Shown: positions 1 to 64,000 of the stretch, piece by piece
How positions within the stretch are numbered: position 1 is the first letter of the stretch
Layout: every line of letters starts with the position of its first letter
From: an uncultured bacterium
GTDB taxonomy: Bacteria; Patescibacteriota; JACMRA01
Length of the DNA stretch: 64,000 nucleotides
Assembly (NCBI GenBank): GCA_963784355.1
Contig: CAWAQU010000003.1
Span: 64,001-128,000, forward strand
Direction: 5' to 3'
Position numbers and translations under genes: made by a program
The notes under the pieces: generated by a model
Told to the model about the DNA's origin: nothing
What the model saw: only the letters and a program-made list of their open reading frames with translations
Database searches by the model: none

Positions 1-466
1 TTACATAAGCTTTTAGCCAGGCTCTATGATTAATATCCACTATTTCTTCAATATCGCTTTCAAGTGTTGGTCTAATTTTTATCTCATCATTTCCACCAAA
101 ATCTGCCTTCTCTTCTTCACTCATTGATGTAGTGCCTTTAGTTCTTAGATCATTAAGTAATTCTACTTTAAGTGGTTGGTTGTGCTTTTCAAATAACGTT
201 ATTGCTTCTTCAATGCTGAATTCTTGGACTTTATAGCTCAAGTTTTTTTTGAGTAAATCTTTTATATGTTTTTCTATCAAGGGTAAATCCTCAGGTATCA
301 GTGTTCTAGGCAAAATAAAATCGTAGTAGCATCCTGTATCGATTACAGGACCTATTCCGAACTGAGCCTCGGGAAACATTTGCTTGACCGCTGCTGCCAT
401 TATGTGGGCAAAAGAGTGACGTTTGGTATCTAATAAAAGATTTTGAGAAGATTTTGGGATGGACAT
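1..466 (-). CDS. thrS: Threonine--tRNA ligase, 5' part (runs off the window start), with an apparent GNAT insertion
   Basis: Hand translation from ATG 466: MSIPKSSQNLLLDTKRHSFAHIMAAAVKQMFPEAQFGIGPVIDTGCYYDF, matching the ThrRS N2 motif RHSxAH...GP.I..G.YYDF. Not in the ORF track. Confidence 0.93.
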   Translation of the reverse strand, partial: MSIPKSSQNLLLDTKRHSFAHIMAAAVKQMFPEAQFGIGPVIDTGCYYDFILPRTLIPEDLPLIEKHIKDLLKKNLSYKVQEFSIEEAITLFEKHNQPLKVELLNDLRTKGTTSMSEEEKADFGGNDEIKIRPTLESDIEEIVDINHRAWLKAYV

Positions 467-515
467 AAGTAATGAATGGTGGTTACAAGGTTTGAGGATT
501 TTAATGGAAAATTAC

Positions 516-549
516 AAAATAAAAAATCTCCCTGGATTGGGAGTAGATT
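516..549 (-). terminator. Intrinsic terminator (attenuator) in the thrS leader
   Basis: Minus-strand CUCCC-AAUCCA-GGGAG followed by AUUUUUUAUUUU, about 50 nt before the thrS ATG. Confidence 0.85.
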
Positions 550-580
550 GAAGTTTAAAATAAAATTAGTCAAACTGCAG

Positions 581-631
581 CTACCCCTTTAACGGGTTTG
601 TAGTAGTTGTTGTAGTCTGAAGCGAATTCAT
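581..631 (-). CDS. Thr-rich leader peptide MNSLQTTTTTTNPLKG
   Basis: ATG 631 to TAG 581 with six consecutive ACT/ACA codons, between a promoter and a terminator upstream of thrS. Confidence 0.88.
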   Translation of the reverse strand: MNSLQTTTTTTNPLKG

Positions 632-641
632 ATTCTTTTTA

Positions 642-670
642 ATTATAGTTGTAATCTATATATTAGTCAA
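642..670 (-). promoter_or_regulatory. Sigma70 promoter of the thrS leader
   Basis: TTGACT-17 nt-TATAAT, 10 nt before the leader ATG. Confidence 0.8.
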
Positions 671-977
671 CTTTAGGCGGTTGAACTTTGTCAGCTTTTC
701 TATTTCTAACCTCATCAACTGCAGCCTGAGCTTTTTTTATTTCTTCTAAAGTCCGTGGTGTAAATAATGTAAAATACATAGCTTTGCTATCATCTCGATT
801 ATCTTTTCCGAGCATACCCAATGTATCAAATTCAGGTTTGGGCATAGTACTTAAAATTTCAGGCCAGAGTACAACAAAAATAGCAACTATTATTGCATCA
901 AATGTTTCAGGAACTAGCTCTCCCTGTTCTGAAATTTCTATTTGGTCGTAAAGTATAGGTTTTTGATATTGTTCCAT
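663..977 (-). CDS. Hypothetical protein
   Basis: 104-aa ORF, no family recognised. Confidence 0.6.
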   Translation of the reverse strand: MEQYQKPILYDQIEISEQGELVPETFDAIIVAIFVVLWPEILSTMPKPEFDTLGMLGKDNRDDSKAMYFTLFTPRTLEEIKKAQAAVDEVRNRKADKVQPPKVD

Positions 978-1041
978 ATTACTTTAACAATAGCATATAA
1001 TTCTAAATTTGACTAGAGTTAATTTTTATGCGTTAGATTAA

Positions 1042-1785
1042 ATGTTGCCCATTTTTAATACAATTTTATTATTTTTTATGTCTGAATACACTCCACCTAT
1101 AAATCACAACATTGTAAAAGTGTCAAAGCCCCATAAAAGTTTTGAAAAAAGGGACAAGTTTACAGCTAAAAAAGAATTTAACAGTGTCAATAAAAAATCT
1201 TCTGTACTCATGCCATCACAAAATAAAACGGAAATGGCTAATATGACTAGATTTTTGGAGCCTTTTGGTAGAGTTGAAGTTCGAGCTAATCCTAAAGTTG
1301 CTACAGTAATAGAGGCTGCGATAAATGCAACTCGTGCCGTTTCACAAGTCTTGGGTTGGGATTTAGATGAGCGAATAATGGAAACAATCCAATTAACTGC
1401 TGGCCATGTAAATTCGGATGCTGTTGATCTTTGCGATGCTGCTTTTATTGCAAAATTTGGTAAGTTTGGTAAGTTTGGTAGAAAACCTTGGGGTTATAGT
1501 ATAACAATGACCTTTGATGAAATTACAGAAGAACGAGTGGATCCCAATGGTCCTTATAGAAGTATTATATTTAAATGTTATGCCGATTTACGTAAACTTC
1601 GTAATGACTTTGGTATATCAAAGTTAATCAATCCTGCAGCTACAGCGGAATTTCCTAATGTCTCGTTAAAAGCCAACTCAAATAAACAAGAACCTAAAAA
1701 CACGAATAACTTTAATAATATCCCTTTAATAAACAACTCAAACAGAGTAAAACTTAATAGTCTCAAAGAGAAAAAAGTTAACTAG
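1042..1785 (+). CDS. Hypothetical protein (start may be 1078)
   Basis: 247-aa ORF with an Asn/Lys-rich tail and a short KFG x3 repeat. Confidence 0.65.
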   Translation: MLPIFNTILLFFMSEYTPPINHNIVKVSKPHKSFEKRDKFTAKKEFNSVNKKSSVLMPSQNKTEMANMTRFLEPFGRVEVRANPKVATVIEAAINATRAVSQVLGWDLDERIMETIQLTAGHVNSDAVDLCDAAFIAKFGKFGKFGRKPWGYSITMTFDEITEERVDPNGPYRSIIFKCYADLRKLRNDFGISKLINPAATAEFPNVSLKANSNKQEPKNTNNFNNIPLINNSNRVKLNSLKEKKVN

Positions 1786-1800
1786 AAAATTATATTCCTA

Positions 1801-2277
1801 CTACGCAATTTTTCTAGGTTTATCAGTTCTTCTTTGCTCAGAGTGAACAATATGAGGTCTGAAATGATTATCAGGACTTATTTTTTCATTTAATTGAGAT
1901 AATTTATCAGATACCGGGGATATTTCCGGATGCCTTATCTCTAAGCCCGGTTTTTTTCCGGGTTCTAAATATTTATTTATTTCCATAGTACCACCCTCTT
2001 TTGTTTCCATAATTGCTTTTTTGATCAAAAATATATTACCCTTTGTTTGTTTGATTTTCCCCTCAATGCCTAACAAGTGGTATATCTTATCATGTTTAGT
2101 TAAAAGTAATTTTTCCAGATTTCTATAGTATAGTAGCTGTTTAGCAAATTCTTTAAGCAATGACTGGAGGTATTGTTTTTTATTAACTAGTAGATTTGAA
2201 GTTGATTCCGAATTATTTTTCGTTTGGACTTCACTATCTACATTTGGGGTTCCAAGAAAAGAATGATCACTAAACAT
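1801..2277 (-). CDS. Hypothetical protein
   Basis: ORF 1801..2352; ATG 2277 (MFSDHS) taken as the likely start. Confidence 0.6.
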   Translation of the reverse strand: MFSDHSFLGTPNVDSEVQTKNNSESTSNLLVNKKQYLQSLLKEFAKQLLYYRNLEKLLLTKHDKIYHLLGIEGKIKQTKGNIFLIKKAIMETKEGGTMEINKYLEPGKKPGLEIRHPEISPVSDKLSQLNEKISPDNHFRPHIVHSEQRRTDKPRKIA

Positions 2278-2423
2278 AATATAAGTTGATAGATAAAATT
2301 TCAATAAAAAGCAACTATACATTTCTAAATTAAAAGGTCCAATTTGAAGCAAGCAGCCTTGACAAAAAATCCAAAAATTATAAGTCTATGGCTACTTAAA
2401 AATTAACAACAATTTATATAAAT

Positions 2424-2795
2424 ATGACTTTAAGTCGCAAACTACTAGCAACTATTTTCGGAACAGTATTTACTTTAATCGGATTATTAGGTTTCTTCAA
2501 CGATCCAGTACTTAGCCTTTTTGATGTAGATACTATCCACAATTTTGTTCACTTAATCACAGGTATTGCAGGCTTAGTTTACGGTATGCAAAATAACGAT
2601 ACTGCAAAAAGATACGGCCAGATATTTGGTGCAATTTATGGGCTAGTGACTCTTATGGGATTTGTAATGGGCGAAGGTAAATTACTTGGTTTGATGAGTA
2701 TTAACAATGCAGACAACTACTTGCATTTATTTTTATCTGCAGGTTTGATTTATCTTGGTTATTTTATGACTAGTGATGAAGTAAAAACTGTCTAA
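2424..2795 (+). CDS. DUF4383-like small membrane protein
   Basis: Four hydrophobic segments with HNFVHL and ADNYLHL motifs. Confidence 0.8.
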   Translation: MTLSRKLLATIFGTVFTLIGLLGFFNDPVLSLFDVDTIHNFVHLITGIAGLVYGMQNNDTAKRYGQIFGAIYGLVTLMGFVMGEGKLLGLMSINNADNYLHLFLSAGLIYLGYFMTSDEVKTV

Positions 2796-2816
2796 AATTT
2801 CATTTTATTTAAAATT

Positions 2817-2843
2817 TCCTCTCTTTATGGGAGGTTTTTTGTT
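2817..2843 (+). terminator. Intrinsic terminator
   Basis: CCTCTC-TTTAT-GGGAGG followed by TTTTTT. Confidence 0.7.
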
Positions 2844-2889
2844 GACAAAATAGGGTTTTTAAGTTAGTTTAATTGTGTTGAGAATTACT

Positions 2890-2966
2890 GCAACCGTAGC
2901 TCAGTTGGATAGAGCGAAGGCCTTCTAAGCCTTAGGTCACAGGTTCGATCCCTGTCGGTTGCACCA
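2890..2966 (+). tRNA. tRNA-Arg(UCU)
   Basis: Acceptor GCAACCG/CGGTTGC, anticodon arm AAGGC-CT TCT AA-GCCTT, GGTTCGATCC T-arm, encoded CCA. Confidence 0.97.
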
Positions 2967-2979
2967 CTATATAATAGCA

Positions 2980-3004
2980 TCCCCATAATGGGGAATAATT
3001 TTTT
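2980..3004 (+). terminator. Probable terminator after tRNA-Arg
   Basis: TCCCC-ATAAT-GGGGA hairpin followed by a T-tract. Confidence 0.55.
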
Positions 3005-3010
3005 CTAAAA

Positions 3011-3925
3011 ATGCAAAATGTACATGTACCAGTACTTTTAAACGAAGTATTTGAGTCAGTCTCTCAGCTTAAAAATAAAGGTGGTAAGATTTTCGATGGA
3101 ACTTTGGGTGGTGGTGGTTATACTCAGAAATTTTTAAATGGTGGCTTTGAAGTTTATGCAAGTGATTTGGACGAAAACGCTATAAATTTGGTACGCACAA
3201 AATTAAATAATCCTGAAAAGCTAACTGTAGTAAATTCTAATTTTGCTGACTATATTGAGACTTTTGATAAAGATTTTTTTGACGGAATTGTTTTGGACCT
3301 CGGTTTTTCCAGTAATCAACTGCAGCATTCAGGGCGAGGATTTAGTTATCAAAATCGCGAGGAAATTTTTGACTTGAGGTACAATATTACCACAGGTAAA
3401 TCATGTTTTGAAAAGTTGAGGGAAGTAAAATCTGCAGAAAATTTGTGGACAATTATATATACCTACAGTGGAGAAAAGTTTAGCAAATCAATTTCAATCA
3501 ATATTTTTAACTTCCTTAAAGAAAATTCTGGTTCAGTTTTAGTGGGAGAGATAGTTGATCAGGTAACCAAAGCTGTTCCCGCTAAATTTCAAAAACACCT
3601 AAATAGTACACTAAGTAGAGTGTGGCAAGCTTTAAGGATCTGGACCAATGATGAATTTGGTAGTTTAGAAAAATTTTTACCTCTGGCTGCCGAAAAATTG
3701 AAACCCGGCGGTAGGTTAGCTATTGTTAGCTTTCATAGTCTTGAAGATAAAATTGTAACTAAATTTATGCGAAATCTGGCAAAGCCCTTAGAAATCGACG
3801 TATTTGGCAACAAAACTCAAGCATTTAAGCTGATAACATCTAAAGCAATTGTGGCTAGTGAAAAAGAGGTTGAAGAAAATCCTAGAAGTAGGAGTGCATT
3901 GTTGAGAGTGTTGGAAAAGATCTAA
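3011..3925 (+). CDS. rsmH: 16S rRNA m4C1402 methyltransferase RsmH
   Basis: HVPVLLNE, DGTLGGGG, DLGFSSNQL, SFHSLEDKIV and NPRSRSALLR motifs. Confidence 0.96.
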   Translation: MQNVHVPVLLNEVFESVSQLKNKGGKIFDGTLGGGGYTQKFLNGGFEVYASDLDENAINLVRTKLNNPEKLTVVNSNFADYIETFDKDFFDGIVLDLGFSSNQLQHSGRGFSYQNREEIFDLRYNITTGKSCFEKLREVKSAENLWTIIYTYSGEKFSKSISINIFNFLKENSGSVLVGEIVDQVTKAVPAKFQKHLNSTLSRVWQALRIWTNDEFGSLEKFLPLAAEKLKPGGRLAIVSFHSLEDKIVTKFMRNLAKPLEIDVFGNKTQAFKLITSKAIVASEKEVEENPRSRSALLRVLEKI

Positions 3926-3942
3926 TTTTGCTTAATATATAT

Positions 3943-4323
3943 TTAAATATAAACCGGCCAGTACAGATTTCTATCTTTATTTATTTTTTTTATCAAATAA
4001 ATTCTACCTTTATCCTCTTCTAAAATCAAATTGAGTTCTAGATTTTTACTGGAATCTTCATAAATACAGTAAACTTTAGCTTTGGTAAGAGCTTTTTCAT
4101 AATTTATCACTTTAGCATATTTAAAGTCAGGATTTTCTGCAGTCTCGCAAAGCTCGGATATATTTTTAATTTCTTTTAAGTAAAGATTGGTAGCAGTTTC
4201 AGCCCTAATATAAGCGAAAATAAGCGAACTAAAAAGCAAAATTATTAGCAAACCGACTAAAAAGCCCCAATAATTGAGTGTTTTATTTTGAAAAACTTTA
4301 CCAAGTCCAGACATTTTCCGCAA
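3943..4323 (-). CDS. Hypothetical membrane-anchored protein
   Basis: 126-aa ORF with an N-terminal TM segment, overlapping the end of recJ. Confidence 0.65.
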   Translation of the reverse strand: MRKMSGLGKVFQNKTLNYWGFLVGLLIILLFSSLIFAYIRAETATNLYLKEIKNISELCETAENPDFKYAKVINYEKALTKAKVYCIYEDSSKNLELNLILEEDKGRIYLIKKINKDRNLYWPVYI

Positions 4324-6217
4324 TTAATTCTTTTTTAGTACTACCGTTCCAAGTATTTTGACTTACTTTAGCTTGGACCCAAAGTTTTGGCAAATTATTT
4401 TCCAAGAGAGTCTTTTTTAAGTCCCCAGAAATGTTAAATACTGTTATATTAAGTTGATTATTTGATTTTATTTTAATATGCTTATTTTCACTACCCAGCC
4501 ATTGGAAGTTAAGATTTTCAGGCTCTATATGAAACATAAAAACCGGCATAGGAAAATCCTGCCCAAAAGGATCGAGGCTGAATATTTCGCTTAATAAGAC
4601 TGCATCTATCTCCTTAAATTCAAGCCAAATTAAATTTTTCTGTGTTTTTAGTTTATTCAATCTTTCAGGTAGAAAGTCCAGTAATTTTTCTTTGCCCAAG
4701 AGCCAGGAAGGAAGTTGGTTGATCCTCAAATCCTGATCTGACACTTGCCCAGAGATAACTTTTGATAGAGATTCTCTAATTTCCGGTAGATTAGTCTTTT
4801 GAGCCGTAAAACCTGCTGCAGCCGGATGCCCACCCGCTTTATTAAATAGCTCTTTAATCTCCTCCATAGCTTTTGGAATATGAAAACCTTCAGGTGCTCT
4901 TAGTGAAGCACAAATCTCATTTTCAGCTTCTTCATAGCAAATTGTGGACACAACTACAACCGGTAGATTATAGATATTTACCAATCTGGAGGCTAACAAG
5001 CCAATTATGCCCTTGCTCCACTCTCCTTCCAACCACAAAACTTTATTACCAGCAACAAATTGGTCCTCTGCTTCTTTCTCTACTTCACTTAAAATGTTTT
5101 TAACCATCAATTTTCGTTCTTTATTTGTGTTTATTAATTTTGTGATTAATGTTCGATTTTCCTGCTCATCATCTGTGCTGATTAGACTTTGAATTGAAAG
5201 GTTGGCATGACTAAGACGGCCGGAAGAATTTAGAATTGGAGAAAGTATAAATCCTAAATCTTGGCTGGTAATTTGATATCCAAACTGCATTTTTTCCAGT
5301 AAACCGGTTTGATTTAAAATTTCAGTAACTCCTCTAAGATTGTGGTTATTTTCCTGGAGTATTTTTAACCCAGATCTGACCAGTAGTCGATTTGTAGGCT
5401 CCAATATACTTTGACAGTCAGCGACGGTACCAATAGCTACTAAAGGTATTAATTTATTGAGATTTTTAAGGGAATTACCTGGTGATAACTCTATTTCTTG
5501 CAAAAAATAACCTAGCCAAACTAAGCAAAACCAAGCTACCCCTACCCCAGTAACAGATTCCGAGAGAATGTTCGTCGGTTGAATCAGTTGATTTTTAATG
5601 GCTATTTCATGTTTATTTAGGTAATTCTGTATTTTATCATCGGTTAAGTTTGTGTGATTTACAAAACTGTATTTTTCAGGATTTTCTAAATAATAGTTGC
5701 CGAGTCTGGGATTTATTACAGCTGTGCAATCCGGCGCTTCTCCATGCAAATGATGGTGATCAGTGATAATCAAATCTGCTGTTTTTTGACTGTTTTCAGC
5801 TTTCAATTTTTTAATAATTTCTGCTTCTTTTACAGAATTGATTCCACAGTCTACCGAGATAATTAAATCATACTTTTTAGCTAATTTCTCTACAGCTTCA
5901 CCATTCATTCCATAGCCTTCGGTAAATCTGTCCGGAGCATAGAAATCTAGGTCCTCTTGGTTAAAACCTAGACTGATCAAACCCCAATACATAGTTGCTG
6001 TAGCAGTAACTGCATCAGTGTCATAATCGCTGTAAATACAGATTTTGTGGTTATATTTTTTAGCTTCAAGTAAGCGTAGACAGAATTTTTCTATGTTAAA
6101 TAAATATGGCAGAATTTGAACGTGCCCATTTAGATCCAATTGAGTGAAGAACTTAGGGTATTTAAAACCATCTCCACTATAAAAACGCTGAAAATAATCA
6201 ATCAATTGAGTCTTCAT
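4298..6217 (-). CDS. recJ: ssDNA exonuclease RecJ (DHH family)
   Basis: DYDTDA, PDRFTEGYG, VDCG, TDHH, GTVAD and GGHPAAAG motifs. Confidence 0.93.
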   Translation of the reverse strand: MKTQLIDYFQRFYSGDGFKYPKFFTQLDLNGHVQILPYLFNIEKFCLRLLEAKKYNHKICIYSDYDTDAVTATATMYWGLISLGFNQEDLDFYAPDRFTEGYGMNGEAVEKLAKKYDLIISVDCGINSVKEAEIIKKLKAENSQKTADLIITDHHHLHGEAPDCTAVINPRLGNYYLENPEKYSFVNHTNLTDDKIQNYLNKHEIAIKNQLIQPTNILSESVTGVGVAWFCLVWLGYFLQEIELSPGNSLKNLNKLIPLVAIGTVADCQSILEPTNRLLVRSGLKILQENNHNLRGVTEILNQTGLLEKMQFGYQITSQDLGFILSPILNSSGRLSHANLSIQSLISTDDEQENRTLITKLINTNKERKLMVKNILSEVEKEAEDQFVAGNKVLWLEGEWSKGIIGLLASRLVNIYNLPVVVVSTICYEEAENEICASLRAPEGFHIPKAMEEIKELFNKAGGHPAAAGFTAQKTNLPEIRESLSKVISGQVSDQDLRINQLPSWLLGKEKLLDFLPERLNKLKTQKNLIWLEFKEIDAVLLSEIFSLDPFGQDFPMPVFMFHIEPENLNFQWLGSENKHIKIKSNNQLNITVFNISGDLKKTLLENNLPKLWVQAKVSQNTWNGSTKKELIAENVWTW

Positions 6218-7583
6218 ATTCTGTTTTTTCTGCTAAATTAGCTAATAGCCCGATCATAATGAAAATGGGCATGATGAAAATAGGTGAAAAAGTTATCCAT
6301 TGAATATATGAGGCTATCAAAGCAAAAATTAGAGTGAGTCTTGCAAGGTTACTGCCTGAATTCCAGGATTTTAAATGATTTAGTAATTTAATATTTTTCA
6401 GTACAGGCCATAGTAGAATCATCATAAATACCAGGAAAGCCAAAAAACCGAATTCCAACCAAACTTCCAAATACACATTATTTACTATAAGATAACTATT
6501 TGGATCTGATAGAATGCCGCCCAGTGCTTCATTTTGCATCCAGGCTCCATACTGACCACTTCCTAGCCCCGTTATGATAAAATTTGGCAATAATACTAAT
6601 GCACCTTCTAAAAAGGCTAATCTTTCAAGAGAAGAGGCAAATTGAAAAGTGAATGTGGCAATAAAATTGTTGATAATTCCAAAAGCAATTAACCTAAAAT
6701 TTTCAAAAAATAAAATACCTAAGAAAAGCAAGCTGGATACTACTAGTAGAATGTTTTTAGCCCACTTTAAAAAAAGTGACACTTGTAATTTCCGTGCACC
6801 ATACGCAATCAAAACTATTACACTTAAAACTAAAGCTAGATAAGCTCCTTTGGATAAGGTAAGTAGAAATATTAAAATAAATAGGCCAAGTAATTCAAAG
6901 TTTATTATTTTACCTTTGAATTTGGTTTTAAGAACAGATTTAGCTACAAAAATATGCACCAGTACAAATATAATTGGCAGTAACATCATGCCGGCAAAAT
7001 ACAGAGGTTCTAAAGCTGTTGCTTGCACGCGTGGAATACCAAATACTATTTTTGTGTACTGTTGTCTAAGCCCTGTAAAAAGTGGAGGAATTCCTATTAA
7101 ATCACCAAAGAATTGATACAATCCGAAAAGTGAAACCCCAATAAATACGTAGACAAGTTTTCTGAGTTTAGAATAAATATTTTCACTGAAATTAGAAAGT
7201 AAAAATACAGCTCCAAAACATAAAAGTGTAGCAATTTGGGTTACCAGAAATCTTTTACTATCAATTACAAAAAACCATGAGGGGATGGATAAAATGATGA
7301 ATCCTAACAATAGATAGCTTATAGGATTTAGCCTTACCTGAAGTAATTTTTCATCTTTTTTTGCAAGTAACACTACTACTACCCAAATTCCTATGATAAT
7401 TAGTATTTGTCCGATTCTAAGATTAGCCCCTGCGATTTGCAAACTTGGTATTCTTTCGAAAGGTAGTGATAGAACTAACCCTGTAGTTATTTTATCCAGC
7501 CATTCAAATTTAGCGAAGTGCCAAAGCAGCCAAGAAATTATAGCTAAAATGGTTAAGCCAATTATTGCAAAAAGTAGAAGCAT
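6198..7583 (-). CDS. O-antigen ligase/polymerase (Wzy_C-like) membrane protein
   Basis: Multi-TM; RVQATALEPLYFA, TLSKGA, GLGSGQY and NNVYLEVWLEFG motifs. Confidence 0.85.
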   Translation of the reverse strand: MLLLFAIIGLTILAIISWLLWHFAKFEWLDKITTGLVLSLPFERIPSLQIAGANLRIGQILIIIGIWVVVVLLAKKDEKLLQVRLNPISYLLLGFIILSIPSWFFVIDSKRFLVTQIATLLCFGAVFLLSNFSENIYSKLRKLVYVFIGVSLFGLYQFFGDLIGIPPLFTGLRQQYTKIVFGIPRVQATALEPLYFAGMMLLPIIFVLVHIFVAKSVLKTKFKGKIINFELLGLFILIFLLTLSKGAYLALVLSVIVLIAYGARKLQVSLFLKWAKNILLVVSSLLFLGILFFENFRLIAFGIINNFIATFTFQFASSLERLAFLEGALVLLPNFIITGLGSGQYGAWMQNEALGGILSDPNSYLIVNNVYLEVWLEFGFLAFLVFMMILLWPVLKNIKLLNHLKSWNSGSNLARLTLIFALIASYIQWITFSPIFIMPIFIMIGLLANLAEKTEYEDSID

Positions 7584-7660
7584 TCAGTAGGAAAATTACC
7601 AACTAGAGAGTTTTAGTCAAATTGACAGAAAACGCAAATACCCAAATATTGAATTAACTT

Positions 7661-8641
7661 ATGTCAAATGTTAAAACCGTACTAATCGTAGGCGGAGCAG
7701 GATATATTGGGTCTCATACAAACTTTGCTTTTTTAGATGCGGGTTATAATACAATTATTTTTGATAACTTGGTCTATGGGCACAAAGAAGTAGTACCTGA
7801 AACAAGTAAGTTTATTCAAGGTGATTTACTTAACAAGCAAGATTTAGAGAGAGTTTTTACTGAAAACAAAATTGATGCAGTAATTCACTTTGCAGCCTAT
7901 GCTTATGTAGGAGAGAGCGTCACAAATCCCCAAAAATACTATTTTAACAACGTAGTCGGCACTCTAAATTTACTTGAAGCCATGCTAAATCACAACGTAA
8001 AAAATATTGTATTTTCATCAACTTGTGCAACTTATGGTCTACCAGAAAACATTCCTATTACTGAAAGCACGTCCCAAAATCCTATCAATCCATATGGTCA
8101 AACTAAACTGATGGTAGAAAAAATACTTAGTGATTACGCGAGTGCATATGATTTAAGATTTGTAGCACTTAGATATTTTAATGCTTGTGGGGCAGACGTG
8201 AAAAGTAGAAGTGGAGAAGACCATGAACCCGAAACCCACTTGATTCCATTGGTTTTAAAAGCAGCAAAGTCTGGAACTTCAATTAAAGTTTTTGGCAATG
8301 ACTACAGTACCCCAGATGGTACATGTATTCGAGATTATATTCATGTAAATGATTTAGCAGATGGTCATTTATTGGCTTTGGAGAAAATTCTAGACGAGAA
8401 GATTAAAGCAGAATTTATCAACTTAGGTACCGGGAATGGTTATTCAGTAAAGGAAATCATTGAAACAGCTCGAGAGGTAACAGGTAAAGAAATTAAAGTT
8501 GAGGAGATTGAGAGAAGGGCCGGAGATCCTGATAAATTGATTGCAGATAACACAAAAGCTAAGACAGTTTTAGGCTGGGAACCTGAGTATTCAGATTTGA
8601 AGACTGTGCTTGAGACTAGTTGGAAGTGGTTAGGGAAGTAA
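7661..8641 (+). CDS. galE: UDP-glucose 4-epimerase
   Basis: GGAGYIGSH, FSSTCATYG, YGQTK and DGTCIRDYIHV motifs. Confidence 0.96.
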   Translation: MSNVKTVLIVGGAGYIGSHTNFAFLDAGYNTIIFDNLVYGHKEVVPETSKFIQGDLLNKQDLERVFTENKIDAVIHFAAYAYVGESVTNPQKYYFNNVVGTLNLLEAMLNHNVKNIVFSSTCATYGLPENIPITESTSQNPINPYGQTKLMVEKILSDYASAYDLRFVALRYFNACGADVKSRSGEDHEPETHLIPLVLKAAKSGTSIKVFGNDYSTPDGTCIRDYIHVNDLADGHLLALEKILDEKIKAEFINLGTGNGYSVKEIIETAREVTGKEIKVEEIERRAGDPDKLIADNTKAKTVLGWEPEYSDLKTVLETSWKWLGK

Positions 8642-8684
8642 ATTACAAAATTAAAAACATAACAATTTTCTGACTCAATTTATT

Positions 8685-10328
8685 ATGTTCAAAAAAATAT
8701 TTAAAGAAAATATAGTTTTTTTTGCTATATTGGGAGTATATTTACTTCTTTTTGTGATTTATGTAGCTGTAGATAATACACCACCTCATTGGGACTCTGG
8801 TAGACATTTATACAATACCTTAAATTATTGGACTTATTTTAAAAATATTTTTGTTACCAATAAGATTAATGGTCAAACTGATGCAATTAGTAACTTTTTT
8901 ACAGGTTATTTCTACTACCCTCCGGGAGTATATTGGATATCACTACCCTTTTTAATTCTATTTGGTAGAAATTACGACGGAGCTTTAATTAGTAACTTAT
9001 TATGGATTGTATTAATATGTTTTAGCGTCAAAAACTGGCTTGATTTAGTTGGTATTTCAAAATATGCTAGAAATATAGCACTCATGTTTTTACTTGGCTT
9101 GCCTTTCATTATTGGACAAAGTAGAGAGTATCAATTAGATTTTCCAGCAATCTCAACAATATTTCTTGTTTTATACACAACAGAGAACATACTCAAGAAA
9201 CTTAACTACAGAAATATTCTACTATTTAGCTTTTCCGTGGCGCTTGCTTTAATCGTTAAATGGTCAGCTCTAGTTTATTTACCATTGCTTTTAGCATTCT
9301 ATGCAATTAGACAAATTATTCAAATTCTAATAAATAAAAACTATTTAAATGATTTTAAGAAATTAGTAGCATTAGGATGCACTGCCGTTATATTTGTTAC
9401 CGCTATAGCAGGAATATGGTATATACCAAGTCTAACAAGACTAAAGTTGGATTTAACCCAAAATTCTGGTACTGCAGGGATTGCTGAAGGGGATCCTCAA
9501 GGATTTACAGTAGAATCCTTTAAATTTTACTTAAGTGTGTTAATAAACACATATTTTTGGTTAGGCTGGCTACTATTTATACTCGCCCTGTTAATTATAG
9601 GCTCAGCTTTAGTTACCACAAAAAAATCAAATTTTAAGTTCGTAAATTCAGCATTAATTTTTAATCTATGTTATACTATAATTAATTTGATAATAATGTA
9701 TGGTTATCATATGAAACAGAGTAATAAAGATGCAAGATATATTATTATATTAATACCATCATTTGTATTTTTAGTGGCATTTTTAGCAGAGATTATACAT
9801 CAAAGTAAGTTAAGTATTTTTTATAAACATATTTTTACTTTTGTGGCAGGAGTTTTGTTTGTATTTAATTTAGCAAATCTCACTTTGCCATTAGGAGACT
9901 ATAGCATAATCATTAGAGATACATTAGTACCCATTACAGTAATTGGGAATTCAGGTTATACAAACACAAGATTAAAACACAAAGATTGGGCAATTTACAA
10001 AGCTCTTGAGGCAGCCAACTCTCAAAAACAAGAGTACGTACAGTCTTATTCAAATTGTTTGAGTGCTAATTATTGGAAGTCTAAACCGACAGTTGGAATT
10101 GATTTTGATTCAATGCCTCTGCATACAAACTTTGGTACAGTTTGGGGTATTGCAGAGCAATACGGATTGGAGCTTGGCTCAAATGAAAGTTCATGCTTTA
10201 TAATCGTAGCTCAAATGAAGGACAAGGAAAAAATTAATGTAGATAAATACTTAAATAATTATACTGAGATTGATAGGTACGTTGATTGGCAAGGTTTTAA
10301 TATGGTACTACTAAAGAAAAAAATATGA
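8685..10328 (+). CDS. GT-C (ArnT/PMT-like) membrane glycosyltransferase
   Basis: PPHWD in the first loop, YYPP, many TM helices. Confidence 0.8.
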   Translation: MFKKIFKENIVFFAILGVYLLLFVIYVAVDNTPPHWDSGRHLYNTLNYWTYFKNIFVTNKINGQTDAISNFFTGYFYYPPGVYWISLPFLILFGRNYDGALISNLLWIVLICFSVKNWLDLVGISKYARNIALMFLLGLPFIIGQSREYQLDFPAISTIFLVLYTTENILKKLNYRNILLFSFSVALALIVKWSALVYLPLLLAFYAIRQIIQILINKNYLNDFKKLVALGCTAVIFVTAIAGIWYIPSLTRLKLDLTQNSGTAGIAEGDPQGFTVESFKFYLSVLINTYFWLGWLLFILALLIIGSALVTTKKSNFKFVNSALIFNLCYTIINLIIMYGYHMKQSNKDARYIIILIPSFVFLVAFLAEIIHQSKLSIFYKHIFTFVAGVLFVFNLANLTLPLGDYSIIIRDTLVPITVIGNSGYTNTRLKHKDWAIYKALEAANSQKQEYVQSYSNCLSANYWKSKPTVGIDFDSMPLHTNFGTVWGIAEQYGLELGSNESSCFIIVAQMKDKEKINVDKYLNNYTEIDRYVDWQGFNMVLLKKKI

Positions 10329-11488
10329 CGCGTAACAAACTAGATCTATTTTTACTATTAAGGTTCATTGCATGCATACTTGTAGTACGGCAGCATGTTG
10401 CTTTCCCAATACCAAATTATAAGATTTTGAACTTCCCAATAGGATGGCTGTTTGGGGGTACTTTAGGCAGTGGTGGTTTTGCGATTATTGTTTTCTTTAC
10501 CTTATCAGGCTACCTTATGGGTAAAAACTTTTTTAACGGTAGGTATAAATTTAATTTGAAAGGAATTTTAAAATTTTATATAAATAGATTTAAGAGAATA
10601 GCCCCACTATACTATTTTGTTACAATATTTACTATCTTTTTTGTTTTTTCATACATACTTGATTGGGTGAGAGACAGTAAGGATCATATGTATCTTATAA
10701 CAGATCTACTATTTTTTAACTACTATGGACAGTTCCAATTTAACCCTGTATATTGGACTTTATCAATAGAAATAGCATTTTACATTATTTGCCCTATAAT
10801 CTTTTTCGTTTTATCCATTTTATCTAAAAACAAACTAATAGTAATATTGCTTTTAATTTTAAATACGGTATACAGCTTTTATAGTCCAATAGTTGAACTT
10901 GTTAAAGTACACAAAGTATTCGAATTTACCAGTTACTTTATATATGGTAGTCTAGTGTATTTAATATTAAAATATTTTAAATTCAATATAACTAAACATA
11001 AATATTTAGTACCTATTTCTTTTATATTCTGCCTTCTGAGCATGATGTTTCCATGGGAATTCATTACGAATAAGGGTAATATTAGCTTTATGTTAGTATC
11101 AATCATTACAACAATTTTTATATATTTTTATGAACTTTATGAAATATACACTATAGAGGACCAAAAGGAAGTGTCAAGCACCGAAAGGAATTATATTTTC
11201 ACAAACTTCACAAATTTTATAAACTATTTAGGCTTACTCTCTTATGGTATATATTTAATACATATAATAATACTATCCAGACTGGGCAGTACCTATGGCA
11301 ACCACTTTGCTTTAAAATATGGACCGCTAAAAGGAGGGCTGATTTTATTTTTACTGACTACTATTGTAAGTACAATCATCGCAATTTATCTCCACGAATC
11401 TGTTGAAATTCCTGGGCGAAAAAATATTAATAAGATTGTAAACTTATTAGGTAATTTATTCTCTAAACTGAGGAATAGACTTAGCTAA
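10325..11488 (+). CDS. Acyltransferase family 3 (OafA-like)
   Basis: LRFIA..VV..H, FFTLSGYL, RFKRIAP, WTLSIE and SYGIYLIH motifs. Confidence 0.92.
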   Translation: MTRNKLDLFLLLRFIACILVVRQHVAFPIPNYKILNFPIGWLFGGTLGSGGFAIIVFFTLSGYLMGKNFFNGRYKFNLKGILKFYINRFKRIAPLYYFVTIFTIFFVFSYILDWVRDSKDHMYLITDLLFFNYYGQFQFNPVYWTLSIEIAFYIICPIIFFVLSILSKNKLIVILLLILNTVYSFYSPIVELVKVHKVFEFTSYFIYGSLVYLILKYFKFNITKHKYLVPISFIFCLLSMMFPWEFITNKGNISFMLVSIITTIFIYFYELYEIYTIEDQKEVSSTERNYIFTNFTNFINYLGLLSYGIYLIHIIILSRLGSTYGNHFALKYGPLKGGLILFLLTTIVSTIIAIYLHESVEIPGRKNINKIVNLLGNLFSKLRNRLS

Positions 11489-11683
11489 ATTAAAATAGCG
11501 ATTGAGATTGTTTTGTTCTACCATTTATAGCAACACTTTTTCTAACGCATGGATTCTTTTTCGAAAAGTAGTTTCTCTAGCATTAGAATTTTGCAACTTC
11601 TCCAACTGAACTCCTCAGAATAATCTATATTTTAATCAAACTACCATAGGAAAAGGGTAAATACAAAACTTTATATTGGTATA

Positions 11684-13183
11684 TTAAACATCTAACTTTA
11701 CCATGCTTTCCTTTTTGTTCACTTCTAAATTCAATTGGTACAATAGATAACCACAAAGGATCAACATTATTGCAAACAAAGCATACCCGAGTATATACCA
11801 AATACTTGCAGGATTGTAAATCATGTCTACATACCACAATTTTTGTATGTTTGGTAGATTTAAATACTTTAAGCTTAATTTCCAATAATAATTAATCGGC
11901 TCATTACTGGGATAACCTCCACGATTGTAAGTACGATAGAAAAATAAACCTAATGTAGGTATTAAACTGAACAAAGCAATAGCGATTAATAAAATCAATG
12001 TCCAAATTTTTTTGGATAAAGCATTTATTGTAACTGCCAATAGTGGTAATAATAAAGGCAGGATAGCTATTGTATACCTAGCCGGGGGTCCCCAAGTACG
12101 CCACTCTATATAAGTAGAATGAATTAGCATAAAAATTATTGTAGGTATCACAATGGAAAAGAAATAACCTCTACTCTTTTTATAAATCAGATAAAATCCT
12201 GGTAAAGTTAATAATAGTATTGGTGCATTAATAAATAGACCATATTCGCCATCAAAAAATAATCCGATTAAGTATCTTAAAGGATTTTTACCAACTGCAC
12301 CTATTAAATACTCAAATGGATTTAAAGATGCAGATGAATTTATTACTTTGAATGCGGCATCATAACTAAATACTCCAAACCACTTATATTGAACCCAGCA
12401 AAAAGCTAAAAATAGTATGGCAAAGGGAGATAATAAAGATATTATTTTAAAAATTTGAATTTTGTTGGGTCTGTAAAATTTTTTATCCAGATATAAATAA
12501 CATAAAATTGAGAATATTAATAATAAGCTAATTATCAAAAGTAGCTTTATATGTAGAAACAAAGTCAAACCAAAAATTATTGATGCTGGCAACAGATATA
12601 TTAACTTTTTCTTCTTCAGCATTGAATAAAGGAAATACCCACCAGCTAGTAAAAAATACCCAGCTAGCATATCAGTGTAAATATACTGAGAGTAAAGTAA
12701 AATAGGCATCTGTAAAGCAAAAATAGCTGAAGTAAAAATTGATACTGGCCAAGAAAATCCAATTGATTTTATTAATTTAATACTTAATAATAGACCCAAC
12801 AGACAAATAAAAAAATACATAATTCTTGCCCCCTTTATTCCCATTGCATAATATCCCGGACTAATTATTACTGGAAGTAAAAAGTTGTGCCAAGATCTTT
12901 GTGAACCATCAATCGGGCTTATTACTACGTGAGGATCTACTTTGGATCCGTGATGTGAAAAGTATTCCCTACTCTCATAGTTATTTTGTAGATTAAAATC
13001 TTTGTCTACAATAAAACTATTTGTCATAATTAAATAGTGTACTTCATCGCCATCACTCCAATAAGGATTAGCTAAAGTGTAGAATAGCCCTATAAATATT
13101 GCTACAAGAAAAAATATCACTGCACTAATTATGAACAACTTGCTAATGAAAAGATGCTTTTTTTGGATAAATAATTTTAACAT
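11684..13183 (-). CDS. GT-C-type membrane glycosyltransferase
   Basis: GDEVHY after TM1 and many TM helices. Confidence 0.75.
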   Translation of the reverse strand: MLKLFIQKKHLFISKLFIISAVIFFLVAIFIGLFYTLANPYWSDGDEVHYLIMTNSFIVDKDFNLQNNYESREYFSHHGSKVDPHVVISPIDGSQRSWHNFLLPVIISPGYYAMGIKGARIMYFFICLLGLLLSIKLIKSIGFSWPVSIFTSAIFALQMPILLYSQYIYTDMLAGYFLLAGGYFLYSMLKKKKLIYLLPASIIFGLTLFLHIKLLLIISLLLIFSILCYLYLDKKFYRPNKIQIFKIISLLSPFAILFLAFCWVQYKWFGVFSYDAAFKVINSSASLNPFEYLIGAVGKNPLRYLIGLFFDGEYGLFINAPILLLTLPGFYLIYKKSRGYFFSIVIPTIIFMLIHSTYIEWRTWGPPARYTIAILPLLLPLLAVTINALSKKIWTLILLIAIALFSLIPTLGLFFYRTYNRGGYPSNEPINYYWKLSLKYLNLPNIQKLWYVDMIYNPASIWYILGYALFAIMLILCGYLLYQLNLEVNKKESMVKLDV

Positions 13184-13398
13184 ACAGGCAATAGTGTGTC
13201 CTAGTTGGTATAATAATAAACGACTATTCTGTTCTTTTATTTTGCTTATTTGATAAGCAGATTATTAAATAACTGCTTGTAGTCTGGCAAAAATTAAAAC
13301 ATAGGGTTCTTTATAATCTTCATTAAATATTTGAGTCTAAAACTCTTGTCAAGGTCTAACGGTTGACAACCCTGTTGAAGTCGGTTAATTGTTACGTA

Positions 13399-14202
13399 AT
13401 GAGCCAAAAAAAAGACTTGTATTTGCACGAGGTACCACGCTATTCATCCAAAGAGTTTTTTGGTAAAAAAAATAAATACTGTGTCTGCATACCGATAATC
13501 AACGAAGGTGAGAAAATAAAAAAGCAGCTTGATAAAATGCATAAATTGGGATTGTTCAATATAGCAGACATAATTATTTGTGATGGTGGCAGTACAGATG
13601 GATCAATGGAAGAGAACTATTTAATTTCAAAGAGTGTTCGAGCATTACTTACTAAACAAGGCAAAGGAAAATTGAGTGCTCAGTTAAGAATGGGGTATAA
13701 TTACTGTCTTGAGCAAAACTATGAAGGCGTAATTACAGTAGATGGAAGCAATAAAGATGGTGTTGAAGCTATCAAAAATTTTGTTGAGTATTTAGACAAA
13801 GGGTATGATTACATTCAAGGTTCACGTTTTATTGAAGGGGGCAAAGCTATAAATACCCCTCTTTCAAGGTATTATGCAGTAAAATTTATACATGCTCCTT
13901 TCGTCTCTTTATGCGCAAGATTTAGATATACTGATACAACTAACGGCTTTAGAGGTTATTCAAGAAAACTCTTAGAAGATAAAAACATCTCAATTTTTAG
14001 AAATGTTTTTGATACTTATGAATTATTACCTTATATTGCTGTCAAAGCTCCAAAGTTGAAATATAGAGTTGTTGAAATACCAGTTATAAGACAATATCCT
14101 GCCAGTGGTAAAATTCCTACTAAAATAAGTCCTGTTAGAGGAAATTTGCTTTTACTTAAAATTTTATTATTTCTTGCTTTGGGTAAGTATGAGCCAAAAT
14201 AA
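13399..14202 (+). CDS. GT2 polyprenol-phosphate glycosyltransferase (DPM1-like)
   Basis: CIPIINEG, DGGSTDGS, GSRF and DTTNGFRGYS motifs; ATG 13399 chosen as start. Confidence 0.9.
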   Translation: MSQKKDLYLHEVPRYSSKEFFGKKNKYCVCIPIINEGEKIKKQLDKMHKLGLFNIADIIICDGGSTDGSMEENYLISKSVRALLTKQGKGKLSAQLRMGYNYCLEQNYEGVITVDGSNKDGVEAIKNFVEYLDKGYDYIQGSRFIEGGKAINTPLSRYYAVKFIHAPFVSLCARFRYTDTTNGFRGYSRKLLEDKNISIFRNVFDTYELLPYIAVKAPKLKYRVVEIPVIRQYPASGKIPTKISPVRGNLLLLKILLFLALGKYEPK

Positions 14203-15256
14203 AGAATATGATTGGATAATTATAGGAGGCGGAATATATGGGTGTTATGCTAGTCTCGAATTGGCAAACTTGGGTTATCGAGTTGCATTGATTGAAAAAA
14301 ATTCCACTCTGATCTCGGAGGCCTCTTATACAAATCAAGCAAGAATACATCTTGGTTACCACTACCCTAGGAGCTTTGCGACTGCCTATAAAAGTGCAGA
14401 GTATTTTGATAGATTTTGTGAAGATTTTGACTTTGCCATTAACAAGTCTTTTACCAAAATATACGCTATAGCTAGTAATTTTTCCTATTCATCTGGAGAT
14501 AACTTTAAAACTTTCTGTAAAAATTTAAATATACCTTGTGACCCGATAAACAAGGAAAGGTATTTTAATAGCGAGGTAGAAGCAGCATTTGAAACAAAAG
14601 AGTATACTTTTGACGCTGAGATAATCAAAGATTACTACTTTAAAGAATTATCAGCTAATAAAAACGCTACATTATATTTAAACTCTGAATTGATAAGTAT
14701 AAGTCAAGAAGTCAACTTATTTAAAATTACAACTAGCGATAACTATAACTTGTCAGCAAATAATCTCTTAAATGCTACTTACGCCAATACAAATAATATT
14801 TTAAAGTTATTAAATTTAGATACTTTCGAAATTAAATACGAGATGTGTGAGGTGATTTTGTGCAATGTAAGTGAAAATATAAAAAAAGTTGGATTAACGG
14901 TTATGGATGGCCCGTTTTTCTCCCTTATGCCATTTGGATATTCAGGCTATCATTCGCTCACATCTGTTATTTTTACTCCACACTACACATTTGTAAAAGA
15001 CGAAGAAGTAAATAAAGGAGTAAATATTGTATCTTCTTGGGATTATATGCGCAATCTAACCCATAGATATCTAAACCCAGAAATAAAGATTGATTATGTT
15101 AGGTCACTCTACACAGTAAAGCCAATTTTAAAAGTTTCTGAATCTGACGATTCAAGACCAACAATTGTTAAAAAGCTTAATAGTAAACCTAATTTTTATA
15201 CTGTGTTTTCAGGTAAAATAAACACAATTTATGATTTAGATAATATTTTAATATGA
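14189..15256 (+). CDS. FAD-dependent oxidoreductase (DAO-like)
   Basis: IIGGGIYG, NQARIHLGYHYPRS and MDGPFFS motifs. Confidence 0.88.
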   Translation: MSQNKEYDWIIIGGGIYGCYASLELANLGYRVALIEKNSTLISEASYTNQARIHLGYHYPRSFATAYKSAEYFDRFCEDFDFAINKSFTKIYAIASNFSYSSGDNFKTFCKNLNIPCDPINKERYFNSEVEAAFETKEYTFDAEIIKDYYFKELSANKNATLYLNSELISISQEVNLFKITTSDNYNLSANNLLNATYANTNNILKLLNLDTFEIKYEMCEVILCNVSENIKKVGLTVMDGPFFSLMPFGYSGYHSLTSVIFTPHYTFVKDEEVNKGVNIVSSWDYMRNLTHRYLNPEIKIDYVRSLYTVKPILKVSESDDSRPTIVKKLNSKPNFYTVFSGKINTIYDLDNILI

Positions 15257-16185
15257 AATATCCTCAGTTTTTAAGTGTTGTTTTGTATGTAAGAAATAAT
15301 TCTGATATTATTGAAGAAAAGATTCTCTTGCTTAATGAAAAAATCAAGCAAAATTTTTCAAATTACGAAATAATCATTGTTGACGATTCTAGCAATGATG
15401 AGCTCATAGCAAAACTATTTAAAATTAAAGATGTTTTACATGGTAAAACTAGAATTGTTGAGACAGCATGGGCTTTAGGAAAAGAGTCTGCTATTTTTAC
15501 TGGTGAAAAAGCTTCAATAGGTGACTTCGTTTTCCAAATTGATAACATACATTTTATAAATGACAGCCTTATTGAAAATTTTTTTAAAGCCTTGGACTCT
15601 GGTTCTGATATAGCAATTTTTTGTGTTAAAAATAATCCTGATCTACTTGCAACAATTTTTTATTATATACTAAATCATTTTTCAAATAGCAATATAATAC
15701 TAAAGGCGGAAGTTGGTAGGTTAATCAGCCGCAGGGCTTTAAATACAATATCAAAGTACGATAACCCATTTAGATATAATAAAAGTGTTTATCCACTTAC
15801 TGGTTTTAAGTATAAAATTATAAAGACCGATGTTGACAAGTATCCAGATCATGAAAGAAAATTGTTTAGTCAGATAGATAAAGCAATTACTCTGCTGTTA
15901 ATGTATACTGAATTTGGTTTTAGATTTGCTTTTTATACTTCTGCCATTTTTGGTACTTTCTCAGTTTTATCATCTATTTACGTTGTGTATAATTACCTAT
16001 TTAATAGCCATGTTGAAACTGGATGGACAAGTACAAATTTCATACTAACTTTTTCTTTTTCAGGACTATTTATTTTGCTTACTATAATAACTAAGTATCT
16101 CCAAATACTTATTGCTTTGATCAGCAAGTTTGATACAAGCAAAATTAAATCAAACGAATTATTAACAAACGTCTATAAAATATAA
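15253..16185 (+). CDS. GT2 glycosyltransferase, GtrB-like, two C-terminal TM helices
   Basis: YEIIIVDDSS motif and GWTS followed by a TM segment. Confidence 0.82.
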   Translation: MKYPQFLSVVLYVRNNSDIIEEKILLLNEKIKQNFSNYEIIIVDDSSNDELIAKLFKIKDVLHGKTRIVETAWALGKESAIFTGEKASIGDFVFQIDNIHFINDSLIENFFKALDSGSDIAIFCVKNNPDLLATIFYYILNHFSNSNIILKAEVGRLISRRALNTISKYDNPFRYNKSVYPLTGFKYKIIKTDVDKYPDHERKLFSQIDKAITLLLMYTEFGFRFAFYTSAIFGTFSVLSSIYVVYNYLFNSHVETGWTSTNFILTFSFSGLFILLTIITKYLQILIALISKFDTSKIKSNELLTNVYKI

Positions 16186-16191
16186 TAAAGT

Positions 16192-16968
16192 ATGAATAAA
16201 GCACTTATTGGTTACACAGGATTTGTAGGATCTAATTTAATGAATCAAACACATTTTAATCATTTATTTAATTCTAGTAACTTAAAAGAAATTACTCATA
16301 ATGAGTATAAAATAGTTGTTTGTGCTGCACCTTCAGGGGTAAAATGGAAAGTAAATCAAAATCCTGAAGAAGATTACAATAATATTTTAGACATGATTGA
16401 GACAATTAAAAACGTGAAAACTGATTTGTTTGTTTATGTCTCAACAGTTGATGTTTATTCTGCACCTATAAATGTAAATGAGGGCACAAATATTGAGGAA
16501 ACTCTTAACACTTTGCATCCTTATGGAAAACACAGATTTTTACTGGAGGAATCAATAAGAAAAAATTTTCCTGACAACCATATTATTGTGAGACCAGCTA
16601 CCATTTTTGGTCCTAATTTAAAAAAGAATATTATATTTGATTTTGCTCATAATAATGCTTTAGACTTTACCCACTCTGAAAGCAAATTCCAATTTTACCC
16701 TGTAGTAAATTTGTGGAGAGATATACAAATTTTGTCTGAATCAAAAATTAAGACAGCCAATCTAATTAGTGAACAAATAACGCCAAAGGAAATTGCTAAG
16801 GAATGTTTTAACTTTAACTTCGAAAACATAACTGAAAAGGGACCTTTAGAATACCTTATCAAAACAAAATATTCTATAAATTTTAATAAGACTGGAGATT
16901 TTATATATACTAAAGATGAAATCTTTTTCTTCATAGGTGAGTATTTGAAAACCTTATCTAAATCATGA
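16192..16968 (+). CDS. NAD-dependent epimerase/dehydratase family protein
   Basis: GYTGFVG, STVDVY and YGKHR motifs. Confidence 0.85.
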   Translation: MNKALIGYTGFVGSNLMNQTHFNHLFNSSNLKEITHNEYKIVVCAAPSGVKWKVNQNPEEDYNNILDMIETIKNVKTDLFVYVSTVDVYSAPINVNEGTNIEETLNTLHPYGKHRFLLEESIRKNFPDNHIIVRPATIFGPNLKKNIIFDFAHNNALDFTHSESKFQFYPVVNLWRDIQILSESKIKTANLISEQITPKEIAKECFNFNFENITEKGPLEYLIKTKYSINFNKTGDFIYTKDEIFFFIGEYLKTLSKS

Positions 16969-16997
16969 TAAAATTTTATTATTAAATTAAAATAATT

Positions 16998-17831
16998 ATG
17001 TTTTTATCTTATTCTAACATTGCATGGACAAGAAATATTGATGATAAAGTATATCAGATATTAATGGAAAATAGCTTTGACGCAATTGATATTGCTCCAG
17101 GATCAATATTTACTGACCCAATAAATATTTCTGCAGATGAAAAGGCTAAATTTAGGAATAAATTAAACGAGTTCAAACTATCAACTGCAGGAGTTCAATC
17201 GTTGCTATTTGGAAAAAATGATCTCAAAATCTTCGATAATCAAGAAAGCAGGCTAAAAACATTGTCGTATCTAAAAGAATTAGTTAATTCCATGGCTGAT
17301 TTGGGATTCAAAACTTTGATTTTTGGGTCACCTGTAAATAGACAAGTTGGAAACTTAGATTCTGTATCTATAGAAAGTATTGCGATTGATTTTTTTGCTG
17401 AATTAGGTAAATTTTCTGAAGAGTGTGGAATTTGTTTTTGTCTTGAGCCAAACCCTAGGATATATAATTGCGATTTTTTATACACTACAGAGCAAGCTCT
17501 TAAATTTGTGAAAAAAATAGATTGCAGTGGGTTAAAAATGAATCTTGATTTGGGTACTATTAAAGTGAACAATGAAAGTTTAACTGATATCATAAATGTG
17601 GAGAATCTTAGATATTTTGGCCATGTACATATAAGCGAGTCTGAATTGAAGCCAATCGCAGAAGATTTGATTCTGGATGAATTTTTAAATCTACTAAATG
17701 AGATTAATTATTCAGGCTACACAGCTATTGAAATGAGGAAAGCAACGGAAGATGCACAAGACAACATTAATATTATAGAAAATATAGCTAGGTCTATTTC
17801 TCTAAAGGCTAAAAAAAGTAGAGCTTCATAA
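16998..17831 (+). CDS. Sugar phosphate isomerase/epimerase (xylose isomerase-like TIM barrel)
   Basis: SNIAW, FGSP, LEPNP, HVHISE and IEM motifs. Confidence 0.85.
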   Translation: MFLSYSNIAWTRNIDDKVYQILMENSFDAIDIAPGSIFTDPINISADEKAKFRNKLNEFKLSTAGVQSLLFGKNDLKIFDNQESRLKTLSYLKELVNSMADLGFKTLIFGSPVNRQVGNLDSVSIESIAIDFFAELGKFSEECGICFCLEPNPRIYNCDFLYTTEQALKFVKKIDCSGLKMNLDLGTIKVNNESLTDIINVENLRYFGHVHISESELKPIAEDLILDEFLNLLNEINYSGYTAIEMRKATEDAQDNINIIENIARSISLKAKKSRAS

Positions 17832-17970
17832 TATAAATAAACTTTTTTATATATAAGTTATACTTAGGCTGTGATTCAATAAAAGCCATTGCTTTTCAGC
17901 TAACATACAATAATTACAGCTCTAAACTGTATATTGCTATTTTCTTTTCTCCACTTCAGTATTAGAGTAG

Positions 17971-19734
17971 TTATGATGCATAATAGTCTGAACTTTCAAT
18001 AAATTCGTTACAATCTTTAAAATTATTTAAATTTAATTCATTTTTAAACTTTATTACTTTGTAGAGATTAATATTGTCTTTATTCACTTCTATATCAAAA
18101 TATTCAGTCATAGATTTTATCCAGTTAGGATTTGTTGAATAAATAAAATTTATACTCAAATTTTTGATAATAAGAATAAATGTACAATAATTTAAATTAT
18201 GTGGTGGAATTACGGTCTCAATTCCGGTTAAGGCTCCAAACTCGTATGGATTTATATATGTAGTTCTAGCATCAATCATGACTCTAACCGGCTTATAGTG
18301 TTCTAAAATTAGAGCTAAATTTTTATAATCTGGAGATATCCTTCGTTCTAATATATAATCTTTATTATAAAAAAACTTTTTTATAATACGCATACTATTT
18401 AAAGCTGAGTTTTCGAATGTTAAAGTAAATTTCCGCTCATGCGTAATTTTCAGATTGTGGAATAAAACAAAAATTAGCAAAAAAAAAGTGATTGTAAAAA
18501 TGTATTGTTTTTTTGAAAAATTTGCTATTGTTATATAACACAAGTAAAAGAGTAGAAGTGATAAAAAAAATAAAATATTTATAAAGTACCTTGTATCACC
18601 ATAGCCCGCTAAAAGTGTCGTAGTGAGACCCAGAAATAAAACAAAAACAAAACTAGTAATTTTTATTACCTTAGAATCAAAATTCATTTCAAAAGTAATA
18701 TTTTTAAAATACATTAATTTAATAAGTAACACCAAGCACAATGTGGTTATTAAAGCTACTAAATTACTATTTGAAGCCAAAGCCCTGAAAAAAAATGTAT
18801 TTATTATATCCCAATTAGTTAGAAGCTTATTATACCATAGATCAAACTCTAAAAAAATTGTATGCCCATTTGAGACTTTAGTAAGATAATAAGTAGGATA
18901 AATATATTTTGATGAAAAAGCCACTTTAGAACTTTCACTGACAAATAATGATCCATGTTTATACAGGGAATATAGAACCCAGGGTAACATAGTAATAAAT
19001 AGTACAGAAAAGTATATAACCAGATTCACTAATCTGGATTTAAGTTGAATTTTATGGGTATTTATTACAAAAAGTACGGGACCTAAAAGTAGAGTAAGCA
19101 ACAATGTATCGAATCTATTTAAAACTAGCAATCCAGAAATAATAGCCAATATTATAGTGTCTTTCTTATTTATTACATTATCTCTTAAGAAAAATAAAAA
19201 CAATATCAACAATATCAACAAATTTAAAGGGATAGTCCTACCCCCGAAAACCTCATCCAAATAATCTTTGTTTTGTATTAATATTAAATTTAAACCCAGC
19301 CCAAACCACAATTGTCTAGTTAGTTTCAGCGATATTATAAATAAAATACTTGAAGTAACAAAAAGTATTGCTAAATTTAAAAAGTAGCTATTATAGTATC
19401 CTAGGTCGACAATCTTTCTTGTTATGGCTGTAAGAGTTGGATGTAGAGGGGGGAAAGAAACACTGTATGTCAATAAACTGTATTGTGTCTGTCGAATAGT
19501 ATTTATTTTATAGTAATCAGAAAATATCGTTTTTGAAATTTCATAAAGCGACCAAGAATCAGGGCTAAATAGAGGTGCTACTAAAGATTTAGCAACTTCA
19601 TTAAGTAAAAAATTTATTATATAGGATATTATATAGCCAAAAAAACTATATTTTAATATAAACTCCAAAGTGGGTTTTAACTGCAATTTATTCAGGCTAT
19701 AAAATATTAGTTTTTGATACTTTTTACTAGACAT
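17971..19734 (-). CDS. GT-C-type membrane glycosyltransferase
   Basis: SPDSWS loop, FPPLHP, many TM helices. Confidence 0.7.
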   Translation of the reverse strand: MSSKKYQKLIFYSLNKLQLKPTLEFILKYSFFGYIISYIINFLLNEVAKSLVAPLFSPDSWSLYEISKTIFSDYYKINTIRQTQYSLLTYSVSFPPLHPTLTAITRKIVDLGYYNSYFLNLAILFVTSSILFIISLKLTRQLWFGLGLNLILIQNKDYLDEVFGGRTIPLNLLILLILFLFFLRDNVINKKDTIILAIISGLLVLNRFDTLLLTLLLGPVLFVINTHKIQLKSRLVNLVIYFSVLFITMLPWVLYSLYKHGSLFVSESSKVAFSSKYIYPTYYLTKVSNGHTIFLEFDLWYNKLLTNWDIINTFFFRALASNSNLVALITTLCLVLLIKLMYFKNITFEMNFDSKVIKITSFVFVLFLGLTTTLLAGYGDTRYFINILFFLSLLLFYLCYITIANFSKKQYIFTITFFLLIFVLFHNLKITHERKFTLTFENSALNSMRIIKKFFYNKDYILERRISPDYKNLALILEHYKPVRVMIDARTTYINPYEFGALTGIETVIPPHNLNYCTFILIIKNLSINFIYSTNPNWIKSMTEYFDIEVNKDNINLYKVIKFKNELNLNNFKDCNEFIESSDYYAS

Positions 19735-19831
19735 TATTGGTATAGCTATTAGTTGTGCTTATGGCTATTGTCAACTGAGGCAAAATTTTGACATAGCTTA
19801 TTAAATGAATTTATATACTCACTGTATAACT

Positions 19832-20692
19832 ATGAAAGGTATAATCTTAGCTGGTGGTAGTGGTACCAGGCTCTACCCTATTACGCTTGGTATCAGCAAG
19901 CAAACCATGCCAATCTATGATAAACCAATGATATATTATCCTTTATCAATTTTACTTGAGGCCGGAATAAATGAAATTTTAATCATTTCTACCCCTACAG
20001 ATTTGCCAAACTTTCAAAGATTACTTGGAGACGGATCACAAATTGGCTGCAAATTTAGCTATAAAGTTCAGGAAATACCAAATGGACTGGCTCAAGCTTT
20101 TATTTTAGGTGAAGAATTTATTGGTAATGATAAAGTGTGCTTGATCCTGGGTGACAATATTTTTTATGGTAGTGGACTAAGCAAAACTCTAGAAACGTGT
20201 ACAAATCCTGATGGTGGATTTATTTTTGCCTACCATGTAAACGATCCTGAAAGATATGGAGTAGTAGACTTTGATGATAATTATAACGCACTTTCCATAG
20301 AGGAAAAGCCGGACAAGCCAAAATCTAGCTACGCTGTTCCGGGGATTTATTTTTACGACAACCAAGTAATAGAAATTGCCAAAAGCTTAAAGCCCAGTCC
20401 AAGAGGTGAATATGAAATTACTGATGTAAATTCGGCATATTTAAACATGAATAAATTAAAAGTAGTGATTATGGACAGAGGCACTGCTTGGTTGGATACT
20501 GGTACTGTTGACTCACTTATGCAAGCATCACAATTTGTACAGGTAATTGAGGAAAGGCAGGGTTTGAAGATAGGCTGCATTGAAGAGATTGCTTATCAAA
20601 AAGGTTTTATAACTAAACATCAACTTGAAAACTTAGCTACACCCCTCTTAAAAAGCGGTTATGGACAATATCTATTAAATCTCTTGAAATAA
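19832..20692 (+). CDS. rfbA: Glucose-1-phosphate thymidylyltransferase
   Basis: [16 protein letters not shown] and WLDTGT motifs. Confidence 0.97.
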
Positions 20693-20696
20693 AATT

Positions 20697-21665
20697 ATGA
20701 TTGATCTCAAGGAAATCAAAAATATTTTAATCACAGGTGGAGCAGGGTTTATAGGCTCTAATTTCCTAAACAAATATGTAAATCTAAATTCAGACATAAA
20801 TTTTATAAACCTGGACAAGCTTACTTATGCTGCTCATTTGGACAATATCTTAGTAGGAAATAACAAAAATTATTTTTTTGAGCAGGGAGATATTTGTGAT
20901 TTAGAATTTTTGGAAAAAGTTTTTGAAAAATATAAAATTGATAGTGTAATTCACTTTGCCGCGGAAAGCCATGTAGATTTAAGTATAAAAAATCCAAATT
21001 TATTTGTAGAGGTTAATATACTCGGTACCCAAAATTTATTACACCTTGCTAATAAATACAAAGTTAAGAGATTCCATCATGTATCTACAGATGAGGTATA
21101 TGGAAGCTTGGAAGATAGTGGTTATTTTACTGAAGAAACCAATTTGGCTCCTAATAGCCCCTATTCAGCCTCTAAAGCCGGCTCAGATATGCTTGTAAGG
21201 GCCTACAGTCATACTTTTGGTTTAAACACCACAATGACTCGATGCTCCAATAATTATGGGCCAAATCAAGACCAAACTAAGTTAATTCCTAAATTTGTTA
21301 CAAACTTACTACAAAACAAAAAAGTGCCTTTGTACGCCTCAGGTCAAAACGTACGCGACTGGTTGTTTGTAGAGGACCATTGCGACGCTATCTGGGAAGT
21401 ATTTACTAAATCAAAATCTGGTGAAACATATAATGTTGGTGGAAATAATGAAAAATCAAATATTGAAATTACCAAAATTTTATTGGAAAAACTAGGTAAA
21501 GATGAATCACTTATTGAATATGTAGCAGATAGACCTGGACATGATTTCAGATATGCAATTGACGCAGCTAAAATCAAACAAGACCTTGGTTGGGAGCCTA
21601 AATACAATTTTGAAGAAGCAATTTTAATTACAATAAAATATTACAAAACTAAACTAGATCAGTAA
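20697..21665 (+). CDS. rfbB: dTDP-glucose 4,6-dehydratase
   Basis: AAESHVD, STDEVYG, YSASK and DRPGHDFRY motifs. Confidence 0.97.
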   Translation: MIDLKEIKNILITGGAGFIGSNFLNKYVNLNSDINFINLDKLTYAAHLDNILVGNNKNYFFEQGDICDLEFLEKVFEKYKIDSVIHFAAESHVDLSIKNPNLFVEVNILGTQNLLHLANKYKVKRFHHVSTDEVYGSLEDSGYFTEETNLAPNSPYSASKAGSDMLVRAYSHTFGLNTTMTRCSNNYGPNQDQTKLIPKFVTNLLQNKKVPLYASGQNVRDWLFVEDHCDAIWEVFTKSKSGETYNVGGNNEKSNIEITKILLEKLGKDESLIEYVADRPGHDFRYAIDAAKIKQDLGWEPKYNFEEAILITIKYYKTKLDQ

Positions 21666-21666
21666 A

Positions 21667-22227
21667 ATGCCTTTTATCCAGACCCATCTTGAAGGATTAG
21701 TAGTTTTTGAACCAAAAGTGTTTGAAGACGAGAGAGGTTATTTTTTTGAAGCCTATAATGAAAAATTATTCCAGGAAAACAGTATTAGTATTGATGCTAA
21801 ATTCGTACAAGATAATCAATCTAAATCAACTAAGGGAGTGTTACGCGGTTTACATTTTCAACTAGAGCCCTATGCTCAAGCTAAATTAGTTAGGGTTTTA
21901 AGCGGTGAAGTGGTAGATGTAGCAGTTGATATCAGACAAGAATCGCCAACATTTGGTCAATATTTTAGTATACTTTTATCAGCTGAAAACAAAAAACAGC
22001 TTTTTATACCTCGTGGTTTTGCTCATGGATTTATAGTTTTGAGCGATACTGCAGAATTTTTTTACAAGTGTGATAATTTTTACTCTAAAGAGCATGAAAG
22101 TGGTATAAAATTTAATGACCCGGAGCTAAATATTGATTGGCAATTTGATTTAAATAAAGTTATAGTATCTGAAAAAGATCAAAATTTAGAGAGTTTTAAA
22201 AATGCTAAAATGAATTTTACACTATAG
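21667..22227 (+). CDS. rfbC: dTDP-4-dehydrorhamnose 3,5-epimerase
   Basis: DERGYF, LRGLHFQ and GFAHGF motifs. Confidence 0.97.
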   Translation: MPFIQTHLEGLVVFEPKVFEDERGYFFEAYNEKLFQENSISIDAKFVQDNQSKSTKGVLRGLHFQLEPYAQAKLVRVLSGEVVDVAVDIRQESPTFGQYFSILLSAENKKQLFIPRGFAHGFIVLSDTAEFFYKCDNFYSKEHESGIKFNDPELNIDWQFDLNKVIVSEKDQNLESFKNAKMNFTL

Positions 22228-22228
22228 T

Positions 22229-23074
22229 ATGCAGAAAGTCTTGGTAACCGGAAGTAATGGTCAACTTGGCAGCGAGTTTAAATTTTTAGCTGATAGATAT
22301 AGTAATCTGGAGTTTATTTTTACTGATTCAACTAGTTTAAATATTGTAAACAAGGCTGAGATAGAAAAGTTTTTCGCAGGAAATAAAATTGATTTTTGTA
22401 TTAATTGTGCTGCTTACACTGCAGTAGATAAGGCCGAGACCGAAAGGGAGCTCTGTTATACTATAAATACTGAAGCTGTTAGTAATATTGCTCTAGAATG
22501 TGCAAAGCAAGGCTCTACACTCATTCATTTTTCTACGGACTATGTATTTAACGGGCAGAATTACAAACCATACACTGAAGAAGATCTTGCAGACCCAATA
22601 AACTATTACGGTCAAACTAAATTAGAAGGTGAGCAAAAAGCCCTGGAAAATAATCAAAAGACTCTAGTGTTTAGAACTTCCTGGGTACATTCAAGCTTTG
22701 GTAAAAATTTTGTGAAAACTATCACTAAATTGGCGTCAGAAAGAGATGAACTAAATATAATTTTTGATCAGATTGGTACACCCACCTATGCTCGAGATTT
22801 GGCTGAAAACATATTAGAAATCATCTCGAAACAAGATTTGGATGGTAAGTATGGAATATATAACTTTTCTAATGAGGGAGTAACTAGCTGGTACGATTTT
22901 GCCAAAGTGATTGCAAAACAAGCTGGTCTAGGCTGTAAGATAAATCCTATAGAATCAAAAGATTACCCTACAGCAGCCAAGCGACCATTTTATAGTGTAT
23001 TAAATAAGGCCAAGTTTAAACAAAATTTTGGGTTGGAGATTGGGTATTGGAAAGAAAAGGTAGATATAAAATAA
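22229..23074 (+). CDS. rfbD: dTDP-4-dehydrorhamnose reductase
   Basis: GSNGQLG, AAYTAVD, STDYVF and YGQTK motifs. Confidence 0.97.
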   Translation: MQKVLVTGSNGQLGSEFKFLADRYSNLEFIFTDSTSLNIVNKAEIEKFFAGNKIDFCINCAAYTAVDKAETERELCYTINTEAVSNIALECAKQGSTLIHFSTDYVFNGQNYKPYTEEDLADPINYYGQTKLEGEQKALENNQKTLVFRTSWVHSSFGKNFVKTITKLASERDELNIIFDQIGTPTYARDLAENILEIISKQDLDGKYGIYNFSNEGVTSWYDFAKVIAKQAGLGCKINPIESKDYPTAAKRPFYSVLNKAKFKQNFGLEIGYWKEKVDIK

Positions 23075-23079
23075 AGTGT

Positions 23080-24339
23080 ATGAACATTAGTGATATTTTA
23101 AAATTAATAAATAAAAATAACATCCTATTAGGATTATCAGTTTTAATAAAATTTAGTTCAATATTCATCTCAATATTAATTGTAAGGTGGCTAAACACTA
23201 ATTTTGAACCTAGACTTTTAGATCAATATAATACTGCTGTTTTATCTTACTTAGCAATAATTTTATCGGTAGTTAACTTAGGTATACCAGAATTTTTACA
23301 TAAAGAGTTTACAAAAATCGATGACAAAGAATATTTAAATAATTTGTGGACTACTATAAACATTTTAAGATTTGCAACATACATAGTAGGACTGATTGTC
23401 ATAGTTGTTACCTATAGAATTTCTAAAGTGGAAAACTTATTCATGATCTTAGGAATTTATTCATCACAATTTATATTACTTGCAGACCAAAACTTCCGCT
23501 CGGTCACGGACGCAAATGATAAAAGCATTAGATTTTCTCTAACTGACTTAACAGGAAAAGTTATTCTGACTTTCTTATTGTATCTAAGTGTGTTTTTAAA
23601 TTTCAAAGTAGACATCCTAAATTACTTTATTTTTGTGTCCATAGGTGCTTACCTGACAACTTATATTTTAGATTTTTACATTAATCGCAATATAGTCTCT
23701 TGGTCAAAATTTGATTGGAGCGTTATTTCAAAAAACAAGAAAGCATTATTTTTTTTAGCTGTAAGTGGTCTAATATCTACATCAAGCTGGGATATTATCT
23801 TTCTTCAATACAATCATACAAATAGCTATTTAATAAACGGTTATAGTAATGCTTTAAAGCTATTTACTACAGCCATGGTACTACCGGGAATTATTGTGCC
23901 TGTTTTAAGCAGCAGATATAAAAGGAAAAAGGATTTACTAAAAAATAATGATAGAAATCTTTTAAAGAGGTATTTAATTTACTTACTGACCATTAGCTCA
24001 CTGTTTTCCATATTTTTATTTCTAAGCAGTACGTTAATATTTAAAGTAATTGATCCAAAAAATTTATACAGCGATGTATCTATTGATGCTTTTCATATAT
24101 TTAATCTTAGTCTATGTTTCTCCTTTATTTCCATGTTTTTACGCTATGTAAACGTATTTGAGAACAATGAAAAATTTGAGATTTACAACCAGCTTTCTAA
24201 TGCAATTATTTTTTTAATTTTATTCGCTTTACTGATACCCATTTATGGAATTACCGGCGCGGCAATATCATATCTAATTATTGCTATTTTTGATATAATA
24301 AAAAGGTACAGTATCAAATCTTTACATAAAGATCTTTAA
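23080..24339 (+). CDS. Oligosaccharide flippase (Wzx-like)
   Basis: About 12 TM helices, C-terminal [11 protein letters not shown]; cluster context. Confidence 0.85.
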
Positions 24340-24926
24340 ATTAAATATTCCTCAATTTCCTTATAGAAAAAATCTAGGTTATTCCTATGCTTTTCAAATA
24401 ATTTATTTAAATCTATTTCTAATAGTTTTTTTATTAAATTTTCATCAAACCTATATCTAATAACTTTTGCGGGATTTCCTCCCACTACTGAGTAGGGTGG
24501 TACATCTTTTGTAACTACACTGCCTGCAGCAATTACAGCACCTTTGCCTATTTTAATACCTGATAAAATAATTGTGTTCGTCCCAAACCATACATCATCA
24601 CCCACTATGATTGGGCCCTTAGTAATTGACTCGGCCTGGTCACTAAACATTGCTTTAAAGGGATATGTACTAAGATTGGACATATTATGATTTCCACCAA
24701 GCATAAATTTCGTATTCTCAGCTATAGAACAGAAACTTCCAATTTCTAAAAATTCGTTGCCGCTATCCCATATTCTTACATCTAAATTACCATATGTGAA
24801 ATTTCCTATTTTTACTTTTTCTGAATTAAATAAAATTGTAGGAATTGTGAAATTATGTAGATTTGACTTCCTCCATTTTTTTTTGAAAAGGTAAAGTTTA
24901 AATTTATTTTTTAGAGAGCTTAACAT
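24336..24926 (-). CDS. Hexapeptide-repeat O-acetyltransferase (CatB/Vat-like)
   Basis: [21 protein letters not shown] and [16 protein letters not shown] motifs. Confidence 0.9.
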
Positions 24927-25041
24927 TTAAACTAGGTTTAATGAGTAAATTTGATTATGTCAAAATTGTAGACTTGTTCTCAATCAGAAGACTAAGTGTG
25001 ATATCAAAAAACAATACAGAGTTGACTTAAATTTACTTTTC

Positions 25042-26175
25042 TTAGAAATTAGCTTTGAACAAATCACTATATTTTTTAAATAGTATTCCAAAACTAAAAT
25101 TATCAAGCACAGTTTGGTGATTACTTTGTTTATAATCATCTGAAGTGTACAAACTCCTATTTTCCAAAAAGATCTGCAATTTTAATATTAAATCACTACT
25201 ATCTTTTAATTTGAAGATCAACTTCTGTTCACTTTCCTGGGCATATTGCTTCAATTCTATAAAGGCTGGTATATCAGAAGTGATAACAGGTAAACCTCTT
25301 TCCCAAGCCTCAACAAGTACTAATCCAAAAGACTCAATCCAACTTGGAAAAATAATCAAATCACATTTTTCATAGAAGCTTTTTGTGTCACTTTGGAAGC
25401 CTAGCCAGCTGAAATTAATATTTTCCGGCATTTTTAATTCATTTTGCAGTTTTTTAAATTTCTCTAAATCTTCTCCATCACCTGCCATTAACACATTAAT
25501 TTTCAATCCTGGATAATCTATTTTAGATAAAGCCTCAATCATAGTATCTATACCCTTTTGATAATACATTCTACCTATGTAGCCTATATTTATAGTTGAG
25601 ATATCTGTTTTATCTGTAAAAATAAGATCATAGACTTGTACTCCGTTATAAATTAAATGGTTTACGTTACCTTTTAAATTATGACTGTGCCAATCACTCA
25701 TTTGATTTTTTGAAATATAAATAAATTCTACGTTAGACCAAACTTTTCTCAAAATTGAGACTAGAGGATTTCTCCAATAGTAATCCACACACATACTGTG
25801 CATAGATTGTATTAACCTTTTTTTAGGAAAAAATAATTTTATCCAGGAAAACAAAAAAACTGGCTCTGCTATTGACGATGCTGAAGCAATGATTATATCA
25901 GATTTTTTCCATATTCTAAAGTACTTCACAAACTGTAAAAAACCCAAGACAAATGAAATTGGAATAATTAACTGCCGTTTTAATGTGATAGGCTCATACC
26001 CTGCCGGAGAATTATGTGCTTCAAAACCGTGTTTTTTAAATATATCGTAAACCACGGGATCTTGACCTATAAATATATGTTCAAAGTTGGTCAAATTTGT
26101 AATTAGATTTTCTAAAAACTTTTCCCCGCCCCCATATTTAATTTTTATTCTTGTAGAAACATGGGTGATAATCAT
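25042..26175 (-). CDS. GT4 glycosyltransferase
   Basis: GGGE, GRMYYQKG and ESFGLVLVEA motifs. Confidence 0.92.
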   Translation of the reverse strand: MIITHVSTRIKIKYGGGEKFLENLITNLTNFEHIFIGQDPVVYDIFKKHGFEAHNSPAGYEPITLKRQLIIPISFVLGFLQFVKYFRIWKKSDIIIASASSIAEPVFLFSWIKLFFPKKRLIQSMHSMCVDYYWRNPLVSILRKVWSNVEFIYISKNQMSDWHSHNLKGNVNHLIYNGVQVYDLIFTDKTDISTINIGYIGRMYYQKGIDTMIEALSKIDYPGLKINVLMAGDGEDLEKFKKLQNELKMPENINFSWLGFQSDTKSFYEKCDLIIFPSWIESFGLVLVEAWERGLPVITSDIPAFIELKQYAQESEQKLIFKLKDSSDLILKLQIFLENRSLYTSDDYKQSNHQTVLDNFSFGILFKKYSDLFKANF

Positions 26176-27122
26176 TTTGTAAAAATTTGCTTTATAAAAC
26201 TTGCATGTGCTTCAATTATCCAAGAAAATACTTGAAATTTTAATTTTAATAAAACAGGTAAAAGAATTTTTATATCTTGATATAAATTACTTATGAAAAA
26301 AAATATTTTATAATGGTTAAATGTAAATAATAGCCTACTTCTTACGCCATAAAAAATACCGTATTTTGGAATTTTTTTGATTGACTGTGATTGCTTATGA
26401 TACACTGTGCTGTCTAAACATAAACCTACACCCCATCCTTTCTGGTGCAGCCTAATTGCAGAGTCAAATTCTTCAAAGTATAGAAAGTATTTTTCATATA
26501 AATAACCAATATTTTTCAAGGCACTTAAATTAAAAAATAGTGCTGATCCATTAATCGACAGATGTTTCTTATGAAATACTATCTCGCTACTATTAGTATT
26601 TTTAACTAAATCTTTCAGCTTTAAATCTTTTGAACCTGAAGTAAATTTATTATACTCAGCCCCAATGTAGATTTTTTCACCCCCATTATCAGGAACAACA
26701 ATTTTTGAACCGATTAATCCTAGACTCTCATTTTTACTACCCAATTCCACCAGATGAGCAAGTGCATCTTTATCTACTTTTATATCAGCATTTAGTAACC
26801 AAACATATTGATAATCTTGTTTTGATTCAGCTAGCCTTACCCCATAGTTGTGCCCTCCGGCAAATCCTAGATTTTTATCGGTTCTGCTTGCATATATCTT
26901 AATCTGATTTTTTATATAATACCCAACAGTATCTTTTTTAAGATTTTTATTTAAATAATTTTCTATATCTGTAAATGAGCTGGGATTAGGGGAAAAATTA
27001 TCTACTATGAATATATCAAATGTTGAATATGACATATCAAGTAATGAATTTAGACACTCCACAGTATCTTCAGGAGTATTATAGTTTAAAATAATAACCG
27101 CTACATTTGATTTATTTACCAT
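26172..27122 (-). CDS. GT2 glycosyltransferase (rhamnosyltransferase-like)
   Basis: IILNYN, NLGFAGG, WLLNAD and FLYFEE motifs. Confidence 0.92.
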   Translation of the reverse strand: MVNKSNVAVIILNYNTPEDTVECLNSLLDMSYSTFDIFIVDNFSPNPSSFTDIENYLNKNLKKDTVGYYIKNQIKIYASRTDKNLGFAGGHNYGVRLAESKQDYQYVWLLNADIKVDKDALAHLVELGSKNESLGLIGSKIVVPDNGGEKIYIGAEYNKFTSGSKDLKLKDLVKNTNSSEIVFHKKHLSINGSALFFNLSALKNIGYLYEKYFLYFEEFDSAIRLHQKGWGVGLCLDSTVYHKQSQSIKKIPKYGIFYGVRSRLLFTFNHYKIFFFISNLYQDIKILLPVLLKLKFQVFSWIIEAHASFIKQIFTK

Positions 27123-28272
27123 ATACTATTTGATTGATAACTTGCTTTTCAATATTTTCCGATGACATATAATCCCTTACTTGTTGTTGTTTGTCTATGA
27201 TTTCTTCCTTCTCATCAATATTTAGTGTAATATACTCTTGTAACTTTTTAAAAATATCTTCAGAAGATTTAGGCATTATATGAATTAAATTTTTTAAGAT
27301 TGGATCGGAAATTTGGTCTACATAAGTTACAAATGCAGGAAAATTAGCTTGCATAAATACATTCCAAAAACTTGACCTACGAATTGTTATGCCATTTACA
27401 TCGGGGAAGATAAACAAATCCATCTCTTTCAAAACATTTTTAAAATTTTCTGATTGCGGGTCTATGTCGCCATAAATAATTATATTTTTTTTGCTTTGGT
27501 CTATTTTTTGCAATAGATTAAACTGATAATTTTTTACTGAACTGTTCATTTTCCCATAATCAATGAGGAGTTTAATATCTCCTAGAATGTGAAGTTTACA
27601 ATTCAATTTGGAATCAATTTTTTGGAAAGCCTCTACAAGATATTCCAATCCATTGCTAGGTTGTACAAGTCCATGGAAACAAATGTTGATATTCTCTTTT
27701 TTAGCTAAAGAATTTGGATCTATTTTAATAAAACTATTTAGATCTGCAGATAAATGGGCACCTAAGGCTAGGACGGTACTTTTACTCTTAATCATACCTT
27801 TTACAAAATCATTAGCTGAATTCAATTGTGACTGATCAGAAAAAAAAGCTTTATTAGCAACTAGACAGGGAATTATATGTCTTATTTTGCCTAAAAGTGT
27901 GTAATTTACAAATTCATGTATAGTTACCTGAAGATATATCTTTGGAAATACAATCTTTATAATAACAGCCAATAGCGAAGGAAATAAACTTCTGCCGAAT
28001 TCAACTGAATTATATTGTATATTTATTATTTCTGGATTAGTTTTTTTTATATTTCGTATGATTTTAAACAGATTAGGTACTTTTATATCTAAAAAGGTTG
28101 CATTATATTGCTTTTCAGTAGATGCATCTTTTTTGAAGAGCTTTTGGTTTTTATTTGTTAATAAAAATGCGTTAAAGCCCTCTCTATTTAAAATATTTAT
28201 TATTCTGTGTGTAAATTTGCCAACGCCACACATAGTTGGGACAGAGCTTCCAGATATAAATAGAATATTCAT
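27112..28272 (-). CDS. GT4-like glycosyltransferase
   Basis: CGVGKFT, TIHE, FHGLVQPSNG and RRSS motifs; ATG 28272 chosen as start. Confidence 0.8.
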   Translation of the reverse strand: MNILFISGSSVPTMCGVGKFTHRIINILNREGFNAFLLTNKNQKLFKKDASTEKQYNATFLDIKVPNLFKIIRNIKKTNPEIINIQYNSVEFGRSLFPSLLAVIIKIVFPKIYLQVTIHEFVNYTLLGKIRHIIPCLVANKAFFSDQSQLNSANDFVKGMIKSKSTVLALGAHLSADLNSFIKIDPNSLAKKENINICFHGLVQPSNGLEYLVEAFQKIDSKLNCKLHILGDIKLLIDYGKMNSSVKNYQFNLLQKIDQSKKNIIIYGDIDPQSENFKNVLKEMDLFIFPDVNGITIRRSSFWNVFMQANFPAFVTYVDQISDPILKNLIHIMPKSSEDIFKKLQEYITLNIDEKEEIIDKQQQVRDYMSSENIEKQVINQIVYGK

Positions 28273-28350
28273 ATAATTGTGTATACTTATGCAATACTGG
28301 TATAATGATAGCAATATTATTTTAAGGTAAAATGTACTGACTCTGACAAA

Positions 28351-30936
28351 TTATAGTTGATTACTTGGTATTCCAGCAAATTCACTTAATGACCAACTTC
28401 CGTTAAAGCCATATACTGATCTCTGTGTTGTAAATATTGGCACTCCATTTGTAGACTCTATTTCCACTGGACCACCTACTGTATTTGGATAATATGGTGT
28501 AATCATTTGTCCTGGTGCTATGGTGTATGTTCCTTTTAACTGCCCGCCGATTTTTATCGTAACTGTTGCAGATTGACTACTACTTGGATTAGATACTAAA
28601 TTTACAGCATCATGGCCATTTACCATTGCATAAAAAGGGTAGTAGTATTTTGTGGTAAGTTGATTACTTGGTATTCCAGCAAATTCACTTAATGACCAAC
28701 TTCCGTTAAAGCCATATACTGATCTCTGTGTTGTAAATATTGGCACTCCATTTGTAGACTCTATTTCCACTGGACCACCTACTGTATTTGGATAATATGG
28801 TGTAATCATTTGTCCTGGTGCTATGGTGTATGTTCCTTTTAACTGCCCGCCGATTTTTATCGTAACTGTTGCAGATTGACTACTACTTGGATTAGATACT
28901 AAATTTACAGCATCATGGCCATTTACCATTGCATAAAAAGGGTAGTAGTATTTTGTGGTAAGTTGATTACTTGGTATTCCAGCAAATTCACTTAATGACC
29001 AACTTCCGTTAAAGCCATATACTGATCTCTGTGTTGTAAATATTGGCACTCCATTTGTAGACTCTATTTCCACTGGACCACCTACTGTATTTGGATAATA
29101 TGGTGTAATCATTTGTCCTGGTGCTATGGTGTATGTTCCTTTTAACTGCCCGCCGATTTTTATCGTAACTGTTGCAGATTGACTACTACTTGGATTAGAT
29201 ACTAAATTTACAGCATCATGGCCATTTACCATTGCATAAAAAGGGTAGTAGTATTTTGTGGTAAGTTGATTACTTGGTATTCCAGCAAATTCACTTAATG
29301 ACCAACTTCCGTTAAAGCCATATACTGATCTCTGTGTTGTAAATATTGGCACTCCATTTGTAGACTCTATTTCCACTGGACCACCTACTGTATTTGGATA
29401 ATATGGTGTAATCATTTGTCCTGGTGCTATGGTGTACCATTTTTTTTGTACTCCTGGAACTGATATAGTAACCAAAGCTGTTTCAGTGGTCGAAGCATTG
29501 GCTACTAAATTTACAGCATCATGGCCATTTACCATTGCATAAAAAGGGTAGTAGTATTTTTTATTTGAAGCATTATTCAACTCAGGCACTTTAACCAAAG
29601 CAGAATTTAAGTTAATTAACCCATTGCCAAAACTTGAGTCATACCCAATAGTACCTAAATTAGTGGCTGAGCTAGTTATAGCATAACCTGTTACAACATT
29701 ATCAATAGCACTATTTTTTGACATCATCAATCCAACCCCTCCCGCTACAAACGGTGCTGCAGCCGAAGTTCCGGAATATAAACAGTATGTATTATTTGCA
29801 CAGGTTGATAAAATCTCGCTTCCTGGAGCCACAACAGTAAGCCAATTTCCTGTCTGAGAATACGGTGCTCTCTGGCCATCTCTTTGAATAGCACCTACAG
29901 AAATTACACCCGGATACGCTGCAGGATAGCTAGTGTAGTTAATTTCATCTGCATCTTGAACATTATTTTCATTCCAATCACAATTTGCTAGACTCCACAC
30001 ACCACAATTACCTGCTGAAGCTACAACTGTTACTCCCTGATCTGTAGCAAATTTTACTGCATTTTTAAGAGTCTGACTGTCATATGGTGATCCCAGACTA
30101 AGATTGATAATTTTTGCTCCTTTATATACTGAATCAATAATTGCATCAGCTATATTTTGGAAAGTACCGGAGCCTCCTCCACTCAAAGCTTTTTGAGGTA
30201 AAATTTTACACTTTGGACAAGTTCCTGAAATACCTACACTATTATTTCCTACAGCTGCAATAATTCCCGAAACATGTGTACCATGGCCGTTATCATCTTT
30301 AGGATCAGAATCGCTATTTACAAAATCATAACCACTATTAGTTTGGCCATTAGCAACAATATTAGCATTCAAATCAGGATGAGTATAATCAACTCCTGTA
30401 TCAATTACAGCAATAATAACTGAACTACTACCCAAAGTTGCATCCCAAGCAGTAGTTGCTTGCATGTCCATTCCTGAAGTACCACCTGACTGCCCTGTAT
30501 TTCTCAGCCCCCATTGGGAACTAAAACTTGGGTCATTAGGAACATAATTAGCTTTTGCAATAAAATTTGGTTCAATATATTCGATATTAGGATCGTTTTT
30601 ATATTTATTTATAACATCCAAAGTCTTAAGCTTAGCAAAATTTTTATCTTCTACACTGTTAGATTTAATCTCATCCAAGCTAGATATGTCTAATTTCTCA
30701 TAATCACTTTTAGCTTTGTATTTTTCTGTTGTAGCTTTTAATTCATTTTTAACTTCAAAATTACTAAAAAAAACCTTCTTTGCTTCATCACTTTTAAATT
30801 TTATAAGAGCCTCACCTGGAACAAAATTGTCGCTAACATCGTATTGTGATTTAGATTCAACGTAAAAGCTGAAATTTACTAAACTTATGGTTAATACCAA
30901 TATAATAAAAGCTCCAATGTAATTTCTAATTTTCAT
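28351..30936 (-). CDS. Secreted S8 subtilase with four C-terminal ~101-aa repeats
   Basis: Signal peptide; catalytic motifs VIDTG, HGTHVSG and GTSAAAP; ASAGN oxyanion motif. Confidence 0.93.
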   Translation of the reverse strand: MKIRNYIGAFIILVLTISLVNFSFYVESKSQYDVSDNFVPGEALIKFKSDEAKKVFFSNFEVKNELKATTEKYKAKSDYEKLDISSLDEIKSNSVEDKNFAKLKTLDVINKYKNDPNIEYIEPNFIAKANYVPNDPSFSSQWGLRNTGQSGGTSGMDMQATTAWDATLGSSSVIIAVIDTGVDYTHPDLNANIVANGQTNSGYDFVNSDSDPKDDNGHGTHVSGIIAAVGNNSVGISGTCPKCKILPQKALSGGGSGTFQNIADAIIDSVYKGAKIINLSLGSPYDSQTLKNAVKFATDQGVTVVASAGNCGVWSLANCDWNENNVQDADEINYTSYPAAYPGVISVGAIQRDGQRAPYSQTGNWLTVVAPGSEILSTCANNTYCLYSGTSAAAPFVAGGVGLMMSKNSAIDNVVTGYAITSSATNLGTIGYDSSFGNGLINLNSALVKVPELNNASNKKYYYPFYAMVNGHDAVNLVANASTTETALVTISVPGVQKKWYTIAPGQMITPYYPNTVGGPVEIESTNGVPIFTTQRSVYGFNGSWSLSEFAGIPSNQLTTKYYYPFYAMVNGHDAVNLVSNPSSSQSATVTIKIGGQLKGTYTIAPGQMITPYYPNTVGGPVEIESTNGVPIFTTQRSVYGFNGSWSLSEFAGIPSNQLTTKYYYPFYAMVNGHDAVNLVSNPSSSQSATVTIKIGGQLKGTYTIAPGQMITPYYPNTVGGPVEIESTNGVPIFTTQRSVYGFNGSWSLSEFAGIPSNQLTTKYYYPFYAMVNGHDAVNLVSNPSSSQSATVTIKIGGQLKGTYTIAPGQMITPYYPNTVGGPVEIESTNGVPIFTTQRSVYGFNGSWSLSEFAGIPSNQL
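28355..29560. repeat. Four tandem 303-bp coding repeats
   Basis: Units start at 28355, 28658, 28961 and 29264. Three look identical by eye; the fourth differs only at about 29436-29502. Confidence 0.95.
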
Positions 30937-30996
30937 AAATTGACAAATAAATAGTATACGAATAAGTTATTAATGTATTATTTGTTTTATATAAAT

Positions 30997-31956
30997 ATGT
31001 CAAAAAGATTTTTTATTCTAAAGAGAATTATTAGTAGATCATTGTTAATTTTAATCTCAATTTTAATCCTAAATTCCAATCCGGTAGTTGCTCAAAGTAG
31101 TTTTAATCCAGGATTGATAATTAGCGACGACACACTAACTCAGATTCCTACACACCTAAGCTCACAAGGCTTAATTCAATCTTATCTCGCTTCCCAAAAC
31201 AGCTTTTTAGCTAATTACAAAGTAGACATAGGTTTTGAGCCCGGTACTTCATTAGTTGACCCGGCTACTTTTCCAAGCAAACCTTATTATTTACAGCCTA
31301 AACAAACAGTCGGACCCTATGCAGGTAAGCAAATGCTAGTTTCGGAATTAATATGGCAATTAGCTACACAAGATTTTGGTAACGGCTGTGCTATAGTTTA
31401 CCAAGATTTATGTGTAAATAATCGCGAAACCATAATTAACCCCGCTTACATCCTGGCAATGATACAAAAGGAATCAGGACTTGTTTACGGTACAAATGCT
31501 AAATTGGATCCAAATTTAAGCTCTACAAAATTTTTACTTGATAGAGTTCTAGGCTATTATTGTTTTGAAAATCCTGACAGGTCAAAGTCCTGCTATGATG
31601 AAAATCCTGAGTGGAAATATTTTAAGGGGTTTTTCAGACAAATGTACTATGGTTTGAGATTTTTTAGAATTCATGAAAAAATGTGTAAAGACTCTAGAAG
31701 TTTTGATAGTTCTCATGACAATAGATTCAAAGTAGGTAATACAATTTCATTTGACGGCATACCTGTAAAGTTTGAAAATGCTATAACATGTGCAATGTAT
31801 CTTTACACTCCTCACATATATAATTCCCAATACAACAGCTGGGTTCAATTGAACTATTTTAAAGCTTCTGTAAACTTAATAAAATACAACCAAGAGGATA
31901 AAAAAGAAATAGATTTTAGGTTACCTGAACAAGTTGTAAATTTTAGACTACAATAA
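30997..31956 (+). CDS. Secreted protein of the FNPGxIISD / QKE(S/Q) / YTPH family (possible lysozyme-like fold)
   Basis: Signal peptide; SFNPGLIISD, LAMIQKESGL, GFFRQ and MYLYTPH motifs. Confidence 0.65.
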   Translation: MSKRFFILKRIISRSLLILISILILNSNPVVAQSSFNPGLIISDDTLTQIPTHLSSQGLIQSYLASQNSFLANYKVDIGFEPGTSLVDPATFPSKPYYLQPKQTVGPYAGKQMLVSELIWQLATQDFGNGCAIVYQDLCVNNRETIINPAYILAMIQKESGLVYGTNAKLDPNLSSTKFLLDRVLGYYCFENPDRSKSCYDENPEWKYFKGFFRQMYYGLRFFRIHEKMCKDSRSFDSSHDNRFKVGNTISFDGIPVKFENAITCAMYLYTPHIYNSQYNSWVQLNYFKASVNLIKYNQEDKKEIDFRLPEQVVNFRLQ

Positions 31957-33276
31957 CTAACTTATTAACTTAACAATCATATTCTCCCCTGTTTCTCTAA
32001 TTTTTATCTCAATCCCACCATTTTCCAGACTCTTTTTAGAAATAATAATTTGGACTGCACATCCTATTAAATCTGCATCTTTCAATTTCTCGCCCATACT
32101 AATCCCCTGTCTGTCATCCCACAAAATTTCTTCAGCTGAGACCTTAGTATTTTCAACCAAATTGAAGGTTTTATCATCGTTTTCAACTAAACTAAATTTG
32201 CCTAAATACAGATTTTGTGCTATACTTAGGATTTGATTATTTACATTTTCATCATCTTTTTCATTGATATTGGTAACAATGTGAAATTCAAAAGGCGCTA
32301 CTGTTTTAGGCCATTTTAACCCTTTTTCGTCATTATATAATTCAGCAACTATGCCCATGCAGCGTGTAATACCAATACCATGAGCGCCCATTAATGGGTA
32401 TTTATCTTCATTATTTTCATCTTTATAAGTTAGTTCAAAAGCTTTTGTGTATTTATCACCATATTTAAAGATATTTCCAACTTCAGCTGATACCGCCTTA
32501 GTTAAATTGCTAGGTAAATCACCTTTTTGCTTTAAATCTTCATAAACTTCCATATTACAAGCAAAATTGCCCTCCTCGGAATACAGTATCTCATCTTCAC
32601 CTGCCTCACATATAACTTGGAATTCATGGCTCATATTTTCAGTAAAAATTCCGCCACTTGCTTCTACTACATAAGCTTTCATGCCCATTTCAGTATAGCT
32701 AGCCAGATAAGCCTGTTTAATCATTTCATAATATTTATCAAAAGATTCTTGGGTTCTATGAAAATCATACATATCTTTCATTTTAAACTCTCTGCCACGC
32801 AGTATTCCGGATTTAGCTCTTAATTCATCTCTAAACTTAGTTTGTATTTGATATACAGATAAAGGTAATACATGATTTTCTGGATCTGTAATAGGTAAGT
32901 CTTTCCATGATTTTATGAAATTTTTCGCAATAGGTACAACCTGCTCCTCATGACTGCAAGCAAGAGCGTATTCTGTTTTAGTTTGGCTTTCCAACTTGAA
33001 AAGAATATCAACACTATCCCATCTGCCTGTTGTTTCCCAAAAAGCTTTTGGATGTAAACTGTTCATCAGTATCTCCTGGCCGCCAATAGCATTCATATGC
33101 TTACGGACAATATTCTCAATTTTATTTAGCACCCTAAGCCCCAATGGTAGATATGAATATACCCCGGCCATGGTTTTATGCACAAATCCTGCTTTAATAA
33201 GAAGCTGAGCATTTTTACTGGTTTCATCTGCAGGTACATCTCTGCTTGTTTTAGTGAAAAGATTAGAAAGACGCAT
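31957..33276 (-). CDS. proS: Proline--tRNA ligase (short type, no full editing domain)
   Basis: MRLSNLF, GVYSYLPLG, YQIQTKFRDELR, REFKMKD, SHEF and GIGITR motifs. Confidence 0.96.
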   Translation of the reverse strand: MRLSNLFTKTSRDVPADETSKNAQLLIKAGFVHKTMAGVYSYLPLGLRVLNKIENIVRKHMNAIGGQEILMNSLHPKAFWETTGRWDSVDILFKLESQTKTEYALACSHEEQVVPIAKNFIKSWKDLPITDPENHVLPLSVYQIQTKFRDELRAKSGILRGREFKMKDMYDFHRTQESFDKYYEMIKQAYLASYTEMGMKAYVVEASGGIFTENMSHEFQVICEAGEDEILYSEEGNFACNMEVYEDLKQKGDLPSNLTKAVSAEVGNIFKYGDKYTKAFELTYKDENNEDKYPLMGAHGIGITRCMGIVAELYNDEKGLKWPKTVAPFEFHIVTNINEKDDENVNNQILSIAQNLYLGKFSLVENDDKTFNLVENTKVSAEEILWDDRQGISMGEKLKDADLIGCAVQIIISKKSLENGGIEIKIRETGENMIVKLIS

Positions 33277-33404
33277 AATATGTTGTAATTATTTTGATTG
33301 ATAAGGTTTTAATTTTAAAAATATAATTTATCTTCAGTTTATCTAAAACAAATTTATCTTGGTCAACTCCTTAATTTATTTTAAATCTAATATAGACTTA
33401 AATT

Positions 33405-33432
33405 AAAAACAAAAAATTCCCTATAAGGGATT
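33405..33432 (-). terminator. Intrinsic terminator (attenuator) in the proS leader
   Basis: UCCC-UUAUA-GGGA followed by AUUUUUUGUUUUU. Confidence 0.7.
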
Positions 33433-33473
33433 GGAGTAAGCTTGAGCCAAAATAAAATAAATCCAGCCCAAGC

Positions 33474-33518
33474 CTATCTAGGCGGGAAATTAACTGAATT
33501 TAAGTTTGAATATTTCAT
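33474..33518 (-). CDS. Pro-Pro leader peptide MKYSNLNSVNFPPR
   Basis: ATG 33518 to TAG 33474; CCG CCT lie one codon before the stop; between a promoter and a terminator upstream of proS. Confidence 0.7.
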   Translation of the reverse strand: MKYSNLNSVNFPPR

Positions 33519-33527
33519 TACTCTTTA

Positions 33528-33557
33528 ATTATACCATAAATTGAAATCTGTTGTCAA
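33528..33557 (-). promoter_or_regulatory. Sigma70 promoter of the proS leader
   Basis: TTGACA-18 nt-TATAAT with TGn extension, 9 nt before the leader ATG. Confidence 0.8.
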
Positions 33558-33632
33558 ATTCAACTAGTTTTTGTTAAAAATAATAATTACTCAAATTGAC
33601 ACCTTTTATAACATATTATAACCTTCGCTCAT

Positions 33633-34277
33633 ATGACAAATACAGACTACACAATTTATGTTGCAAACACGCCAAACGGTCAAAAACCTGTAATCCTGCT
33701 TGAAGAACTAGGTATAAATTATGATATTAAATTCGTAAATTTCGCTAAACAGCAACAACACGATGCAGAGTACGTAAAACTAAACCCAAATGGTAAAATT
33801 CCTACTTTAGTTGATCATACAAACGGTAATATAATTTTTGAATCTGCGGCAATTTTAATGTATCTTGCTGAAAAACATGAGCAGTTTTTACCTAAAGAAA
33901 TCAAAAGAAAATATGAGGTAATTGAATGGCTTTTCTTCCAAATGTCTGCCGTAGGACCGATGATGGGGCAACTAGGCCACTTCAAAAATTTTGCTCAAGA
34001 ACAAATTCCATATGCTATAAATCGCTATGAAACTGAAGTAAATAGATTGCTCAAGGTTTTGGATATTCAACTTGAAGGAAAAGAATTTATTGCCGGAGAA
34101 TATTCAATTGCGGATATAAATTTGTGGACCTGGATTAATAGCTACGGATTTCTAAAAATAAGCTTAGATGCTTATCCTTCTCTTAAACAATGGCACGCAA
34201 ACATGGCAGCCAACTCCAAAGTACAATCAGCTTTAGCTAAAATCAAAGAAAGGGAAATGGAAGCCAAAGGAAATTAA
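33633..34277 (+). CDS. Glutathione S-transferase (YfcG/YghU-like)
   Basis: TPNG, NPNGKIP, FESAAIL, GPMMGQ and YSIADI motifs. Confidence 0.93.
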   Translation: MTNTDYTIYVANTPNGQKPVILLEELGINYDIKFVNFAKQQQHDAEYVKLNPNGKIPTLVDHTNGNIIFESAAILMYLAEKHEQFLPKEIKRKYEVIEWLFFQMSAVGPMMGQLGHFKNFAQEQIPYAINRYETEVNRLLKVLDIQLEGKEFIAGEYSIADINLWTWINSYGFLKISLDAYPSLKQWHANMAANSKVQSALAKIKEREMEAKGN

Positions 34278-34912
34278 TTATACCTACTCAAGTCCTCTTC
34301 TCTTCCGTCAGCTCCAACCTCAGCTTTATAATTTAATCCGTCTGCAAAAACCTTCCAGGAAGCCGGAATCTCTCTCAAAACTCCATACATCGTGGTTGAT
34401 AAATAGGCATCTCCAGCTATCTTATATTTTACCTCAAGCCCTACAGAATTGCATAAAAAAGTACTTCTAGGAATATGAAATAACTGAGTAACTACTACAA
34501 TGTTATCAAGCTTGAACACATTTTTGGCTCTCCAGCAGCTATCCACAGTACGCCTACCTGCATAATCAGCTATTACATCATCAGGTGGCACTTCTTTTGA
34601 AATCAAATAATCATACATCACCTGAGGCTCATTGTAATTCATTCTACGATTATCACCGGAGACTAAAATTTTAACCACTTCTTTTTTATTGTACATTTCA
34701 AGGGCAGAATCCAATCTTTCTTGTAAAATGTAGGAAGGGTTACAAACACTTAGTGATTCAGTGCGATCGCAGTAAACTCCCGCCCCTAAAACTAAAGCTA
34801 CTTTAAAATCTTTATTTTGATTTTGGCTAAAAGTAAATATGTTAAAAATCAGAAAAGGACCAACTAAAATTAGATAAATTGCCAAGCTGGTTTTAAGAAT
34901 TTTTATAAACAT
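34274..34912 (-). CDS. SanA/YdcF (DUF218) family protein
   Basis: VLGAG, LVSGDN, YNEP, DYAGRRT, TQLFH and LRE motifs. Confidence 0.9.
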   Translation of the reverse strand: MFIKILKTSLAIYLILVGPFLIFNIFTFSQNQNKDFKVALVLGAGVYCDRTESLSVCNPSYILQERLDSALEMYNKKEVVKILVSGDNRRMNYNEPQVMYDYLISKEVPPDDVIADYAGRRTVDSCWRAKNVFKLDNIVVVTQLFHIPRSTFLCNSVGLEVKYKIAGDAYLSTTMYGVLREIPASWKVFADGLNYKAEVGADGREEDLSRYN

Positions 34913-34929
34913 TATTGAATTATAGTTAA

Positions 34930-36477
34930 TCAACTCCACCTACCCCTATATTGTAAACTTTCTGCTAAATCTTTTAGTTCTATATTTTCGTGGCCAGCTA
35001 AATCAGCTATTGTTCGAGCCACTTTTAAAATGCGCATGTAGCTTCTGGCAGATAGTTTATATTTATCTACAGCTTGAGCTAGAATCTTTTCTCCTTGCAA
35101 GTCAAGCCGGCAGTATTTTTCTATCTGGGGTAAACTCATCTCAGAATTTGTATGAACATTTTGGTTATAAAATCTTTTAGTCTGAGTATCTCTAGCTTTT
35201 TGGACTCTTTGTCTAACTGTTTCAGAGTTCTCACCTAAAACTTTATTTTGTAGCTCATCTTTACTAGGCCTGTTTACTTCTACTTGCAAATCAATTCTAT
35301 CTAAAATCGGACCACTAAATTTAGCTTGATATCTAGCAATAGCTGCTCTATTTTGAGGTTTATTAAATCCGTCTGCATCGTTTGGATCGTATCCGCTTGG
35401 AGTTGGATTGGCAGCAGCTAAAAGGTAAAATCTACTTGGGTATATTACTGACCCCGAAGCTCTGGAAATAGTCACAAAACCGTCTTCCAAGGGCTGCCTT
35501 AGAGCTTCAATAGACTCACGGTTAAATTCCGGAAATTCATCTAAAAATAGCACTCCACGATGAGCCAAAGAGATTTCTCCCGGCCTCAATTTGGTTCCAC
35601 CGCCAACTAAAGAAATATGAGAAGAGGAATGGTGAGGAGATCTAAAAGGCCGCTTAGTAAACAAATTACCTCCATGCAAAAGCCCTGCTACAGAATATAT
35701 CTGAGTAACTTCCAATATCTCCTTTTCAGTAAGTCTTGGTAAGATAGTTGGGTAGCTTCTAGCAAGTAAAGTTTTTCCCGATCCCGGTTGTCCAATAAAC
35801 AGTACATTATGACCACCACTTGCAGCTATTTCTAGGGCTCTTTTAGCCATTTCTTGCCCCCTTACATAAGCTATGTCATTTATCAAAAGACCGTCTTCAG
35901 TCAAAAACTGCTTTTCATCACTTTCCAGATTTTCAAGATCCAAGGGAACAACCGGATCCAACTTGATTTCTTTATTTAAAAACCTAACTAGTGTATCTAG
36001 ATTTTCTATTGCAAATATTTCAATATCTTTAACCAAAGCCGCCTCAGTGACATTTGCTGCCGGTACAAAAACTTGCTTATAGCCTTGTTTTCTGGCCCAA
36101 AGACAAACCGTCAATACCCCTGTAACGGGTCTAAGTCTACCATCCAGTGACAATTCACCCAAGAATAGGGCTTTTTCTGGTAATTCCACACTAACATGAC
36201 CGGTCAATTTTAAAATACCTACAGCAATAGGCAAATCAAATCCTGAGCCCGATTTTACAATATCTGCGGGAGCAAGATTGATGGTAACTTTTCCCAGTGG
36301 AAACTCAAAACCGCTTTGTTTAAACCCGGATTTTATTCTTTCCTTGCTTTCTTGTATAGCCTTATCCGGCAAACCCACTACTACCACAGCCGGTAAACCT
36401 GGTGATAAATCGACTTCCACTTCTATTTCTCTAGCTTCTAATCCTAATGTGGTAGCCGTGAAGATTTTGGTAATCAT
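34930..36477 (-). CDS. comM: ComM/YifB Mg-chelatase-like AAA+ ATPase
   Basis: VGLPDKAIQES, NLAPAD, GQPGSGKT, PFRSPHH and LFLDEFPEF motifs. Confidence 0.94.
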   Translation of the reverse strand: MITKIFTATTLGLEAREIEVEVDLSPGLPAVVVVGLPDKAIQESKERIKSGFKQSGFEFPLGKVTINLAPADIVKSGSGFDLPIAVGILKLTGHVSVELPEKALFLGELSLDGRLRPVTGVLTVCLWARKQGYKQVFVPAANVTEAALVKDIEIFAIENLDTLVRFLNKEIKLDPVVPLDLENLESDEKQFLTEDGLLINDIAYVRGQEMAKRALEIAASGGHNVLFIGQPGSGKTLLARSYPTILPRLTEKEILEVTQIYSVAGLLHGGNLFTKRPFRSPHHSSSHISLVGGGTKLRPGEISLAHRGVLFLDEFPEFNRESIEALRQPLEDGFVTISRASGSVIYPSRFYLLAAANPTPSGYDPNDADGFNKPQNRAAIARYQAKFSGPILDRIDLQVEVNRPSKDELQNKVLGENSETVRQRVQKARDTQTKRFYNQNVHTNSEMSLPQIEKYCRLDLQGEKILAQAVDKYKLSARSYMRILKVARTIADLAGHENIELKDLAESLQYRGRWS

Positions 36478-36564
36478 GTGCTGAGCTAAGCCATTAAGTA
36501 GCAATTAGTCAAGAACTATATAAGTAGCAAAATCTATTTTAGAGGCAAGTAATACCAATATTAA

Positions 36565-37188
36565 TTAATTCCAAAATCTATCCACTTTACCGGGAAATAC
36601 CCTTAGAATAATTGTAGTGGCATAGATAAAAAGACTTGCCGGTGGACTAACTAAACCAACTAAAATTCCGGCTATATAAAAAGTTACAGCTGTCATCATA
36701 CGGTAATTCACACTCTTTATAAACTCTTTTGTGACCGAGCTATCCACCATTTTGTTTCTTGTAGCATATTGCCAAACGCCAAACAAACTACTAGAGCATA
36801 GTACTAAATTAAAACCGTAAATAATTACACTCACTTTCTCTAAAGGATAATCACCTAATAGAGCAGTTGAAAAAGGTACTAAACCAATAAACATTAAAAA
36901 TACTATGTTTAACCACAAAAATACCCGATTCCCTCTTGTTACAAAATTAATTTGATAATGATGTCCAATCCAATAGACCCCTAAAATTATAAAGCTAACT
37001 ACATAAGTAAATAGTTTTGGCCACAGATGAGACAATTCTTCAATTAAACCAGTAGTCAAGTTAGTATCATGAGCTACATCAGATATTTTTAGCTCTAGTA
37101 TGAGCAAAGTCATTACAATAGCAAAAACTCCATCACTCAAGCCTTCTATTCGATTTACTTTTAGTTCATTTTGTAACTGCTTAGGCAT
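36565..37188 (-). CDS. TMEM175/DUF1211 K+ channel family protein
   Basis: RIEGLSDGVFAIVMTLL and YWIGHH motifs. Confidence 0.92.
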   Translation of the reverse strand: MPKQLQNELKVNRIEGLSDGVFAIVMTLLILELKISDVAHDTNLTTGLIEELSHLWPKLFTYVVSFIILGVYWIGHHYQINFVTRGNRVFLWLNIVFLMFIGLVPFSTALLGDYPLEKVSVIIYGFNLVLCSSSLFGVWQYATRNKMVDSSVTKEFIKSVNYRMMTAVTFYIAGILVGLVSPPASLFIYATTIILRVFPGKVDRFWN

Positions 37189-37277
37189 GATAGAATTGAA
37201 TTGTATAGATTAAAATAATATTTCAACACTAGAGCAGATATAGATTCTAGTCAATTGCTTTTTAAGCAAGCGATTTA

Positions 37278-39113
37278 TTATATATTATTACAGTGAAATT
37301 CTATACTATATCTCTCCTCCGGAACTGCCTCAGCACCAATTAAAGTTTTTTGTTCTATCGAATGAATTTTAAAACTGGAAAGTTTTTTATTAGAATTTTC
37401 TAGAGTATCATTCCACTCTCTACACAAAAAATCAGAAAATAATTTGGTGTATAGGGACTTATCTGAATTTGCAGGATACTCAAGTAAGTAATTGCGCCAA
37501 CTCTGACTCCAAAATCTCCAAGGAGTTTCAGTCTGCCTGCTAAAACTAGGCTCACCGACCGTCTTACTCATCACATCAACTTTAGTACCGTCTACAAGCA
37601 CTCCGGGAATTACAAGCCAGCTGCTTACACTTGTCGGTCTAGAGGCAAACATTCCCCAATACTGATCTAAACGTAACGTGTAAACTGTTTGAGAGAAAAA
37701 TTTATCTGCAAAAAAATCTTTTTTAATAACATTACCAATATTCCAAAATAAGACTAATACAAGACAGGTAATTGCAAATCCTTGAGCTAGTAATTCTCCA
37801 AAGCGGGAATACACCTCCCTAGGTTTTATATAGTTTATAAAGTTTGAAATTTTATGTCTTTCACGTGCAATTATTGCATAAATTTTTGTGCCCAAACTAT
37901 ACAAAGGTTTTATTTTTAAAAGCCAAGCTAACCATCTAGTGAGCAGTTTATTTTCGAATATTTTTATAAAGGCATCTATTTTAAAGTATTTTTGTCCGGT
38001 TTCATCTTCCACTACAATCGAATTCATTGCCGGATCCAGATCATAAATTTCCTTATTATCTTGTATTGCAGACAGTTTTAAATTATTAGTTTTACCCAAA
38101 ATACAAACTCCTGTTTTGCAAAATTCACAAGAATTATCATAGTATATTTTTAGAGTTTGCTTGCTTTTAACAGCTCTCTTTTCTAAAAAGTCCCAAAAAG
38201 AACTAGGTAAAAACAATAACAGGCCTGCATAGCAAAAAAGTTGGAAAAGCCCAGCATACAGCATCAAGGATAGCATCCCATGAACATATGTGAAAAATAC
38301 AAATAGGCTTAAATAGCGCAGTTTTTTAGTGAAAATTGGAGAAAAGAGTAAAAGTGGCCCCAAGAATTGAAAATAAATATAAACGATAGTTCCCAATTTC
38401 ATAAGTACCGGGTAATCAAGCAAATAATATCCAAAAGGTGTTACTATATAGTTAACTTGCATGGAATATTCTACTGCAGTAAAACCCCGATTATAATTAA
38501 ACAAATCCAAAACATTATGTGTTTGTGCAAAAATACCCTTCCATTCAAATGAATCTTTTAAAAACCAATTTATTATATAGAATAAGAACATTTGTAGCAA
38601 AACAGCCACAGTAGCCACGGAAAGCCAGGTATTTTTCTTAATCTGCTCATTTACTTGCCAAATTGAATCTAGAGACCACTTTTTTCCAAGCGGAAGTAAC
38701 ATACCCCAAAATAGCAACATTCGAAATAGCTGATCACCGTAATTTAATACTAAGGGATTTCTATTTTGCAGAGAAACAAGTAAAAACCATGAAACCACTG
38801 TTGACAGCCTACTTCTATATCCAACTATTAATGAGAGAGCAAAAAATAACTGAATTGCAAATAAAAATACTTGAAACCAATAATTGCCACTTGCTAGATG
38901 TATTGAAATAAAACTGGGATTAATCAGCTCGAAAAAGCTATTCCTTGGAAGAATACCGCTGTCAGTGTAAAAAGCATACAGATTCAAAAATTTAGGACCT
39001 AAATATATTAAAATTGTGGTACCAAGTACAATTCTAAAAGCAGCTAATGCCCTTAAATCAATTGAAAATAAGTCTCTGAATTTTGACTTAAGTAAGTTAA
39101 ATGTTGGACGCAT
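37278..39113 (-). CDS. HTTM-domain membrane protein with an inserted DCC1/DUF393 (DxxCxxC) domain
   Basis: DLRALAAFRI, FYTDSGILPR, RNPLVLNYGD, YYDNSCEFC and DQYWGMFA motifs. Confidence 0.85.
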   Translation of the reverse strand: MRPTFNLLKSKFRDLFSIDLRALAAFRIVLGTTILIYLGPKFLNLYAFYTDSGILPRNSFFELINPSFISIHLASGNYWFQVFLFAIQLFFALSLIVGYRSRLSTVVSWFLLVSLQNRNPLVLNYGDQLFRMLLFWGMLLPLGKKWSLDSIWQVNEQIKKNTWLSVATVAVLLQMFLFYIINWFLKDSFEWKGIFAQTHNVLDLFNYNRGFTAVEYSMQVNYIVTPFGYYLLDYPVLMKLGTIVYIYFQFLGPLLLFSPIFTKKLRYLSLFVFFTYVHGMLSLMLYAGLFQLFCYAGLLLFLPSSFWDFLEKRAVKSKQTLKIYYDNSCEFCKTGVCILGKTNNLKLSAIQDNKEIYDLDPAMNSIVVEDETGQKYFKIDAFIKIFENKLLTRWLAWLLKIKPLYSLGTKIYAIIARERHKISNFINYIKPREVYSRFGELLAQGFAITCLVLVLFWNIGNVIKKDFFADKFFSQTVYTLRLDQYWGMFASRPTSVSSWLVIPGVLVDGTKVDVMSKTVGEPSFSRQTETPWRFWSQSWRNYLLEYPANSDKSLYTKLFSDFLCREWNDTLENSNKKLSSFKIHSIEQKTLIGAEAVPEERYSIEFHCNNI

Positions 39114-39167
39114 ACATTGTATTATACGTATTAGAATAACTCAACTAAATAAAAAGGTCAAATTAAA

Positions 39168-39869
39168 CTATGCCAAACACTGAAAAATCCTCAAATTAGG
39201 GTGTGCAAGCAAGAATTTAGCTGGAAACTCGACAGCTGATTTTTCTCCTTCCAACATTTCAGATAGGATATCACTTTTATTGTCTCCAGTAATGATCAAA
39301 AAAATTTCTTTACTGTTGAGTATACTCTCTACGGTCAAACTGATACGTTTGGTTACGCTAAAGTCCTTGGGTGCAGAGGTTTCAATTACTGTTTTTTCTT
39401 GGTGCTTTAAGTATTTTCCATTTGGAAACAAAGACGCAATATGTCCATCAGGCCCGACACCTAGAATAGTAAGATCAAAGTAAGGTCCATCCAAAGTTTC
39501 AAGCTTTTCAATGCACTCTTTTATTGTCATCTCAATTGGTAGCTTGGTATTAAAAAAATTCCATTCTTTTGCCTCTTTTACTGCAAGATCCAAACTATGA
39601 GCAATATTAAATTGATTTGATTCAGGATCAGTAGGAGCCACATAGCGCTCGTCTGTTTGATATATTTCAATTTTGTCCCATTCTAAAATAGGATTTAAAG
39701 AAATTCTTGAATAGAGAGGAAGTGGCGTTTTTCCACCTGATAAAGCAATTCTTGCTGAACCGTTTTGAGCAATAGCATCAAAAACTCGATCAACTAAAAA
39801 ATCTTCTACATCTTTGAAAAGTACATCTGGAGTTTCAAACTCAGTAACTGCAGGTCTATATATTTTCAT
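39168..39869 (-). CDS. pgl: 6-phosphogluconolactonase
   Basis: LSGGKTP, DERYV, SN, LGVGPDGHIASLFP and RISLT motifs. Confidence 0.93.
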   Translation of the reverse strand: MKIYRPAVTEFETPDVLFKDVEDFLVDRVFDAIAQNGSARIALSGGKTPLPLYSRISLNPILEWDKIEIYQTDERYVAPTDPESNQFNIAHSLDLAVKEAKEWNFFNTKLPIEMTIKECIEKLETLDGPYFDLTILGVGPDGHIASLFPNGKYLKHQEKTVIETSAPKDFSVTKRISLTVESILNSKEIFLIITGDNKSDILSEMLEGEKSAVEFPAKFLLAHPNLRIFQCLA

Positions 39870-39870
39870 G

Positions 39871-40083
39871 CTATCTAAGGCTACTTAAGAAACTTATTAA
39901 AAAGGGATTAACTAAATATAAAATAATTGACAGTACAATACACCCTATACCTGGAGACAATAAATTAAAGCCCCCTTCCTTTTTGCCTCCACCAAAAATT
40001 AATCCAATCAAGCTAACTAAAACCAATATGATGCCTGCTGCTCCAAAAAAATATGGAAGCCGTGTTAAAATATTTTCAATCAT
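39871..40083 (-). CDS. Small two-TM membrane protein
   Basis: 70-aa hydrophobic ORF abutting pgl. Confidence 0.7.
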   Translation of the reverse strand: MIENILTRLPYFFGAAGIILVLVSLIGLIFGGGKKEGGFNLLSPGIGCIVLSIILYLVNPFLISFLSSLR

Positions 40084-40217
40084 AAAATTAAATTGTTTAT
40101 TAGTAATCAGAATACTTAGTTACTTGCAACGGAGTTAAAATCTGTAAGTTTTTGTTTCCAAAGCTTGCTTTGGTTTCTGATACTAGCTCATTTACATGTT
40201 TGTTTATATAAATTCAA

Positions 40218-40293
40218 TGGTGGACCCGGTGGGATTCGAACCCACGACCAAAAGATTAAGAGTCTTCTGCTCTACCAACTGAGCTACAGATCC
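40218..40293 (-). tRNA. tRNA-Lys(CUU)
   Basis: GGATCTG/CGGGTCC acceptor, GAAGA-CT CTT AA-TCTTT anticodon arm, GGTTCGAATCC, encoded CCA. Confidence 0.97.
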
Positions 40294-40412
40294 AACATGT
40301 AAAAAATAGCTTCAGTTATCATGTTTTGTCAAGATTTGATTTGATGAGCTAGAATGAGTTTACTGGCCGAGATTTTGCCATCATTTCAGAGGAGACTAAA
40401 CAATGACATTAT

Positions 40413-41195
40413 ATGTTGACACAAGCTAAAAACTTAAATGTGCTAGATTCAACCAGATTAAGTGGAATAAAAATGATAAAATTAAATCGTAAATACAGCT
40501 ACTGGACTCAAGAACAATTAAATCAACTTGTCGAATTGTTTCAAACTAATATTAAATGGTATAATAAGTTACCAAAAATTGAAAGTGCAGAAGCAAAAGA
40601 AGAGTTGGTTTTTTTGATGCAGGAGCTTCTCGAGCAAAACGCAATGGCAATAGCCAATAATGGGCCCAACACTGACCAAGACCGCAAAGAAATTGATACA
40701 ATTATAATTCACCACACAAGTGGTACAGAAGAAATTATCAGTCTTCCAGTTGAGCAATACTTAGACTATGTGAATGCACTGCAATTGTTAAGACTTTATG
40801 CTTCAGTTCATGCCAATCCAAATTACCCTGATGAGTACAACAAACCAATCTGGTCTAACCATTTCTATGAAGGCAAACAAACTTTTATTGCTTATCATTG
40901 GTTAATATGGCGAAGTGGTGAAAGCCGCCAGGTACTTCAAGATCACCAAATAGGCTGGCAAGCAGGAAATTGGACTTCCAACTGCAGAAGTATAGCAATT
41001 GCTTTTGTTGATAATCTAGAAGAGGCTGGCCCAACAGAGGAAGCTTTGACCACTGCTTCAAAAATCATTAAACAGTATAAAGAGAAGTATCCAATAACCC
41101 AGATTCTTGCCCATAAGGAAGTAAATACAAAAACTTCATGTCCAGGAGGTAAATTTGATGGTGAAAATGGATGGAAGAACCAATTAATTGCTTAA
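40413..41195 (+). CDS. N-acetylmuramoyl-L-alanine amidase (Amidase_2/PGRP-like); start may be 40473
   Basis: IIIHHT, IAYHWLI, GWQAG..N..SIAI, HKEV and TSCPG motifs. Confidence 0.88.
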   Translation: MLTQAKNLNVLDSTRLSGIKMIKLNRKYSYWTQEQLNQLVELFQTNIKWYNKLPKIESAEAKEELVFLMQELLEQNAMAIANNGPNTDQDRKEIDTIIIHHTSGTEEIISLPVEQYLDYVNALQLLRLYASVHANPNYPDEYNKPIWSNHFYEGKQTFIAYHWLIWRSGESRQVLQDHQIGWQAGNWTSNCRSIAIAFVDNLEEAGPTEEALTTASKIIKQYKEKYPITQILAHKEVNTKTSCPGGKFDGENGWKNQLIA

Positions 41196-41207
41196 GAAAA
41201 GTTGATT

Positions 41208-41699
41208 CTAAACTACCTTTTTCACAAACTCAAACCCGGATTTTTGAAAACCAATATTTCCGTAAAACCTATTTGCAGCCAAATTTGGGCTTGCCATCTC
41301 CACTTGAATCATAGCGCATCTATTTTCTTTAAAATAGCTTTCTACATATTCAATCAACTTCCTACCTACCCCAAGATTTTGAAACTCCGTCTCCACAAAT
41401 ATCTCTAATATTTTTCCATATTTAGTAGAGTTTTTTACATTCTCACTTTGAGTGCTAAATTCTATTACACCCACAATCAAACCAACTTTTTGTCCACCAA
41501 CCTCAGCAAAAAATATTTTCCCCAACTTATTATTAAACTTATCCAATATTTTAGGAATGCTCAGTTTTTTTGAATTGTTTCCACGATATGAAAGTTTCCA
41601 TGGGTCTAGTAAGCCAGCATAATCTTCCAATTCTGCAATTGTTTCTACAAGCATCTTCTTATCCTCACTTTTATACTCTATAATTTTAATATCATTCAT
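41208..41699 (-). CDS. GNAT acetyltransferase
   Basis: FQNLGVGRKL and NRFYGNIGF motifs. Confidence 0.9.
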   Translation of the reverse strand: MNDIKIIEYKSEDKKMLVETIAELEDYAGLLDPWKLSYRGNNSKKLSIPKILDKFNNKLGKIFFAEVGGQKVGLIVGVIEFSTQSENVKNSTKYGKILEIFVETEFQNLGVGRKLIEYVESYFKENRCAMIQVEMASPNLAANRFYGNIGFQKSGFEFVKKVV

Positions 41700-41782
41700 A
41701 GACCAATTTTGAGCTTATTGTGTGATAACAAGTTAGAAGCAAATCTTATATTTTAGCAAGTTTTGTCAGACCCTCTTTAAAT

Positions 41783-43033
41783 TTAAACCAGCATTATTTT
41801 CTCAAAAGCCTTGGCATTTATGCTGTAAACTTCATGATAACAGCCTATAAACATGCCCATATTCCAAGTTTGTTTCTCAATACCCATCGGAGTACCATGC
41901 TGACCATGCAAAAACTCATTAAACTCCCAGTCATTTATGCCGTTTGCTTCCGCAAGCTTAAACATTTCCTCCTCAGTTTTAGGATGTTCAACCTGACTCA
42001 ATAGCGTCACCCAAAAGGCCCCAATATAAGGCCAAATTCCTCCATTATGGTACTGCCAAGGATAGTTTTGCCTATTTTTTGACATATACTCTTTCCAGTC
42101 TTGCTCTCCCGGATAAATTGGAGGATATAGAGCTTTTATAGGATACGGTAAATTTGCTCCTGAACGAAAAACATGGTCCACAATTTTATTAATTTTTTGC
42201 TCATCAGCTAGACCTACCAAACAAGCTAAAATATTTCCATAAGCTTCAAACCTCATTTCAAATGTTTTGTGACTCACATACCCCAAATAATACGGCAAAT
42301 AATTTGCTTTAGAATTTATATTTTCAAGGGTGCTTACCATTCCCAGATTTTTTTGCAAATATGATTTATCTTGGAGACAGTTCAAATTTCCGCTACTTTC
42401 TTTATGTACCCAAAAAACAGTATTAAAGGCCTCATAAGTTATTTCTTTTTGGCTCACTAGCTCCTCCCTCCCCTCTACTTCAATCCTAAGTTTAATCAAC
42501 CAGTACCATAAAGCATTAGTATAAAGTACAGCCCCTTGCCTCGGCATTTCGTCGGCCCAATCCGACGCTTCACCCTGCTCCAATAGCCCGTCATGATTTT
42601 GGTCTTGGTAGGTAATCCAGGTAAAAGCACGTTCTAGATTTACTTTATATTTTTCATAAAAGTCCGTATCTTTGGACGATTTATAATATTCCAGAAAAGC
42701 AATGCACCACCATAAAGTGCCGTCAATTGATCCCGGATTCCACCATTTTACCTTATTTGTCTCTGGCTGATAATAAAATGGGAATTGTCCTAGTTCAGAC
42801 TGAGCTTTAGTTAAAGTTTCCAACGATTTTTTAGCGGTTTCTATTAATTCTTGATTTTTAGATTTTAAAACCCCGATTGTTGTCACTCCAACATCTCTAC
42901 AAAAAAGAGCTGTATACACTTTTGCTTTACTCTCTTCCGAGCCCGGATTAGCTGCCAAATAACCATATTCAGTAGCATTATTTAGCAAATTCTCTACTGC
43001 TTTTTCGTAACAAGTTCTGATGAGATCTTTCAT
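41783..43033 (-). CDS. (alpha/alpha)6 glycoside hydrolase (GH100 invertase / debranching-like)
   Basis: LFCRD, SIDGTLWW, DWAD, YHNGGIWP, EFNE and QTW motifs. Confidence 0.85.
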   Translation of the reverse strand: MKDLIRTCYEKAVENLLNNATEYGYLAANPGSEESKAKVYTALFCRDVGVTTIGVLKSKNQELIETAKKSLETLTKAQSELGQFPFYYQPETNKVKWWNPGSIDGTLWWCIAFLEYYKSSKDTDFYEKYKVNLERAFTWITYQDQNHDGLLEQGEASDWADEMPRQGAVLYTNALWYWLIKLRIEVEGREELVSQKEITYEAFNTVFWVHKESSGNLNCLQDKSYLQKNLGMVSTLENINSKANYLPYYLGYVSHKTFEMRFEAYGNILACLVGLADEQKINKIVDHVFRSGANLPYPIKALYPPIYPGEQDWKEYMSKNRQNYPWQYHNGGIWPYIGAFWVTLLSQVEHPKTEEEMFKLAEANGINDWEFNEFLHGQHGTPMGIEKQTWNMGMFIGCYHEVYSINAKAFEKIMLV

Positions 43034-43101
43034 ATTGCATGAATTTAAGTCAACACCTTAATTAGAGCAAAATAATTTTTTTTGTAAATAGGGATTTAAT
43101 T

Positions 43102-43509
43102 TTATTTAACAATTACATCAGGTTTAGCCTCTTCCAGTAAATATCTATCTACAAGCTTACTTTTTTCATACATACTAACCTTTTTAGCTTTGCCTTGGCT
43201 AATTAATTTTTTTAAAACCCCCAAAACCTCACGTTGACTTAAAAATTCAGCCCGTTTTACTACTCCTTTGTTATATTGCTTGATTATTTCATCATTACAT
43301 CGTCTCACTAATTCATTACATAATAAGGCTTCATCTGAATTTAATACCCCAAGCACTTTTGGTTCGCTTTTCTCAAATTGTTCTTCTGTTATTTCTCGAT
43401 TAAATGGATTATACATGTCAATTTTATAGCTATGACCCGGAGCCAAGTAATCACGACTATTCCTAGCCATTTCCATTTTTTTATTATGTTCCGAAAAATT
43501 TAAACCCAT
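43102..43509 (-). CDS. Hypothetical protein
   Basis: 135-aa ORF. Confidence 0.65.
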   Translation of the reverse strand: MGLNFSEHNKKMEMARNSRDYLAPGHSYKIDMYNPFNREITEEQFEKSEPKVLGVLNSDEALLCNELVRRCNDEIIKQYNKGVVKRAEFLSQREVLGVLKKLISQGKAKKVSMYEKSKLVDRYLLEEAKPDVIVK

Positions 43510-43648
43510 AAAATTGTATTAAAAATTTGTATTATATATAACATAGCACATTTTTTTAGCTTTTGCAATTATACAGCACCCTCGCACATCTTTATTTTAA
43601 AACACTTGCTAAATATCAATAATCATGCTTCTCTTAAGATTGATACAT

Positions 43649-44239
43649 ATGACTGCACAGTTAATAAAAACAAAATTTACAGAATACAATGCATTTATTT
43701 TTGTTGGTTTATTTGCCATTTTACAATTTAGCCTAGTTTTTTTAAGACCGGATTTGGGATTATCTAGAGATTTGATAAGTGATTATGGAGTAGGAAAACA
43801 TAGCTGGGTTTTTTCACTAAGTTTAATTTTTCTGACTCTTGCAAAAGTTTTTTTAATTTTTAAATTGGAAGTTAGAAATACAATTGCTAATAAAATCTCA
43901 AGGTTTGGTATTGCAGCGTCTGCTATCTCTGCCTTTCTTATAGCTTTTTTCCCGACCGATGTCACTGCAAACAAAACTGATATAGGGCTAATTCATAATT
44001 TTAGCGCCGTCACTACTTTCACTGCTACAGCGATATTCTTTATGGCTTTAGCTTACAATTTTAAGAGCTATGCTTTTTCTAAAATCAGATTTTTTGTTGC
44101 TATAGTAAATGCCACTATACTCATTGCCCTTGGCCTTGCACCAGTAGAAATTAAAGGTCTAATAGAAAGGCTTATGATGTGCTCAATAATTATAGGGCTT
44201 TCATATTATTCTCTATATCTGAAAAAATCCGGTAGATAA
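43649..44239 (+). CDS. DUF998-like membrane protein
   Basis: ISDYG, FFPTD, IH and GLIER motifs; multi-TM. Confidence 0.8.
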   Translation: MTAQLIKTKFTEYNAFIFVGLFAILQFSLVFLRPDLGLSRDLISDYGVGKHSWVFSLSLIFLTLAKVFLIFKLEVRNTIANKISRFGIAASAISAFLIAFFPTDVTANKTDIGLIHNFSAVTTFTATAIFFMALAYNFKSYAFSKIRFFVAIVNATILIALGLAPVEIKGLIERLMMCSIIIGLSYYSLYLKKSGR

Positions 44240-44252
44240 AAGAGTTTTTGTA

Positions 44253-45620
44253 TTAGTTGCTACTTTTTACTGTAGAGGATGAATTAGTTGTAGAGGTAGA
44301 AGAGCTAGAAGTGGTACCTGAGTTTGTTGCAGAGCTATTTGTAGAATTTGTAGGGATATTTTCACTTGTATCTATACTTGGAGTTGGAACAGTACCTTTA
44401 CTCGTAGCGTTTGTCGTACCGGCAGATGTACTTGTTGTAGTGTTTGTATCATTACATTTTGCTTCAACATATCCTTTTTCTATATCGGACACTGTTGCTC
44501 CGGTAGATTTTAGAGTAGAGATTGTAGGTTCAACCAACTTTCTTAAACTGATACTATTTGTAATTTGTTGCAGTCTATCTTTTTCAAATTTTGCAGATGA
44601 GTTTAAAATAGGATCTATACAATTTGAAATTTCACTCCCGTCTTTTGCGCTATTGTTATTACTATCTGATTTTACTGCATCAGTATAGTATACATACAAT
44701 TCATCTCCATCAGCGATACCATCTTTATCAGTATCATTTAATAAAGGATCAGTCTGGAAATTATACTCTTCAATATTGGTAATATTATCATTATCAGTAT
44801 CAGCTTGCTCTCCACAGGCTTTCTCATTTGTACAACTGCCTGTATTGTCTCTGACATCACTTCCGAATTTACTTAAAACCCAATCTTTAGGTAGAGTGCT
44901 CAAATTATATTTTCTGGATAGACTGGCAGGTGAGTTTGGACCACCGGTTAGAGAAGTATTAAAATTAGTTTTCTTTTCCGTAGATTTTGGACTTTCCTCT
45001 ACAACTTGAGTTGGAGCTGGTGTTTTATTATTCTGTGCTTCTTGGTAATTTCTATACATTAAAAACCCTAAGGCTCCTAGTAGTACCAAAATTATTAGGG
45101 TAGCTGTAACAAAGAAAAGACCCCTATTTCCTGCTTTTGGTTCTTTAAAGCTATTTTGGCTACCTGCCAGTTGACTTTGCTCATCAGGATATGCTCCATA
45201 GGGATTTTGAGGAATATTAGCACCATATGTAGCCGTAGGTGGTTGATTATACCCGGGCATTGGAGAAGATTGTTGTGGTTGTGTTGGAATCCCTATTGGT
45301 GAGGCGACAGGTTGCTGTATTCCTACTCCATAACCTTGCATTCCTTGATTATAGTTATTGTTATAGCCTACTTGATTTGGAAACCCACCCTGACCTACAT
45401 TGTTTGCCTGAGGGGGATATTGCTGTTGTGGATTCTGATTTCCGTAATCTTGGTTATAATATGCTGCATATGGATCCGGTGGGACGTTTTGATAAGCCTC
45501 ATTATTATTGTTACCATATACTGGTTGACCTTGCATAGGACCTTGAACAGGAGGGACATATGGAGGAATATATTGAGGGTTAGGGTTATATGATTGGTTT
45601 TGGTTGGGATCTTGCACCAT
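44253..45620 (-). CDS. Single-pass membrane protein: P/Q/N-rich N-terminus, DxDxD Ca-binding repeats, S/T-rich tail
   Basis: DTDNDNITNIEE, DTDKDGIADGDE and a central TM helix. Confidence 0.8.
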   Translation of the reverse strand: MVQDPNQNQSYNPNPQYIPPYVPPVQGPMQGQPVYGNNNNEAYQNVPPDPYAAYYNQDYGNQNPQQQYPPQANNVGQGGFPNQVGYNNNYNQGMQGYGVGIQQPVASPIGIPTQPQQSSPMPGYNQPPTATYGANIPQNPYGAYPDEQSQLAGSQNSFKEPKAGNRGLFFVTATLIILVLLGALGFLMYRNYQEAQNNKTPAPTQVVEESPKSTEKKTNFNTSLTGGPNSPASLSRKYNLSTLPKDWVLSKFGSDVRDNTGSCTNEKACGEQADTDNDNITNIEEYNFQTDPLLNDTDKDGIADGDELYVYYTDAVKSDSNNNSAKDGSEISNCIDPILNSSAKFEKDRLQQITNSISLRKLVEPTISTLKSTGATVSDIEKGYVEAKCNDTNTTTSTSAGTTNATSKGTVPTPSIDTSENIPTNSTNSSATNSGTTSSSSTSTTNSSSTVKSSN

Positions 45621-45697
45621 ATTTATGTCTTATGCAATAATTTTACACTAATTAAGTCAGCTTGTCAAAAGATAATTATTATTGTAAAATATTATAA

Positions 45698-46384
45698 ATG
45701 GCAGATAATAATTCCATAGATGCAAATGCAGCAAAAAGTAAAAGCTCTACTCTTGCTTTTGTAGAAATCAGCGAAATCAGAGATAGTGTGATTGTACTTC
45801 GGGAAAGTCAAATGAGGGCTATTCTTGCTGTTTCTTCTGCAAATTTTGCTTTAAAAAGTTCCCAGGAACAAGAAATTATTATCGGTACTTTTCAAGGTGT
45901 GCTAAACTCTCTTGAATTTCCTATCCAAATCTTAGTACAAAGTAGGAAATTGGATTTAAATCCTTACATTGCCAAATTAAAACAATTGGAAGACCAACAG
46001 ACCAACGATTTGCTGAGAGTTAAAATGCAGGAGTATATAGAATACATCAAAGAGATGCTTCATGAAGTCAATATCATGAATAAAGATTTTTTTGTGATTA
46101 TTGGATATGAACCTATAACTTTAAGTGAGGGGCTTTTCGGCAGATTCTTTAGAGCTCTAAACCCAACTAGAATTATCAAGCAGAAACAAGAAGATTTTGT
46201 GAGAAATAGACGTACTTTAATGGGTAAAGTGGACCAAATGGCTTCTAGGTTGAGCAATTTAGACTTAAAAGTAAATCTACTAAATACAGAGGAGTTAATT
46301 GCATTAATGTACAATTCCTACAATCCTGATACTTTAGAATCAATTAGATTAAGAGATGTCGGTAGTATTGATGTTTTATTGTAA
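45698..46384 (+). CDS. Protein resembling the N-terminal region of VirB4/TraC-type ATPases (CPR T4SS-like accessory)
   Basis: EISEIRD, SSANFALKSSQEQ, LNSLEFPIQI..QSR and YNSYNP motifs. Confidence 0.75.
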   Translation: MADNNSIDANAAKSKSSTLAFVEISEIRDSVIVLRESQMRAILAVSSANFALKSSQEQEIIIGTFQGVLNSLEFPIQILVQSRKLDLNPYIAKLKQLEDQQTNDLLRVKMQEYIEYIKEMLHEVNIMNKDFFVIIGYEPITLSEGLFGRFFRALNPTRIIKQKQEDFVRNRRTLMGKVDQMASRLSNLDLKVNLLNTEELIALMYNSYNPDTLESIRLRDVGSIDVLL

Positions 46385-46729
46385 GAGAAAAGAATTTTTA
46401 ATCATTTACTAAATAGCATTCACATTTACATCAAGCACATTTTTTTGTCGAATTTTACGATATCCCGCAATCATTTATAGGTAACTATTTTCACTACTTT
46501 GCCAGCTATGTCTGGATAAAGTTTACAGGAAATTTGAAAGTAAGATAAATAGTATTTACGGCGAGTTTATTGCCAATTATACAGTAAGAATGAACTAACT
46601 ATATATATAGAATTATAAAAATAATTCCTCTGAATTTATCAAGTCTTTTTGTTTTAAACTGTATACAACGTGAATACACAAAATAATATTTTAAGTATAC
46701 CACTCCAACTATTACAAAATATTTTAGGC

Positions 46730-46758
46730 AAAGAAAAATTGCCCCTTTCGGAGCAACT
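46730..46758 (-). terminator. Terminator after 5S rRNA
   Basis: UUGCUCC-GAAA-GGGGCAA followed by UUUUCUUU. Confidence 0.85.
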
Positions 46759-46765
46759 AATCAGA

Positions 46766-46882
46766 TATCGGCTTTGGCCTACTTTCCCCGGAATCTGCAT
46801 TCCAGTATCATCAGCGTAGCTGCGTTTCAAGACTCTGTTCGGAATGGGAAGAGTTGGTTCCACAGCACTTGGAAAACCGACA
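46766..46882 (-). rRNA. rrf: 5S rRNA, stand-alone
   Basis: Minus strand UGUCGGUUUU...CCCAUUCCGAAC...GCUGAUGAUACU...GGGAAAGUAGG...AAAGCCGAUA; terminal helix pairs; about 117 nt. Confidence 0.93.
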
Positions 46883-46918
46883 TTTATATATTAAACACAT
46901 GATTTAGATTTTGTCAAC

Positions 46919-48304
46919 CTATTTTTTATTTGATTTTGGTCTTCTTTTAGTTTTCTCTTCAACTATTGAACTTGCTATATCGCTTTGCTCTTCTTGAGGT
47001 AACTCTGTTTTAGTGGTAACCTCTTCTATTTTTTCTGCTTTTACTTCATTTATCAAAGTCTCTTTTGGTAAAGCTTTATCAGAACTCTTTTCAGCTGTTC
47101 TCTTTTTTGTTAGTAAAAGATAAGCTACAATTCCCAACAAAAGTAAAACTACAAATCCTAATGTATATGTAAGGAACTTTTCACTTTTGGAATCTGCAGG
47201 CTCAGTCTTAGCCTCGTGCTTTTCCTCTTTTGGTGTCTCTTCTTTAATAGTTTGAGTTTGTTTTGTACCCTTATTTTCAATTTTGGGTTGAGTTTTACCG
47301 GACTTATATTTCTCAAAATCCGATTTTATTTGATCCAAATTAGCTTGATTCATTTCAAATTCTGTTTCTACCATTTTTGTAGGACTGATTTCCTTGACTT
47401 CAGATTTATAACTTGAAACAACCAGTGGGTCATCAAATGTAAATCTAGCCTTGTACTTACCTACCTGCCACTTACTTCCGGGAATAGACAAATAGTCCAC
47501 TTTAACAAGAGAATCTGTATAACCATAGTCACGATTAAACTTGGTCTCAATAGTTTTTCCATCAGGGCCAGTCATTTCTACTTTACCTACCATTTTTGTA
47601 AACACGTTTCCGATATTCTTAAAATTCATGTTTAGGTAAACTTCTTCATTATTTAAATGTGCGTTATCTTTAATGAAATTACTATATAGCTCTTCGGATG
47701 TGTATTTTTTATCTGGAGTAATGAATTTAAAGTTTGTAAACTCAAATCCTTTTTTCAGATCACCTGGAATTGTAATATAAAATCTTACTCCTACTCTACT
47801 TACTACATTAAGACCTGAACCTTGAGGGCCTTTTGGTGCCTCTTTAACTGCAACTACACCTGCATATTCGCCTGATTTTACATCAGTTGGTACAGTTAGT
47901 TTAAAACCGACATTTACCATTTTTTTACCAGGCACAGTGACCTCATTACTGTCTAATTTAATCCAATTACCTACCCCACTAAGATCTTCTTGATCTGTAA
48001 AAGAAAAAGATCCGTTTGCAGAAGAGTAATCCTCTGGATCAACTAACAAGCGTTTCTCTTCAGGGTCAAAATTAGAAATGGAAATACTGCTCTGGAAACT
48101 GTCCCCAGGCTTTAAAACTTTTATAAAAGAGCTTTTAGTATAGATTTCTTTTGGATCATAATTTTCACTATTTGGTCCTACAGCAATACCGCTGTTGCCA
48201 GCTGCTTCCTGTGTATTTACAGCAGCAGTAAAAGTAAAGACTGGCATCAAAGCAAAAATTAGAGTTCCTGTAGCAATGTTTTGTAAGGTTTTTGATGAGA
48301 ACAT
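46919..48304 (-). CDS. DUF916/DUF3324-like (WxL-interacting) cell-surface protein with a C-terminal TM anchor
   Basis: Signal peptide; LKPGDS, NWIKLD, LTVP..VKSGEYAG, SRVGVRFYITIPG and KNIGNV motifs. Confidence 0.78.
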   Translation of the reverse strand: MFSSKTLQNIATGTLIFALMPVFTFTAAVNTQEAAGNSGIAVGPNSENYDPKEIYTKSSFIKVLKPGDSFQSSISISNFDPEEKRLLVDPEDYSSANGSFSFTDQEDLSGVGNWIKLDSNEVTVPGKKMVNVGFKLTVPTDVKSGEYAGVVAVKEAPKGPQGSGLNVVSRVGVRFYITIPGDLKKGFEFTNFKFITPDKKYTSEELYSNFIKDNAHLNNEEVYLNMNFKNIGNVFTKMVGKVEMTGPDGKTIETKFNRDYGYTDSLVKVDYLSIPGSKWQVGKYKARFTFDDPLVVSSYKSEVKEISPTKMVETEFEMNQANLDQIKSDFEKYKSGKTQPKIENKGTKQTQTIKEETPKEEKHEAKTEPADSKSEKFLTYTLGFVVLLLLGIVAYLLLTKKRTAEKSSDKALPKETLINEVKAEKIEEVTTKTELPQEEQSDIASSIVEEKTKRRPKSNKK

Positions 48305-48404
48305 AATTATTTGAGAGGTATGATTTAAGCAATTTACAGCTTTCTAACTATTTAAAAAGCTCTAAGCTGCCGACACATTTGTGTCAAGCTGGCTTTCATA
48401 TGAT

Positions 48405-49067
48405 TTATAGACCTGAAATGTCTACTGTAAGAGTACCACTATATGATTGAGCAGTAACAATTTCTTTAGTTGGAGCAGGATATTCTCCTTTAGCAGGAAT
48501 TGTAAGACTAGTTTCAATAGTACCTCCATAACTACCTCCACCTACGCTCTGATTTGAAGGGGCATCAAGTAAATTAAAATTATTACTATAGCCAACATTC
48601 GTTAAAGCTGAAAGAGAAGAGATTGTTTGAGAGGAGTTGTACGTTGTAAGGCTTGATACAAGATCAGGACCTCCTGTTACAGCTACATTTTTAACCTTAC
48701 CGGCTAAATATTTAGAAGCTGTTCCAAAATTAGCACTAACATCAGAAGCCAATAAAATTTTCTTACTGGCTAAGGTCTGTCCAGCCAAATTGGTATATTT
48801 GAACGTAGAAGTCCAACCACCTAAAGTACCACGATAATCACTAATTGTAAAAGGAATATCTGTTACACTGGTCTGGGCTGTATTGTTTAAAGTGATTCCA
48901 CTCAAAGTATAACTCGGATTTGGAATACTTATCTCAATCTGACCTGGAGCAACCGCTAAAGATACTTGAGTATTGTCTGTTGTAGCAGCTGAAACTGGGA
49001 GAGCGGTAGCAACACCTGCAGCTGCAAGTAGCATAAAACTTGCTTGTAATTGTTTTGACGTAATCAT
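48405..49067 (-). CDS. WxL-like secreted surface protein
   Basis: Signal peptide; ISDYRGTLGGWTS, LTIP and YSGTLT motifs. Confidence 0.72.
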   Translation of the reverse strand: MITSKQLQASFMLLAAAGVATALPVSAATTDNTQVSLAVAPGQIEISIPNPSYTLSGITLNNTAQTSVTDIPFTISDYRGTLGGWTSTFKYTNLAGQTLASKKILLASDVSANFGTASKYLAGKVKNVAVTGGPDLVSSLTTYNSSQTISSLSALTNVGYSNNFNLLDAPSNQSVGGGSYGGTIETSLTIPAKGEYPAPTKEIVTAQSYSGTLTVDISGL

Positions 49068-49170
49068 AGATATTTGTTTTTTGTGTTTGTTTTGTTTTTA
49101 CAAACTGATAAGTGGTACTTAAAAAGTTGCAACTTCTTTTGTGTACTTAACATCAATTATATACCTATTT

Positions 49171-50331
49171 TTAGACCTGGTCAAATTTTTGTAATTTAAG
49201 CACCAAATGCCCCACAAAAGAGTCTTTTCTGCTGTATGTTAAATACTTATCAGTATCAAAATTTATATAGTTATAGCTTGTATTTGCCACCAAATCATCT
49301 AAAAAGTTCGGTAAATGTGACTTGCCGTGTATTCGATAAAATGGTAAACAAAAAACAATTTCAGAAATATCAAGATTATCAGCATGTTTTATTAACTTCT
49401 GCCAAATTCCTTTTAAATTATCCCATTCTTGTTCAATCTGCTCTACTGTTGGAGTCCGCTTAAAGTTGAAACCCAAGTAACCTTCTGTCACAATAGCTAA
49501 TCCATTTATTTTCTCTTTACTTAAGTACTTAGTTGCCTGATCTAAATCACGAGCATCTAGTGTAAATATTGCAGCAAGCTTTTCCGAACCCAAGTCCACT
49601 TTTCTAAATCTACTCCAATAATTCAAAGCAAAGTCAAAATTATCCTTGATTTCTTGTTTTAGCACTTCCCCATCTAAATCCGAAGCATACTGCCGATTTT
49701 TTAGATCAATCCCAGCAACTAATAATCTCCCTGAACCACAGAAAGGGTCCCAAATGATTTGCTTTTTAGTATAATTCTGCAATGTTCTAGCCAATTTTAA
49801 ATTGATAAGCCCCCTACTCATATCTCCTGCTGGCAAGCCAGTGTCCAAGTTTTGCCAAAATTGCTGATCAAAAAAATTTCTTATTCTTCCTAAAATAATT
49901 TTATCTTCGTATATGAAAGTAATTAACCAATTTTTTGTTTGTTTCCAATGACCGTATGCCAAATTGTTAGTGTAATCTTGTATATTTATTTTTTTGGATC
50001 CCACTTCTTTAGAAACTATATAAGCTTTTTTGTGCAGCTCAACAGGCAAAACCAAGCCAAGTTTCTTTATTGGCTCGTCTTGACTCAATAGATAGTCTCT
50101 AAGTGTTTGTAAAATTTCAGACTCCAATTCACTAGTCTTACCTGTATTTTCCCAAGATTTTATAATTTCACCTTGATAAACTAAAGAACCTGTGGTGTTT
50201 ACGTCCAGAAATGTATTTCCTAGAAGGTATGCTTTGTCGGTAATAAAACCAGTTTCCTGAGTTAGTTTAGTAAATTCGGAGATTCCAAATTGAGGTTGAT
50301 GTCCTAATCTGTAAAAGTATTTAAAGTCCAT
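49171..50331 (-). CDS. TRM11-like SAM-dependent RNA methyltransferase
   Basis: GLINLKLAR, WDPFCGSG and IVTEGYLG motifs. Confidence 0.8.
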   Translation of the reverse strand: MDFKYFYRLGHQPQFGISEFTKLTQETGFITDKAYLLGNTFLDVNTTGSLVYQGEIIKSWENTGKTSELESEILQTLRDYLLSQDEPIKKLGLVLPVELHKKAYIVSKEVGSKKINIQDYTNNLAYGHWKQTKNWLITFIYEDKIILGRIRNFFDQQFWQNLDTGLPAGDMSRGLINLKLARTLQNYTKKQIIWDPFCGSGRLLVAGIDLKNRQYASDLDGEVLKQEIKDNFDFALNYWSRFRKVDLGSEKLAAIFTLDARDLDQATKYLSKEKINGLAIVTEGYLGFNFKRTPTVEQIEQEWDNLKGIWQKLIKHADNLDISEIVFCLPFYRIHGKSHLPNFLDDLVANTSYNYINFDTDKYLTYSRKDSFVGHLVLKLQKFDQV

Positions 50332-50333
50332 AA

Positions 50334-51632
50334 TTAATTGCCTGAAGAATCGATATTTTTTATTGTTGTTTTAGTTGAAACGAGTTTTCTAAATTCTAAT
50401 AACGCCGTATAGGTACTCAATACTATAAATTCACTTTTTGCCTCCATTATTTTATTCAAAAGTTGATCAAGGTTTTCAATATAATTTTCTGAATTCACAA
50501 CACTATTTGCATATTCAAATCTCAAAAGTATGTCCAGACCCCTAGTTCCACCGGTATAAATTTGATTTATAGGTTGAGTGGTTACAAAATCTTCCAAATC
50601 AATATCCCAAAGCCAAGAAACATCTTTGCCATCTGCTATTTTGTCATTGATCAGAACAGCTAAGTTAATTGCTTGTTTTTGGTTATTATCGGAAATATAG
50701 TTTAAAACTTGATTGAATCCGGCCGGATTTTTAACTAACATTAATTTAATCCTACTTTCCCCTACTTGAATTTCTTCACCCCTGCCAAAAACAGGTTCAA
50801 AGTTCATAATAGGATCTAGGGCTCTTGTACCAAACTCTTCATAAGCAGGTAAAAAAGCTGCCAGAGCATTATAAATATTATATGTCCCGGGTAATTTGAG
50901 GTTGATTTTGTGGATTTTGTTATCTCCCGTTGCTACTTGAAAATTATTTCCATGAATGTTGTAAGCAATAAATTTTTCGCTGAAATTAATTTCTATATCT
51001 TCCGTACTTTCGAATTGTGGTTTTTTAGCTAAAGGTAGATTTAAACCAAAGCCATAAATTTTACCTTTGAAGTCATTTACACACTTAAGCAGTTTTTTGT
51101 CATCAGAATTCAAGTACAGTTTAAAATCAGGTTTTTTGGAACTTAATTTGATTGATTCCTCAAAATAATGCAGAGTTTTATCAATTTCACCATAAGCATC
51201 CAATTGGTCTCTAAAAATATTAGTTAATATCAATTTATCCGGTAAAATATATTTGCACAGCTTTGGTAAAGAAGCTTCTTCAACTTCTAAAATGGCTATT
51301 TTATTGATGTTTCTGCCTTGACCATCCAAATTCAATAGTAAGCTGCTAGCCACTCCTCTTAAAATATTAGCACCACCCCTATTTGTACAAACTTGTACTC
51401 CGTTTTGTTCATAAATATCAACCAGGATTGCTCTAGTTGTAGTTTTACCGTTGGTTCCGCTAATGAAAATAATCTGCTCAAAATCTTTGCCTATATAACC
51501 TAAAATGTCTATGAAGTATTTCTCTATCACGAGCCCGGGCAAACTTGTACCACTACCTTTTTTTAAAGCTCTACTTAAATAAGCCAGGGTTTTAGCAAAA
51601 TATGAAAGTAGTATGGTTTTTAATCTCAGCAT
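50334..51632 (-). CDS. murT: MurT-type ligase (DUF1727)
   Basis: GTSLPG, SGTNGKTTT, NIFRDQLDAYGE, LVKNPAG and DGKDVSWLWD motifs. Confidence 0.9.
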   Translation of the reverse strand: MLRLKTILLSYFAKTLAYLSRALKKGSGTSLPGLVIEKYFIDILGYIGKDFEQIIFISGTNGKTTTRAILVDIYEQNGVQVCTNRGGANILRGVASSLLLNLDGQGRNINKIAILEVEEASLPKLCKYILPDKLILTNIFRDQLDAYGEIDKTLHYFEESIKLSSKKPDFKLYLNSDDKKLLKCVNDFKGKIYGFGLNLPLAKKPQFESTEDIEINFSEKFIAYNIHGNNFQVATGDNKIHKINLKLPGTYNIYNALAAFLPAYEEFGTRALDPIMNFEPVFGRGEEIQVGESRIKLMLVKNPAGFNQVLNYISDNNQKQAINLAVLINDKIADGKDVSWLWDIDLEDFVTTQPINQIYTGGTRGLDILLRFEYANSVVNSENYIENLDQLLNKIMEAKSEFIVLSTYTALLEFRKLVSTKTTIKNIDSSGN

Positions 51633-51635
51633 ATT

Positions 51636-52277
51636 TTAATTTTGTGGAACAATTTGCTTGGGGCTAGGTATTTTTTCTACGATTGTTTCAAGTAATTTAT
51701 CAACTCCCAATCCTGTCTTAGCGCTTACATGCAATATTTCATCTCTTGGATAACCTAAAATTCTTTCAATTTCCTCACTTCTAGTTGCAATATCCGCATT
51801 TGGTAAGTCAATTTTATTTAAAACGGGGATAATAGCCAAATCCTGTTCCATTGCTGAGTATAAATTTGCTAGAGTTTGAGCTTGAATACCTTGGGTAGCG
51901 TCTACTACAAGCACCGCGCCTTCACAAGCGGCCAAACTACGGGAAACTTCATAAGAAAAATCCACATGTCCGGGTGTATCTATTAAGTTTAAAACGAAGT
52001 TTTTGCTTTTCCAAGACTCGTATTTTTGGATATCTTCAGTACTCAGATCAATCATTTCATCATTTTCAGCAGTAAACTGATAATTATAATTCATTCTAAC
52101 AGGCTGTAACTTTATTGTGATGCCTCTTTCTCTTTCCAAATCCATTTTATCTAGGGCCTGCTCTTTCATATCACGCATAGTAACAGTGCCAGTAAGCTCC
52201 ATTAATCTGTCGGCTAAAGTACTCTTCCCGTGATCAATATGGGCAATAATACAAAAATTTCTAATAAACTCAAGCAT
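51636..52277 (-). CDS. lepA: Elongation factor 4 (LepA), G-domain only; split or truncated
   Basis: [49 protein letters not shown] and SAK motifs; stops at 213 aa just after IPSP. Confidence 0.9.
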
Positions 52278-52330
52278 GTTTGATAAATGGCTTGTAATTT
52301 AGCCCTTGTCAACTTGTCCAACTAAAGAAA

Positions 52331-53263
52331 TTAGCTACTCATTTTTATAACCTCTTTAATTGCCAAAAAGCCCGCATCATGATCTCCCAATTTAGGGTTT
52401 TTGTCAGGCATAATAATATAGCAATCTATTGGGGCAACATGCTTCTGGATATCATCTGTTGCAAAAATCTGACCTGACTTTACTTTGGTACCGGTTTTTA
52501 CGTCATCTACAATAAATTTAAAATTAATTCCCGGCTTTATAGGGGCGATAAATTTGTAAACTTCAATTACATCTTGGTTATCTGTTTCCACAACTTCTAT
52601 AATAGGCAATTTTTCCTGATCCATTAAATTAAAGTGGTTGATCGCCATAACAACATGCTCCAAAGCTACATTTACAGTTGAACTAGCAGTATTATTACCA
52701 CACTCTATTGCCAGGCTTGGTATATTTAGCTGATTTGCCACACTTACTATTAATCCTGGAGTATGAGTTTCTTCAGTAGAGAAATGCAGTTTTATATTGG
52801 TAATTTTAGTGCTTAAATCTTTACTTTTTTCATCGGAAGCATAAATTACAGCCTGAAAATTACCCACGCTTACGGAGTGCATATCCAGTAAAAAACTAAT
52901 ATCCTTGTTTTCTTTTAAGAATTTCATCACCTCTATAGCCCTTCTTTCTTCAACTGAATTGGGCAAAATATTATCAGTAAATACTCTATTCATATTGATA
53001 TCAATAAATCTTAGATTCTGGGCATATGCTTCAGGATTACCTATAATAAAAGTAATTTTACCATGTTTAAGTGCATGGTTATTTTTAGTAAAATATTTGT
53101 GAAAATCAATCATAGCCTCTACACTAGCTGGTTCACTACCGTGTAAAGCACCCACAAAAACTAGATGTGGCCCCGGCAGTCCTGAATCAATTTGAAAACT
53201 ATGAGACAAGCTTGTGTTGGCATGCTGTTGGAAATATTTAATATTACTTTCTGTGTTTGACAT
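52331..53263 (-). CDS. Succinylglutamate desuccinylase/aspartoacylase family (M14-like) hydrolase
   Basis: HGSE, GNPEA, RF...MNR, LDMHS and ECG motifs; ATG 53263 chosen as start. Confidence 0.9.
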   Translation of the reverse strand: MSNTESNIKYFQQHANTSLSHSFQIDSGLPGPHLVFVGALHGSEPASVEAMIDFHKYFTKNNHALKHGKITFIIGNPEAYAQNLRFIDINMNRVFTDNILPNSVEERRAIEVMKFLKENKDISFLLDMHSVSVGNFQAVIYASDEKSKDLSTKITNIKLHFSTEETHTPGLIVSVANQLNIPSLAIECGNNTASSTVNVALEHVVMAINHFNLMDQEKLPIIEVVETDNQDVIEVYKFIAPIKPGINFKFIVDDVKTGTKVKSGQIFATDDIQKHVAPIDCYIIMPDKNPKLGDHDAGFLAIKEVIKMSS

Positions 53264-53273
53264 AGGCTTATAT

Positions 53274-53301
53274 AACAAAAAATCCCCTTTAGGTGGGGAA
53301 T
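53274..53301 (-). terminator. Intrinsic terminator (attenuator) just upstream of the desuccinylase-family gene
   Basis: UCCCC-ACCUAAA-GGGGA followed by UUUUUUGUU. Confidence 0.8.
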
Positions 53302-53334
53302 TAAATTTAATTTTAATAATGATAATAAACTAAA

Positions 53335-53391
53335 CTATTTCCCCTTGTGTGGAGTGACCATAATAATACAAAGGAGACCAGAGTTTAACAT
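53335..53391 (-). CDS. Putative leader peptide MLNSGLLCIIMVTPHKGK
   Basis: ATG 53391 to TAG 53335; promoter TTGACA-17-TATAAT at 53405-53433; its 3' GGGGAA complements the terminator 5' arm. Confidence 0.7.
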   Translation of the reverse strand: MLNSGLLCIIMVTPHKGK

Positions 53392-53429
53392 ACTATATAC
53401 TTTAATTATATTGAAAAATGCAAATTGTG

Positions 53430-54185
53430 TCAAGAAACCCAACTCAACCAAGTTTGGATAATTTTTATTTGGTCTTCATCTTTTAGGTCCAATTCAGGGT
53501 GCCATTGCATCCCCAAAATTTTTTTGTTTTTTATAGAGACTGCTTCAATTAAACCATCCGGAGCCACTGCTTCTACTTGTAAACCCTCGCCCAATTTGTC
53601 TACTCCTTGATGATGTATACTTGTCACCATGATTGTATTTTTATTTAAAACATCATATAGGATTCCATCTTTTTTTAAATCTACTGGGTGCACTTTTCCG
53701 GTTTCTACACTTTCATTATCAAAATCTCCATCTTCCTGCTTTTCTGCAGTATATTTAATGTGCTGCACTGGAGCATTTTCATCAAGGTGCTGAATTAAAG
53801 TACCGTTTTGGACTACGTTCAACATCTGGAAGCCACGACAAACAGCTAGTACAGGCAAATTCCTTTCCATTGCAGCTCTAATTAAATAGTAGTCATACCA
53901 ATCTTGAAAATTTTCGCTAGTTTTATTTTCCGGTCCAGTAGTGTACATACCTGGATCAATGTCTTTACCTCCAAGTACTATTAATCCGTCAGCCTCGCTG
54001 ATATATCTGGAAATTTCATCTTTTATGGTTTCCATATCATTAATTTTTGTGTGGAAAAAAGGTACTTGTGGTAAAAAACTCTGTTCAAGTAAAAAATCGG
54101 ACCATTTACTATGAATATAAATTATGGGCAAACCTTCTTTATAGGTCATAAACCTTGGTGAAATTAGTATTTTTTTCATTTTCAT
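53430..54185 (-). CDS. Peptidase C26 / gamma-glutamyl-gamma-aminobutyrate hydrolase family (PuuD-like)
   Basis: GGKDIDP, AVCRGFQMLNV, SIHHQ and QWHPE motifs. Confidence 0.92.
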   Translation of the reverse strand: MKMKKILISPRFMTYKEGLPIIYIHSKWSDFLLEQSFLPQVPFFHTKINDMETIKDEISRYISEADGLIVLGGKDIDPGMYTTGPENKTSENFQDWYDYYLIRAAMERNLPVLAVCRGFQMLNVVQNGTLIQHLDENAPVQHIKYTAEKQEDGDFDNESVETGKVHPVDLKKDGILYDVLNKNTIMVTSIHHQGVDKLGEGLQVEAVAPDGLIEAVSIKNKKILGMQWHPELDLKDEDQIKIIQTWLSWVS

Positions 54186-54196
54186 AAAATTTAATA

Positions 54197-54221
54197 TTAA
54201 AAAATCTCCCTAAATGGGAGT
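54197..54221 (-). terminator. Intrinsic terminator (attenuator) just upstream of the C26 hydrolase gene
   Basis: CUCCC-AUUUA-GGGAG followed by AUUUUUU. Confidence 0.8.
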
Positions 54222-54253
54222 GATAAAAAATTGGTATAGATAATTTTGCTCCC

Positions 54254-54310
54254 TTAATTTGGATTGTCTATGTCACAAGTACAAGCTAAAAGTAACGCAA
54301 AATTTAACAT
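54254..54310 (-). CDS. Putative leader peptide MLNFALLLACTCDIDNPN
   Basis: ATG 54310 to TAA 54254; promoter TTGACA-17-CATAAT at 54317-54345; GGGAG directly after the stop complements the terminator 5' arm. Confidence 0.7.
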   Translation of the reverse strand: MLNFALLLACTCDIDNPN

Positions 54311-54473
54311 GCTTTAATTATGGCAAATAATCTATTTCGTGTCAAAATGGTATTCATTTTCTTGTGAAAAAGTTAGGAATTAGATTGAACTCACTTTATA
54401 ATTGCATAAAGTAGTCCCATCCTTTGATTTAAAGCACAATTTCTAATTTAGGTCAATAGATGCGTAGGAACAA

Positions 54474-55019
54474 TCAACTAAACTGATAGCCTTTCAATTG
54501 ATTTTTATGGTTTTTAAAATCAAGATCAAACTTGCCGACCAGATCCCAAAAAGATTTAGAGTGGTTTTTTTCTTTTACATGAGCAAGTTCATGGATTGCC
54601 ACATAGTCTAGTAGCTCAAGTGGCACCAAGGCCAGTCTCCAGTTTAGACTAATCACATTTTTACCGCTACAAGAACCCCAGCGCGTATTAGCACTTGAAA
54701 GACGAAATTTAGTATAATTTAAGTCCATAACTTCTGACCAATGATCCAGTCTAGACTTAAGTAAAACTCTGGCTTTCTTTTTAACTTCAACCTCTTCGCT
54801 TTTAGCAACCCCAAGATTGGGGGCAGTATTTCGCTTTCTTTCTAAAACTCTTTTGATAGTATTTTGTATCCAAATCTGTTTTTTTTGAATAAAATCGTGT
54901 ATGAGATTTAAATTTGCTCTATTGGGTGCCCTTACTATCAATTCCGCATCTTTGGTGATTTGCAGACTGAGAGTTTTGCGTTTTGAGTAAATGATGTTTT
55001 TGGGAGTAATAAGGCTCAT
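54474..55019 (-). CDS. YgjP/DUF45 (M48-like) metallohydrolase
   Basis: SKRKTLSL, VRAP, RWGSCS, LNWRL, HELAH and NHS..FW motifs. Confidence 0.92.
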   Translation of the reverse strand: MSLITPKNIIYSKRKTLSLQITKDAELIVRAPNRANLNLIHDFIQKKQIWIQNTIKRVLERKRNTAPNLGVAKSEEVEVKKKARVLLKSRLDHWSEVMDLNYTKFRLSSANTRWGSCSGKNVISLNWRLALVPLELLDYVAIHELAHVKEKNHSKSFWDLVGKFDLDFKNHKNQLKGYQFS

Positions 55020-58000
55020 TATGATTCTTTTGATTCAAAAAACCTAGCTACATTCCAGATTTTATTTCCAAAATTGCGATATTTTTCACACATTTTGTCC
55101 GCAAGTTTTCCACCGAGTCTAAAATTACGATTTGGAATCATGTTGCTCATCATCGCCAATCTAAGACTATCTGAAGAAAATTTTTCAATCTGATCTTCCA
55201 CATTTAACCCGTTACCTAGGGATTTGCTCATTTTTCGTCCATGCTCGTCTAGAACAGTTGGGTGAATAACTACATTTTGGTAAGGAGTGCTGCCTGTAAA
55301 GTATTTTGAGACCAACATCATGCGCACAATCCATTGGTAAAATATCTCTCTGGCACTAACTAAATCTTTGGTAGAGTAATATGTTTCAAAATCAGTATTT
55401 TTCTGCCCTTGCAGATGGTCTAAATATCCAAGTGTACTAAGCGGCCACAAACAAGAACTAAACCATGTATCTAGTATTTTTGTTTCCTGCATCCAATTTC
55501 CTGGAATTTCAGGTTTTTCCGTACCGATTTGGATTTTTTCTTGGACTGCAGGATCATTTTGCCACTCATTAAAATTATAAAAAATGCGATTTGGATTTTT
55601 TTCTAAATTGTACCACACAGGGAATCGATGACCCCAAACCAGGTCTCTTGAAATACACCAGTCTTTTACACTTTCCAGATAGCTTATTGCTCTGTCTTTA
55701 AACTCTACCGGGTAAAAATTAGTTTCCTCAGCAGCTTGTAAACCGATTTGCTGTAAATTATTGGGTTTCTCAAGCCAAATTACTACAAGACCGTTGCTTT
55801 GAATTTTGTTGTAGTATTGCTCACCAAAAAGATTTTTATAGGTTTCTTTTATATCATTTATGGTATAATTTTCTTGAATTTCGGGTACAATTTGTGTGAA
55901 ATCAAGTTTTACACTTGCAGCTGAATCTAGATTCTGATATGTCTCAACTTTTTTAATGTTAAATTTGTAAATTTTGTTGTTTACTTTATCATTTAATTCT
56001 ATAATATCTCCTGATTTCATATCACCAAAGTATTTGTCTGGTTCTTCAGGATTTAAAGCCCTAGTTTCAACAGATTTTTCTCCTGATAGGATTTTATTTA
56101 AAATATCTAACTGTAGATCATTTCTAAAATTTAAAGACCAGGTTTTAGTATTGCTATCTTCACCAGTACTTTTTACTACAGGATTAGTGTAGCTCAAGAA
56201 GAACTCTTCTGAAATTAGGGGTTCAATAACCGTTTTTGATCTCTCGCAAATTACCACATTATGCTCATAATCCCAATTTATATCCAGTTCTTCACCAATT
56301 AAATCACGTAGAAATTTTATTCCTTCTTTGTATGAGTAGTTTGCTGGATCAAAAGCTTCACTTTTTAGACTTTTGGCTACTTTTTCCCTAATTTTTGCTT
56401 CCTGTTCAATAAATTCGGTTTTTACTGGTACAAATTCTGTTTCTATAAGTTTTTTAATAACTGCTAACCTACCCTGCTCTACCGTCAACCCTTCAAACTC
56501 ACCACAAGCTTCAGTAAGTTTTCCATCTCGATTTATAGGATGCTTAAATCCAAAGCTATACCAACTTTTATTTAAAAATTCTTGATATAATTCATAATCA
56601 AATTGATCACTGGCCGGAGTGATTTTTAATATACCTGTACCAAAATCCGGATCGACTTTTTCAGAAATCAGAAGCCTAATCTTTTTTATATCCAAACTGG
56701 GTAGCTCAAAAGATATACCTAAAAGACCCGTTTTAATTGCTTCAATGGTTTCCAATGCAATTTTTTCATCAAATCCCCCATGGTCTCTTTCAAAAAGATC
56801 TAAGTTAAAGTATTCATAAAATTTACTTGGGTGCATGGCGATTCCAATATCCCCAAAAATTGTCTCCGGCCTAACAGTTGATACTTTTACTCTGGGTAAT
56901 TCAAGAGCGGATTTAATATATTTAGAAGCAAACTCATACAAAAAGGCTTTGTCCGGATTTTTATTTTGATCAAACTCCACCCCACTAAATTTATACTCAA
57001 AAGTAATAAACGGATCCACTCTATTTTCGTACTCAATTTCCCCGGCCACATCACTCACCGCAGTTTGCAGGCCAACGGACCAATTCACCAAATAGCTCCC
57101 TTTGTAAATCAACCCATCTTCCCAGTACTTTTGAAAAGCATAATTTATCATTTTATTAGCTCGCTCGTCTAAAGTAAACAAACTTCTTTGATAGTCCGGA
57201 GTGTCTCCCAAAATAGAACTTTGCATTTTTTGATGATCTCGCCACTCATCCACCTTGGACCAAGCTAAATCAACCCAAAGTTCTCGGTTATTTTGTTTTA
57301 ACCACTTTGGCCAAGTATTTTTTTCAATATCTTTCAATTCAGGTGCTGTTTCTAAGATTTTTTCATCAAAATCACCTTTTTTAATCAATTTATCAATCAC
57401 CCCTTCCAACTGTATTCCGGCATGATCTACTCCCGGATACCATAAGGTTTTTTGAGCTTTTTGTCTGTGAATTCTGGTTAAAGTGTCCATTAAATAGTGT
57501 TGAAAAGCATGTCCTGTATGTAAGGCTCCAGTAAGATTTGGCGGGGGCATTAAAATGCTATAATTCTCGTTAGCACCTACCTCCTTATGTAAAAATTCAA
57601 TTATTTTAGGACTGATTGGGTACATTTTAGTCGCATAAAAGTCATATTTTTCCTGCTCAGATGTAAATTCATTAGTGGTGTGTCCAATTTCATCTGGTAT
57701 AAAGAAAGTAGAATAAGAATTTTCAATTCCAAATATAGGCTTTTCTGTAGCAGTACCCTGTGTGATATGTTCTTCAGTTAATATTTCTCCATTTGGCAAG
57801 GCAATAGCCAGAGCCTGCACCACATACATTTTTCTGTCTTTTCCTTCAAGTTTTTCTAAGGCCTCATGAATTTTTTGCTCGGCAAATCTATCCCTATCTT
57901 CTTTAGACAATGAGTTGAAATATTCATCACTATCTCCAAACATTACTTTTTTACTATCCGTTCCAGGCCAATCTAAAGCTGAAAAGACAAAGCCCCTGTC

Positions 58001-58345
58001 TTGTGAAATTGTGGGTAAATTACTAATTTTAGCATATTCTTTAGCTTTAGTCAGGGCATCCTGTGTAAAACTCTCTCCGGTTTCTTCAACTTCAGGAAAA
58101 TCAATATGTGGTAAATCATTCAAAGTCAGCAGTTCAAAATGCTTATCTAGAGCAAGTTTTTGCCAAGCTAATTTAAAAATTTTAATTTTGTGTTTGTTGG
58201 TAGTTGCAAACAGGACTTTTTTTAATGAAGTCTCTAAATTTTGATTTTTTATTTGAATTTCAGGTGAACCCACTCCATTATTTTGCCAGGTATTATAGAT
58301 ACTTTCTTCAAATTCTTTCGGATTATAGCTGCTAGGCAAAGACAT
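55019..58345 (-). CDS. valS: Valine--tRNA ligase catalytic part with Ham1-like and ASCH-like insertions; no anticodon-binding domain
   Basis: YNPKEFE, MPPPNLTGALHTGHA, PGVDHAGI, TVRPET, DWCISRDLVWGH, LDTWFSS and KMSKSLGN motifs; ends NKIWNVARFFESKES*. Confidence 0.92.
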   Translation of the reverse strand: MSLPSSYNPKEFEESIYNTWQNNGVGSPEIQIKNQNLETSLKKVLFATTNKHKIKIFKLAWQKLALDKHFELLTLNDLPHIDFPEVEETGESFTQDALTKAKEYAKISNLPTISQDRGFVFSALDWPGTDSKKVMFGDSDEYFNSLSKEDRDRFAEQKIHEALEKLEGKDRKMYVVQALAIALPNGEILTEEHITQGTATEKPIFGIENSYSTFFIPDEIGHTTNEFTSEQEKYDFYATKMYPISPKIIEFLHKEVGANENYSILMPPPNLTGALHTGHAFQHYLMDTLTRIHRQKAQKTLWYPGVDHAGIQLEGVIDKLIKKGDFDEKILETAPELKDIEKNTWPKWLKQNNRELWVDLAWSKVDEWRDHQKMQSSILGDTPDYQRSLFTLDERANKMINYAFQKYWEDGLIYKGSYLVNWSVGLQTAVSDVAGEIEYENRVDPFITFEYKFSGVEFDQNKNPDKAFLYEFASKYIKSALELPRVKVSTVRPETIFGDIGIAMHPSKFYEYFNLDLFERDHGGFDEKIALETIEAIKTGLLGISFELPSLDIKKIRLLISEKVDPDFGTGILKITPASDQFDYELYQEFLNKSWYSFGFKHPINRDGKLTEACGEFEGLTVEQGRLAVIKKLIETEFVPVKTEFIEQEAKIREKVAKSLKSEAFDPANYSYKEGIKFLRDLIGEELDINWDYEHNVVICERSKTVIEPLISEEFFLSYTNPVVKSTGEDSNTKTWSLNFRNDLQLDILNKILSGEKSVETRALNPEEPDKYFGDMKSGDIIELNDKVNNKIYKFNIKKVETYQNLDSAASVKLDFTQIVPEIQENYTINDIKETYKNLFGEQYYNKIQSNGLVVIWLEKPNNLQQIGLQAAEETNFYPVEFKDRAISYLESVKDWCISRDLVWGHRFPVWYNLEKNPNRIFYNFNEWQNDPAVQEKIQIGTEKPEIPGNWMQETKILDTWFSSCLWPLSTLGYLDHLQGQKNTDFETYYSTKDLVSAREIFYQWIVRMMLVSKYFTGSTPYQNVVIHPTVLDEHGRKMSKSLGNGLNVEDQIEKFSSDSLRLAMMSNMIPNRNFRLGGKLADKMCEKYRNFGNKIWNVARFFESKES

Positions 58346-58395
58346 GGATTTATCTTTTCTAAAAAAGAAATTTTAGGCAAGTCGAGACATCATTT

Positions 58396-58824
58396 CTAAC
58401 TTTGATACTCGCCATCAAGCAAACTCTGGAAATTTGAAAATAGAAAATTTTGTGGTAATTCCTTATAATCTAGCCACCTGGCAATACAACTATCCGCTTC
58501 AAAAGCGGCAAAATCCGAATCAATTTCCATATAGTAGTTATAGCTTGTTTGTTTAAGATTATAATTATCCGGTTTAAAGACCCAGCCGTAGATACTTTTT
58601 CCCAAATAAACTTTTTTAGTGATTCTTTCTCTAGAAATCCCAGTTTCTTCCTCAAACTCGCGTATTAAAGCTTGGTCCGGACTTTCGCCCTCATCAATCC
58701 CACCGCCTATAGCTGAATACTTAAAATTTACATAAGGATTATGCAGCTCCTCAAACACCAGATATTTTTTGGTTTCAGGATTGAAAATTATCGCTTTTGA
58801 ACTTTCCCTGTACTTTGTTTCCAA
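58396..58824 (-). CDS. NUDIX hydrolase (start uncertain)
   Basis: Nudix box GGGIDEGESPDQALIREFEEETGI. Confidence 0.9.
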   Translation of the reverse strand: METKYRESSKAIIFNPETKKYLVFEELHNPYVNFKYSAIGGGIDEGESPDQALIREFEEETGISRERITKKVYLGKSIYGWVFKPDNYNLKQTSYNYYMEIDSDFAAFEADSCIARWLDYKELPQNFLFSNFQSLLDGEYQS

Positions 58825-58863
58825 ACCATCTTGAAAATGATATTCTTCTTTTAAGTAATTACT

Positions 58864-59334
58864 TTACATCAAAGATTTATAGTTCTTCAGTAACCAATTT
58901 CCCCATGAGCCCATTTCTGCCAAAATTTCTTGAATGCTCAACCACCGGCTAACACATTGGTCTGCTTCAAAACCTTCGATTGTACTTGAAGTTTCCAAAT
59001 AGTATATTTCATGAAAATACTTGTAGTTAATCATTTTTGGTTTCATCACAAAACCTTGTATAACTGAGCCAAGATAGTTGATTTTAGTAATTTCAGATTT
59101 TTTAATGCCGGACTCCTCTTCAAATTCCCTAAGTAGAGTTGTTTCCGCATTTTCTCCCAGGTCGGATTTGCCTCCAATAAAACTATATTTGTCCCAGGCG
59201 TAAGGATTGCCAACTTCCTCAAACACCAGATATTTTTTGGTTTCAGGATTGAAAATTATAGCATGAGCTCCGATAACTTCCTTATACTCAGTTAAACTTG
59301 GATCAAAACTATATTCTTCATAAAGTATAGGCAT
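58864..59334 (-). CDS. NUDIX hydrolase, paralog of the neighbouring gene
   Basis: Nudix box GGKSDLGENAETTLLREFEEESGI. Confidence 0.9.
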   Translation of the reverse strand: MPILYEEYSFDPSLTEYKEVIGAHAIIFNPETKKYLVFEEVGNPYAWDKYSFIGGKSDLGENAETTLLREFEEESGIKKSEITKINYLGSVIQGFVMKPKMINYKYFHEIYYLETSSTIEGFEADQCVSRWLSIQEILAEMGSWGNWLLKNYKSLM

Positions 59335-59350
59335 AAAAAATAATCATATT

Positions 59351-59959
59351 CTACTTTTCATTTCTAAAATCATATACATACATGTGTTTTTGCAGGAAAC
59401 CTTTAATGGCAATTTTTTCGGTCGGTTCAACCCCTTCAATACTAAAAGTCAGTGTGATTATAAGGCTTCCCTTAAATTTGCCCATGTTATACATTTTAGT
59501 GATCATGTTATTTAATAAGTAGCAATATATAACACTATTTTTAGGATAATCATATTTGTATATATCCCGGCACACAAAATTTATTTTGGTTTTTCTAAAC
59601 AGTTGCTTAACTCTACTGAGCAAATGTACTGATAATTCACCTTCAATCGCAATAGCTTCTTTCCATTCAAATTTACTAGCTAAAAAGTTAGTTACATTAG
59701 CCATACCAGCGCCCGGTTCAACTAAAGAATAACTCTTGGTTTCTCCACCTACATACCTATTTACAATGTCAATAAGAGCATCCGCCACAGGACCAATAAA
59801 AGTCGGTACATATCCCACATTGTCTTTCAAATTTGAATAAATCATGTACTTGAGTAAAAAAGCTGTGAAAATAAGCAAAAGTACGGATATGAGTAAAATG
59901 AAAAGGCTATAAAGCAAATTTAAATTTAATACAGGTAGATGCAGTATTGATGTAAACAT
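59351..59959 (-). CDS. Membrane-anchored SAM-dependent methyltransferase-like protein
   Basis: N-terminal TM; GYVPT, EPGAG, IYCYL and ITLTF motifs. Confidence 0.75.
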   Translation of the reverse strand: MFTSILHLPVLNLNLLYSLFILLISVLLLIFTAFLLKYMIYSNLKDNVGYVPTFIGPVADALIDIVNRYVGGETKSYSLVEPGAGMANVTNFLASKFEWKEAIAIEGELSVHLLSRVKQLFRKTKINFVCRDIYKYDYPKNSVIYCYLLNNMITKMYNMGKFKGSLIITLTFSIEGVEPTEKIAIKGFLQKHMYVYDFRNEK

Positions 59960-60023
59960 AAGCGGTCTATTGACAAAAGTATATAAGTGCTAATTCTATT
60001 GATATTAGTTTTTTGTCAAAATT

Positions 60024-62522
60024 ATGCTTTATTTACGTTCCTGGCTGCAAGATTATATCAATCTAAATGATTACTCAAATACTGAGTTAAAAGATATTAT
60101 CACCATGAAATCCGGTGAGGTGGATGAAGTCAAAGAAATTCATGATTATTTTGATGGAAAAGTCTTGATCGGTAAAATTGAAAACACTAGGAAACACCCA
60201 GATGCTGATAGGTTGAAGATTTTTGATGTAAATTTAGGTGATTCTCTTGAAAAAATTCAAATCGTGTCTGCTGCCCCAAACGTAGCTGACGGTTTAATAG
60301 TACCTGTAGCCACCATTAATACAAAATTGTCTATGGGCACTATTCTAGAGAGAAAAATGCGCGGTGAAATATCTCAAGGAATGTGTCTAGGGATGAGTGA
60401 ATTAATGTTGGAAACTCAATTTAGCAGTGGTTTATGGGAATTAAATAGCAAATTGGCAGAAAAAAATATCAACCCTGAAGAAGTACTAGGACAATCAATC
60501 TGTAAAATTTTACCTGAGTATTTTCCACAAGATACCATATATGATATAAAATATTTGGCTGACAAACAGGCTGCTTGTGGCAATCACTTAGGTCTAGCTT
60601 TAGAAATTGCAAAGTGTCTGGAACAACCAAATTTATTAACTCAAAAAGCACTGCAATTAATCGATCCGGCCTATATTGCCGAAAACTTGCTAACTCAAGT
60701 ACAAACCGCTGAAAATAGCGACTTAAAAATTACTGTGGAAGATAAAGCTGAGTTTAGCCGTAGTTTTTTTCTATTCGATCTAAAAGTTACTGAAGAATAC
60801 TCATTACCTCATGAGCTTCAAAAAAGAATGTTTTTAATAGAGAAGAATTTAATCGGTGGCCTAGCTGATCTCTCAAATTATCTCTTATATGATATAGGTC
60901 AACCGAGCCATTTTTATAGTAAAAATAAGGTATTAAGCCGAAATAGCGATTCTACTGAGATTCACTGGACCATAGAAAAATTGGATGCAGGTACCCCCTT
61001 TAAAGGACTTGGGCAACTTAAAAATACTACCATACCAGAAAACATAGCGGTTTTAACTCAAAATACACAAACACTAACTATACTTGGAGTTTCCGGTGGT
61101 GAAAGTACAAAAGTTGATAGTGAAGAAAAAGAAGTTTTGATTGAAGTGGCAAATTTTCCTGCTAGCGAAGTTGCTAAATCAAGTTTTGCATTAAATTACC
61201 GATCCGATGGAGCAAGAATTTGGGCTAGCGAAGTAAACCCGAGTTTACAATTTTTATTTGTGGCCAGGCTTATTGAGGTATTAAATTTTGAAAATTCTGA
61301 GTACAAAATTACCAATTTACTGAGCTATATAAATCCTAAATACATCAATCAATTCAAAATCACTCAAACTGAAAATTTACTCCAAAAGTCCAGTAAAATC
61401 ATGGATTACTATTTAAACAGATCATTAGCTGTAGATTTTACATACCTAGCTCAGAGAATTGATGATCAAGGACTACATAACTGGAAAGATAATTTAGAAA
61501 ATAAGCTAAATTTAATAGGTAATTACAGGGATAGACAATTTTTTAGTAACATTTTCTATGGCCGGATTGAGACTCAAGAAGATTTATTGGATCAGCTCGC
61601 TCCTTTAGTTGGCTTTGATAAACTAGAACCTGATTTTCTACATTTTTCCGCAGATATTAAACTAGATAAAAAATATGATAGGATCGGCAGACTGAAGGCT
61701 ATTTTACTGGATTACGGCTTTTATGAAACAATTACGAGACCTTTCGTAAAACAAAGTGATATTTTAGACAGCGGTGGTTCAGCTTTAAAACTATTAAATC
61801 CTTCAAATTCTAATGAGCCTTTTATTAGAGATAGTTTGTTTTCTAGTTTGATTGGTGCCGCCAAAGAAAATATTTTACTTGGAGAAAAAGAAATTAAACT
61901 TTTTGAACATACTAAGACCTATAAAGAAAACTCTCCAGAATTGGAAGAAAACATACTACTTGAAGGTATTTTTGTAGGAAAAGATCCTTACGCACTTACC
62001 TCAATGTTTAATGAAATCAGCAAAAAAACTAACACAGCCTACTTAGTTTCGGATTTAATAGAACCATATTTAAATTTGGGACAAGGGTTTACATACACCT
62101 TAAAAAATCTCATAAAAATCAGTTTAGTTCAGATCAATAATAAAGTTAAAAGAAATTACGAATTACCTTTGAGTAAAAATATATGGTACTTTTCTATAGA
62201 TTTAACCCAATGGCAGTCAGAAATTTCTCAGTATAAAATTTATAAAAACGAAAGTGAGTTTCCATTCATTCAGAGGAGTTATTCAGCAGTGGCAAGTAAA
62301 GATCTTAAATGGCAGGAGGTTCTTAGCTCTTCGGAGCAACTGATTATACCAGATGTGGAAATTGAATTTAAACCGATTGAGAGAATTACTCAAGACAATA
62401 ATGATGTGTTAAATTTTGATGTAAAATTCGTGAGCTACACTAGAAACTTGGAGATTGCTGAAATTGAAGCCTGGCAAGATAGTTTCTTCAAAATATTTGG
62501 AGATAAATTACAGTTGAAATAA
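60024..62522 (+). CDS. pheT: Phenylalanine--tRNA ligase beta subunit (divergent)
   Basis: SWLQDY, KHPDADRL, RGEISQGM, SNYLLYDIGQPSH, LLNP...IRDSLF and FPFIQR motifs. Confidence 0.93.
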   Translation: MLYLRSWLQDYINLNDYSNTELKDIITMKSGEVDEVKEIHDYFDGKVLIGKIENTRKHPDADRLKIFDVNLGDSLEKIQIVSAAPNVADGLIVPVATINTKLSMGTILERKMRGEISQGMCLGMSELMLETQFSSGLWELNSKLAEKNINPEEVLGQSICKILPEYFPQDTIYDIKYLADKQAACGNHLGLALEIAKCLEQPNLLTQKALQLIDPAYIAENLLTQVQTAENSDLKITVEDKAEFSRSFFLFDLKVTEEYSLPHELQKRMFLIEKNLIGGLADLSNYLLYDIGQPSHFYSKNKVLSRNSDSTEIHWTIEKLDAGTPFKGLGQLKNTTIPENIAVLTQNTQTLTILGVSGGESTKVDSEEKEVLIEVANFPASEVAKSSFALNYRSDGARIWASEVNPSLQFLFVARLIEVLNFENSEYKITNLLSYINPKYINQFKITQTENLLQKSSKIMDYYLNRSLAVDFTYLAQRIDDQGLHNWKDNLENKLNLIGNYRDRQFFSNIFYGRIETQEDLLDQLAPLVGFDKLEPDFLHFSADIKLDKKYDRIGRLKAILLDYGFYETITRPFVKQSDILDSGGSALKLLNPSNSNEPFIRDSLFSSLIGAAKENILLGEKEIKLFEHTKTYKENSPELEENILLEGIFVGKDPYALTSMFNEISKKTNTAYLVSDLIEPYLNLGQGFTYTLKNLIKISLVQINNKVKRNYELPLSKNIWYFSIDLTQWQSEISQYKIYKNESEFPFIQRSYSAVASKDLKWQEVLSSSEQLIIPDVEIEFKPIERITQDNNDVLNFDVKFVSYTRNLEIAEIEAWQDSFFKIFGDKLQLK

Positions 62523-62645
62523 CTACTCATTTTATATAGCATTCAAAACAAGCCCTCAATAAAACCCTGTAGTTTTAGGCTCTATTCGAATATTACTACT
62601 AAACAATTTTGACATTAGCTGCTTTCTGTGGCATAGAAATTGTAT

Positions 62646-63296
62646 ATGACCAAATTCAGACTCGAAGCAGTATCAGATGCTATTTTTGCTATAGTAATGA
62701 CCTTACTGGTTATTGAAATCAAAGTACCGGAACTCCATTCGGCTTTTACTGAAGACAAACTTTTAGAGGAGTTACAACATCTTACGCCACTCTTTCTCTC
62801 TTTTTTCCTTAGCTTTGCCGTACTTACCACTTATTGGATTTTCCACGGATTCTTGATTAGCTTACTAGCTAAAAATACGGATAGAAACTTGGCCTATCTA
62901 AATTTGCTATTTTTCTCTTTTATCAGTCTGATTCCGTTTTCTTCACACTTACTTGGTACCTACCCTGCCAGTAAAATATCTGTAGCTTTTTACAGTATAA
63001 ACATACTTATAATTTCTATTTTGATGTTTGTAATGCGGGAATATATTAAAACGTCTCGCACAATTGAAAATCCTGAGCTTTCATCACTTAACCTTACTAA
63101 AAAAGACAATTTGTATGGCAACGCCAGATTGCTGATTTCGATATTTTCTTCAATTTTCGCAGTCATTTTTAGTTTATTTAATATCAATATAGCTTACTTT
63201 TTCATTATAGCACCAATCGTTATCGGTTTAATACCTAATCTCTTGGCACTTATTATGAGAGTTACTAGACTTGATAAGTTGGCCGAAGAAGTCTAA
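62646..63296 (+). CDS. TMEM175/DUF1211 K+ channel family protein (second copy)
   Basis: RLEAVSDAIFAIVMTLLV and YWIFH motifs. Confidence 0.92.
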   Translation: MTKFRLEAVSDAIFAIVMTLLVIEIKVPELHSAFTEDKLLEELQHLTPLFLSFFLSFAVLTTYWIFHGFLISLLAKNTDRNLAYLNLLFFSFISLIPFSSHLLGTYPASKISVAFYSINILIISILMFVMREYIKTSRTIENPELSSLNLTKKDNLYGNARLLISIFSSIFAVIFSLFNINIAYFFIIAPIVIGLIPNLLALIMRVTRLDKLAEEV

Positions 63297-63358
63297 CTTG
63301 ACATAAATTGCTCTACTATATACAGTTACTTTACTTTTAAAAGTAATAAGTATTTACT

Positions 63359-63970
63359 ATGTCTTTTGATCAACTCGCATCTCAGGAAAGTCTTTAAAAA
63401 ACAATTGAAGCATTAAAATCACACAACATTCAGGCTCAATTTGTAGAAACCAGAGAAGAAGCAAAACAGCTACTTTTAAATCTAATTCCTAAAGGTAGCG
63501 AAGTTATGGATATGACATCAGTTACGCTTGATGAAATTGGAGCTACTAATGAAATTCAAAATTCTGGAGAATATACTGCCCTAAAACCAAAATTGATGCA
63601 AATGAATAGGGAGATTGATTCTAAAAGAATGCAAGAAATGGGTGCAGCCCCTGATTATGTAATTGGTAGTGTCCATGCTGTTACTGAACAAGGTGAAGTT
63701 ATAATAGCTTCTATGACCGGAAGCCAATTACCGGCATATGCTTTTGGAGCTAACAAAGTAATTTGGGTCATAGGTACTCAAAAGATTGTTTCCAATATGG
63801 AGCAAGGGATGAAAAGATTGTACGAATACACCTTACCGCTCGAGTCTGAAAGAGCAAAAATTGCATACGGCGTGCCAGGTAGTAGCGTAAATAAGATCTT
63901 AATCATAAATCAGGAAATTAATCCCGAAAGAATCAAGGTTATTTTTGTAAATGAGGCTCTAGGTTACTAA
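63359..63970 (+). pseudogene. LUD-domain (lactate utilisation-like) protein with an in-frame TAA at codon 13
   Basis: MSFDQLASQESL*KTIEALKSHNIQAQFV is in frame with ORF 63506..63970 (GSVHAVT, SMTGSQL, GTQKIV, LPLESER). Confidence 0.75.
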
Positions 63971-64000
63971 GCTCCAGGTATTAAATACTTTCTTCGAGCT

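Follow-up and report, generated by a model that had tools for sequence, protein, structure and literature searches.

A putative poly-threonine leader-peptide attenuator upstream of thrS in an uncultured member of the Patescibacteria

Results

The thrS Locus

The window, which is the whole 64,000-nucleotide stretch of DNA that was analysed, has a GC content of ~32% and reads cleanly under genetic code 11. The 5' part of thrS lies at its left end on the minus strand (2..466, ATG at 466), with 155 codons present before the gene leaves the window. The translated 155 amino acids are 100% identical to a database protein of 978 amino acids. This threonyl-tRNA synthetase (ThrRS) scores 560 bits against the NCBIfam equivalog TIGR00418 (thrS; cut-off 383.65). 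Those of its homologues with a taxon label, like the related contigs, indicate the Patescibacteria (CPR).

The ThrRS proteins of the window's clade carry varied domains inserted after approximately residue 125, and the start of the insert lies in the window at 2-85 on the minus strand. The 978-amino-acid protein contains two GNAT domains. In precomputed Pfam annotation, its relatives carry inserted NUDIX, DUF559, HAD or methyltransferase domains. Two of the ThrRS proteins, P0004 and P0005, have N and C termini in common and, judged by eye, very different catalytic cores.

All of the described thrS leader elements (516-670) are on the minus strand and follow the order promoter, upstream open reading frame (uORF), terminator, thrS. 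The -35 hexamer TTGACT (665..670) overlaps the stop codon of the upstream ORF 977..663, and the -10 hexamer TATAAT (642..647) ends 10 nt before the ATG of the uORF. Separated by 17 nt, the two hexamers match the consensus at 11 of 12 positions and form the best promoter-like site in positions 1-3000. Promoter-like sites are not enriched overall in that region (11 found, 13.2 expected from shuffles). Because the -10 hexamer is so close to the uORF, the usual sigma-70 spacing would leave the leader mRNA a 5' UTR of only ~2-4 nt, making it near-leaderless.

The uORF (631..581, minus strand) is a predicted ORF of 16 codons plus a UAG stop and encodes the peptide MNSLQTTTTTTNPLKG. Its codons are ATG AAT TCG CTT CAG ACT ACA ACA ACT ACT ACA AAC CCG TTA AAG GGG TAG. 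It has no Shine-Dalgarno motif, which is uninformative because just 6 of the 59 ORFs in the window have one (GGAG, GAGG, AGGA or AAGG at -20..-4). The six consecutive Thr codons ACU ACA ACA ACU ACU ACA (599..616, minus strand) are the putative regulatory codons, and the window uses ACU and ACA more often than the other two Thr codons. Across both strands of the 64 kb, six ACN codons in a row are present just once, at this site, and in none of 100 dinucleotide-preserving shuffles of the window. The hexa-threonine uORF that had been predicted before thrS is therefore confirmed, with a run unique in the window.

The terminator hairpin (528..543, minus strand) has the form CUCCC-AAUCCA-GGGAG and is followed by AUUUUUUAUUUU. 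Its stem is short, with only five pairs, four of them G-C, and the U tract AUUUUUUAUUUUG (515..527, minus strand) comes directly after it. The spacer between the uORF stop and the hairpin is 37 nt and the U tract is 61 nt from the thrS ATG. No promoter-like site is found between the terminator and thrS (528 to 466, minus strand).

Competing Hairpins

The leader contains four segments that can pair in alternative ways, all on the minus strand. Segment 1 (594..606), the 5' side of the anti-antiterminator, consists of CUAC (606-603), which is part of the Thr run, and CCC (596-594). Segment 2, GGGGUAG (581..587), is made up of the last sense codons and the UAG stop, and is the 5' arm of the antiterminator. 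Segment 3, CUACUCC (540..546), is the partner of segment 2 and has 543-540 in common with CUCCC (543-539), the 5' arm of the terminator. The terminator hairpin is formed by segments 3 and 4. An inner antiterminator stem (552..576) lies between segments 2 and 3, with AGUUUGA (576-570) and UUAAACU (558-552) enclosing an 11-nt loop. The pairing of GGGGUAG with CUACUCC and that of AGUUUGA with UUAAACU had both been proposed, and each is found with seven pairs, one of them G-U.

The antiterminator (587-540, 48 nt) has a folding energy of -12.4 kcal/mol, compared with -7.2 kcal/mol for the terminator and -6.4 kcal/mol for the hairpin at 606-581. Antiterminator and terminator are mutually exclusive, as had been claimed, with both needing 543-540. 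The pairings 1:2, 2:3 and 3:4 are all present, and the leader therefore has the full four-segment layout of a trp-type attenuator, with the regulatory codons in segment 1. The features of this type that are found in the sequence are an ORF near the promoter, tandem cognate codons, an intrinsic terminator, an exclusive antiterminator, the 1:2 pairing and recurrence in related loci. The 1:2 hairpin (606-594 with 587-581) and the near-leaderless start go beyond the original prediction.

Taken over its whole 196 nt, the leader has an unremarkable stability (z = -1.42), equalled or exceeded by 15 of 200 shuffles. Because whole-leader stability is not significant, the case rests on the specific arrangement of the elements and not on bulk folding energy.

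Modelled Ribosome Positions

The ribosome is modelled by keeping unpaired a block of RNA that extends 15 nt upstream and 12 nt downstream of the first base in the A-site codon. The readout is the equilibrium probability of the terminator stem in each ribosome state; equilibrium folding ignores kinetics. In the free window RNA, this probability is 0.92. With the A site on the first to sixth Thr codons, it is 0.50, 0.20, 0.19, 0.11, 0.11 and 0.10, respectively, and with the A site on the stop codon it is 0.96. The claim that a stall on Thr gives read-through and a ribosome at the stop gives termination is thus reproduced in the model (0.10-0.20 for Thr2-6 versus 0.96 at the stop). The modelled switch is stable for 3' footprint edges from A+8 to A+16.

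When the stalled ribosome is masked, the minimum-free-energy structure is exactly the long antiterminator. The hairpin of segments 1 and 2 appears in the minimum-free-energy structure of the free RNA, where it is extended further, and is masked in the stalled states. The terminator wins in the free RNA because segment 1 (CUAC and CCC) holds GGGGUAG. As a control, the spacer between the Thr run and the terminator was shuffled 300 times with dinucleotides preserved, and the switch was scored as the stop state minus the Thr2 state. The score of the window is matched by 6 of the 300 shuffles.

Related thrS Loci

The conserved N-terminal region of 15 aligned ThrRS proteins was used for a scan with one genome per species, and the best 80 of at least 582 thrS relatives were examined. 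All are from metagenome-assembled genomes. Most of the 80 loci are labelled as Patescibacteria lineages and some are labelled otherwise. At least 100 nt of DNA upstream of thrS is present in 78 of them (all except L047 and L080).

In a first scan of 450 nt upstream, Thr runs of five or more codons occur in five loci. In a second scan of up to 2.5 kb of upstream DNA, poly-Thr uORFs occur in seven of the 78 loci (L002, L003, L007, L011, L016, L020 and L022), with runs of 5-8 codons. All seven runs are in short stop-to-stop frames of 19-57 codons. The other 71 of the 78 loci, again among the best 80 of at least 582, have no Thr run. Conservation of the run, on which the original prediction depends, is therefore partial: the same layout recurs in the seven loci and is missing from the 71. 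Degenerate Thr-rich leaders (four or more Thr within six codons) are not found beyond the run-bearing loci, and short ORFs with TT or at least three Thr in L001, L007-L010 and L012 include nothing convincing.

The predicted leader peptides are MQIFVITTTTTQIRE in L002, MQIFVTTTTTAQIRE in L003, MRVSCVTTTTTTPPREG in L016, MRVYSFTTTTTTPSCEG in L020 and MIASGFITTTTTTTTPQAG in L022, each ending at a stop codon. With presumed starts, those of L007 and L011 are (V)FKFVITTTTTTITVLK and (V)KNFVITTTTTTTCKSRG, also followed by a stop.

In each of the seven leaders, the uORF is followed by a GC stem and a U tract. The uORF ends in a G-rich segment that complements the 5' arm of the terminator stem and can also pair with C-rich codons right after the Thr run. 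Which sequences pair varies from one group of loci to another, and the loci range from 33 to 64% in GC content. For example, GGGAGUA pairs with UACUCCC in L002 and L003, GGGGGUAGU with ACUAUUCCC in L011, GCGAAGG(C) with (G)CCUUCGC in L016 and L020, and GGCGGGG with CCCCGCC in L022. The helices are in different registers in the leader alignment, which makes column-wise pair counts unreliable.

For each of the seven related loci, the ribosome-mask model shifts the terminator probability in the expected direction, with varying strength. In L022, the terminator probability is 0.00 in the stalled states (Thr1-6) and 0.97 at the stop (0 of 300 shuffles as high). The stalled and stop values are 0.00-0.36 (Thr1-4) and 0.66 in L002 (5 of 300), 0.00 (Thr4-7) and 0.70 in L011 (33 of 300), and 0.03-0.30 and 0.51 in L007 (23 of 300). 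The shuffle control is weak for L011 and L007, and the terminator of L011 has four pairs. In L003, L016 and L020, antitermination is modelled just for stalls on the first two Thr codons, with values of 0.02 and 0.78 in L003 (0 of 300), 0.02-0.15 and 0.67 in L016 (9 of 300), and 0.01-0.07 and 0.59 in L020 (1 of 300).

The specificity of the Thr runs was examined in 79 upstream regions of up to 450 nt, from the 78 loci and the window. Forward-frame runs of five or more identical residues are of Thr in six of the 79 regions and of Arg in one; no other residue forms such a run. Six Val runs on the reverse strand are the complements of the poly-Thr elements.

In the window and the seven related loci alike, a -10-like hexamer ends 6-10 nt upstream of the uORF start (10 nt in the window, 7 nt in L022 and 6 nt in the others). 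The promoter of L016 is weak, and the promoter geometry of L007 and L011 implies a GUG start. With sigma-70 spacing, all eight leader mRNAs would be leaderless or nearly so. All eight poly-Thr uORFs also stop at UAG, followed by U or C and then by U. Elsewhere, UAG accounts for 9 of 58 stops in the window and for 74 of 284 in the long ORFs of the related loci. The UAG lies inside segment 2 in four of the eight cases and outside it in the other four. The invariant UAG may be part of a timing device.

In two of the run-bearing loci, the poly-Thr attenuator and thrS are separated by a PemK/MazF-like toxin gene (L002, 2021-2455; L007, 1968-2357). The E-values of these genes against Pfam PF02452 are 2.3e-8 and 1.3e-12, respectively. 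From this gene order, the attenuator may place a MazF-like endoribonuclease under the control of tRNA-Thr charging in L002 and L007, and the putative endoribonuclease would therefore switch on together with thrS when charging is low.

Distribution over the ThrRS Tree

In a quick maximum-likelihood tree of 120 N-terminal columns and 77 rows (L018, L023, L046 and L047 left out), eight rows carry a leader, the window among them, and seven of these belong to a single 16-member ThrRS clade with an SH-aLRT value of 98. The remaining leader-bearing row, L022, is outside this clade. Leaders are enriched in the clade (7 of 16, compared with 1 of 61; Fisher p = 3.4e-5), which was chosen post hoc after viewing the tree. 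A parsimony test on the tree gives no clustering (seven changes, a number not exceeded by 120 of 500 shuffles), owing to the lack of resolution inside the clade.

Nine of the 16 clade members have no Thr leader. The close relatives without a Thr run include L001, L004, L005, L006, L008, L009 and L010. In loci with a compact layout resembling that of L002, for example L004, L005, L006 and L013, the upstream gene abuts thrS and there is no leader. In L001, L008, L009 and L010, 250-500 nt of free upstream DNA is present and contains no Thr run. The poly-Thr leader is recurrent but patchy, and it is either lost often or moves with this type of thrS.

L001 and L004 share one contig, where they form tandem thrS-like genes with the second beginning ~73 nt after the end of the first frame; a Thr leader is absent from both. 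Among the contigs with a ThrRS that clusters with the Patescibacteria, several are labelled Limisphaerales, Bdellovibrionales, Vicinamibacterales, Gammaproteobacteria or Chitinophagaceae (L001, L003, L004, L022, L024, L038, L069 and others). These discordant labels may reflect mis-binning, labelling or transfer.

Known Leader Families

In positions 1-3000 of the window, neither a T-box nor any other Rfam leader is found (cmscan, E up to 10). The same search gives no match to the Rfam family Thr_leader, the leader of the thr operon (RF00506). In the 80 thrS loci, no T-box or other Rfam cis-regulatory family is found at the gathering score, and the matches are just tRNA and one 16S fragment. The E. 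coli-type thrS operator consists of hairpins resembling the tRNA-Thr anticodon arm that flank the thrS ribosome-binding site. No such hairpins are predicted ahead of the thrS start in the window: both the minimum-free-energy and the centroid fold leave the 61 nt from the U tract to the ATG unpaired.

Discussion

Proposed Mechanism

The thrS leader is likely a trp-type, ribosome-mediated transcription attenuator that senses charged tRNA-Thr. As a computational prediction, it is probably a real and functional Thr-responsive leader-peptide attenuator. The mechanism first proposed for it is supported, having withstood each of the computational tests able to refute it. Transcription would start a few nucleotides before the leader AUG, and a ribosome coupled to the polymerase would translate the 16-codon leader. 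When Thr-tRNA-Thr is plentiful, the ribosome would reach the UAG and cover segment 2 (GGGGUAG). When no ribosome is present, segment 1 (CUAC..CCC) would pair with segment 2. With segment 2 covered or paired in either of these ways, segment 3 would be free, the CUCCC/GGGAG terminator would form and transcription would end in the U tract, 61 nt short of thrS. A scarcity of Thr-tRNA-Thr would make the ribosome stall on the six Thr codons, covering segment 1 and leaving segment 2 open. Segments 2 and 3 would then pair in the 48-nt antiterminator, no terminator would form and thrS would be transcribed.

Alternative Explanations

Three other explanations bear on the same elements. The uORF could be a general sensor of translation stress, or could control translation or mRNA stability as in erm-type and whiB7-type systems, with the hairpin affecting RNA decay or ribosome access. 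The terminator is weak, with its five pairs; the hairpins of L003, L016 and L022 are 147-204 nt upstream of thrS, with further structure in the interval; and broad-sensing uORFs exist, as described in excerpts of PMC10274678. However, a U tract, the mark of an intrinsic terminator, follows every hairpin, and a pure run of codons for the cognate amino acid is present in all eight cases. Both the minimum-free-energy and the centroid fold of the window leave the start region of thrS open, with nothing there to unmask, and an explanation of this kind is unlikely. It is highly improbable that the product of the small ORF is a functional micropeptide with no part in thrS regulation. The residues F-V-(I)-T before the run are common to L002, L003, L007 and L011, but the peptides diverge widely outside the Thr run (MNSLQ, MRVSCV, MIASGFI), and conservation is seen instead in the pairing logic of the nucleotides and in the location ahead of thrS.

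The hairpin could instead be the terminator of the upstream gene 977..663, with the Thr run an incidental triplet repeat and thrS expressed from another promoter or by read-through. It is 120 nt downstream of the stop of that gene, the -35 hexamer overlaps this stop, and the promoter-like sites of positions 1-3000 are no commoner than in shuffles. Against this, 528-466 on the minus strand offers thrS no other promoter-like site and the Thr run has no second copy in the window. The complementarity of segments 2 and 3 exceeds that of shuffles, and the layout recurs before thrS in seven loci with different, also divergent, upstream neighbours. A terminator serving the upstream gene is accordingly quite improbable, and the Thr-sensing attenuator is the preferred reading.

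Comparison with Known Systems

In E. coli, thrS is controlled by translational autorepression and in Bacillus by a T-box. The mode predicted here does differ from both, as had been stated, yet leader-peptide control of synthetase genes is itself known. The B. subtilis thrS T-box follows the same logic as the switch proposed here, with antitermination and increased ThrRS when tRNA-Thr is poorly charged. The sensor in that system is a direct contact between RNA and tRNA, unlike the translating ribosome proposed for the window. Leader-peptide control of a synthetase operon is established for the proteobacterial pheST attenuator of E. coli (pheM), which has a normal 5' UTR. This attenuator is like the thrS leader of the window in being a synthetase operon with a cognate-rich leader peptide and alternative terminator and antiterminator hairpins; it is unlike it in sensing Phe and not Thr. 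The leader of the E. coli thr operon, thrL, likewise uses a run of Thr codons to drive a four-segment attenuator, but it controls biosynthetic genes and not a synthetase. The E. coli thrL peptide also has Ile codons.

Further parallels are predictions from other phyla. For Streptomyces lividans, excerpts of an RNA-seq-based study propose leaders before leuS, trpS, alaS and thrS, several of them leaderless (PMC8079986). The S. lividans thrL peptide, MKRVRPFLETTPGFVPAR, has two Thr only, and in the same excerpts its authors call termination unclear, with no U-rich tract (PMC8079986). It resembles the leader of the window, so far as these excerpts go, in being a small leaderless ORF before thrS that is proposed as a Thr-dependent attenuator. 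The window leader differs from it as so described in having six Thr codons, a terminator with a U tract and an explicit antiterminator. In Bacillus, predicted His leader peptides replace the T-box before a hisS paralogue and hisZ, according to the consulted part of PMC2965389. These leaders are also cognate-codon leader peptides before a synthetase-family gene; as presented there, they sense His, belong to the Firmicutes and are unrelated in sequence.

Implications

No new mechanism is claimed, because leader-peptide attenuation is textbook and is already known for synthetase genes. For the same reason, the gain is in breadth of distribution and not in a new principle. A clear poly-Thr attenuator would add a well-defined case to the known modes of thrS control and give a rare handle on gene regulation in the Patescibacteria, which are mostly unculturable and generally host-dependent for amino acids. 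It predicts a simple, portable sensor of Thr-tRNA charging. Its recurrence with different sequences suggests that such switches are easily kept or re-made. In the main texts of the literature that was searched, neither a poly-Thr leader before thrS nor leader peptides of Patescibacteria are found. Lopatovskaya et al. 2010, reportedly on attenuation of amino-acid and aminoacyl-tRNA operons, may overlap.

It is conceivable, if rather doubtful, that the Patescibacteria (CPR) hold an undescribed, clade-wide family of near-leaderless poly-Thr attenuators that replaces T-box or protein autoregulation of thrS. If true, this would be the first evidence of coupled transcription-translation sensing of amino acids in ultra-small, mostly uncultured symbionts. 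The attenuator design may also extend to other synthetase genes, for example proS in the window.

Other Sites in the Window

The proS gene (33276..31957) is preceded by a leader region (33413-33556, minus strand) with a promoter, uORF and terminator layout like that of thrS. The promoter, TTGACA-18-TATAAT on the minus strand, is followed after 9 nt by a uORF encoding MKYSNLNSVNFPPR (33518-33474, minus strand), which has two Pro codons (a Pro-Pro motif) near its end and is closed by a stop codon. The uORF is followed by a strong hairpin and then by TCCC-TTATA-GGGA and AUUUUUUG (33430-33418, minus strand), 141 nt before proS. As a second working switch this leader is rejected, with the equilibrium model giving a terminator probability of 0.75 in every ribosome state. 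The pattern TCCC..GGGA-N-TTTT matches just the proS hairpin and is uninformative for terminator usage. Four intergenic upstream regions in the window have a terminator-like site, and two of the four are before synthetase genes.

The valS frame (55019-58345, minus strand, 1108 amino acids) starts with a Ham1/RdgB-type XTP/dITP diphosphatase domain at residues 41-231 and is another synthetase with an extra domain fused to it. A further terminator-like site, CTCCC-ATTTA-GGGAG followed by ATTTTTT (54206-54220, minus strand), lies 20 nt before the ORF 54185..53430. This ORF encodes a glutamine amidotransferase-like hydrolase, and the 288-nt intergenic region upstream of it contains several short ORFs.

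Follow-up and report, generated by a model that had tools for sequence, protein, structure and literature searches.

On the minus strand of the 64,000-nt stretch of patescibacterial DNA that we analysed (the window), two aminoacyl-tRNA synthetase (aaRS) genes, thrS and proS, and two hydrolase genes are each preceded by a compact leader unit that consists of a promoter, a small upstream open reading frame (uORF), and a terminator. One of the hydrolases probably belongs to the succinylglutamate desuccinylase/aspartoacylase family, an assignment made at the family level only (hereafter, AstE-like), and the other resembles C26 gamma-glutamyl hydrolases (hereafter, C26). The features are listed below, with the terminators as located by the scanner.

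2–466, minus: 5′ part of thrS (whole gene 978 aa, running off the window; NCBIfam TIGR00418, E 7e-168)
521–543, minus: thrS leader terminator, CTCCC-AATCCA-GGGAG (stem 543–528) plus T-tract
581–631, minus: thrS leader uORF, MNSLQTTTTTTNPLKG plus stop (ATG at genome position C3:64631), with six Thr codons at 616–599, the G-run GGGG at 587–584, and TAG directly after it
642–670, minus: thrS leader promoter, TTGACT-17-TATAAT (11/12 consensus matches)
31957–33276, minus: proS, 439 aa (NCBIfam TIGR00409 proS_fam_II, 385.7 bits, above cut-off)
33411–33430, minus: proS leader terminator, TCCCT-TAT-AGGGA (stem 33430–33418) plus T-tract
about 33476–33434, minus: long hairpin between the proS uORF stop and the terminator
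33474–33518, minus: proS leader uORF, MKYSNLNSVNFPPR plus stop, with Pro codons at 33485–33480
33528–33557, minus: proS leader promoter, TTGACA-18-TATAAT (12/12 consensus matches)
52331–53263, minus: putative succinylglutamate desuccinylase/aspartoacylase-family gene (NCBIfam aspartoacylase E 1e-14, AstE E 2e-12, both below cut-offs)
53277–53299, minus: AstE-like leader terminator, TCCCC-ACCTAAA-GGGGA (stem 53299–53283) plus T-tract
53335–53391, minus: AstE-like leader uORF, MLNSGLLCIIMVTPHKGK plus stop, with the G-run at 53344–53341
53405–53433, minus: AstE-like leader promoter, TTGACA-17-TATAAT (12/12 consensus matches)
53430–54185, minus: class-I glutamine amidotransferase/C26 gamma-glutamyl hydrolase-like gene, 251 aa (NCBIfam gamma-glutamyl-GABA hydrolase E 3e-26, below cut-off)
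54199–54220, minus: C26 leader terminator, CTCCC-ATTTA-GGGAG (stem 54220–54206) plus T-tract, 13 nt before the gene ATG
54254–54310, minus: C26 leader uORF, MLNFALLLACTCDIDNPN plus stop, with GGGAG directly after it at 54253–54249
54317–54345, minus: C26 leader promoter, TTGACA-17-CATAAT (11/12 consensus matches)

Direct reading of the sequence and the consensus scanner agreed on all four units, which had been proposed in a first-pass annotation of this DNA and which we regard as real. The layout is the same at all sites: a near-consensus promoter, an ATG 6–13 nt past the −10 box (10 nt for thrS, 9 for proS, 13 for AstE-like, and about 6–7 for C26), a uORF of 14–18 codons (16, 14, 18, and 18, in the same order), a G-run near its stop codon (directly before it in thrS and AstE-like, directly after it in C26, and 7 nt after it in proS), and a short terminator of the CUCCC/GGGAG type, scored as a 5-bp G+C-rich stem followed by a T-tract of at least five T. 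Because its ATG begins so close to the −10 box, the C26 transcript is probably leaderless. The promoter pattern TTGAC[AT]-N16-19-[TC]ATAAT was matched just 26 times on both strands of the 1.14-Mb genome, and leader promoters make up 5 of these 26 matches, i.e., the four window sites and a lysS leader elsewhere. When we scanned the genome for a composite of a relaxed promoter, a short uORF, a hairpin with a T-run, and then an ORF, we obtained 8 hits, compared to 0 in the reversed sequence that served as the control; five of these were the thrS, proS, AstE-like, and serS leaders (the last in two registers) and three look like chance. The C26 and lysS leaders are absent from these hits because the −10 and T-run rules of the scan are strict. 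A G-run/terminator pattern yielded 7 matches in this genome versus 1 control match.

The uORFs indeed have no Shine-Dalgarno sequence, as had been remarked, but this does not set them apart, as such sequences are absent genome-wide: GGAG or GAGG occurs at −20 to −4 in 17 of 742 long ORFs, versus 26 of 742 in the control window, and ordinary genes of the genome often begin just past a −10 box. The distance from terminator to start codon is 13 nt for C26, ~15 nt for AstE-like, 20 nt for serS, and 54 nt for thrS, and the scanner found no same-strand promoter in this interval for thrS, AstE-like, and C26. With such short gaps and no promoter, thrS, AstE-like, C26, and serS would therefore have to be reached by read-through.

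The leader peptide directly before thrS, MNSLQTTTTTTNPLKG, has Thr at 6 of its 16 codons, all consecutive. In 2 × 1.14 Mb there are 10 runs of six or more ACN triplets, so that ~7e-4 would be expected in any given 150 nt. The leader can adopt alternative pairings 1:2, 2:3, and 3:4, in which CTACTCCC, located just before and within the terminator 5′ arm, pairs with GGGGTAG to give an antiterminator duplex of −9.9 kcal/mol, versus −8.3 kcal/mol for the terminator hairpin. We modeled the ribosome as a 28-nt mask on the RNA, an equilibrium folding model with an assumed footprint and not a kinetic one. With the A-site on Thr 4–6 of the run, the terminator probability was 0.16–0.20; at the following codon it rose to 1.00 and stayed there up to the stop. 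When we cut the transcript short of the 3′ arm, the 5′ arm was sequestered (0.96–1.00) until the ribosome passed the run, after which it was free (0.00–0.05). Both the full-length and the cut-transcript models thus predict a ribosome-controlled antiterminator that shares the terminator 5′ arm, and the reading of the thrS leader as a convincing classical attenuator is strongly supported by the codon run, these modeled folds, and the homologous leaders of relatives.

Thr-run leaders homologous to this one precede thrS in 5 of 26 other genomes of the class, a count that, like the further conservation counts given here, overstates independence because the relatives are kin. Among the 400-nt upstream regions of relatives, a Thr-run uORF with a terminator was found before thrS in 4 of 38 (G022, G025, G016, and G014); in G018, a 144-aa ORF is inserted between the Thr leader and thrS, and one further Thr-run leader in the class genomes precedes a DUF2000 gene, not thrS. 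No such leader precedes thrS in G001, a genome of the same genus, and 3 of 80 metagenome thrS loci carry a Thr leader. The Thr-run/terminator pattern matched in 8 of 27 class genomes, versus 1 control match, the eight comprising seven leaders and one end of a coding ORF. In these seven leaders, the Thr codons share the frame of a start codon whose spacing is fixed (−18 nt relative to the pattern match in six, −21 nt in the seventh), and the ribosome-position logic holds in six, the exception being G016. Nine distinct Thr leaders could be aligned, with the Thr run, GGGAGUAGUUU.GUUUU, and ACUCCC...GGGAG as the conserved blocks and a region 2:3 duplex of −9.5 to −12.9 kcal/mol in eight of the nine; except in the Thr run and the region-2 codons, the leader peptides vary among relatives. 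Conservation of the uORF in orthologous leaders was hence seen for thrS in these genomes and loci and did not extend to proS (0/22 relatives), C26 (0/4), AstE-like (0/11), or the serS and lysS leaders (0/24 each).

Beyond the four first-pass units, scanning of the genome and its relatives revealed more such leaders. A lysS leader (MKLVVFSKKNSKKTSQ) with Lys at 5 of 16 codons and a serS leader whose uORF has one Ser codon in 12 lie elsewhere in the genome, and Cys-rich uORFs occur in relatives before cysS (G005) and cysK (G016). Cognate codons track the downstream aaRS for thrS, lysS, and the relatives' cysS, and weakly for proS, where Pro accounts for just 2 of 14 codons. The serS uORF showed no cognate enrichment, and the hydrolase uORFs displayed no clear codon enrichment, with 1–2 Cys and 3–4 Leu.

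Modeling of the other three window leaders gave graded results. In the AstE-like leader, the end of the uORF supplies GGGGAA as the pairing partner of the terminator 5′ arm (duplex −9.6 kcal/mol). For both hydrolase leaders, the 5′ arm in the transcript cut before the 3′ arm was sequestered until the ribosome reached the last few codons, and ribosome position controlled the AstE-like antiterminator in this model. For C26, the full-length equilibrium model gave a terminator probability of at least 0.83 at every ribosome position, and only the cut-transcript model favors antitermination. No antiterminator was predicted for proS: upon ribosome-mask folding, the terminator probability never fell below 0.76, and the 5′ arm was sequestered in no minimum-free-energy state. 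The proposed complementarity between the G-run and the terminator 5′ arm applies generally, but amounts to just 3–5 bp in proS, where the modeling predicts no competition. Alternative folds were in sum recovered for thrS in both models, for AstE-like, and for C26 in the cut-transcript model, but not for proS.

We consider it probable that the leader units are ribosome-mediated (leader-peptide) transcription attenuators. A strong sigma-70–type promoter would give rise to an RNA whose leader is absent or no longer than about 7 nt, and a ribosome would translate the 14–18-codon uORF while RNA polymerase moves on. A ribosome that reaches the stop codon would occlude region 2, which is the G-run; the CUCCC/GGGAG hairpin and U-tract would then form, and the transcript would end before the gene. 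An early stall for lack of charged tRNA would instead leave the ribosome covering region 1 and the G-run free to pair with the terminator 5′ arm, such that polymerase reads into the gene. The thrS leader would sense Thr-tRNA, with its Thr codons (ACU ACA ...) forming part of region 1, and the lysS leader would probably sense Lys-tRNA. From these features we infer where transcription starts, that the uORFs are translated, that transcripts terminate at the hairpins, and that the outcome responds to amino-acid supply; a search of sequencing runs recorded as RNA returned none that contains this sequence. The first-pass reading of near-leaderless uORF attenuators for both aaRS and hydrolase genes is thus partly supported, and strongly so for thrS by the codon run, the modeled folds, and the relatives; for proS and the two hydrolase leaders, the architecture suggests the same mechanism.

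An alternative that we judge unlikely is that the proS, hydrolase, and perhaps serS leaders sense general translation speed, not one amino acid. Read-through would then follow from a stall at any point before the last third of the uORF, whether brought about by starvation of any kind, by antibiotics that target the ribosome, or by a shortage of ribosomes. Consistent with this, the proS, hydrolase, and serS uORFs lack cognate enrichment, and the modeled antitermination is allowed at almost any early codon (M1 to V12 in AstE-like, M1 to D15 in C26, F6 to I10 in serS). On contig C12, moreover, a similar leader precedes a small protein and an ABC exporter, an arrangement reminiscent of antibiotic-responsive leaders such as bmrB-bmrCD. 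Where the pattern is clear, however, members of the family track the amino acid of their gene, i.e., Thr for thrS, Lys for lysS, and Cys for cysS and cysK. Far less probable is that the units are free-standing small genes, encoding short peptides or small RNAs with no regulatory tie to the downstream gene. Every unit has a promoter, an ORF, and a terminator of its own and is in that sense complete; the 134-nt spacer before proS, which contains weak promoter-like matches (9/12), could hold a promoter of its own; and the leaders other than that of thrS were not kept in relatives. Yet the 13–54-nt gaps at thrS, C26, AstE-like, and serS showed no promoter, the codon runs correspond to the gene that follows, the G-run is complementary to the terminator arm, five other genomes retain the linkage to thrS, and the residues of the leader peptide drift outside the Thr run and region 2. 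Antitermination by a tRNA or protein that binds the leader RNA (T-box–like or TRAP-like), not by the ribosome, is hardly credible: many Gram-positive bacteria use T-boxes for aaRS genes, as stated in PMC1262725, but a genome-wide search at E up to 0.001 matched no T-box (Rfam RF00230), and these leaders of ~100 nt are too short for one. In the window, just two tRNAs and a 5S rRNA reached the Rfam gathering score, with neither a T-box nor an enterobacterial Thr/His/Leu/Trp leader family among the matches, and the in-frame, fixed spacing of the Thr codons likewise argues for a translating ribosome.

Classical attenuators are known from the enterobacterial thr, his, trp, leu, and pheA operons and from pheST with its pheM leader. 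Lopatovskaya, Seliverstov and Lyubetsky (2010; cited in PMC4833913) compared attenuation across amino-acid and aminoacyl-tRNA operons before most Patescibacteria genomes existed; to judge from its title, their survey includes classical attenuation of aaRS operons from several phyla. PMC1262725 names pheST among the attenuated operons and predicts trpS and leuS attenuators in Streptomyces. Like the enterobacterial systems, the present leaders, most clearly that of thrS, combine a regulatory codon run, regions 1:2, 2:3, and 3:4 with an intrinsic terminator at 3:4, and a ribosome that at the stop codon would block region 2. Unlike them, the uORFs lack Shine-Dalgarno sequences and start 6–13 nt past the −10 box, the terminator stems are just 5–7 bp, and the genes downstream encode aaRSs and hydrolases, in an organism whose 81%-complete genome yielded neither thrC nor proC. 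Control of aaRS genes through a terminator/antiterminator choice set by tRNA charging is shared with the T-box, which, however, reads uncharged tRNA directly in a ~200-nt leader and uses no ribosome.

The closeness to Streptomyces qualifies the supposed novelty. Our literature searches found no description of such leaders in Patescibacteria, but leaderless leader peptides before aaRS genes (thrL-thrS, alaL-alaS, trpL2-trpS, and leuL2-leuS) are described for Streptomyces lividans TK24 (PMC8079986), so that novelty had been overstated. Those leaders too are short uORFs with no 5′ UTR, directly before an aaRS gene that can be thrS, with cognate codons and then hairpins; thrL, according to that paper, contains two Thr codons and lacks a clear U-tract terminator, whereas the Thr leaders described here have 4–7 consecutive Thr codons and a canonical hairpin with a U-tract. 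The likeness drawn here is one of layout, between an actinobacterium and Patescibacteria.

The genomes of Patescibacteria are small and encode few known regulators, and their capacity for amino-acid synthesis is low. To our knowledge, almost none can be grown alone, and their nutrient sensing is largely unknown. An attenuator that senses Thr upstream of thrS, accompanied by kin of the Lys and Cys types, would make the ribosome itself a sensor of tRNA charging in these bacteria, and regulation in uncultured cells could then be read from sequence. The Thr leader is a well-defined sequence family that could become a covariance model for annotating the class. It is a tentative possibility that one ancestral thrS leader was copied and re-coded before other genes and that leaderless uORF attenuators form the main amino-acid–sensing regulon of the organism. 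The hints for this are the block of G-run, TAG, and TTT.GTTT that is common to the thrS, serS, and AstE-like leaders and the Thr leaders of relatives, and the G-run/terminator pattern, which exceeds the control in 22 of 27 genomes. Such a regulon may comprise thrS, lysS, serS, proS, cysS, and cysK together with peptide and acyl-amino-acid hydrolases that free amino acids from the host or surroundings. The hydrolase leaders, if amino-acid–specific, would point to the physiological role of scavenging enzymes that are otherwise unassignable and, if the leaders were indeed copied, would reveal the amino acid that each enzyme supplies.

The first-pass annotation had described four minus-strand units of one shared layout, and reading the sequence at all four sites bears this out: each consists of a promoter, a short upstream open reading frame (uORF), a G-run near its stop, and a CUCCC/GGGAG-type terminator with a T-tract, placed 5′ of a gene. 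A consensus scanner confirmed all four promoters and terminators at the following places (window coordinates).

thrS leader, minus strand: promoter 670..642 (11/12 matches), uORF 631..581, peptide MNSLQTTTTTTNPLKG, terminator 543..528
proS leader, minus strand: promoter 33557..33528 (12/12 matches), uORF 33518..33474, peptide MKYSNLNSVNFPPR, terminator 33430..33418
AstE/AspA-family gene (AstE-like) leader, minus strand: promoter 53433..53405 (12/12), uORF 53391..53335, peptide MLNSGLLCIIMVTPHKGK, terminator 53299..53283
C26-type hydrolase gene leader, minus strand: promoter 54345..54317 (11/12), uORF 54310..54254, peptide MLNFALLLACTCDIDNPN, terminator 54220..54206

By NCBIfam, thrS and proS score above the cut-offs, and the two hydrolases are family-level assignments only. 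Strong promoters, i.e., TTGAC(A/T)-N16-19-(T/C)ATAAT, are rare in the genome under study (G000), where 5 of the 26 drive leaders. A composite scan of G000 for promoter, uORF, and terminator yielded 8 matches versus 0 in reversed sequence, and the G-run/terminator pattern yielded 7 versus 1 control match. One Lys-rich composite match on contig C6 was rejected as lying inside a gene. A 5S rRNA gene (window 46766-46881) stands alone and is followed by a CUCCC/GGGAG-type terminator, an arrangement also present in relatives, where it is the source of several G-run/terminator pattern matches. A run search listed no RNA run with this sequence and one soil-metagenome DNA run (0.07 share of words); we infer every step in these leaders, from start site through read-through.

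G000 comprises 1.14 Mb in 13 contigs (33% G+C, completeness rating 81%), the window being C3:64001-128000. Its class is small, with 27 species genomes that fall into two families of a single order; the nearest relatives of its ProRS are encoded on records with titles such as Patescibacteria group, Woesebacteria, and Collierbacteria. SD motifs are not enriched 5′ of its starts (present for 17 of 742 long ORFs; a control window gave 26 of 742), and in many ordinary genes a -10 box lies just upstream of the start codon, which suggests that initiation is mostly leaderless or SD-independent. The lack of an SD at the uORFs, pointed out at first pass, is thus true but not peculiar to them: the uORFs start like this organism's own genes. 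Neither thrC nor proC was found in this 81% complete genome, and no T-box was found.

For thrS, we modeled the switch with four regions, where a uORF segment (region 1) pairs with the G-run (region 2), the G-run alternatively pairs with the terminator 5′ arm (2:3, the antiterminator), and 3:4 is the terminator. Without a ribosome, the leader folds as a 1:2 helix, in which GGGGTAG is the partner of the Thr codons plus CCC, together with the terminator. Upon moving a ribosome mask codon by codon along the full-length leader, the terminator probability was 0.78–0.84 at early codons, fell to 0.16–0.20 when Thr 4–6 of the run occupied the A-site, and was 1.00 at the following codon and all later ones through the stop. 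In a truncated transcript, cut before the terminator 3′ arm, the G-run binds the 5′ arm until the ribosome clears the Thr run, and the 5′ arm is free thereafter. Between terminator and thrS, the scanner found no promoter match, nor is there room for one. As modeled, the thrS leader is a textbook attenuator, and the reading originally proposed for it is strongly supported by a terminator that switches with ribosome position in the models and by the Thr-run leaders kept in relatives. We consider leader-peptide attenuation very probably the right reading for thrS and, by extension, for lysS.

Among 38 thrS upstream regions from relatives, 4 contain a uORF with a run of Thr codons plus a terminator of the G000 thrS type (G-numbers denote genomes).

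G022, Thr-run uORF 5′ of thrS: MQIFVTTTTTAQIRE
G025, Thr-run uORF 5′ of thrS: MASVLSTTTTFMHS
G016, Thr-run uORF 5′ of thrS: MPNNHVTTTTAIPIQTGVALVV
G014, Thr-run uORF 5′ of thrS: VKNFVITTTTTTTCKSRG, GTG start

Scanning the class for the Thr-run/terminator pattern matched 8 of the 27 genomes versus one control match, and added a leader in G018, which is separated from thrS by a 144-aa ORF (L080, G018:C1:386189-389255), and one in G008, upstream of a DUF2000 gene, with thrS 4.4 kb away. A match in G041 was not a leader but the end of a coding ORF. Metagenomes contributed two further variants, 3 of 80 thrS loci carrying such a leader. Six of seven leaders have their start codon 18 nt 5′ of the pattern match (21 nt in the remaining one), and folding upheld the ribosome-position logic in 6 of 7. 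An alignment of nine Thr leaders contains conserved blocks, and RNAalifold returned the terminator as the sole structure. Because MAFFT left three of the nine rows out of register at the terminator, alignment-free duplex energies were used in place of pair counts; region 2:3 duplexes reached -9.5 to -12.9 kcal/mol in 8 of 9 leaders, using a fixed window that missed the G-run of G025, serS, and lysS. The leader is absent from the same-genus genome G001, and outside the class the pattern showed no excess (27 genomes matched versus 36 with control matches, among ~374). Judging from these comparisons, the thrS leader is conserved in some genomes of the class. A T-box reading of thrS upstream regions in three genomes of other classes, which looked T-box-like by eye, was dropped; Rfam at gathering scores, in 15 of 18 fetched loci, gave a tRNA only.

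Several features of these loci stand apart. Ends similar to the G018 144-aa ORF also occur 5′ of thrS in G002 and G023. The gene downstream of the G008 leader (L078, G008:C60, minus; VFQAIATTTTITRTWE, GTG start) encodes a 147-aa member of DUF2000, a family that may be linked to threonine or tRNA-Thr. The ThrRS of G000 has 978 aa (L001:131-3067, minus; window 2-466 and beyond), with GNAT acetyltransferase-like matches (RimI, others) spread across ~residues 129-490, after the N-terminal domain and ahead of the catalytic core; this insert varies, given that thrS open frames in relatives are anywhere from 588 to 1141 aa long. Several class genomes also share a recurring element, ...CCCCGTC..(short hairpin)..GCCACCCC-loop-GGGGAATTT, which forms a tandem pair in G008; examples are listed here.

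G002:C100:3067-3116, CCCCGTC element
G011:C65:6070-6123, CCCCGTC element
G008:C2:1639-1711, CCCCGTC element
G013:C7:43823-43893, CCCCGTC element
G006:C13:663-724, CCCCGTC element

The proposal that such attenuators serve both aminoacyl-tRNA synthetase (aaRS) genes and scavenging hydrolases fared unevenly when alternative structures were folded. Beyond thrS, the topology fits for the AstE-like leader in both models and for the C26 leader in the truncated model only, and neither hydrolase uORF points to an amino acid; for these two, attenuation is plausible, at roughly even chances. At proS, no modeled state freed an antiterminator: the uORF contains just two Pro codons, a long hairpin separates its stop from the terminator, and 5′-arm sequestration peaks at 0.46, when the second Pro codon is in the A-site. 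Promoter-like matches in the 134-nt proS spacer are weak. We regard attenuation at proS as doubtful.

Conservation of the uORFs in orthologous leaders likewise held for thrS (the four upstream regions plus G018) but not for the others. The lysS leader was not found in relatives; nor were those of proS and serS, with a detector of C-rich/G-rich hairpins with five T that misses other terminator types, or those of the C26 and AstE-like genes, whose upstream regions were judged by eye only. The C26 protein against metagenomes gave 595 pattern matches and 0 relatives. The proS, hydrolase, serS, and lysS leaders would be either recent in G000 or products of fast turnover of such leaders. The thrS, serS, and AstE-like leaders share a block after the G-run, a possible sign of copying.

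Leaders upstream of aaRS and peptidase genes, for which a genome-wide scan was proposed at first pass, do extend beyond the window. In G000, the same architecture precedes serS (peptide MFQVHFITSIIL) and lysS (peptide MKLVVFSKKNSKKTSQ). On locus L007 (G000:C12:104000-114500, minus), a Phe-rich unit without canonical -10 box, MFFATFIFSLILPDNTGA, lies 5′ of an unknown 145-aa protein and an ABC exporter, and a unit with two Trp codons precedes an unknown 635-aa protein and an M20 peptidase; the promoter of the latter is less clear, as is that of a unit 5′ of an unknown 422-aa protein. By eye, such leaders were not seen 5′ of the other aaRS genes found in G000 (class I Val/Ile/Leu/Met type, one Trp/Tyr-type, gltX-type, cysS, alaS, pheS, and further class IIa); the arginyl family was not found. 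A frameshift apparently interrupts lysS close to its 5′ end (L004, G000:C6:35800-38300, minus, ~1974-2155): a 45-aa ORF that could plausibly begin LysRS precedes a 611-aa body in a different frame, and this body has a C-terminal extension of ~150 residues. The shift may be real or may stem from faulty assembly.

Classical attenuators 5′ of aaRS genes are described for pheST in enterobacteria and for trpS and leuS in Streptomyces (PMC1262725). RNA-seq of Streptomyces lividans is reported to show leaderless leader peptides 5′ of thrS, alaS, trpS, and leuS (PMC8079986). Full-text literature searches returned nothing combining Patescibacteria with leader peptide and attenuation, or candidate phyla radiation with transcription attenuation. 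Leader-peptide attenuators are thus a known kind and, as far as these searches reach, undescribed in this phylum. Among relatives, G-run/terminator pattern loci include MQKLPLETCFFCCLLSTRG, with three Cys codons and a terminator, directly 5′ of cysS in G005 (L141, G005:C54), and a uORF with nine Cys codons and a terminator directly 5′ of cysK in G016 (L165, G016:C1). These Cys-type leaders indicate that cognate-codon leaders are a habit of this lineage.

Follow-up and report, generated by a model that had tools for sequence, protein, structure and literature searches.

Naturally split synthetases are few, and they provide evidence that the catalytic and tRNA-recognition modules of these enzymes are separable. 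The AlaRS of Nanoarchaeum equitans is naturally split, the MetRS and IleRS of Escherichia coli have been split artificially, and the pieces reassemble non-covalently at inter-domain boundaries. Fragmented N. equitans genes are on record in a published report (PMC3491384). The alpha-beta LeuRS of Aquifex aeolicus, a class Ia synthetase, is a natural heterodimer of two polypeptides, the smaller of which bears the tRNA-binding C-terminal part (PMC2377443). In this study, we analysed a window of 64,000 nucleotides (G000:C3:64001-128000) from the genome of a Patescibacteria-group bacterium (G000; 13 contigs with a total of 1.14 Mb, at 81% completeness as estimated from marker genes), and we propose, with a probability of about 0.85, that the valyl-tRNA synthetase (ValRS) of this bacterium is a two-subunit enzyme that is encoded by two unlinked genes and assembles in trans. 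According to this proposal, a 1108-aa subunit would be responsible for amino-acid activation, transfer and editing and would retain, at its C-terminal end, one helix of the anticodon-binding bundle, the first, while a 271-aa subunit would contribute the remainder of the helix bundle and the C-terminal coiled-coil tRNA-binding arm; the large subunit would then insert its last helix into the bundle of its partner and thereby rebuild a ValRS able to read the anticodon of tRNA-Val. No description of a split ValRS was found in the literature searched, the coverage of which leaves out most subscription journals and supplements.

The large subunit is encoded by the N-terminal part of valS (N-part, 'alpha'; 55019..58345, minus strand), a 1108-aa ORF that includes, besides a catalytic Rossmann fold and a putative editing domain, two inserts and the opening helix of the anticodon-binding bundle. 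In a Pfam scan tRNA-synt_1 covered residues 258-1067 (E 4.1e-83), and both Anticodon_1 and Val_tRNA-synt_C were absent from the 1108 residues in the same scan. Together with the tRNA-synt_1 fold, the translation contains the class I catalytic signatures LHTGHA, a HIGH-type motif, and KMSKS, as well as DPDFGTGILKITPASD, which we assume to be the ValRS editing-domain motif; as judged from the translation, the catalytic and editing motifs appear intact. The best solved relative is a ValRS (1gax_A, E 1.5e-36), with IleRS at 2.5e-18. The first insert (57650..58216, minus strand; residues 44-232) is Ham1-like, of the ITPase family (PF01725, E 1.1e-19), and separates the N-terminal strand from the HIGH motif. 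The same module is present in the ValRS of the same-genus relative G001 (E 2.7e-13), and none was found by Pfam in the N-parts of G018, G022, G008 and G012. The second insert (55706..56188, minus strand; about residues 720-880) is weakly ASCH-like, the Pfam match having an E-value of 0.0013 and 19.8 bits, which is under the 21.2-bit cut-off, and it has no counterpart in the alignment to 1gax_A, which begins at residue 66 of the 300-aa tail used as the query.

The preliminary description of this DNA had noted that the protein ends six residues past RNFGNKIWNVARF, downstream of KMSKS. This is borne out by the 1108-aa translation, in which RKMSKSLGN lies upstream and the end reads ...KYRNFGNKIWNVARFFESKES followed by the stop, FESKES being the six residues past ARF. 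It had also placed the stop at the start of the anticodon-binding domain; the break is indeed near there, but it actually lies one helix inside the domain, in the variable loop after the NKxWNxARF helix. The codons of the last 19 residues (R1090-S1108, RNFGNKIWNVARFFESKES; 55022..55078, minus strand) encode this terminal helix, which is predicted to dock into the C-terminal part, and a short tail. The N-part thus ends with the universally conserved helix RNFGNKxWNxxRF, in which the residues R, N, G, N, K, W and N are invariant in all 12 aligned relatives. The stop overlaps the start of the next gene as TAATG (55017..55021, minus strand), as had been described and as is seen both in the sequence, which reads ...GAA TCA TAATG AGC on the minus strand, and in the ORF ends: the TAA of the N-part occupies 55019-55021 and the ATG of the next gene 55017-55019, with one shared base. 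Directly downstream lies an intact 181-aa ORF of a YgjP-like metallopeptidase family (54474..55019, minus strand; PF01863, E 8.8e-44), which is unrelated to ValRS. With this ORF in place and no disruption of the frame, the earlier view that the break is not a simple frameshift holds.

The preliminary description further proposed that the C-terminal part is encoded elsewhere, and a search of the genome did reveal a 271-aa ORF with both missing domains, Anticodon_1 at residues 16-152 (E 1.9e-17) and Val_tRNA-synt_C at residues 208-257 (E 2.3e-07). This C-part lies outside the window on the minus strand of another contig (G000:C9:137779-138591, equivalent to L002:1141-1956:-), and it is the sole Val_tRNA-synt_C match above the cut-off in the genome. 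Anticodon_1 occurs in three places, namely a 1224-aa frame on contig C7 and a 394-aa and a 274-aa frame on C9. The 274-aa frame contains the 271-aa C-part, and the 1224-aa frame, which also has the catalytic matches of another class Ia enzyme, is read as a probable IleRS. The C-part is situated inside a contig of 156,681 bases and is flanked by unrelated genes for an LTD-domain protein and an SPFH protein. It has its own ATG just nine residues (Met counted) ahead of the conserved LSPASIWIL, and it starts a few residues ahead of the helix that comes after the break in fused ValRSs. Neither a Shine-Dalgarno sequence nor a consensus promoter was identified upstream of the C-part; a scan of its surroundings gave eight promoter-like sites compared with 5.0 +/- 2.0 in shuffled sequences, none of them convincingly placed before the ATG, and zero terminators. 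Joining of the two parts by a split intein or trans-splicing was considered and rejected: six residues follow the helix of the N-part and nine, Met included, precede LSPAS, and such short tails leave no room for intein halves of about 100 aa and about 35 aa.

Comparison with a solved ValRS allowed us to locate the break. When the C-terminal 300 residues of the N-part were used as the query, they matched residues 378-589 of the Thermus thermophilus chain 1gax_A, up to ...NKLYNAARFV, and residues 32-254 of the C-part align to residues 625-845. Since both parts match one chain consecutively, they correspond to one ValRS that is broken at about Thermus residue 590-605, a position that we take to be one helix into the helix-bundle anticodon-binding domain. 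The two ORFs jointly cover one ValRS, with nothing missing and nothing duplicated.

The modelling of a heterodimer that had been suggested as a check was performed with N-part residues 863-1108 and the C-part, in three runs and with three controls. The prediction passed with a score of 0.80 compared with 0.00 for the best control, against a mark that is reached by 58 of 80 solved complexes and by two of 110 mismatched pairs, though this pass may reflect memory of, or likeness to, solved single-chain ValRS structures and is possibly not independent because both parts are one chain in those structures. Agreement of contacts between the runs was at least 97%, the pLDDT of the partner was at least 87, and the predicted interface pairs N-part residues 1092-1106 (tail residues 284-298) with C-part residues 34-96. 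The model supports binding, with the last helix of the N-part docked in the bundle of the C-part and the bundle rebuilt across two chains. Conservation and the complex model together suggest that the C-part acts in trans, as had been proposed, and we infer that the subunits assemble and that activity requires both of them.

A different explanation is that the large subunit is self-sufficient and blind to the anticodon, and that the 271-aa protein, acting as a chaperone or a free factor that binds tRNA, gives loose help in trans, or has some other role, and forms no stable heterodimer. Free-standing tRNA-binding domains of synthetases occur in other systems, and co-transcription is not obligatory, since the two genes are unlinked in G000 and at least eight relatives (G001, G010, G011, G013, G019, G021, G023 and G024) have them on separate contigs. 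However, the large part has kept exactly one helix of the bundle, this helix is invariant, and the model packs it into the C-part; moreover, in four genomes (G018, G012, G022 and G008) the halves are found on one strand and within 1.8-5.3 kb of each other. In addition, anticodon base A35 is among the determinants of valine identity (PMC9976931), from which a need for the anticodon-binding small subunit is to be expected. We therefore consider a self-sufficient large subunit to be unlikely.

The two-subunit reading gains from the distribution of the split among relatives, a point that the preliminary description had put forward for checking: the break in the linker is shared by 16 of the 26 species genomes of the family. 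A homologue of the C-part is present in all 26, within a frame of 265-329 aa in these 16 and of 533-1302 aa in the other ten. Nine of the 18 genera have the split form and nine the fused form, and no genus is mixed. A query with the tail of the N-part matched 24 of 25 relatives, the unmatched one being G004. The frame of the N-part ends 3-19 residues past ARF in G000 and in 11 relatives (G001, G008, G010-G013, G018 and G021-G024); for this feature G019 runs off its contig, G004 and G015 were not recovered complete and G041 was not included. The C-part frames of the split relatives start a few residues ahead of the conserved LSPASxWIL helix. In the ten fused genomes a linker of 1-85 aa is present at the exact site of the break, and this variation implies that the cut site is a loop which tolerates changes in length.

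Free-standing C-parts are not confined to the assemblies of this family. A collection of metagenome proteins yielded 102 matches of 149-475 aa, with about 97 stand-alone clusters of 259-359 aa, most of which contain both Pfam domains; some are encoded on contigs of 147-361 kb, the longest being 360,982 bases. In an alignment of 62 stand-alone C-parts, 16 columns are invariant and a further 39 nearly so, a sign that the free-standing protein is under purifying selection. In the databases these proteins are labelled 'valyl-tRNA synthetase' (JGI) or, in one case at NCBI, 'class I tRNA ligase family protein [Patescibacteria group bacterium]'. The phylum was sampled outside the family with 401 genomes (150 matches listed, 213 more beyond these; the row G173 is an unpublished genome on which no result rests), and among the matches listed the ValRS-like frames were at least 703 aa long with four exceptions, G025, G144, G164 and G338. 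The matches in G164 and G338 are near the starts of contigs. The match in G144 (331 aa) was rejected as a second split lineage, the overlapping ORFs of 475 and 324 aa being broken inside the Rossmann fold and not at this linker. The match in G025 (437 aa) is fused at the ValRS break junction. The valS locus of G025 is fragmented, with Ham1, HAD and NUDIX ORFs between its pieces; recoding at this locus was rejected as an explanation, as all three stop codons (TAA, TAG and TGA) occur between the pieces and every piece begins with a start codon of its own.

It has also been considered that the truncated valS is a relic or pseudogene and that a full-length valS is present in unassembled DNA or that a host supplies the charging of Val-tRNA. 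Patescibacteria commonly depend on hosts, and the G000 assembly is 81% complete by marker genes, so that the lack of another valS in G000 itself is unproven. A search with PF00133 gave no second ValRS-like catalytic body in this 81%-complete assembly, the matches being the N-part, IleRS, MetRS and a split LeuRS only. The relative G018, a single contig of 1.27 Mb, has the same split: its single N-part, in an 843-aa frame, is followed on that strand after 5.3 kb by its single C-part, the two proteins (842 and 268 aa) being shorter than those of G000, and its remaining PF00133 matches are IleRS-like, LeuRS-like and MetRS-like frames, with no other valS. The further valS that the preliminary description had offered as an alternative was therefore found by PF00133 in neither genome, and on the matter of a full-length copy elsewhere G018 is a better witness than the G000 draft can be. 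Moreover, both parts are intact ORFs in 16 of the 26 species and in nine genera, the catalytic motifs are conserved and no frame disruption is seen. Both genes are kept under selection across species, with no full-length copy in G000 or G018, and we regard a relic as very improbable.

An artefact at position 55019, be it mis-assembly, a chimeric contig or a sequencing error, can be dismissed almost entirely. A search for public sequencing runs gave one weak DNA run (share 0.18) and no RNA run, and its reads do not bridge the junction, where they gave four short contigs of which one 36-base piece (55006-55041) passes over the stop and start and falls below the 31-per-side rule. However, neither chance nor assembly accounts for the break, since the position of the stop recurs in 11 other, independently made assemblies with differing downstream spacing and genes and the C-part has its own ATG in mid-contig and about 97 stand-alone homologues from many sources. 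With the break shared by 16 of 26 genomes and with these stand-alone clusters, relic and artefact are, even taken together, close to untenable. This analysis establishes the gene anatomy, shows that the two parts are contiguous and conserved, and finds no other valS in the assemblies searched.

How the split came about is suggested in part by the arrangement of the genes. The YgjP-like gene is the immediate downstream neighbour of the N-part in four genomes (G000, G001, G018 and G022), and in G012 it is located between the halves. The genes that separate the halves of G008 are different ones: an ORF of 525 aa of unknown kind, a gene with a PIN domain, and an ORF whose DUF218 match stays below the threshold (26.3 bits compared with a cut-off of 27.6). 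The YgjP-like gene is not a universal neighbour of valS, an idea that we rejected because it is found on non-valS contigs in the nine fused relatives that have a match; no homologue was matched in the fused genome G005. This arrangement fits, without proving it, an origin in which genes entered the linker and the pieces later dispersed. In a quick ValRS tree of 26 rows the split state needs three changes, with 11 of the 23 inner branches open, and forcing the split rows into one clade costs 28 log-likelihood units in an AU test (p-AU 0.0502). A single origin of the split is thereby neither shown nor cleanly rejected, and independent splits or re-fusions must therefore be allowed.

A tentative reading, which we think is less probable than not and offer as a possibility, is that the class Ia synthetase genes of this family have recurrently received small hydrolase modules, and that the split of ValRS began in this way. 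The modules would be Ham1/ITPase, NUDIX, HAD, Ser_hydrolase and YgjP-like. A module arriving in frame in a surface loop would become an inserted domain, and one bringing its own stop and start would cut the synthetase into subunits. In the case of ValRS, the YgjP-like gene, perhaps with neighbours, would have been inserted into the linker; it is still found between the halves in G018, G022 and G012. The halves would have drifted apart later, and the split may have arisen more than once or been reversed by re-fusion. The pattern of hydrolase modules hints at a functional tie of tRNA charging with nucleotide house-cleaning.

Other translation genes of this genome are also divided. The LeuRS of G000 is cut directly after ...RQRYWGEPFPV; its first ORF of 1046 aa contains four NUDIX stretches and ends with ...RQRYWGEPFPVEYIKKSL before the stop, and after two unrelated ORFs a second ORF of 389 aa carries KMSKS and Anticodon_1. 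This split is common to G000 and G001 and is not seen in G018, G008 and G005. A Ser_hydrolase module is free between the LeuRS halves of G000 and is in frame within the ValRS of G008. LepA likewise consists of two ORFs, a GTPase ORF of 213 aa inside the window and one of 405 aa on contig C6, and a LepA split occurs in all five relatives examined.

The split of an essential ValRS is rare, and the genes have already been public under generic names. Conserved over nine genera and alongside fused sister lineages, it amounts to a natural experiment in which a non-covalent interface would have to couple the anticodon reading of a class Ia enzyme with its catalysis and editing. In genome annotation and completeness checks the 271-aa gene will pass as a generic 'class I tRNA ligase family protein' and the large gene as a truncated valS, and phylogenies with ValRS among their markers will treat the split lineages wrongly. 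The split LeuRS and LepA and the hydrolase-bearing synthetases point to a lineage with unusually frequent fission and domain accretion in its core translation genes.

When compared with solved structures, the ValRS of T. thermophilus (PDB 1gax/1ivs/1iyw), one chain of 862 aa, has the same order of domains, namely catalytic, helix bundle and coiled coil; however, all of it is on one polypeptide, which lacks the Ham1 and ASCH-like inserts of G000, and where it has the loop at about residues 590-605, G000 has a stop codon, with a new start codon elsewhere in the genome. The single-chain architecture is absent from G000, where the anticodon-binding domain and coiled-coil arm are found on the 271-aa ORF. 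A ValRS piece of about the size of the C-part has been solved alone (PDB 4xkz, 'Valine-tRNA ligase', 269 aa), to residues 37-135 of which C-part residues 9-96 align (E 2.7e-07), and this is consistent with autonomous folding of the C-part; judged by its entry title, 4xkz is presumably a laboratory construct from a full-length gene, whereas the C-part is a natural free-standing gene. In being two intact genes that between them cover one synthetase, with neither overlap nor gap, the pair matches a naturally split synthetase. The AlaRS of N. equitans and the split MetRS and IleRS of E. coli are likewise two-piece synthetases, but they are other enzymes from other lineages. The nearest precedent is the LeuRS of Aquifex, which is also class Ia, also consists of two polypeptides and also has the tRNA-binding C-terminal part on the small one. 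The Aquifex heterodimer has been biochemically proven, whereas that of ValRS is predicted from its genes and a model. The enzyme and the cut site also differ: in Aquifex the cut presumably lies before KMSKS, inside the catalytic body, whereas the ValRS cut found here leaves the catalytic body whole and falls behind the first helix of the bundle that binds the anticodon.

A second synthetase of the genome that holds the window, LeuRS, is also split; its locus lies outside the window, on contig C9 (L069:451-6091). The first piece, a 1046-aa ORF on the minus strand (L069:2951-6091), includes the editing domain as well as four NUDIX stretches and stops just past ...RQRYWGEPFPV. The second piece, a 389-aa ORF on the same strand (L069:451-1620), carries KMSKS and Anticodon_1, and the two are separated by a 166-aa ORF on the opposite strand and a 192-aa Ser_hydrolase-like ORF. 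The LeuRS split is shared with the relative of the same genus, G001 (392-aa frame), and is absent from three other relatives compared (G018, G008 and G005); a fourth, G010, gave an ambiguous picture.

LepA/EF4 of this genome is likewise found in two pieces, one of them in the window and the other on contig C6. The piece in the window is a 213-aa ORF (51636-52277, minus strand); GTP_EFTU is its sole domain, and the gene immediately after it is MurT-like. The remainder of 405 aa, which carries LepA_C, is encoded on the plus strand of C6 (L073:610-1827), and this part forms its own frame of 406-424 aa in all five relatives examined. Right after it on the same strand lies an ORF with its own ATG start (L073:1831-2535), which, judged by eye, looks similar to the C-terminal part of DNA polymerase III alpha and is a candidate for a further split gene.

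Breaks in valS were also seen in other genomes. In the sister-family genome G025, valS is divided among three or more ORFs with ValRS sequence, all on one strand (L059, G025:C25:27500-36500), with ORFs matching Ham1, HAD and NUDIX between them. The Ham1 match is partial (profile positions 1-70 of 186), and a TAG lies inside the NUDIX box. Every valS piece begins at a start codon of its own, and the stop codons are a mixture of TAA, TAG and TGA; the fragmentation could reflect decay, an assembly error or true multi-fission. The valS gene of G014 is joined at the linker, yet shows an apparent break further upstream (L070:4476-7412), where adjacent ORFs of 444 aa and 512 aa, with 63 bases between them, cover tRNA-synt_1 positions 2-208 and 203-404, respectively. 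This putative break may be real or a frameshift error. In the relative G021, a second short C-part-like fragment (L068, G021:C8:2416-2622) is present beside the intact copy in a 287-aa frame; it matches positions 9-77 of the C-part query at 61 % identity, contains one TAA and looks like a remnant duplicate.

The ValRS N-part of the window contains two inserts, both on the minus strand. The first (57650-58216) is Ham1/ITPase-like (E 1.1e-19), is placed between the N-terminal strand of ValRS and the HIGH motif, and is common to this genome and G001; no such insert was found in the N-parts of G018, G022, G008 and G012. The second, of about 130 aa (55706-56188), has as its sole match a sub-threshold one to ASCH (E 0.0013; 19.8 bits, under the 21.2-bit cut-off). 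The N-part of G008 (L058:603-3179) carries an in-frame Ser_hydrolase/alpha-beta hydrolase insert (residues 563-705), at a site (about tail position 172) where many relatives have inserts of variable length. The same Ser_hydrolase family is represented by an in-frame ValRS insert in G008 and by the free gene between the LeuRS halves in the genome studied here.
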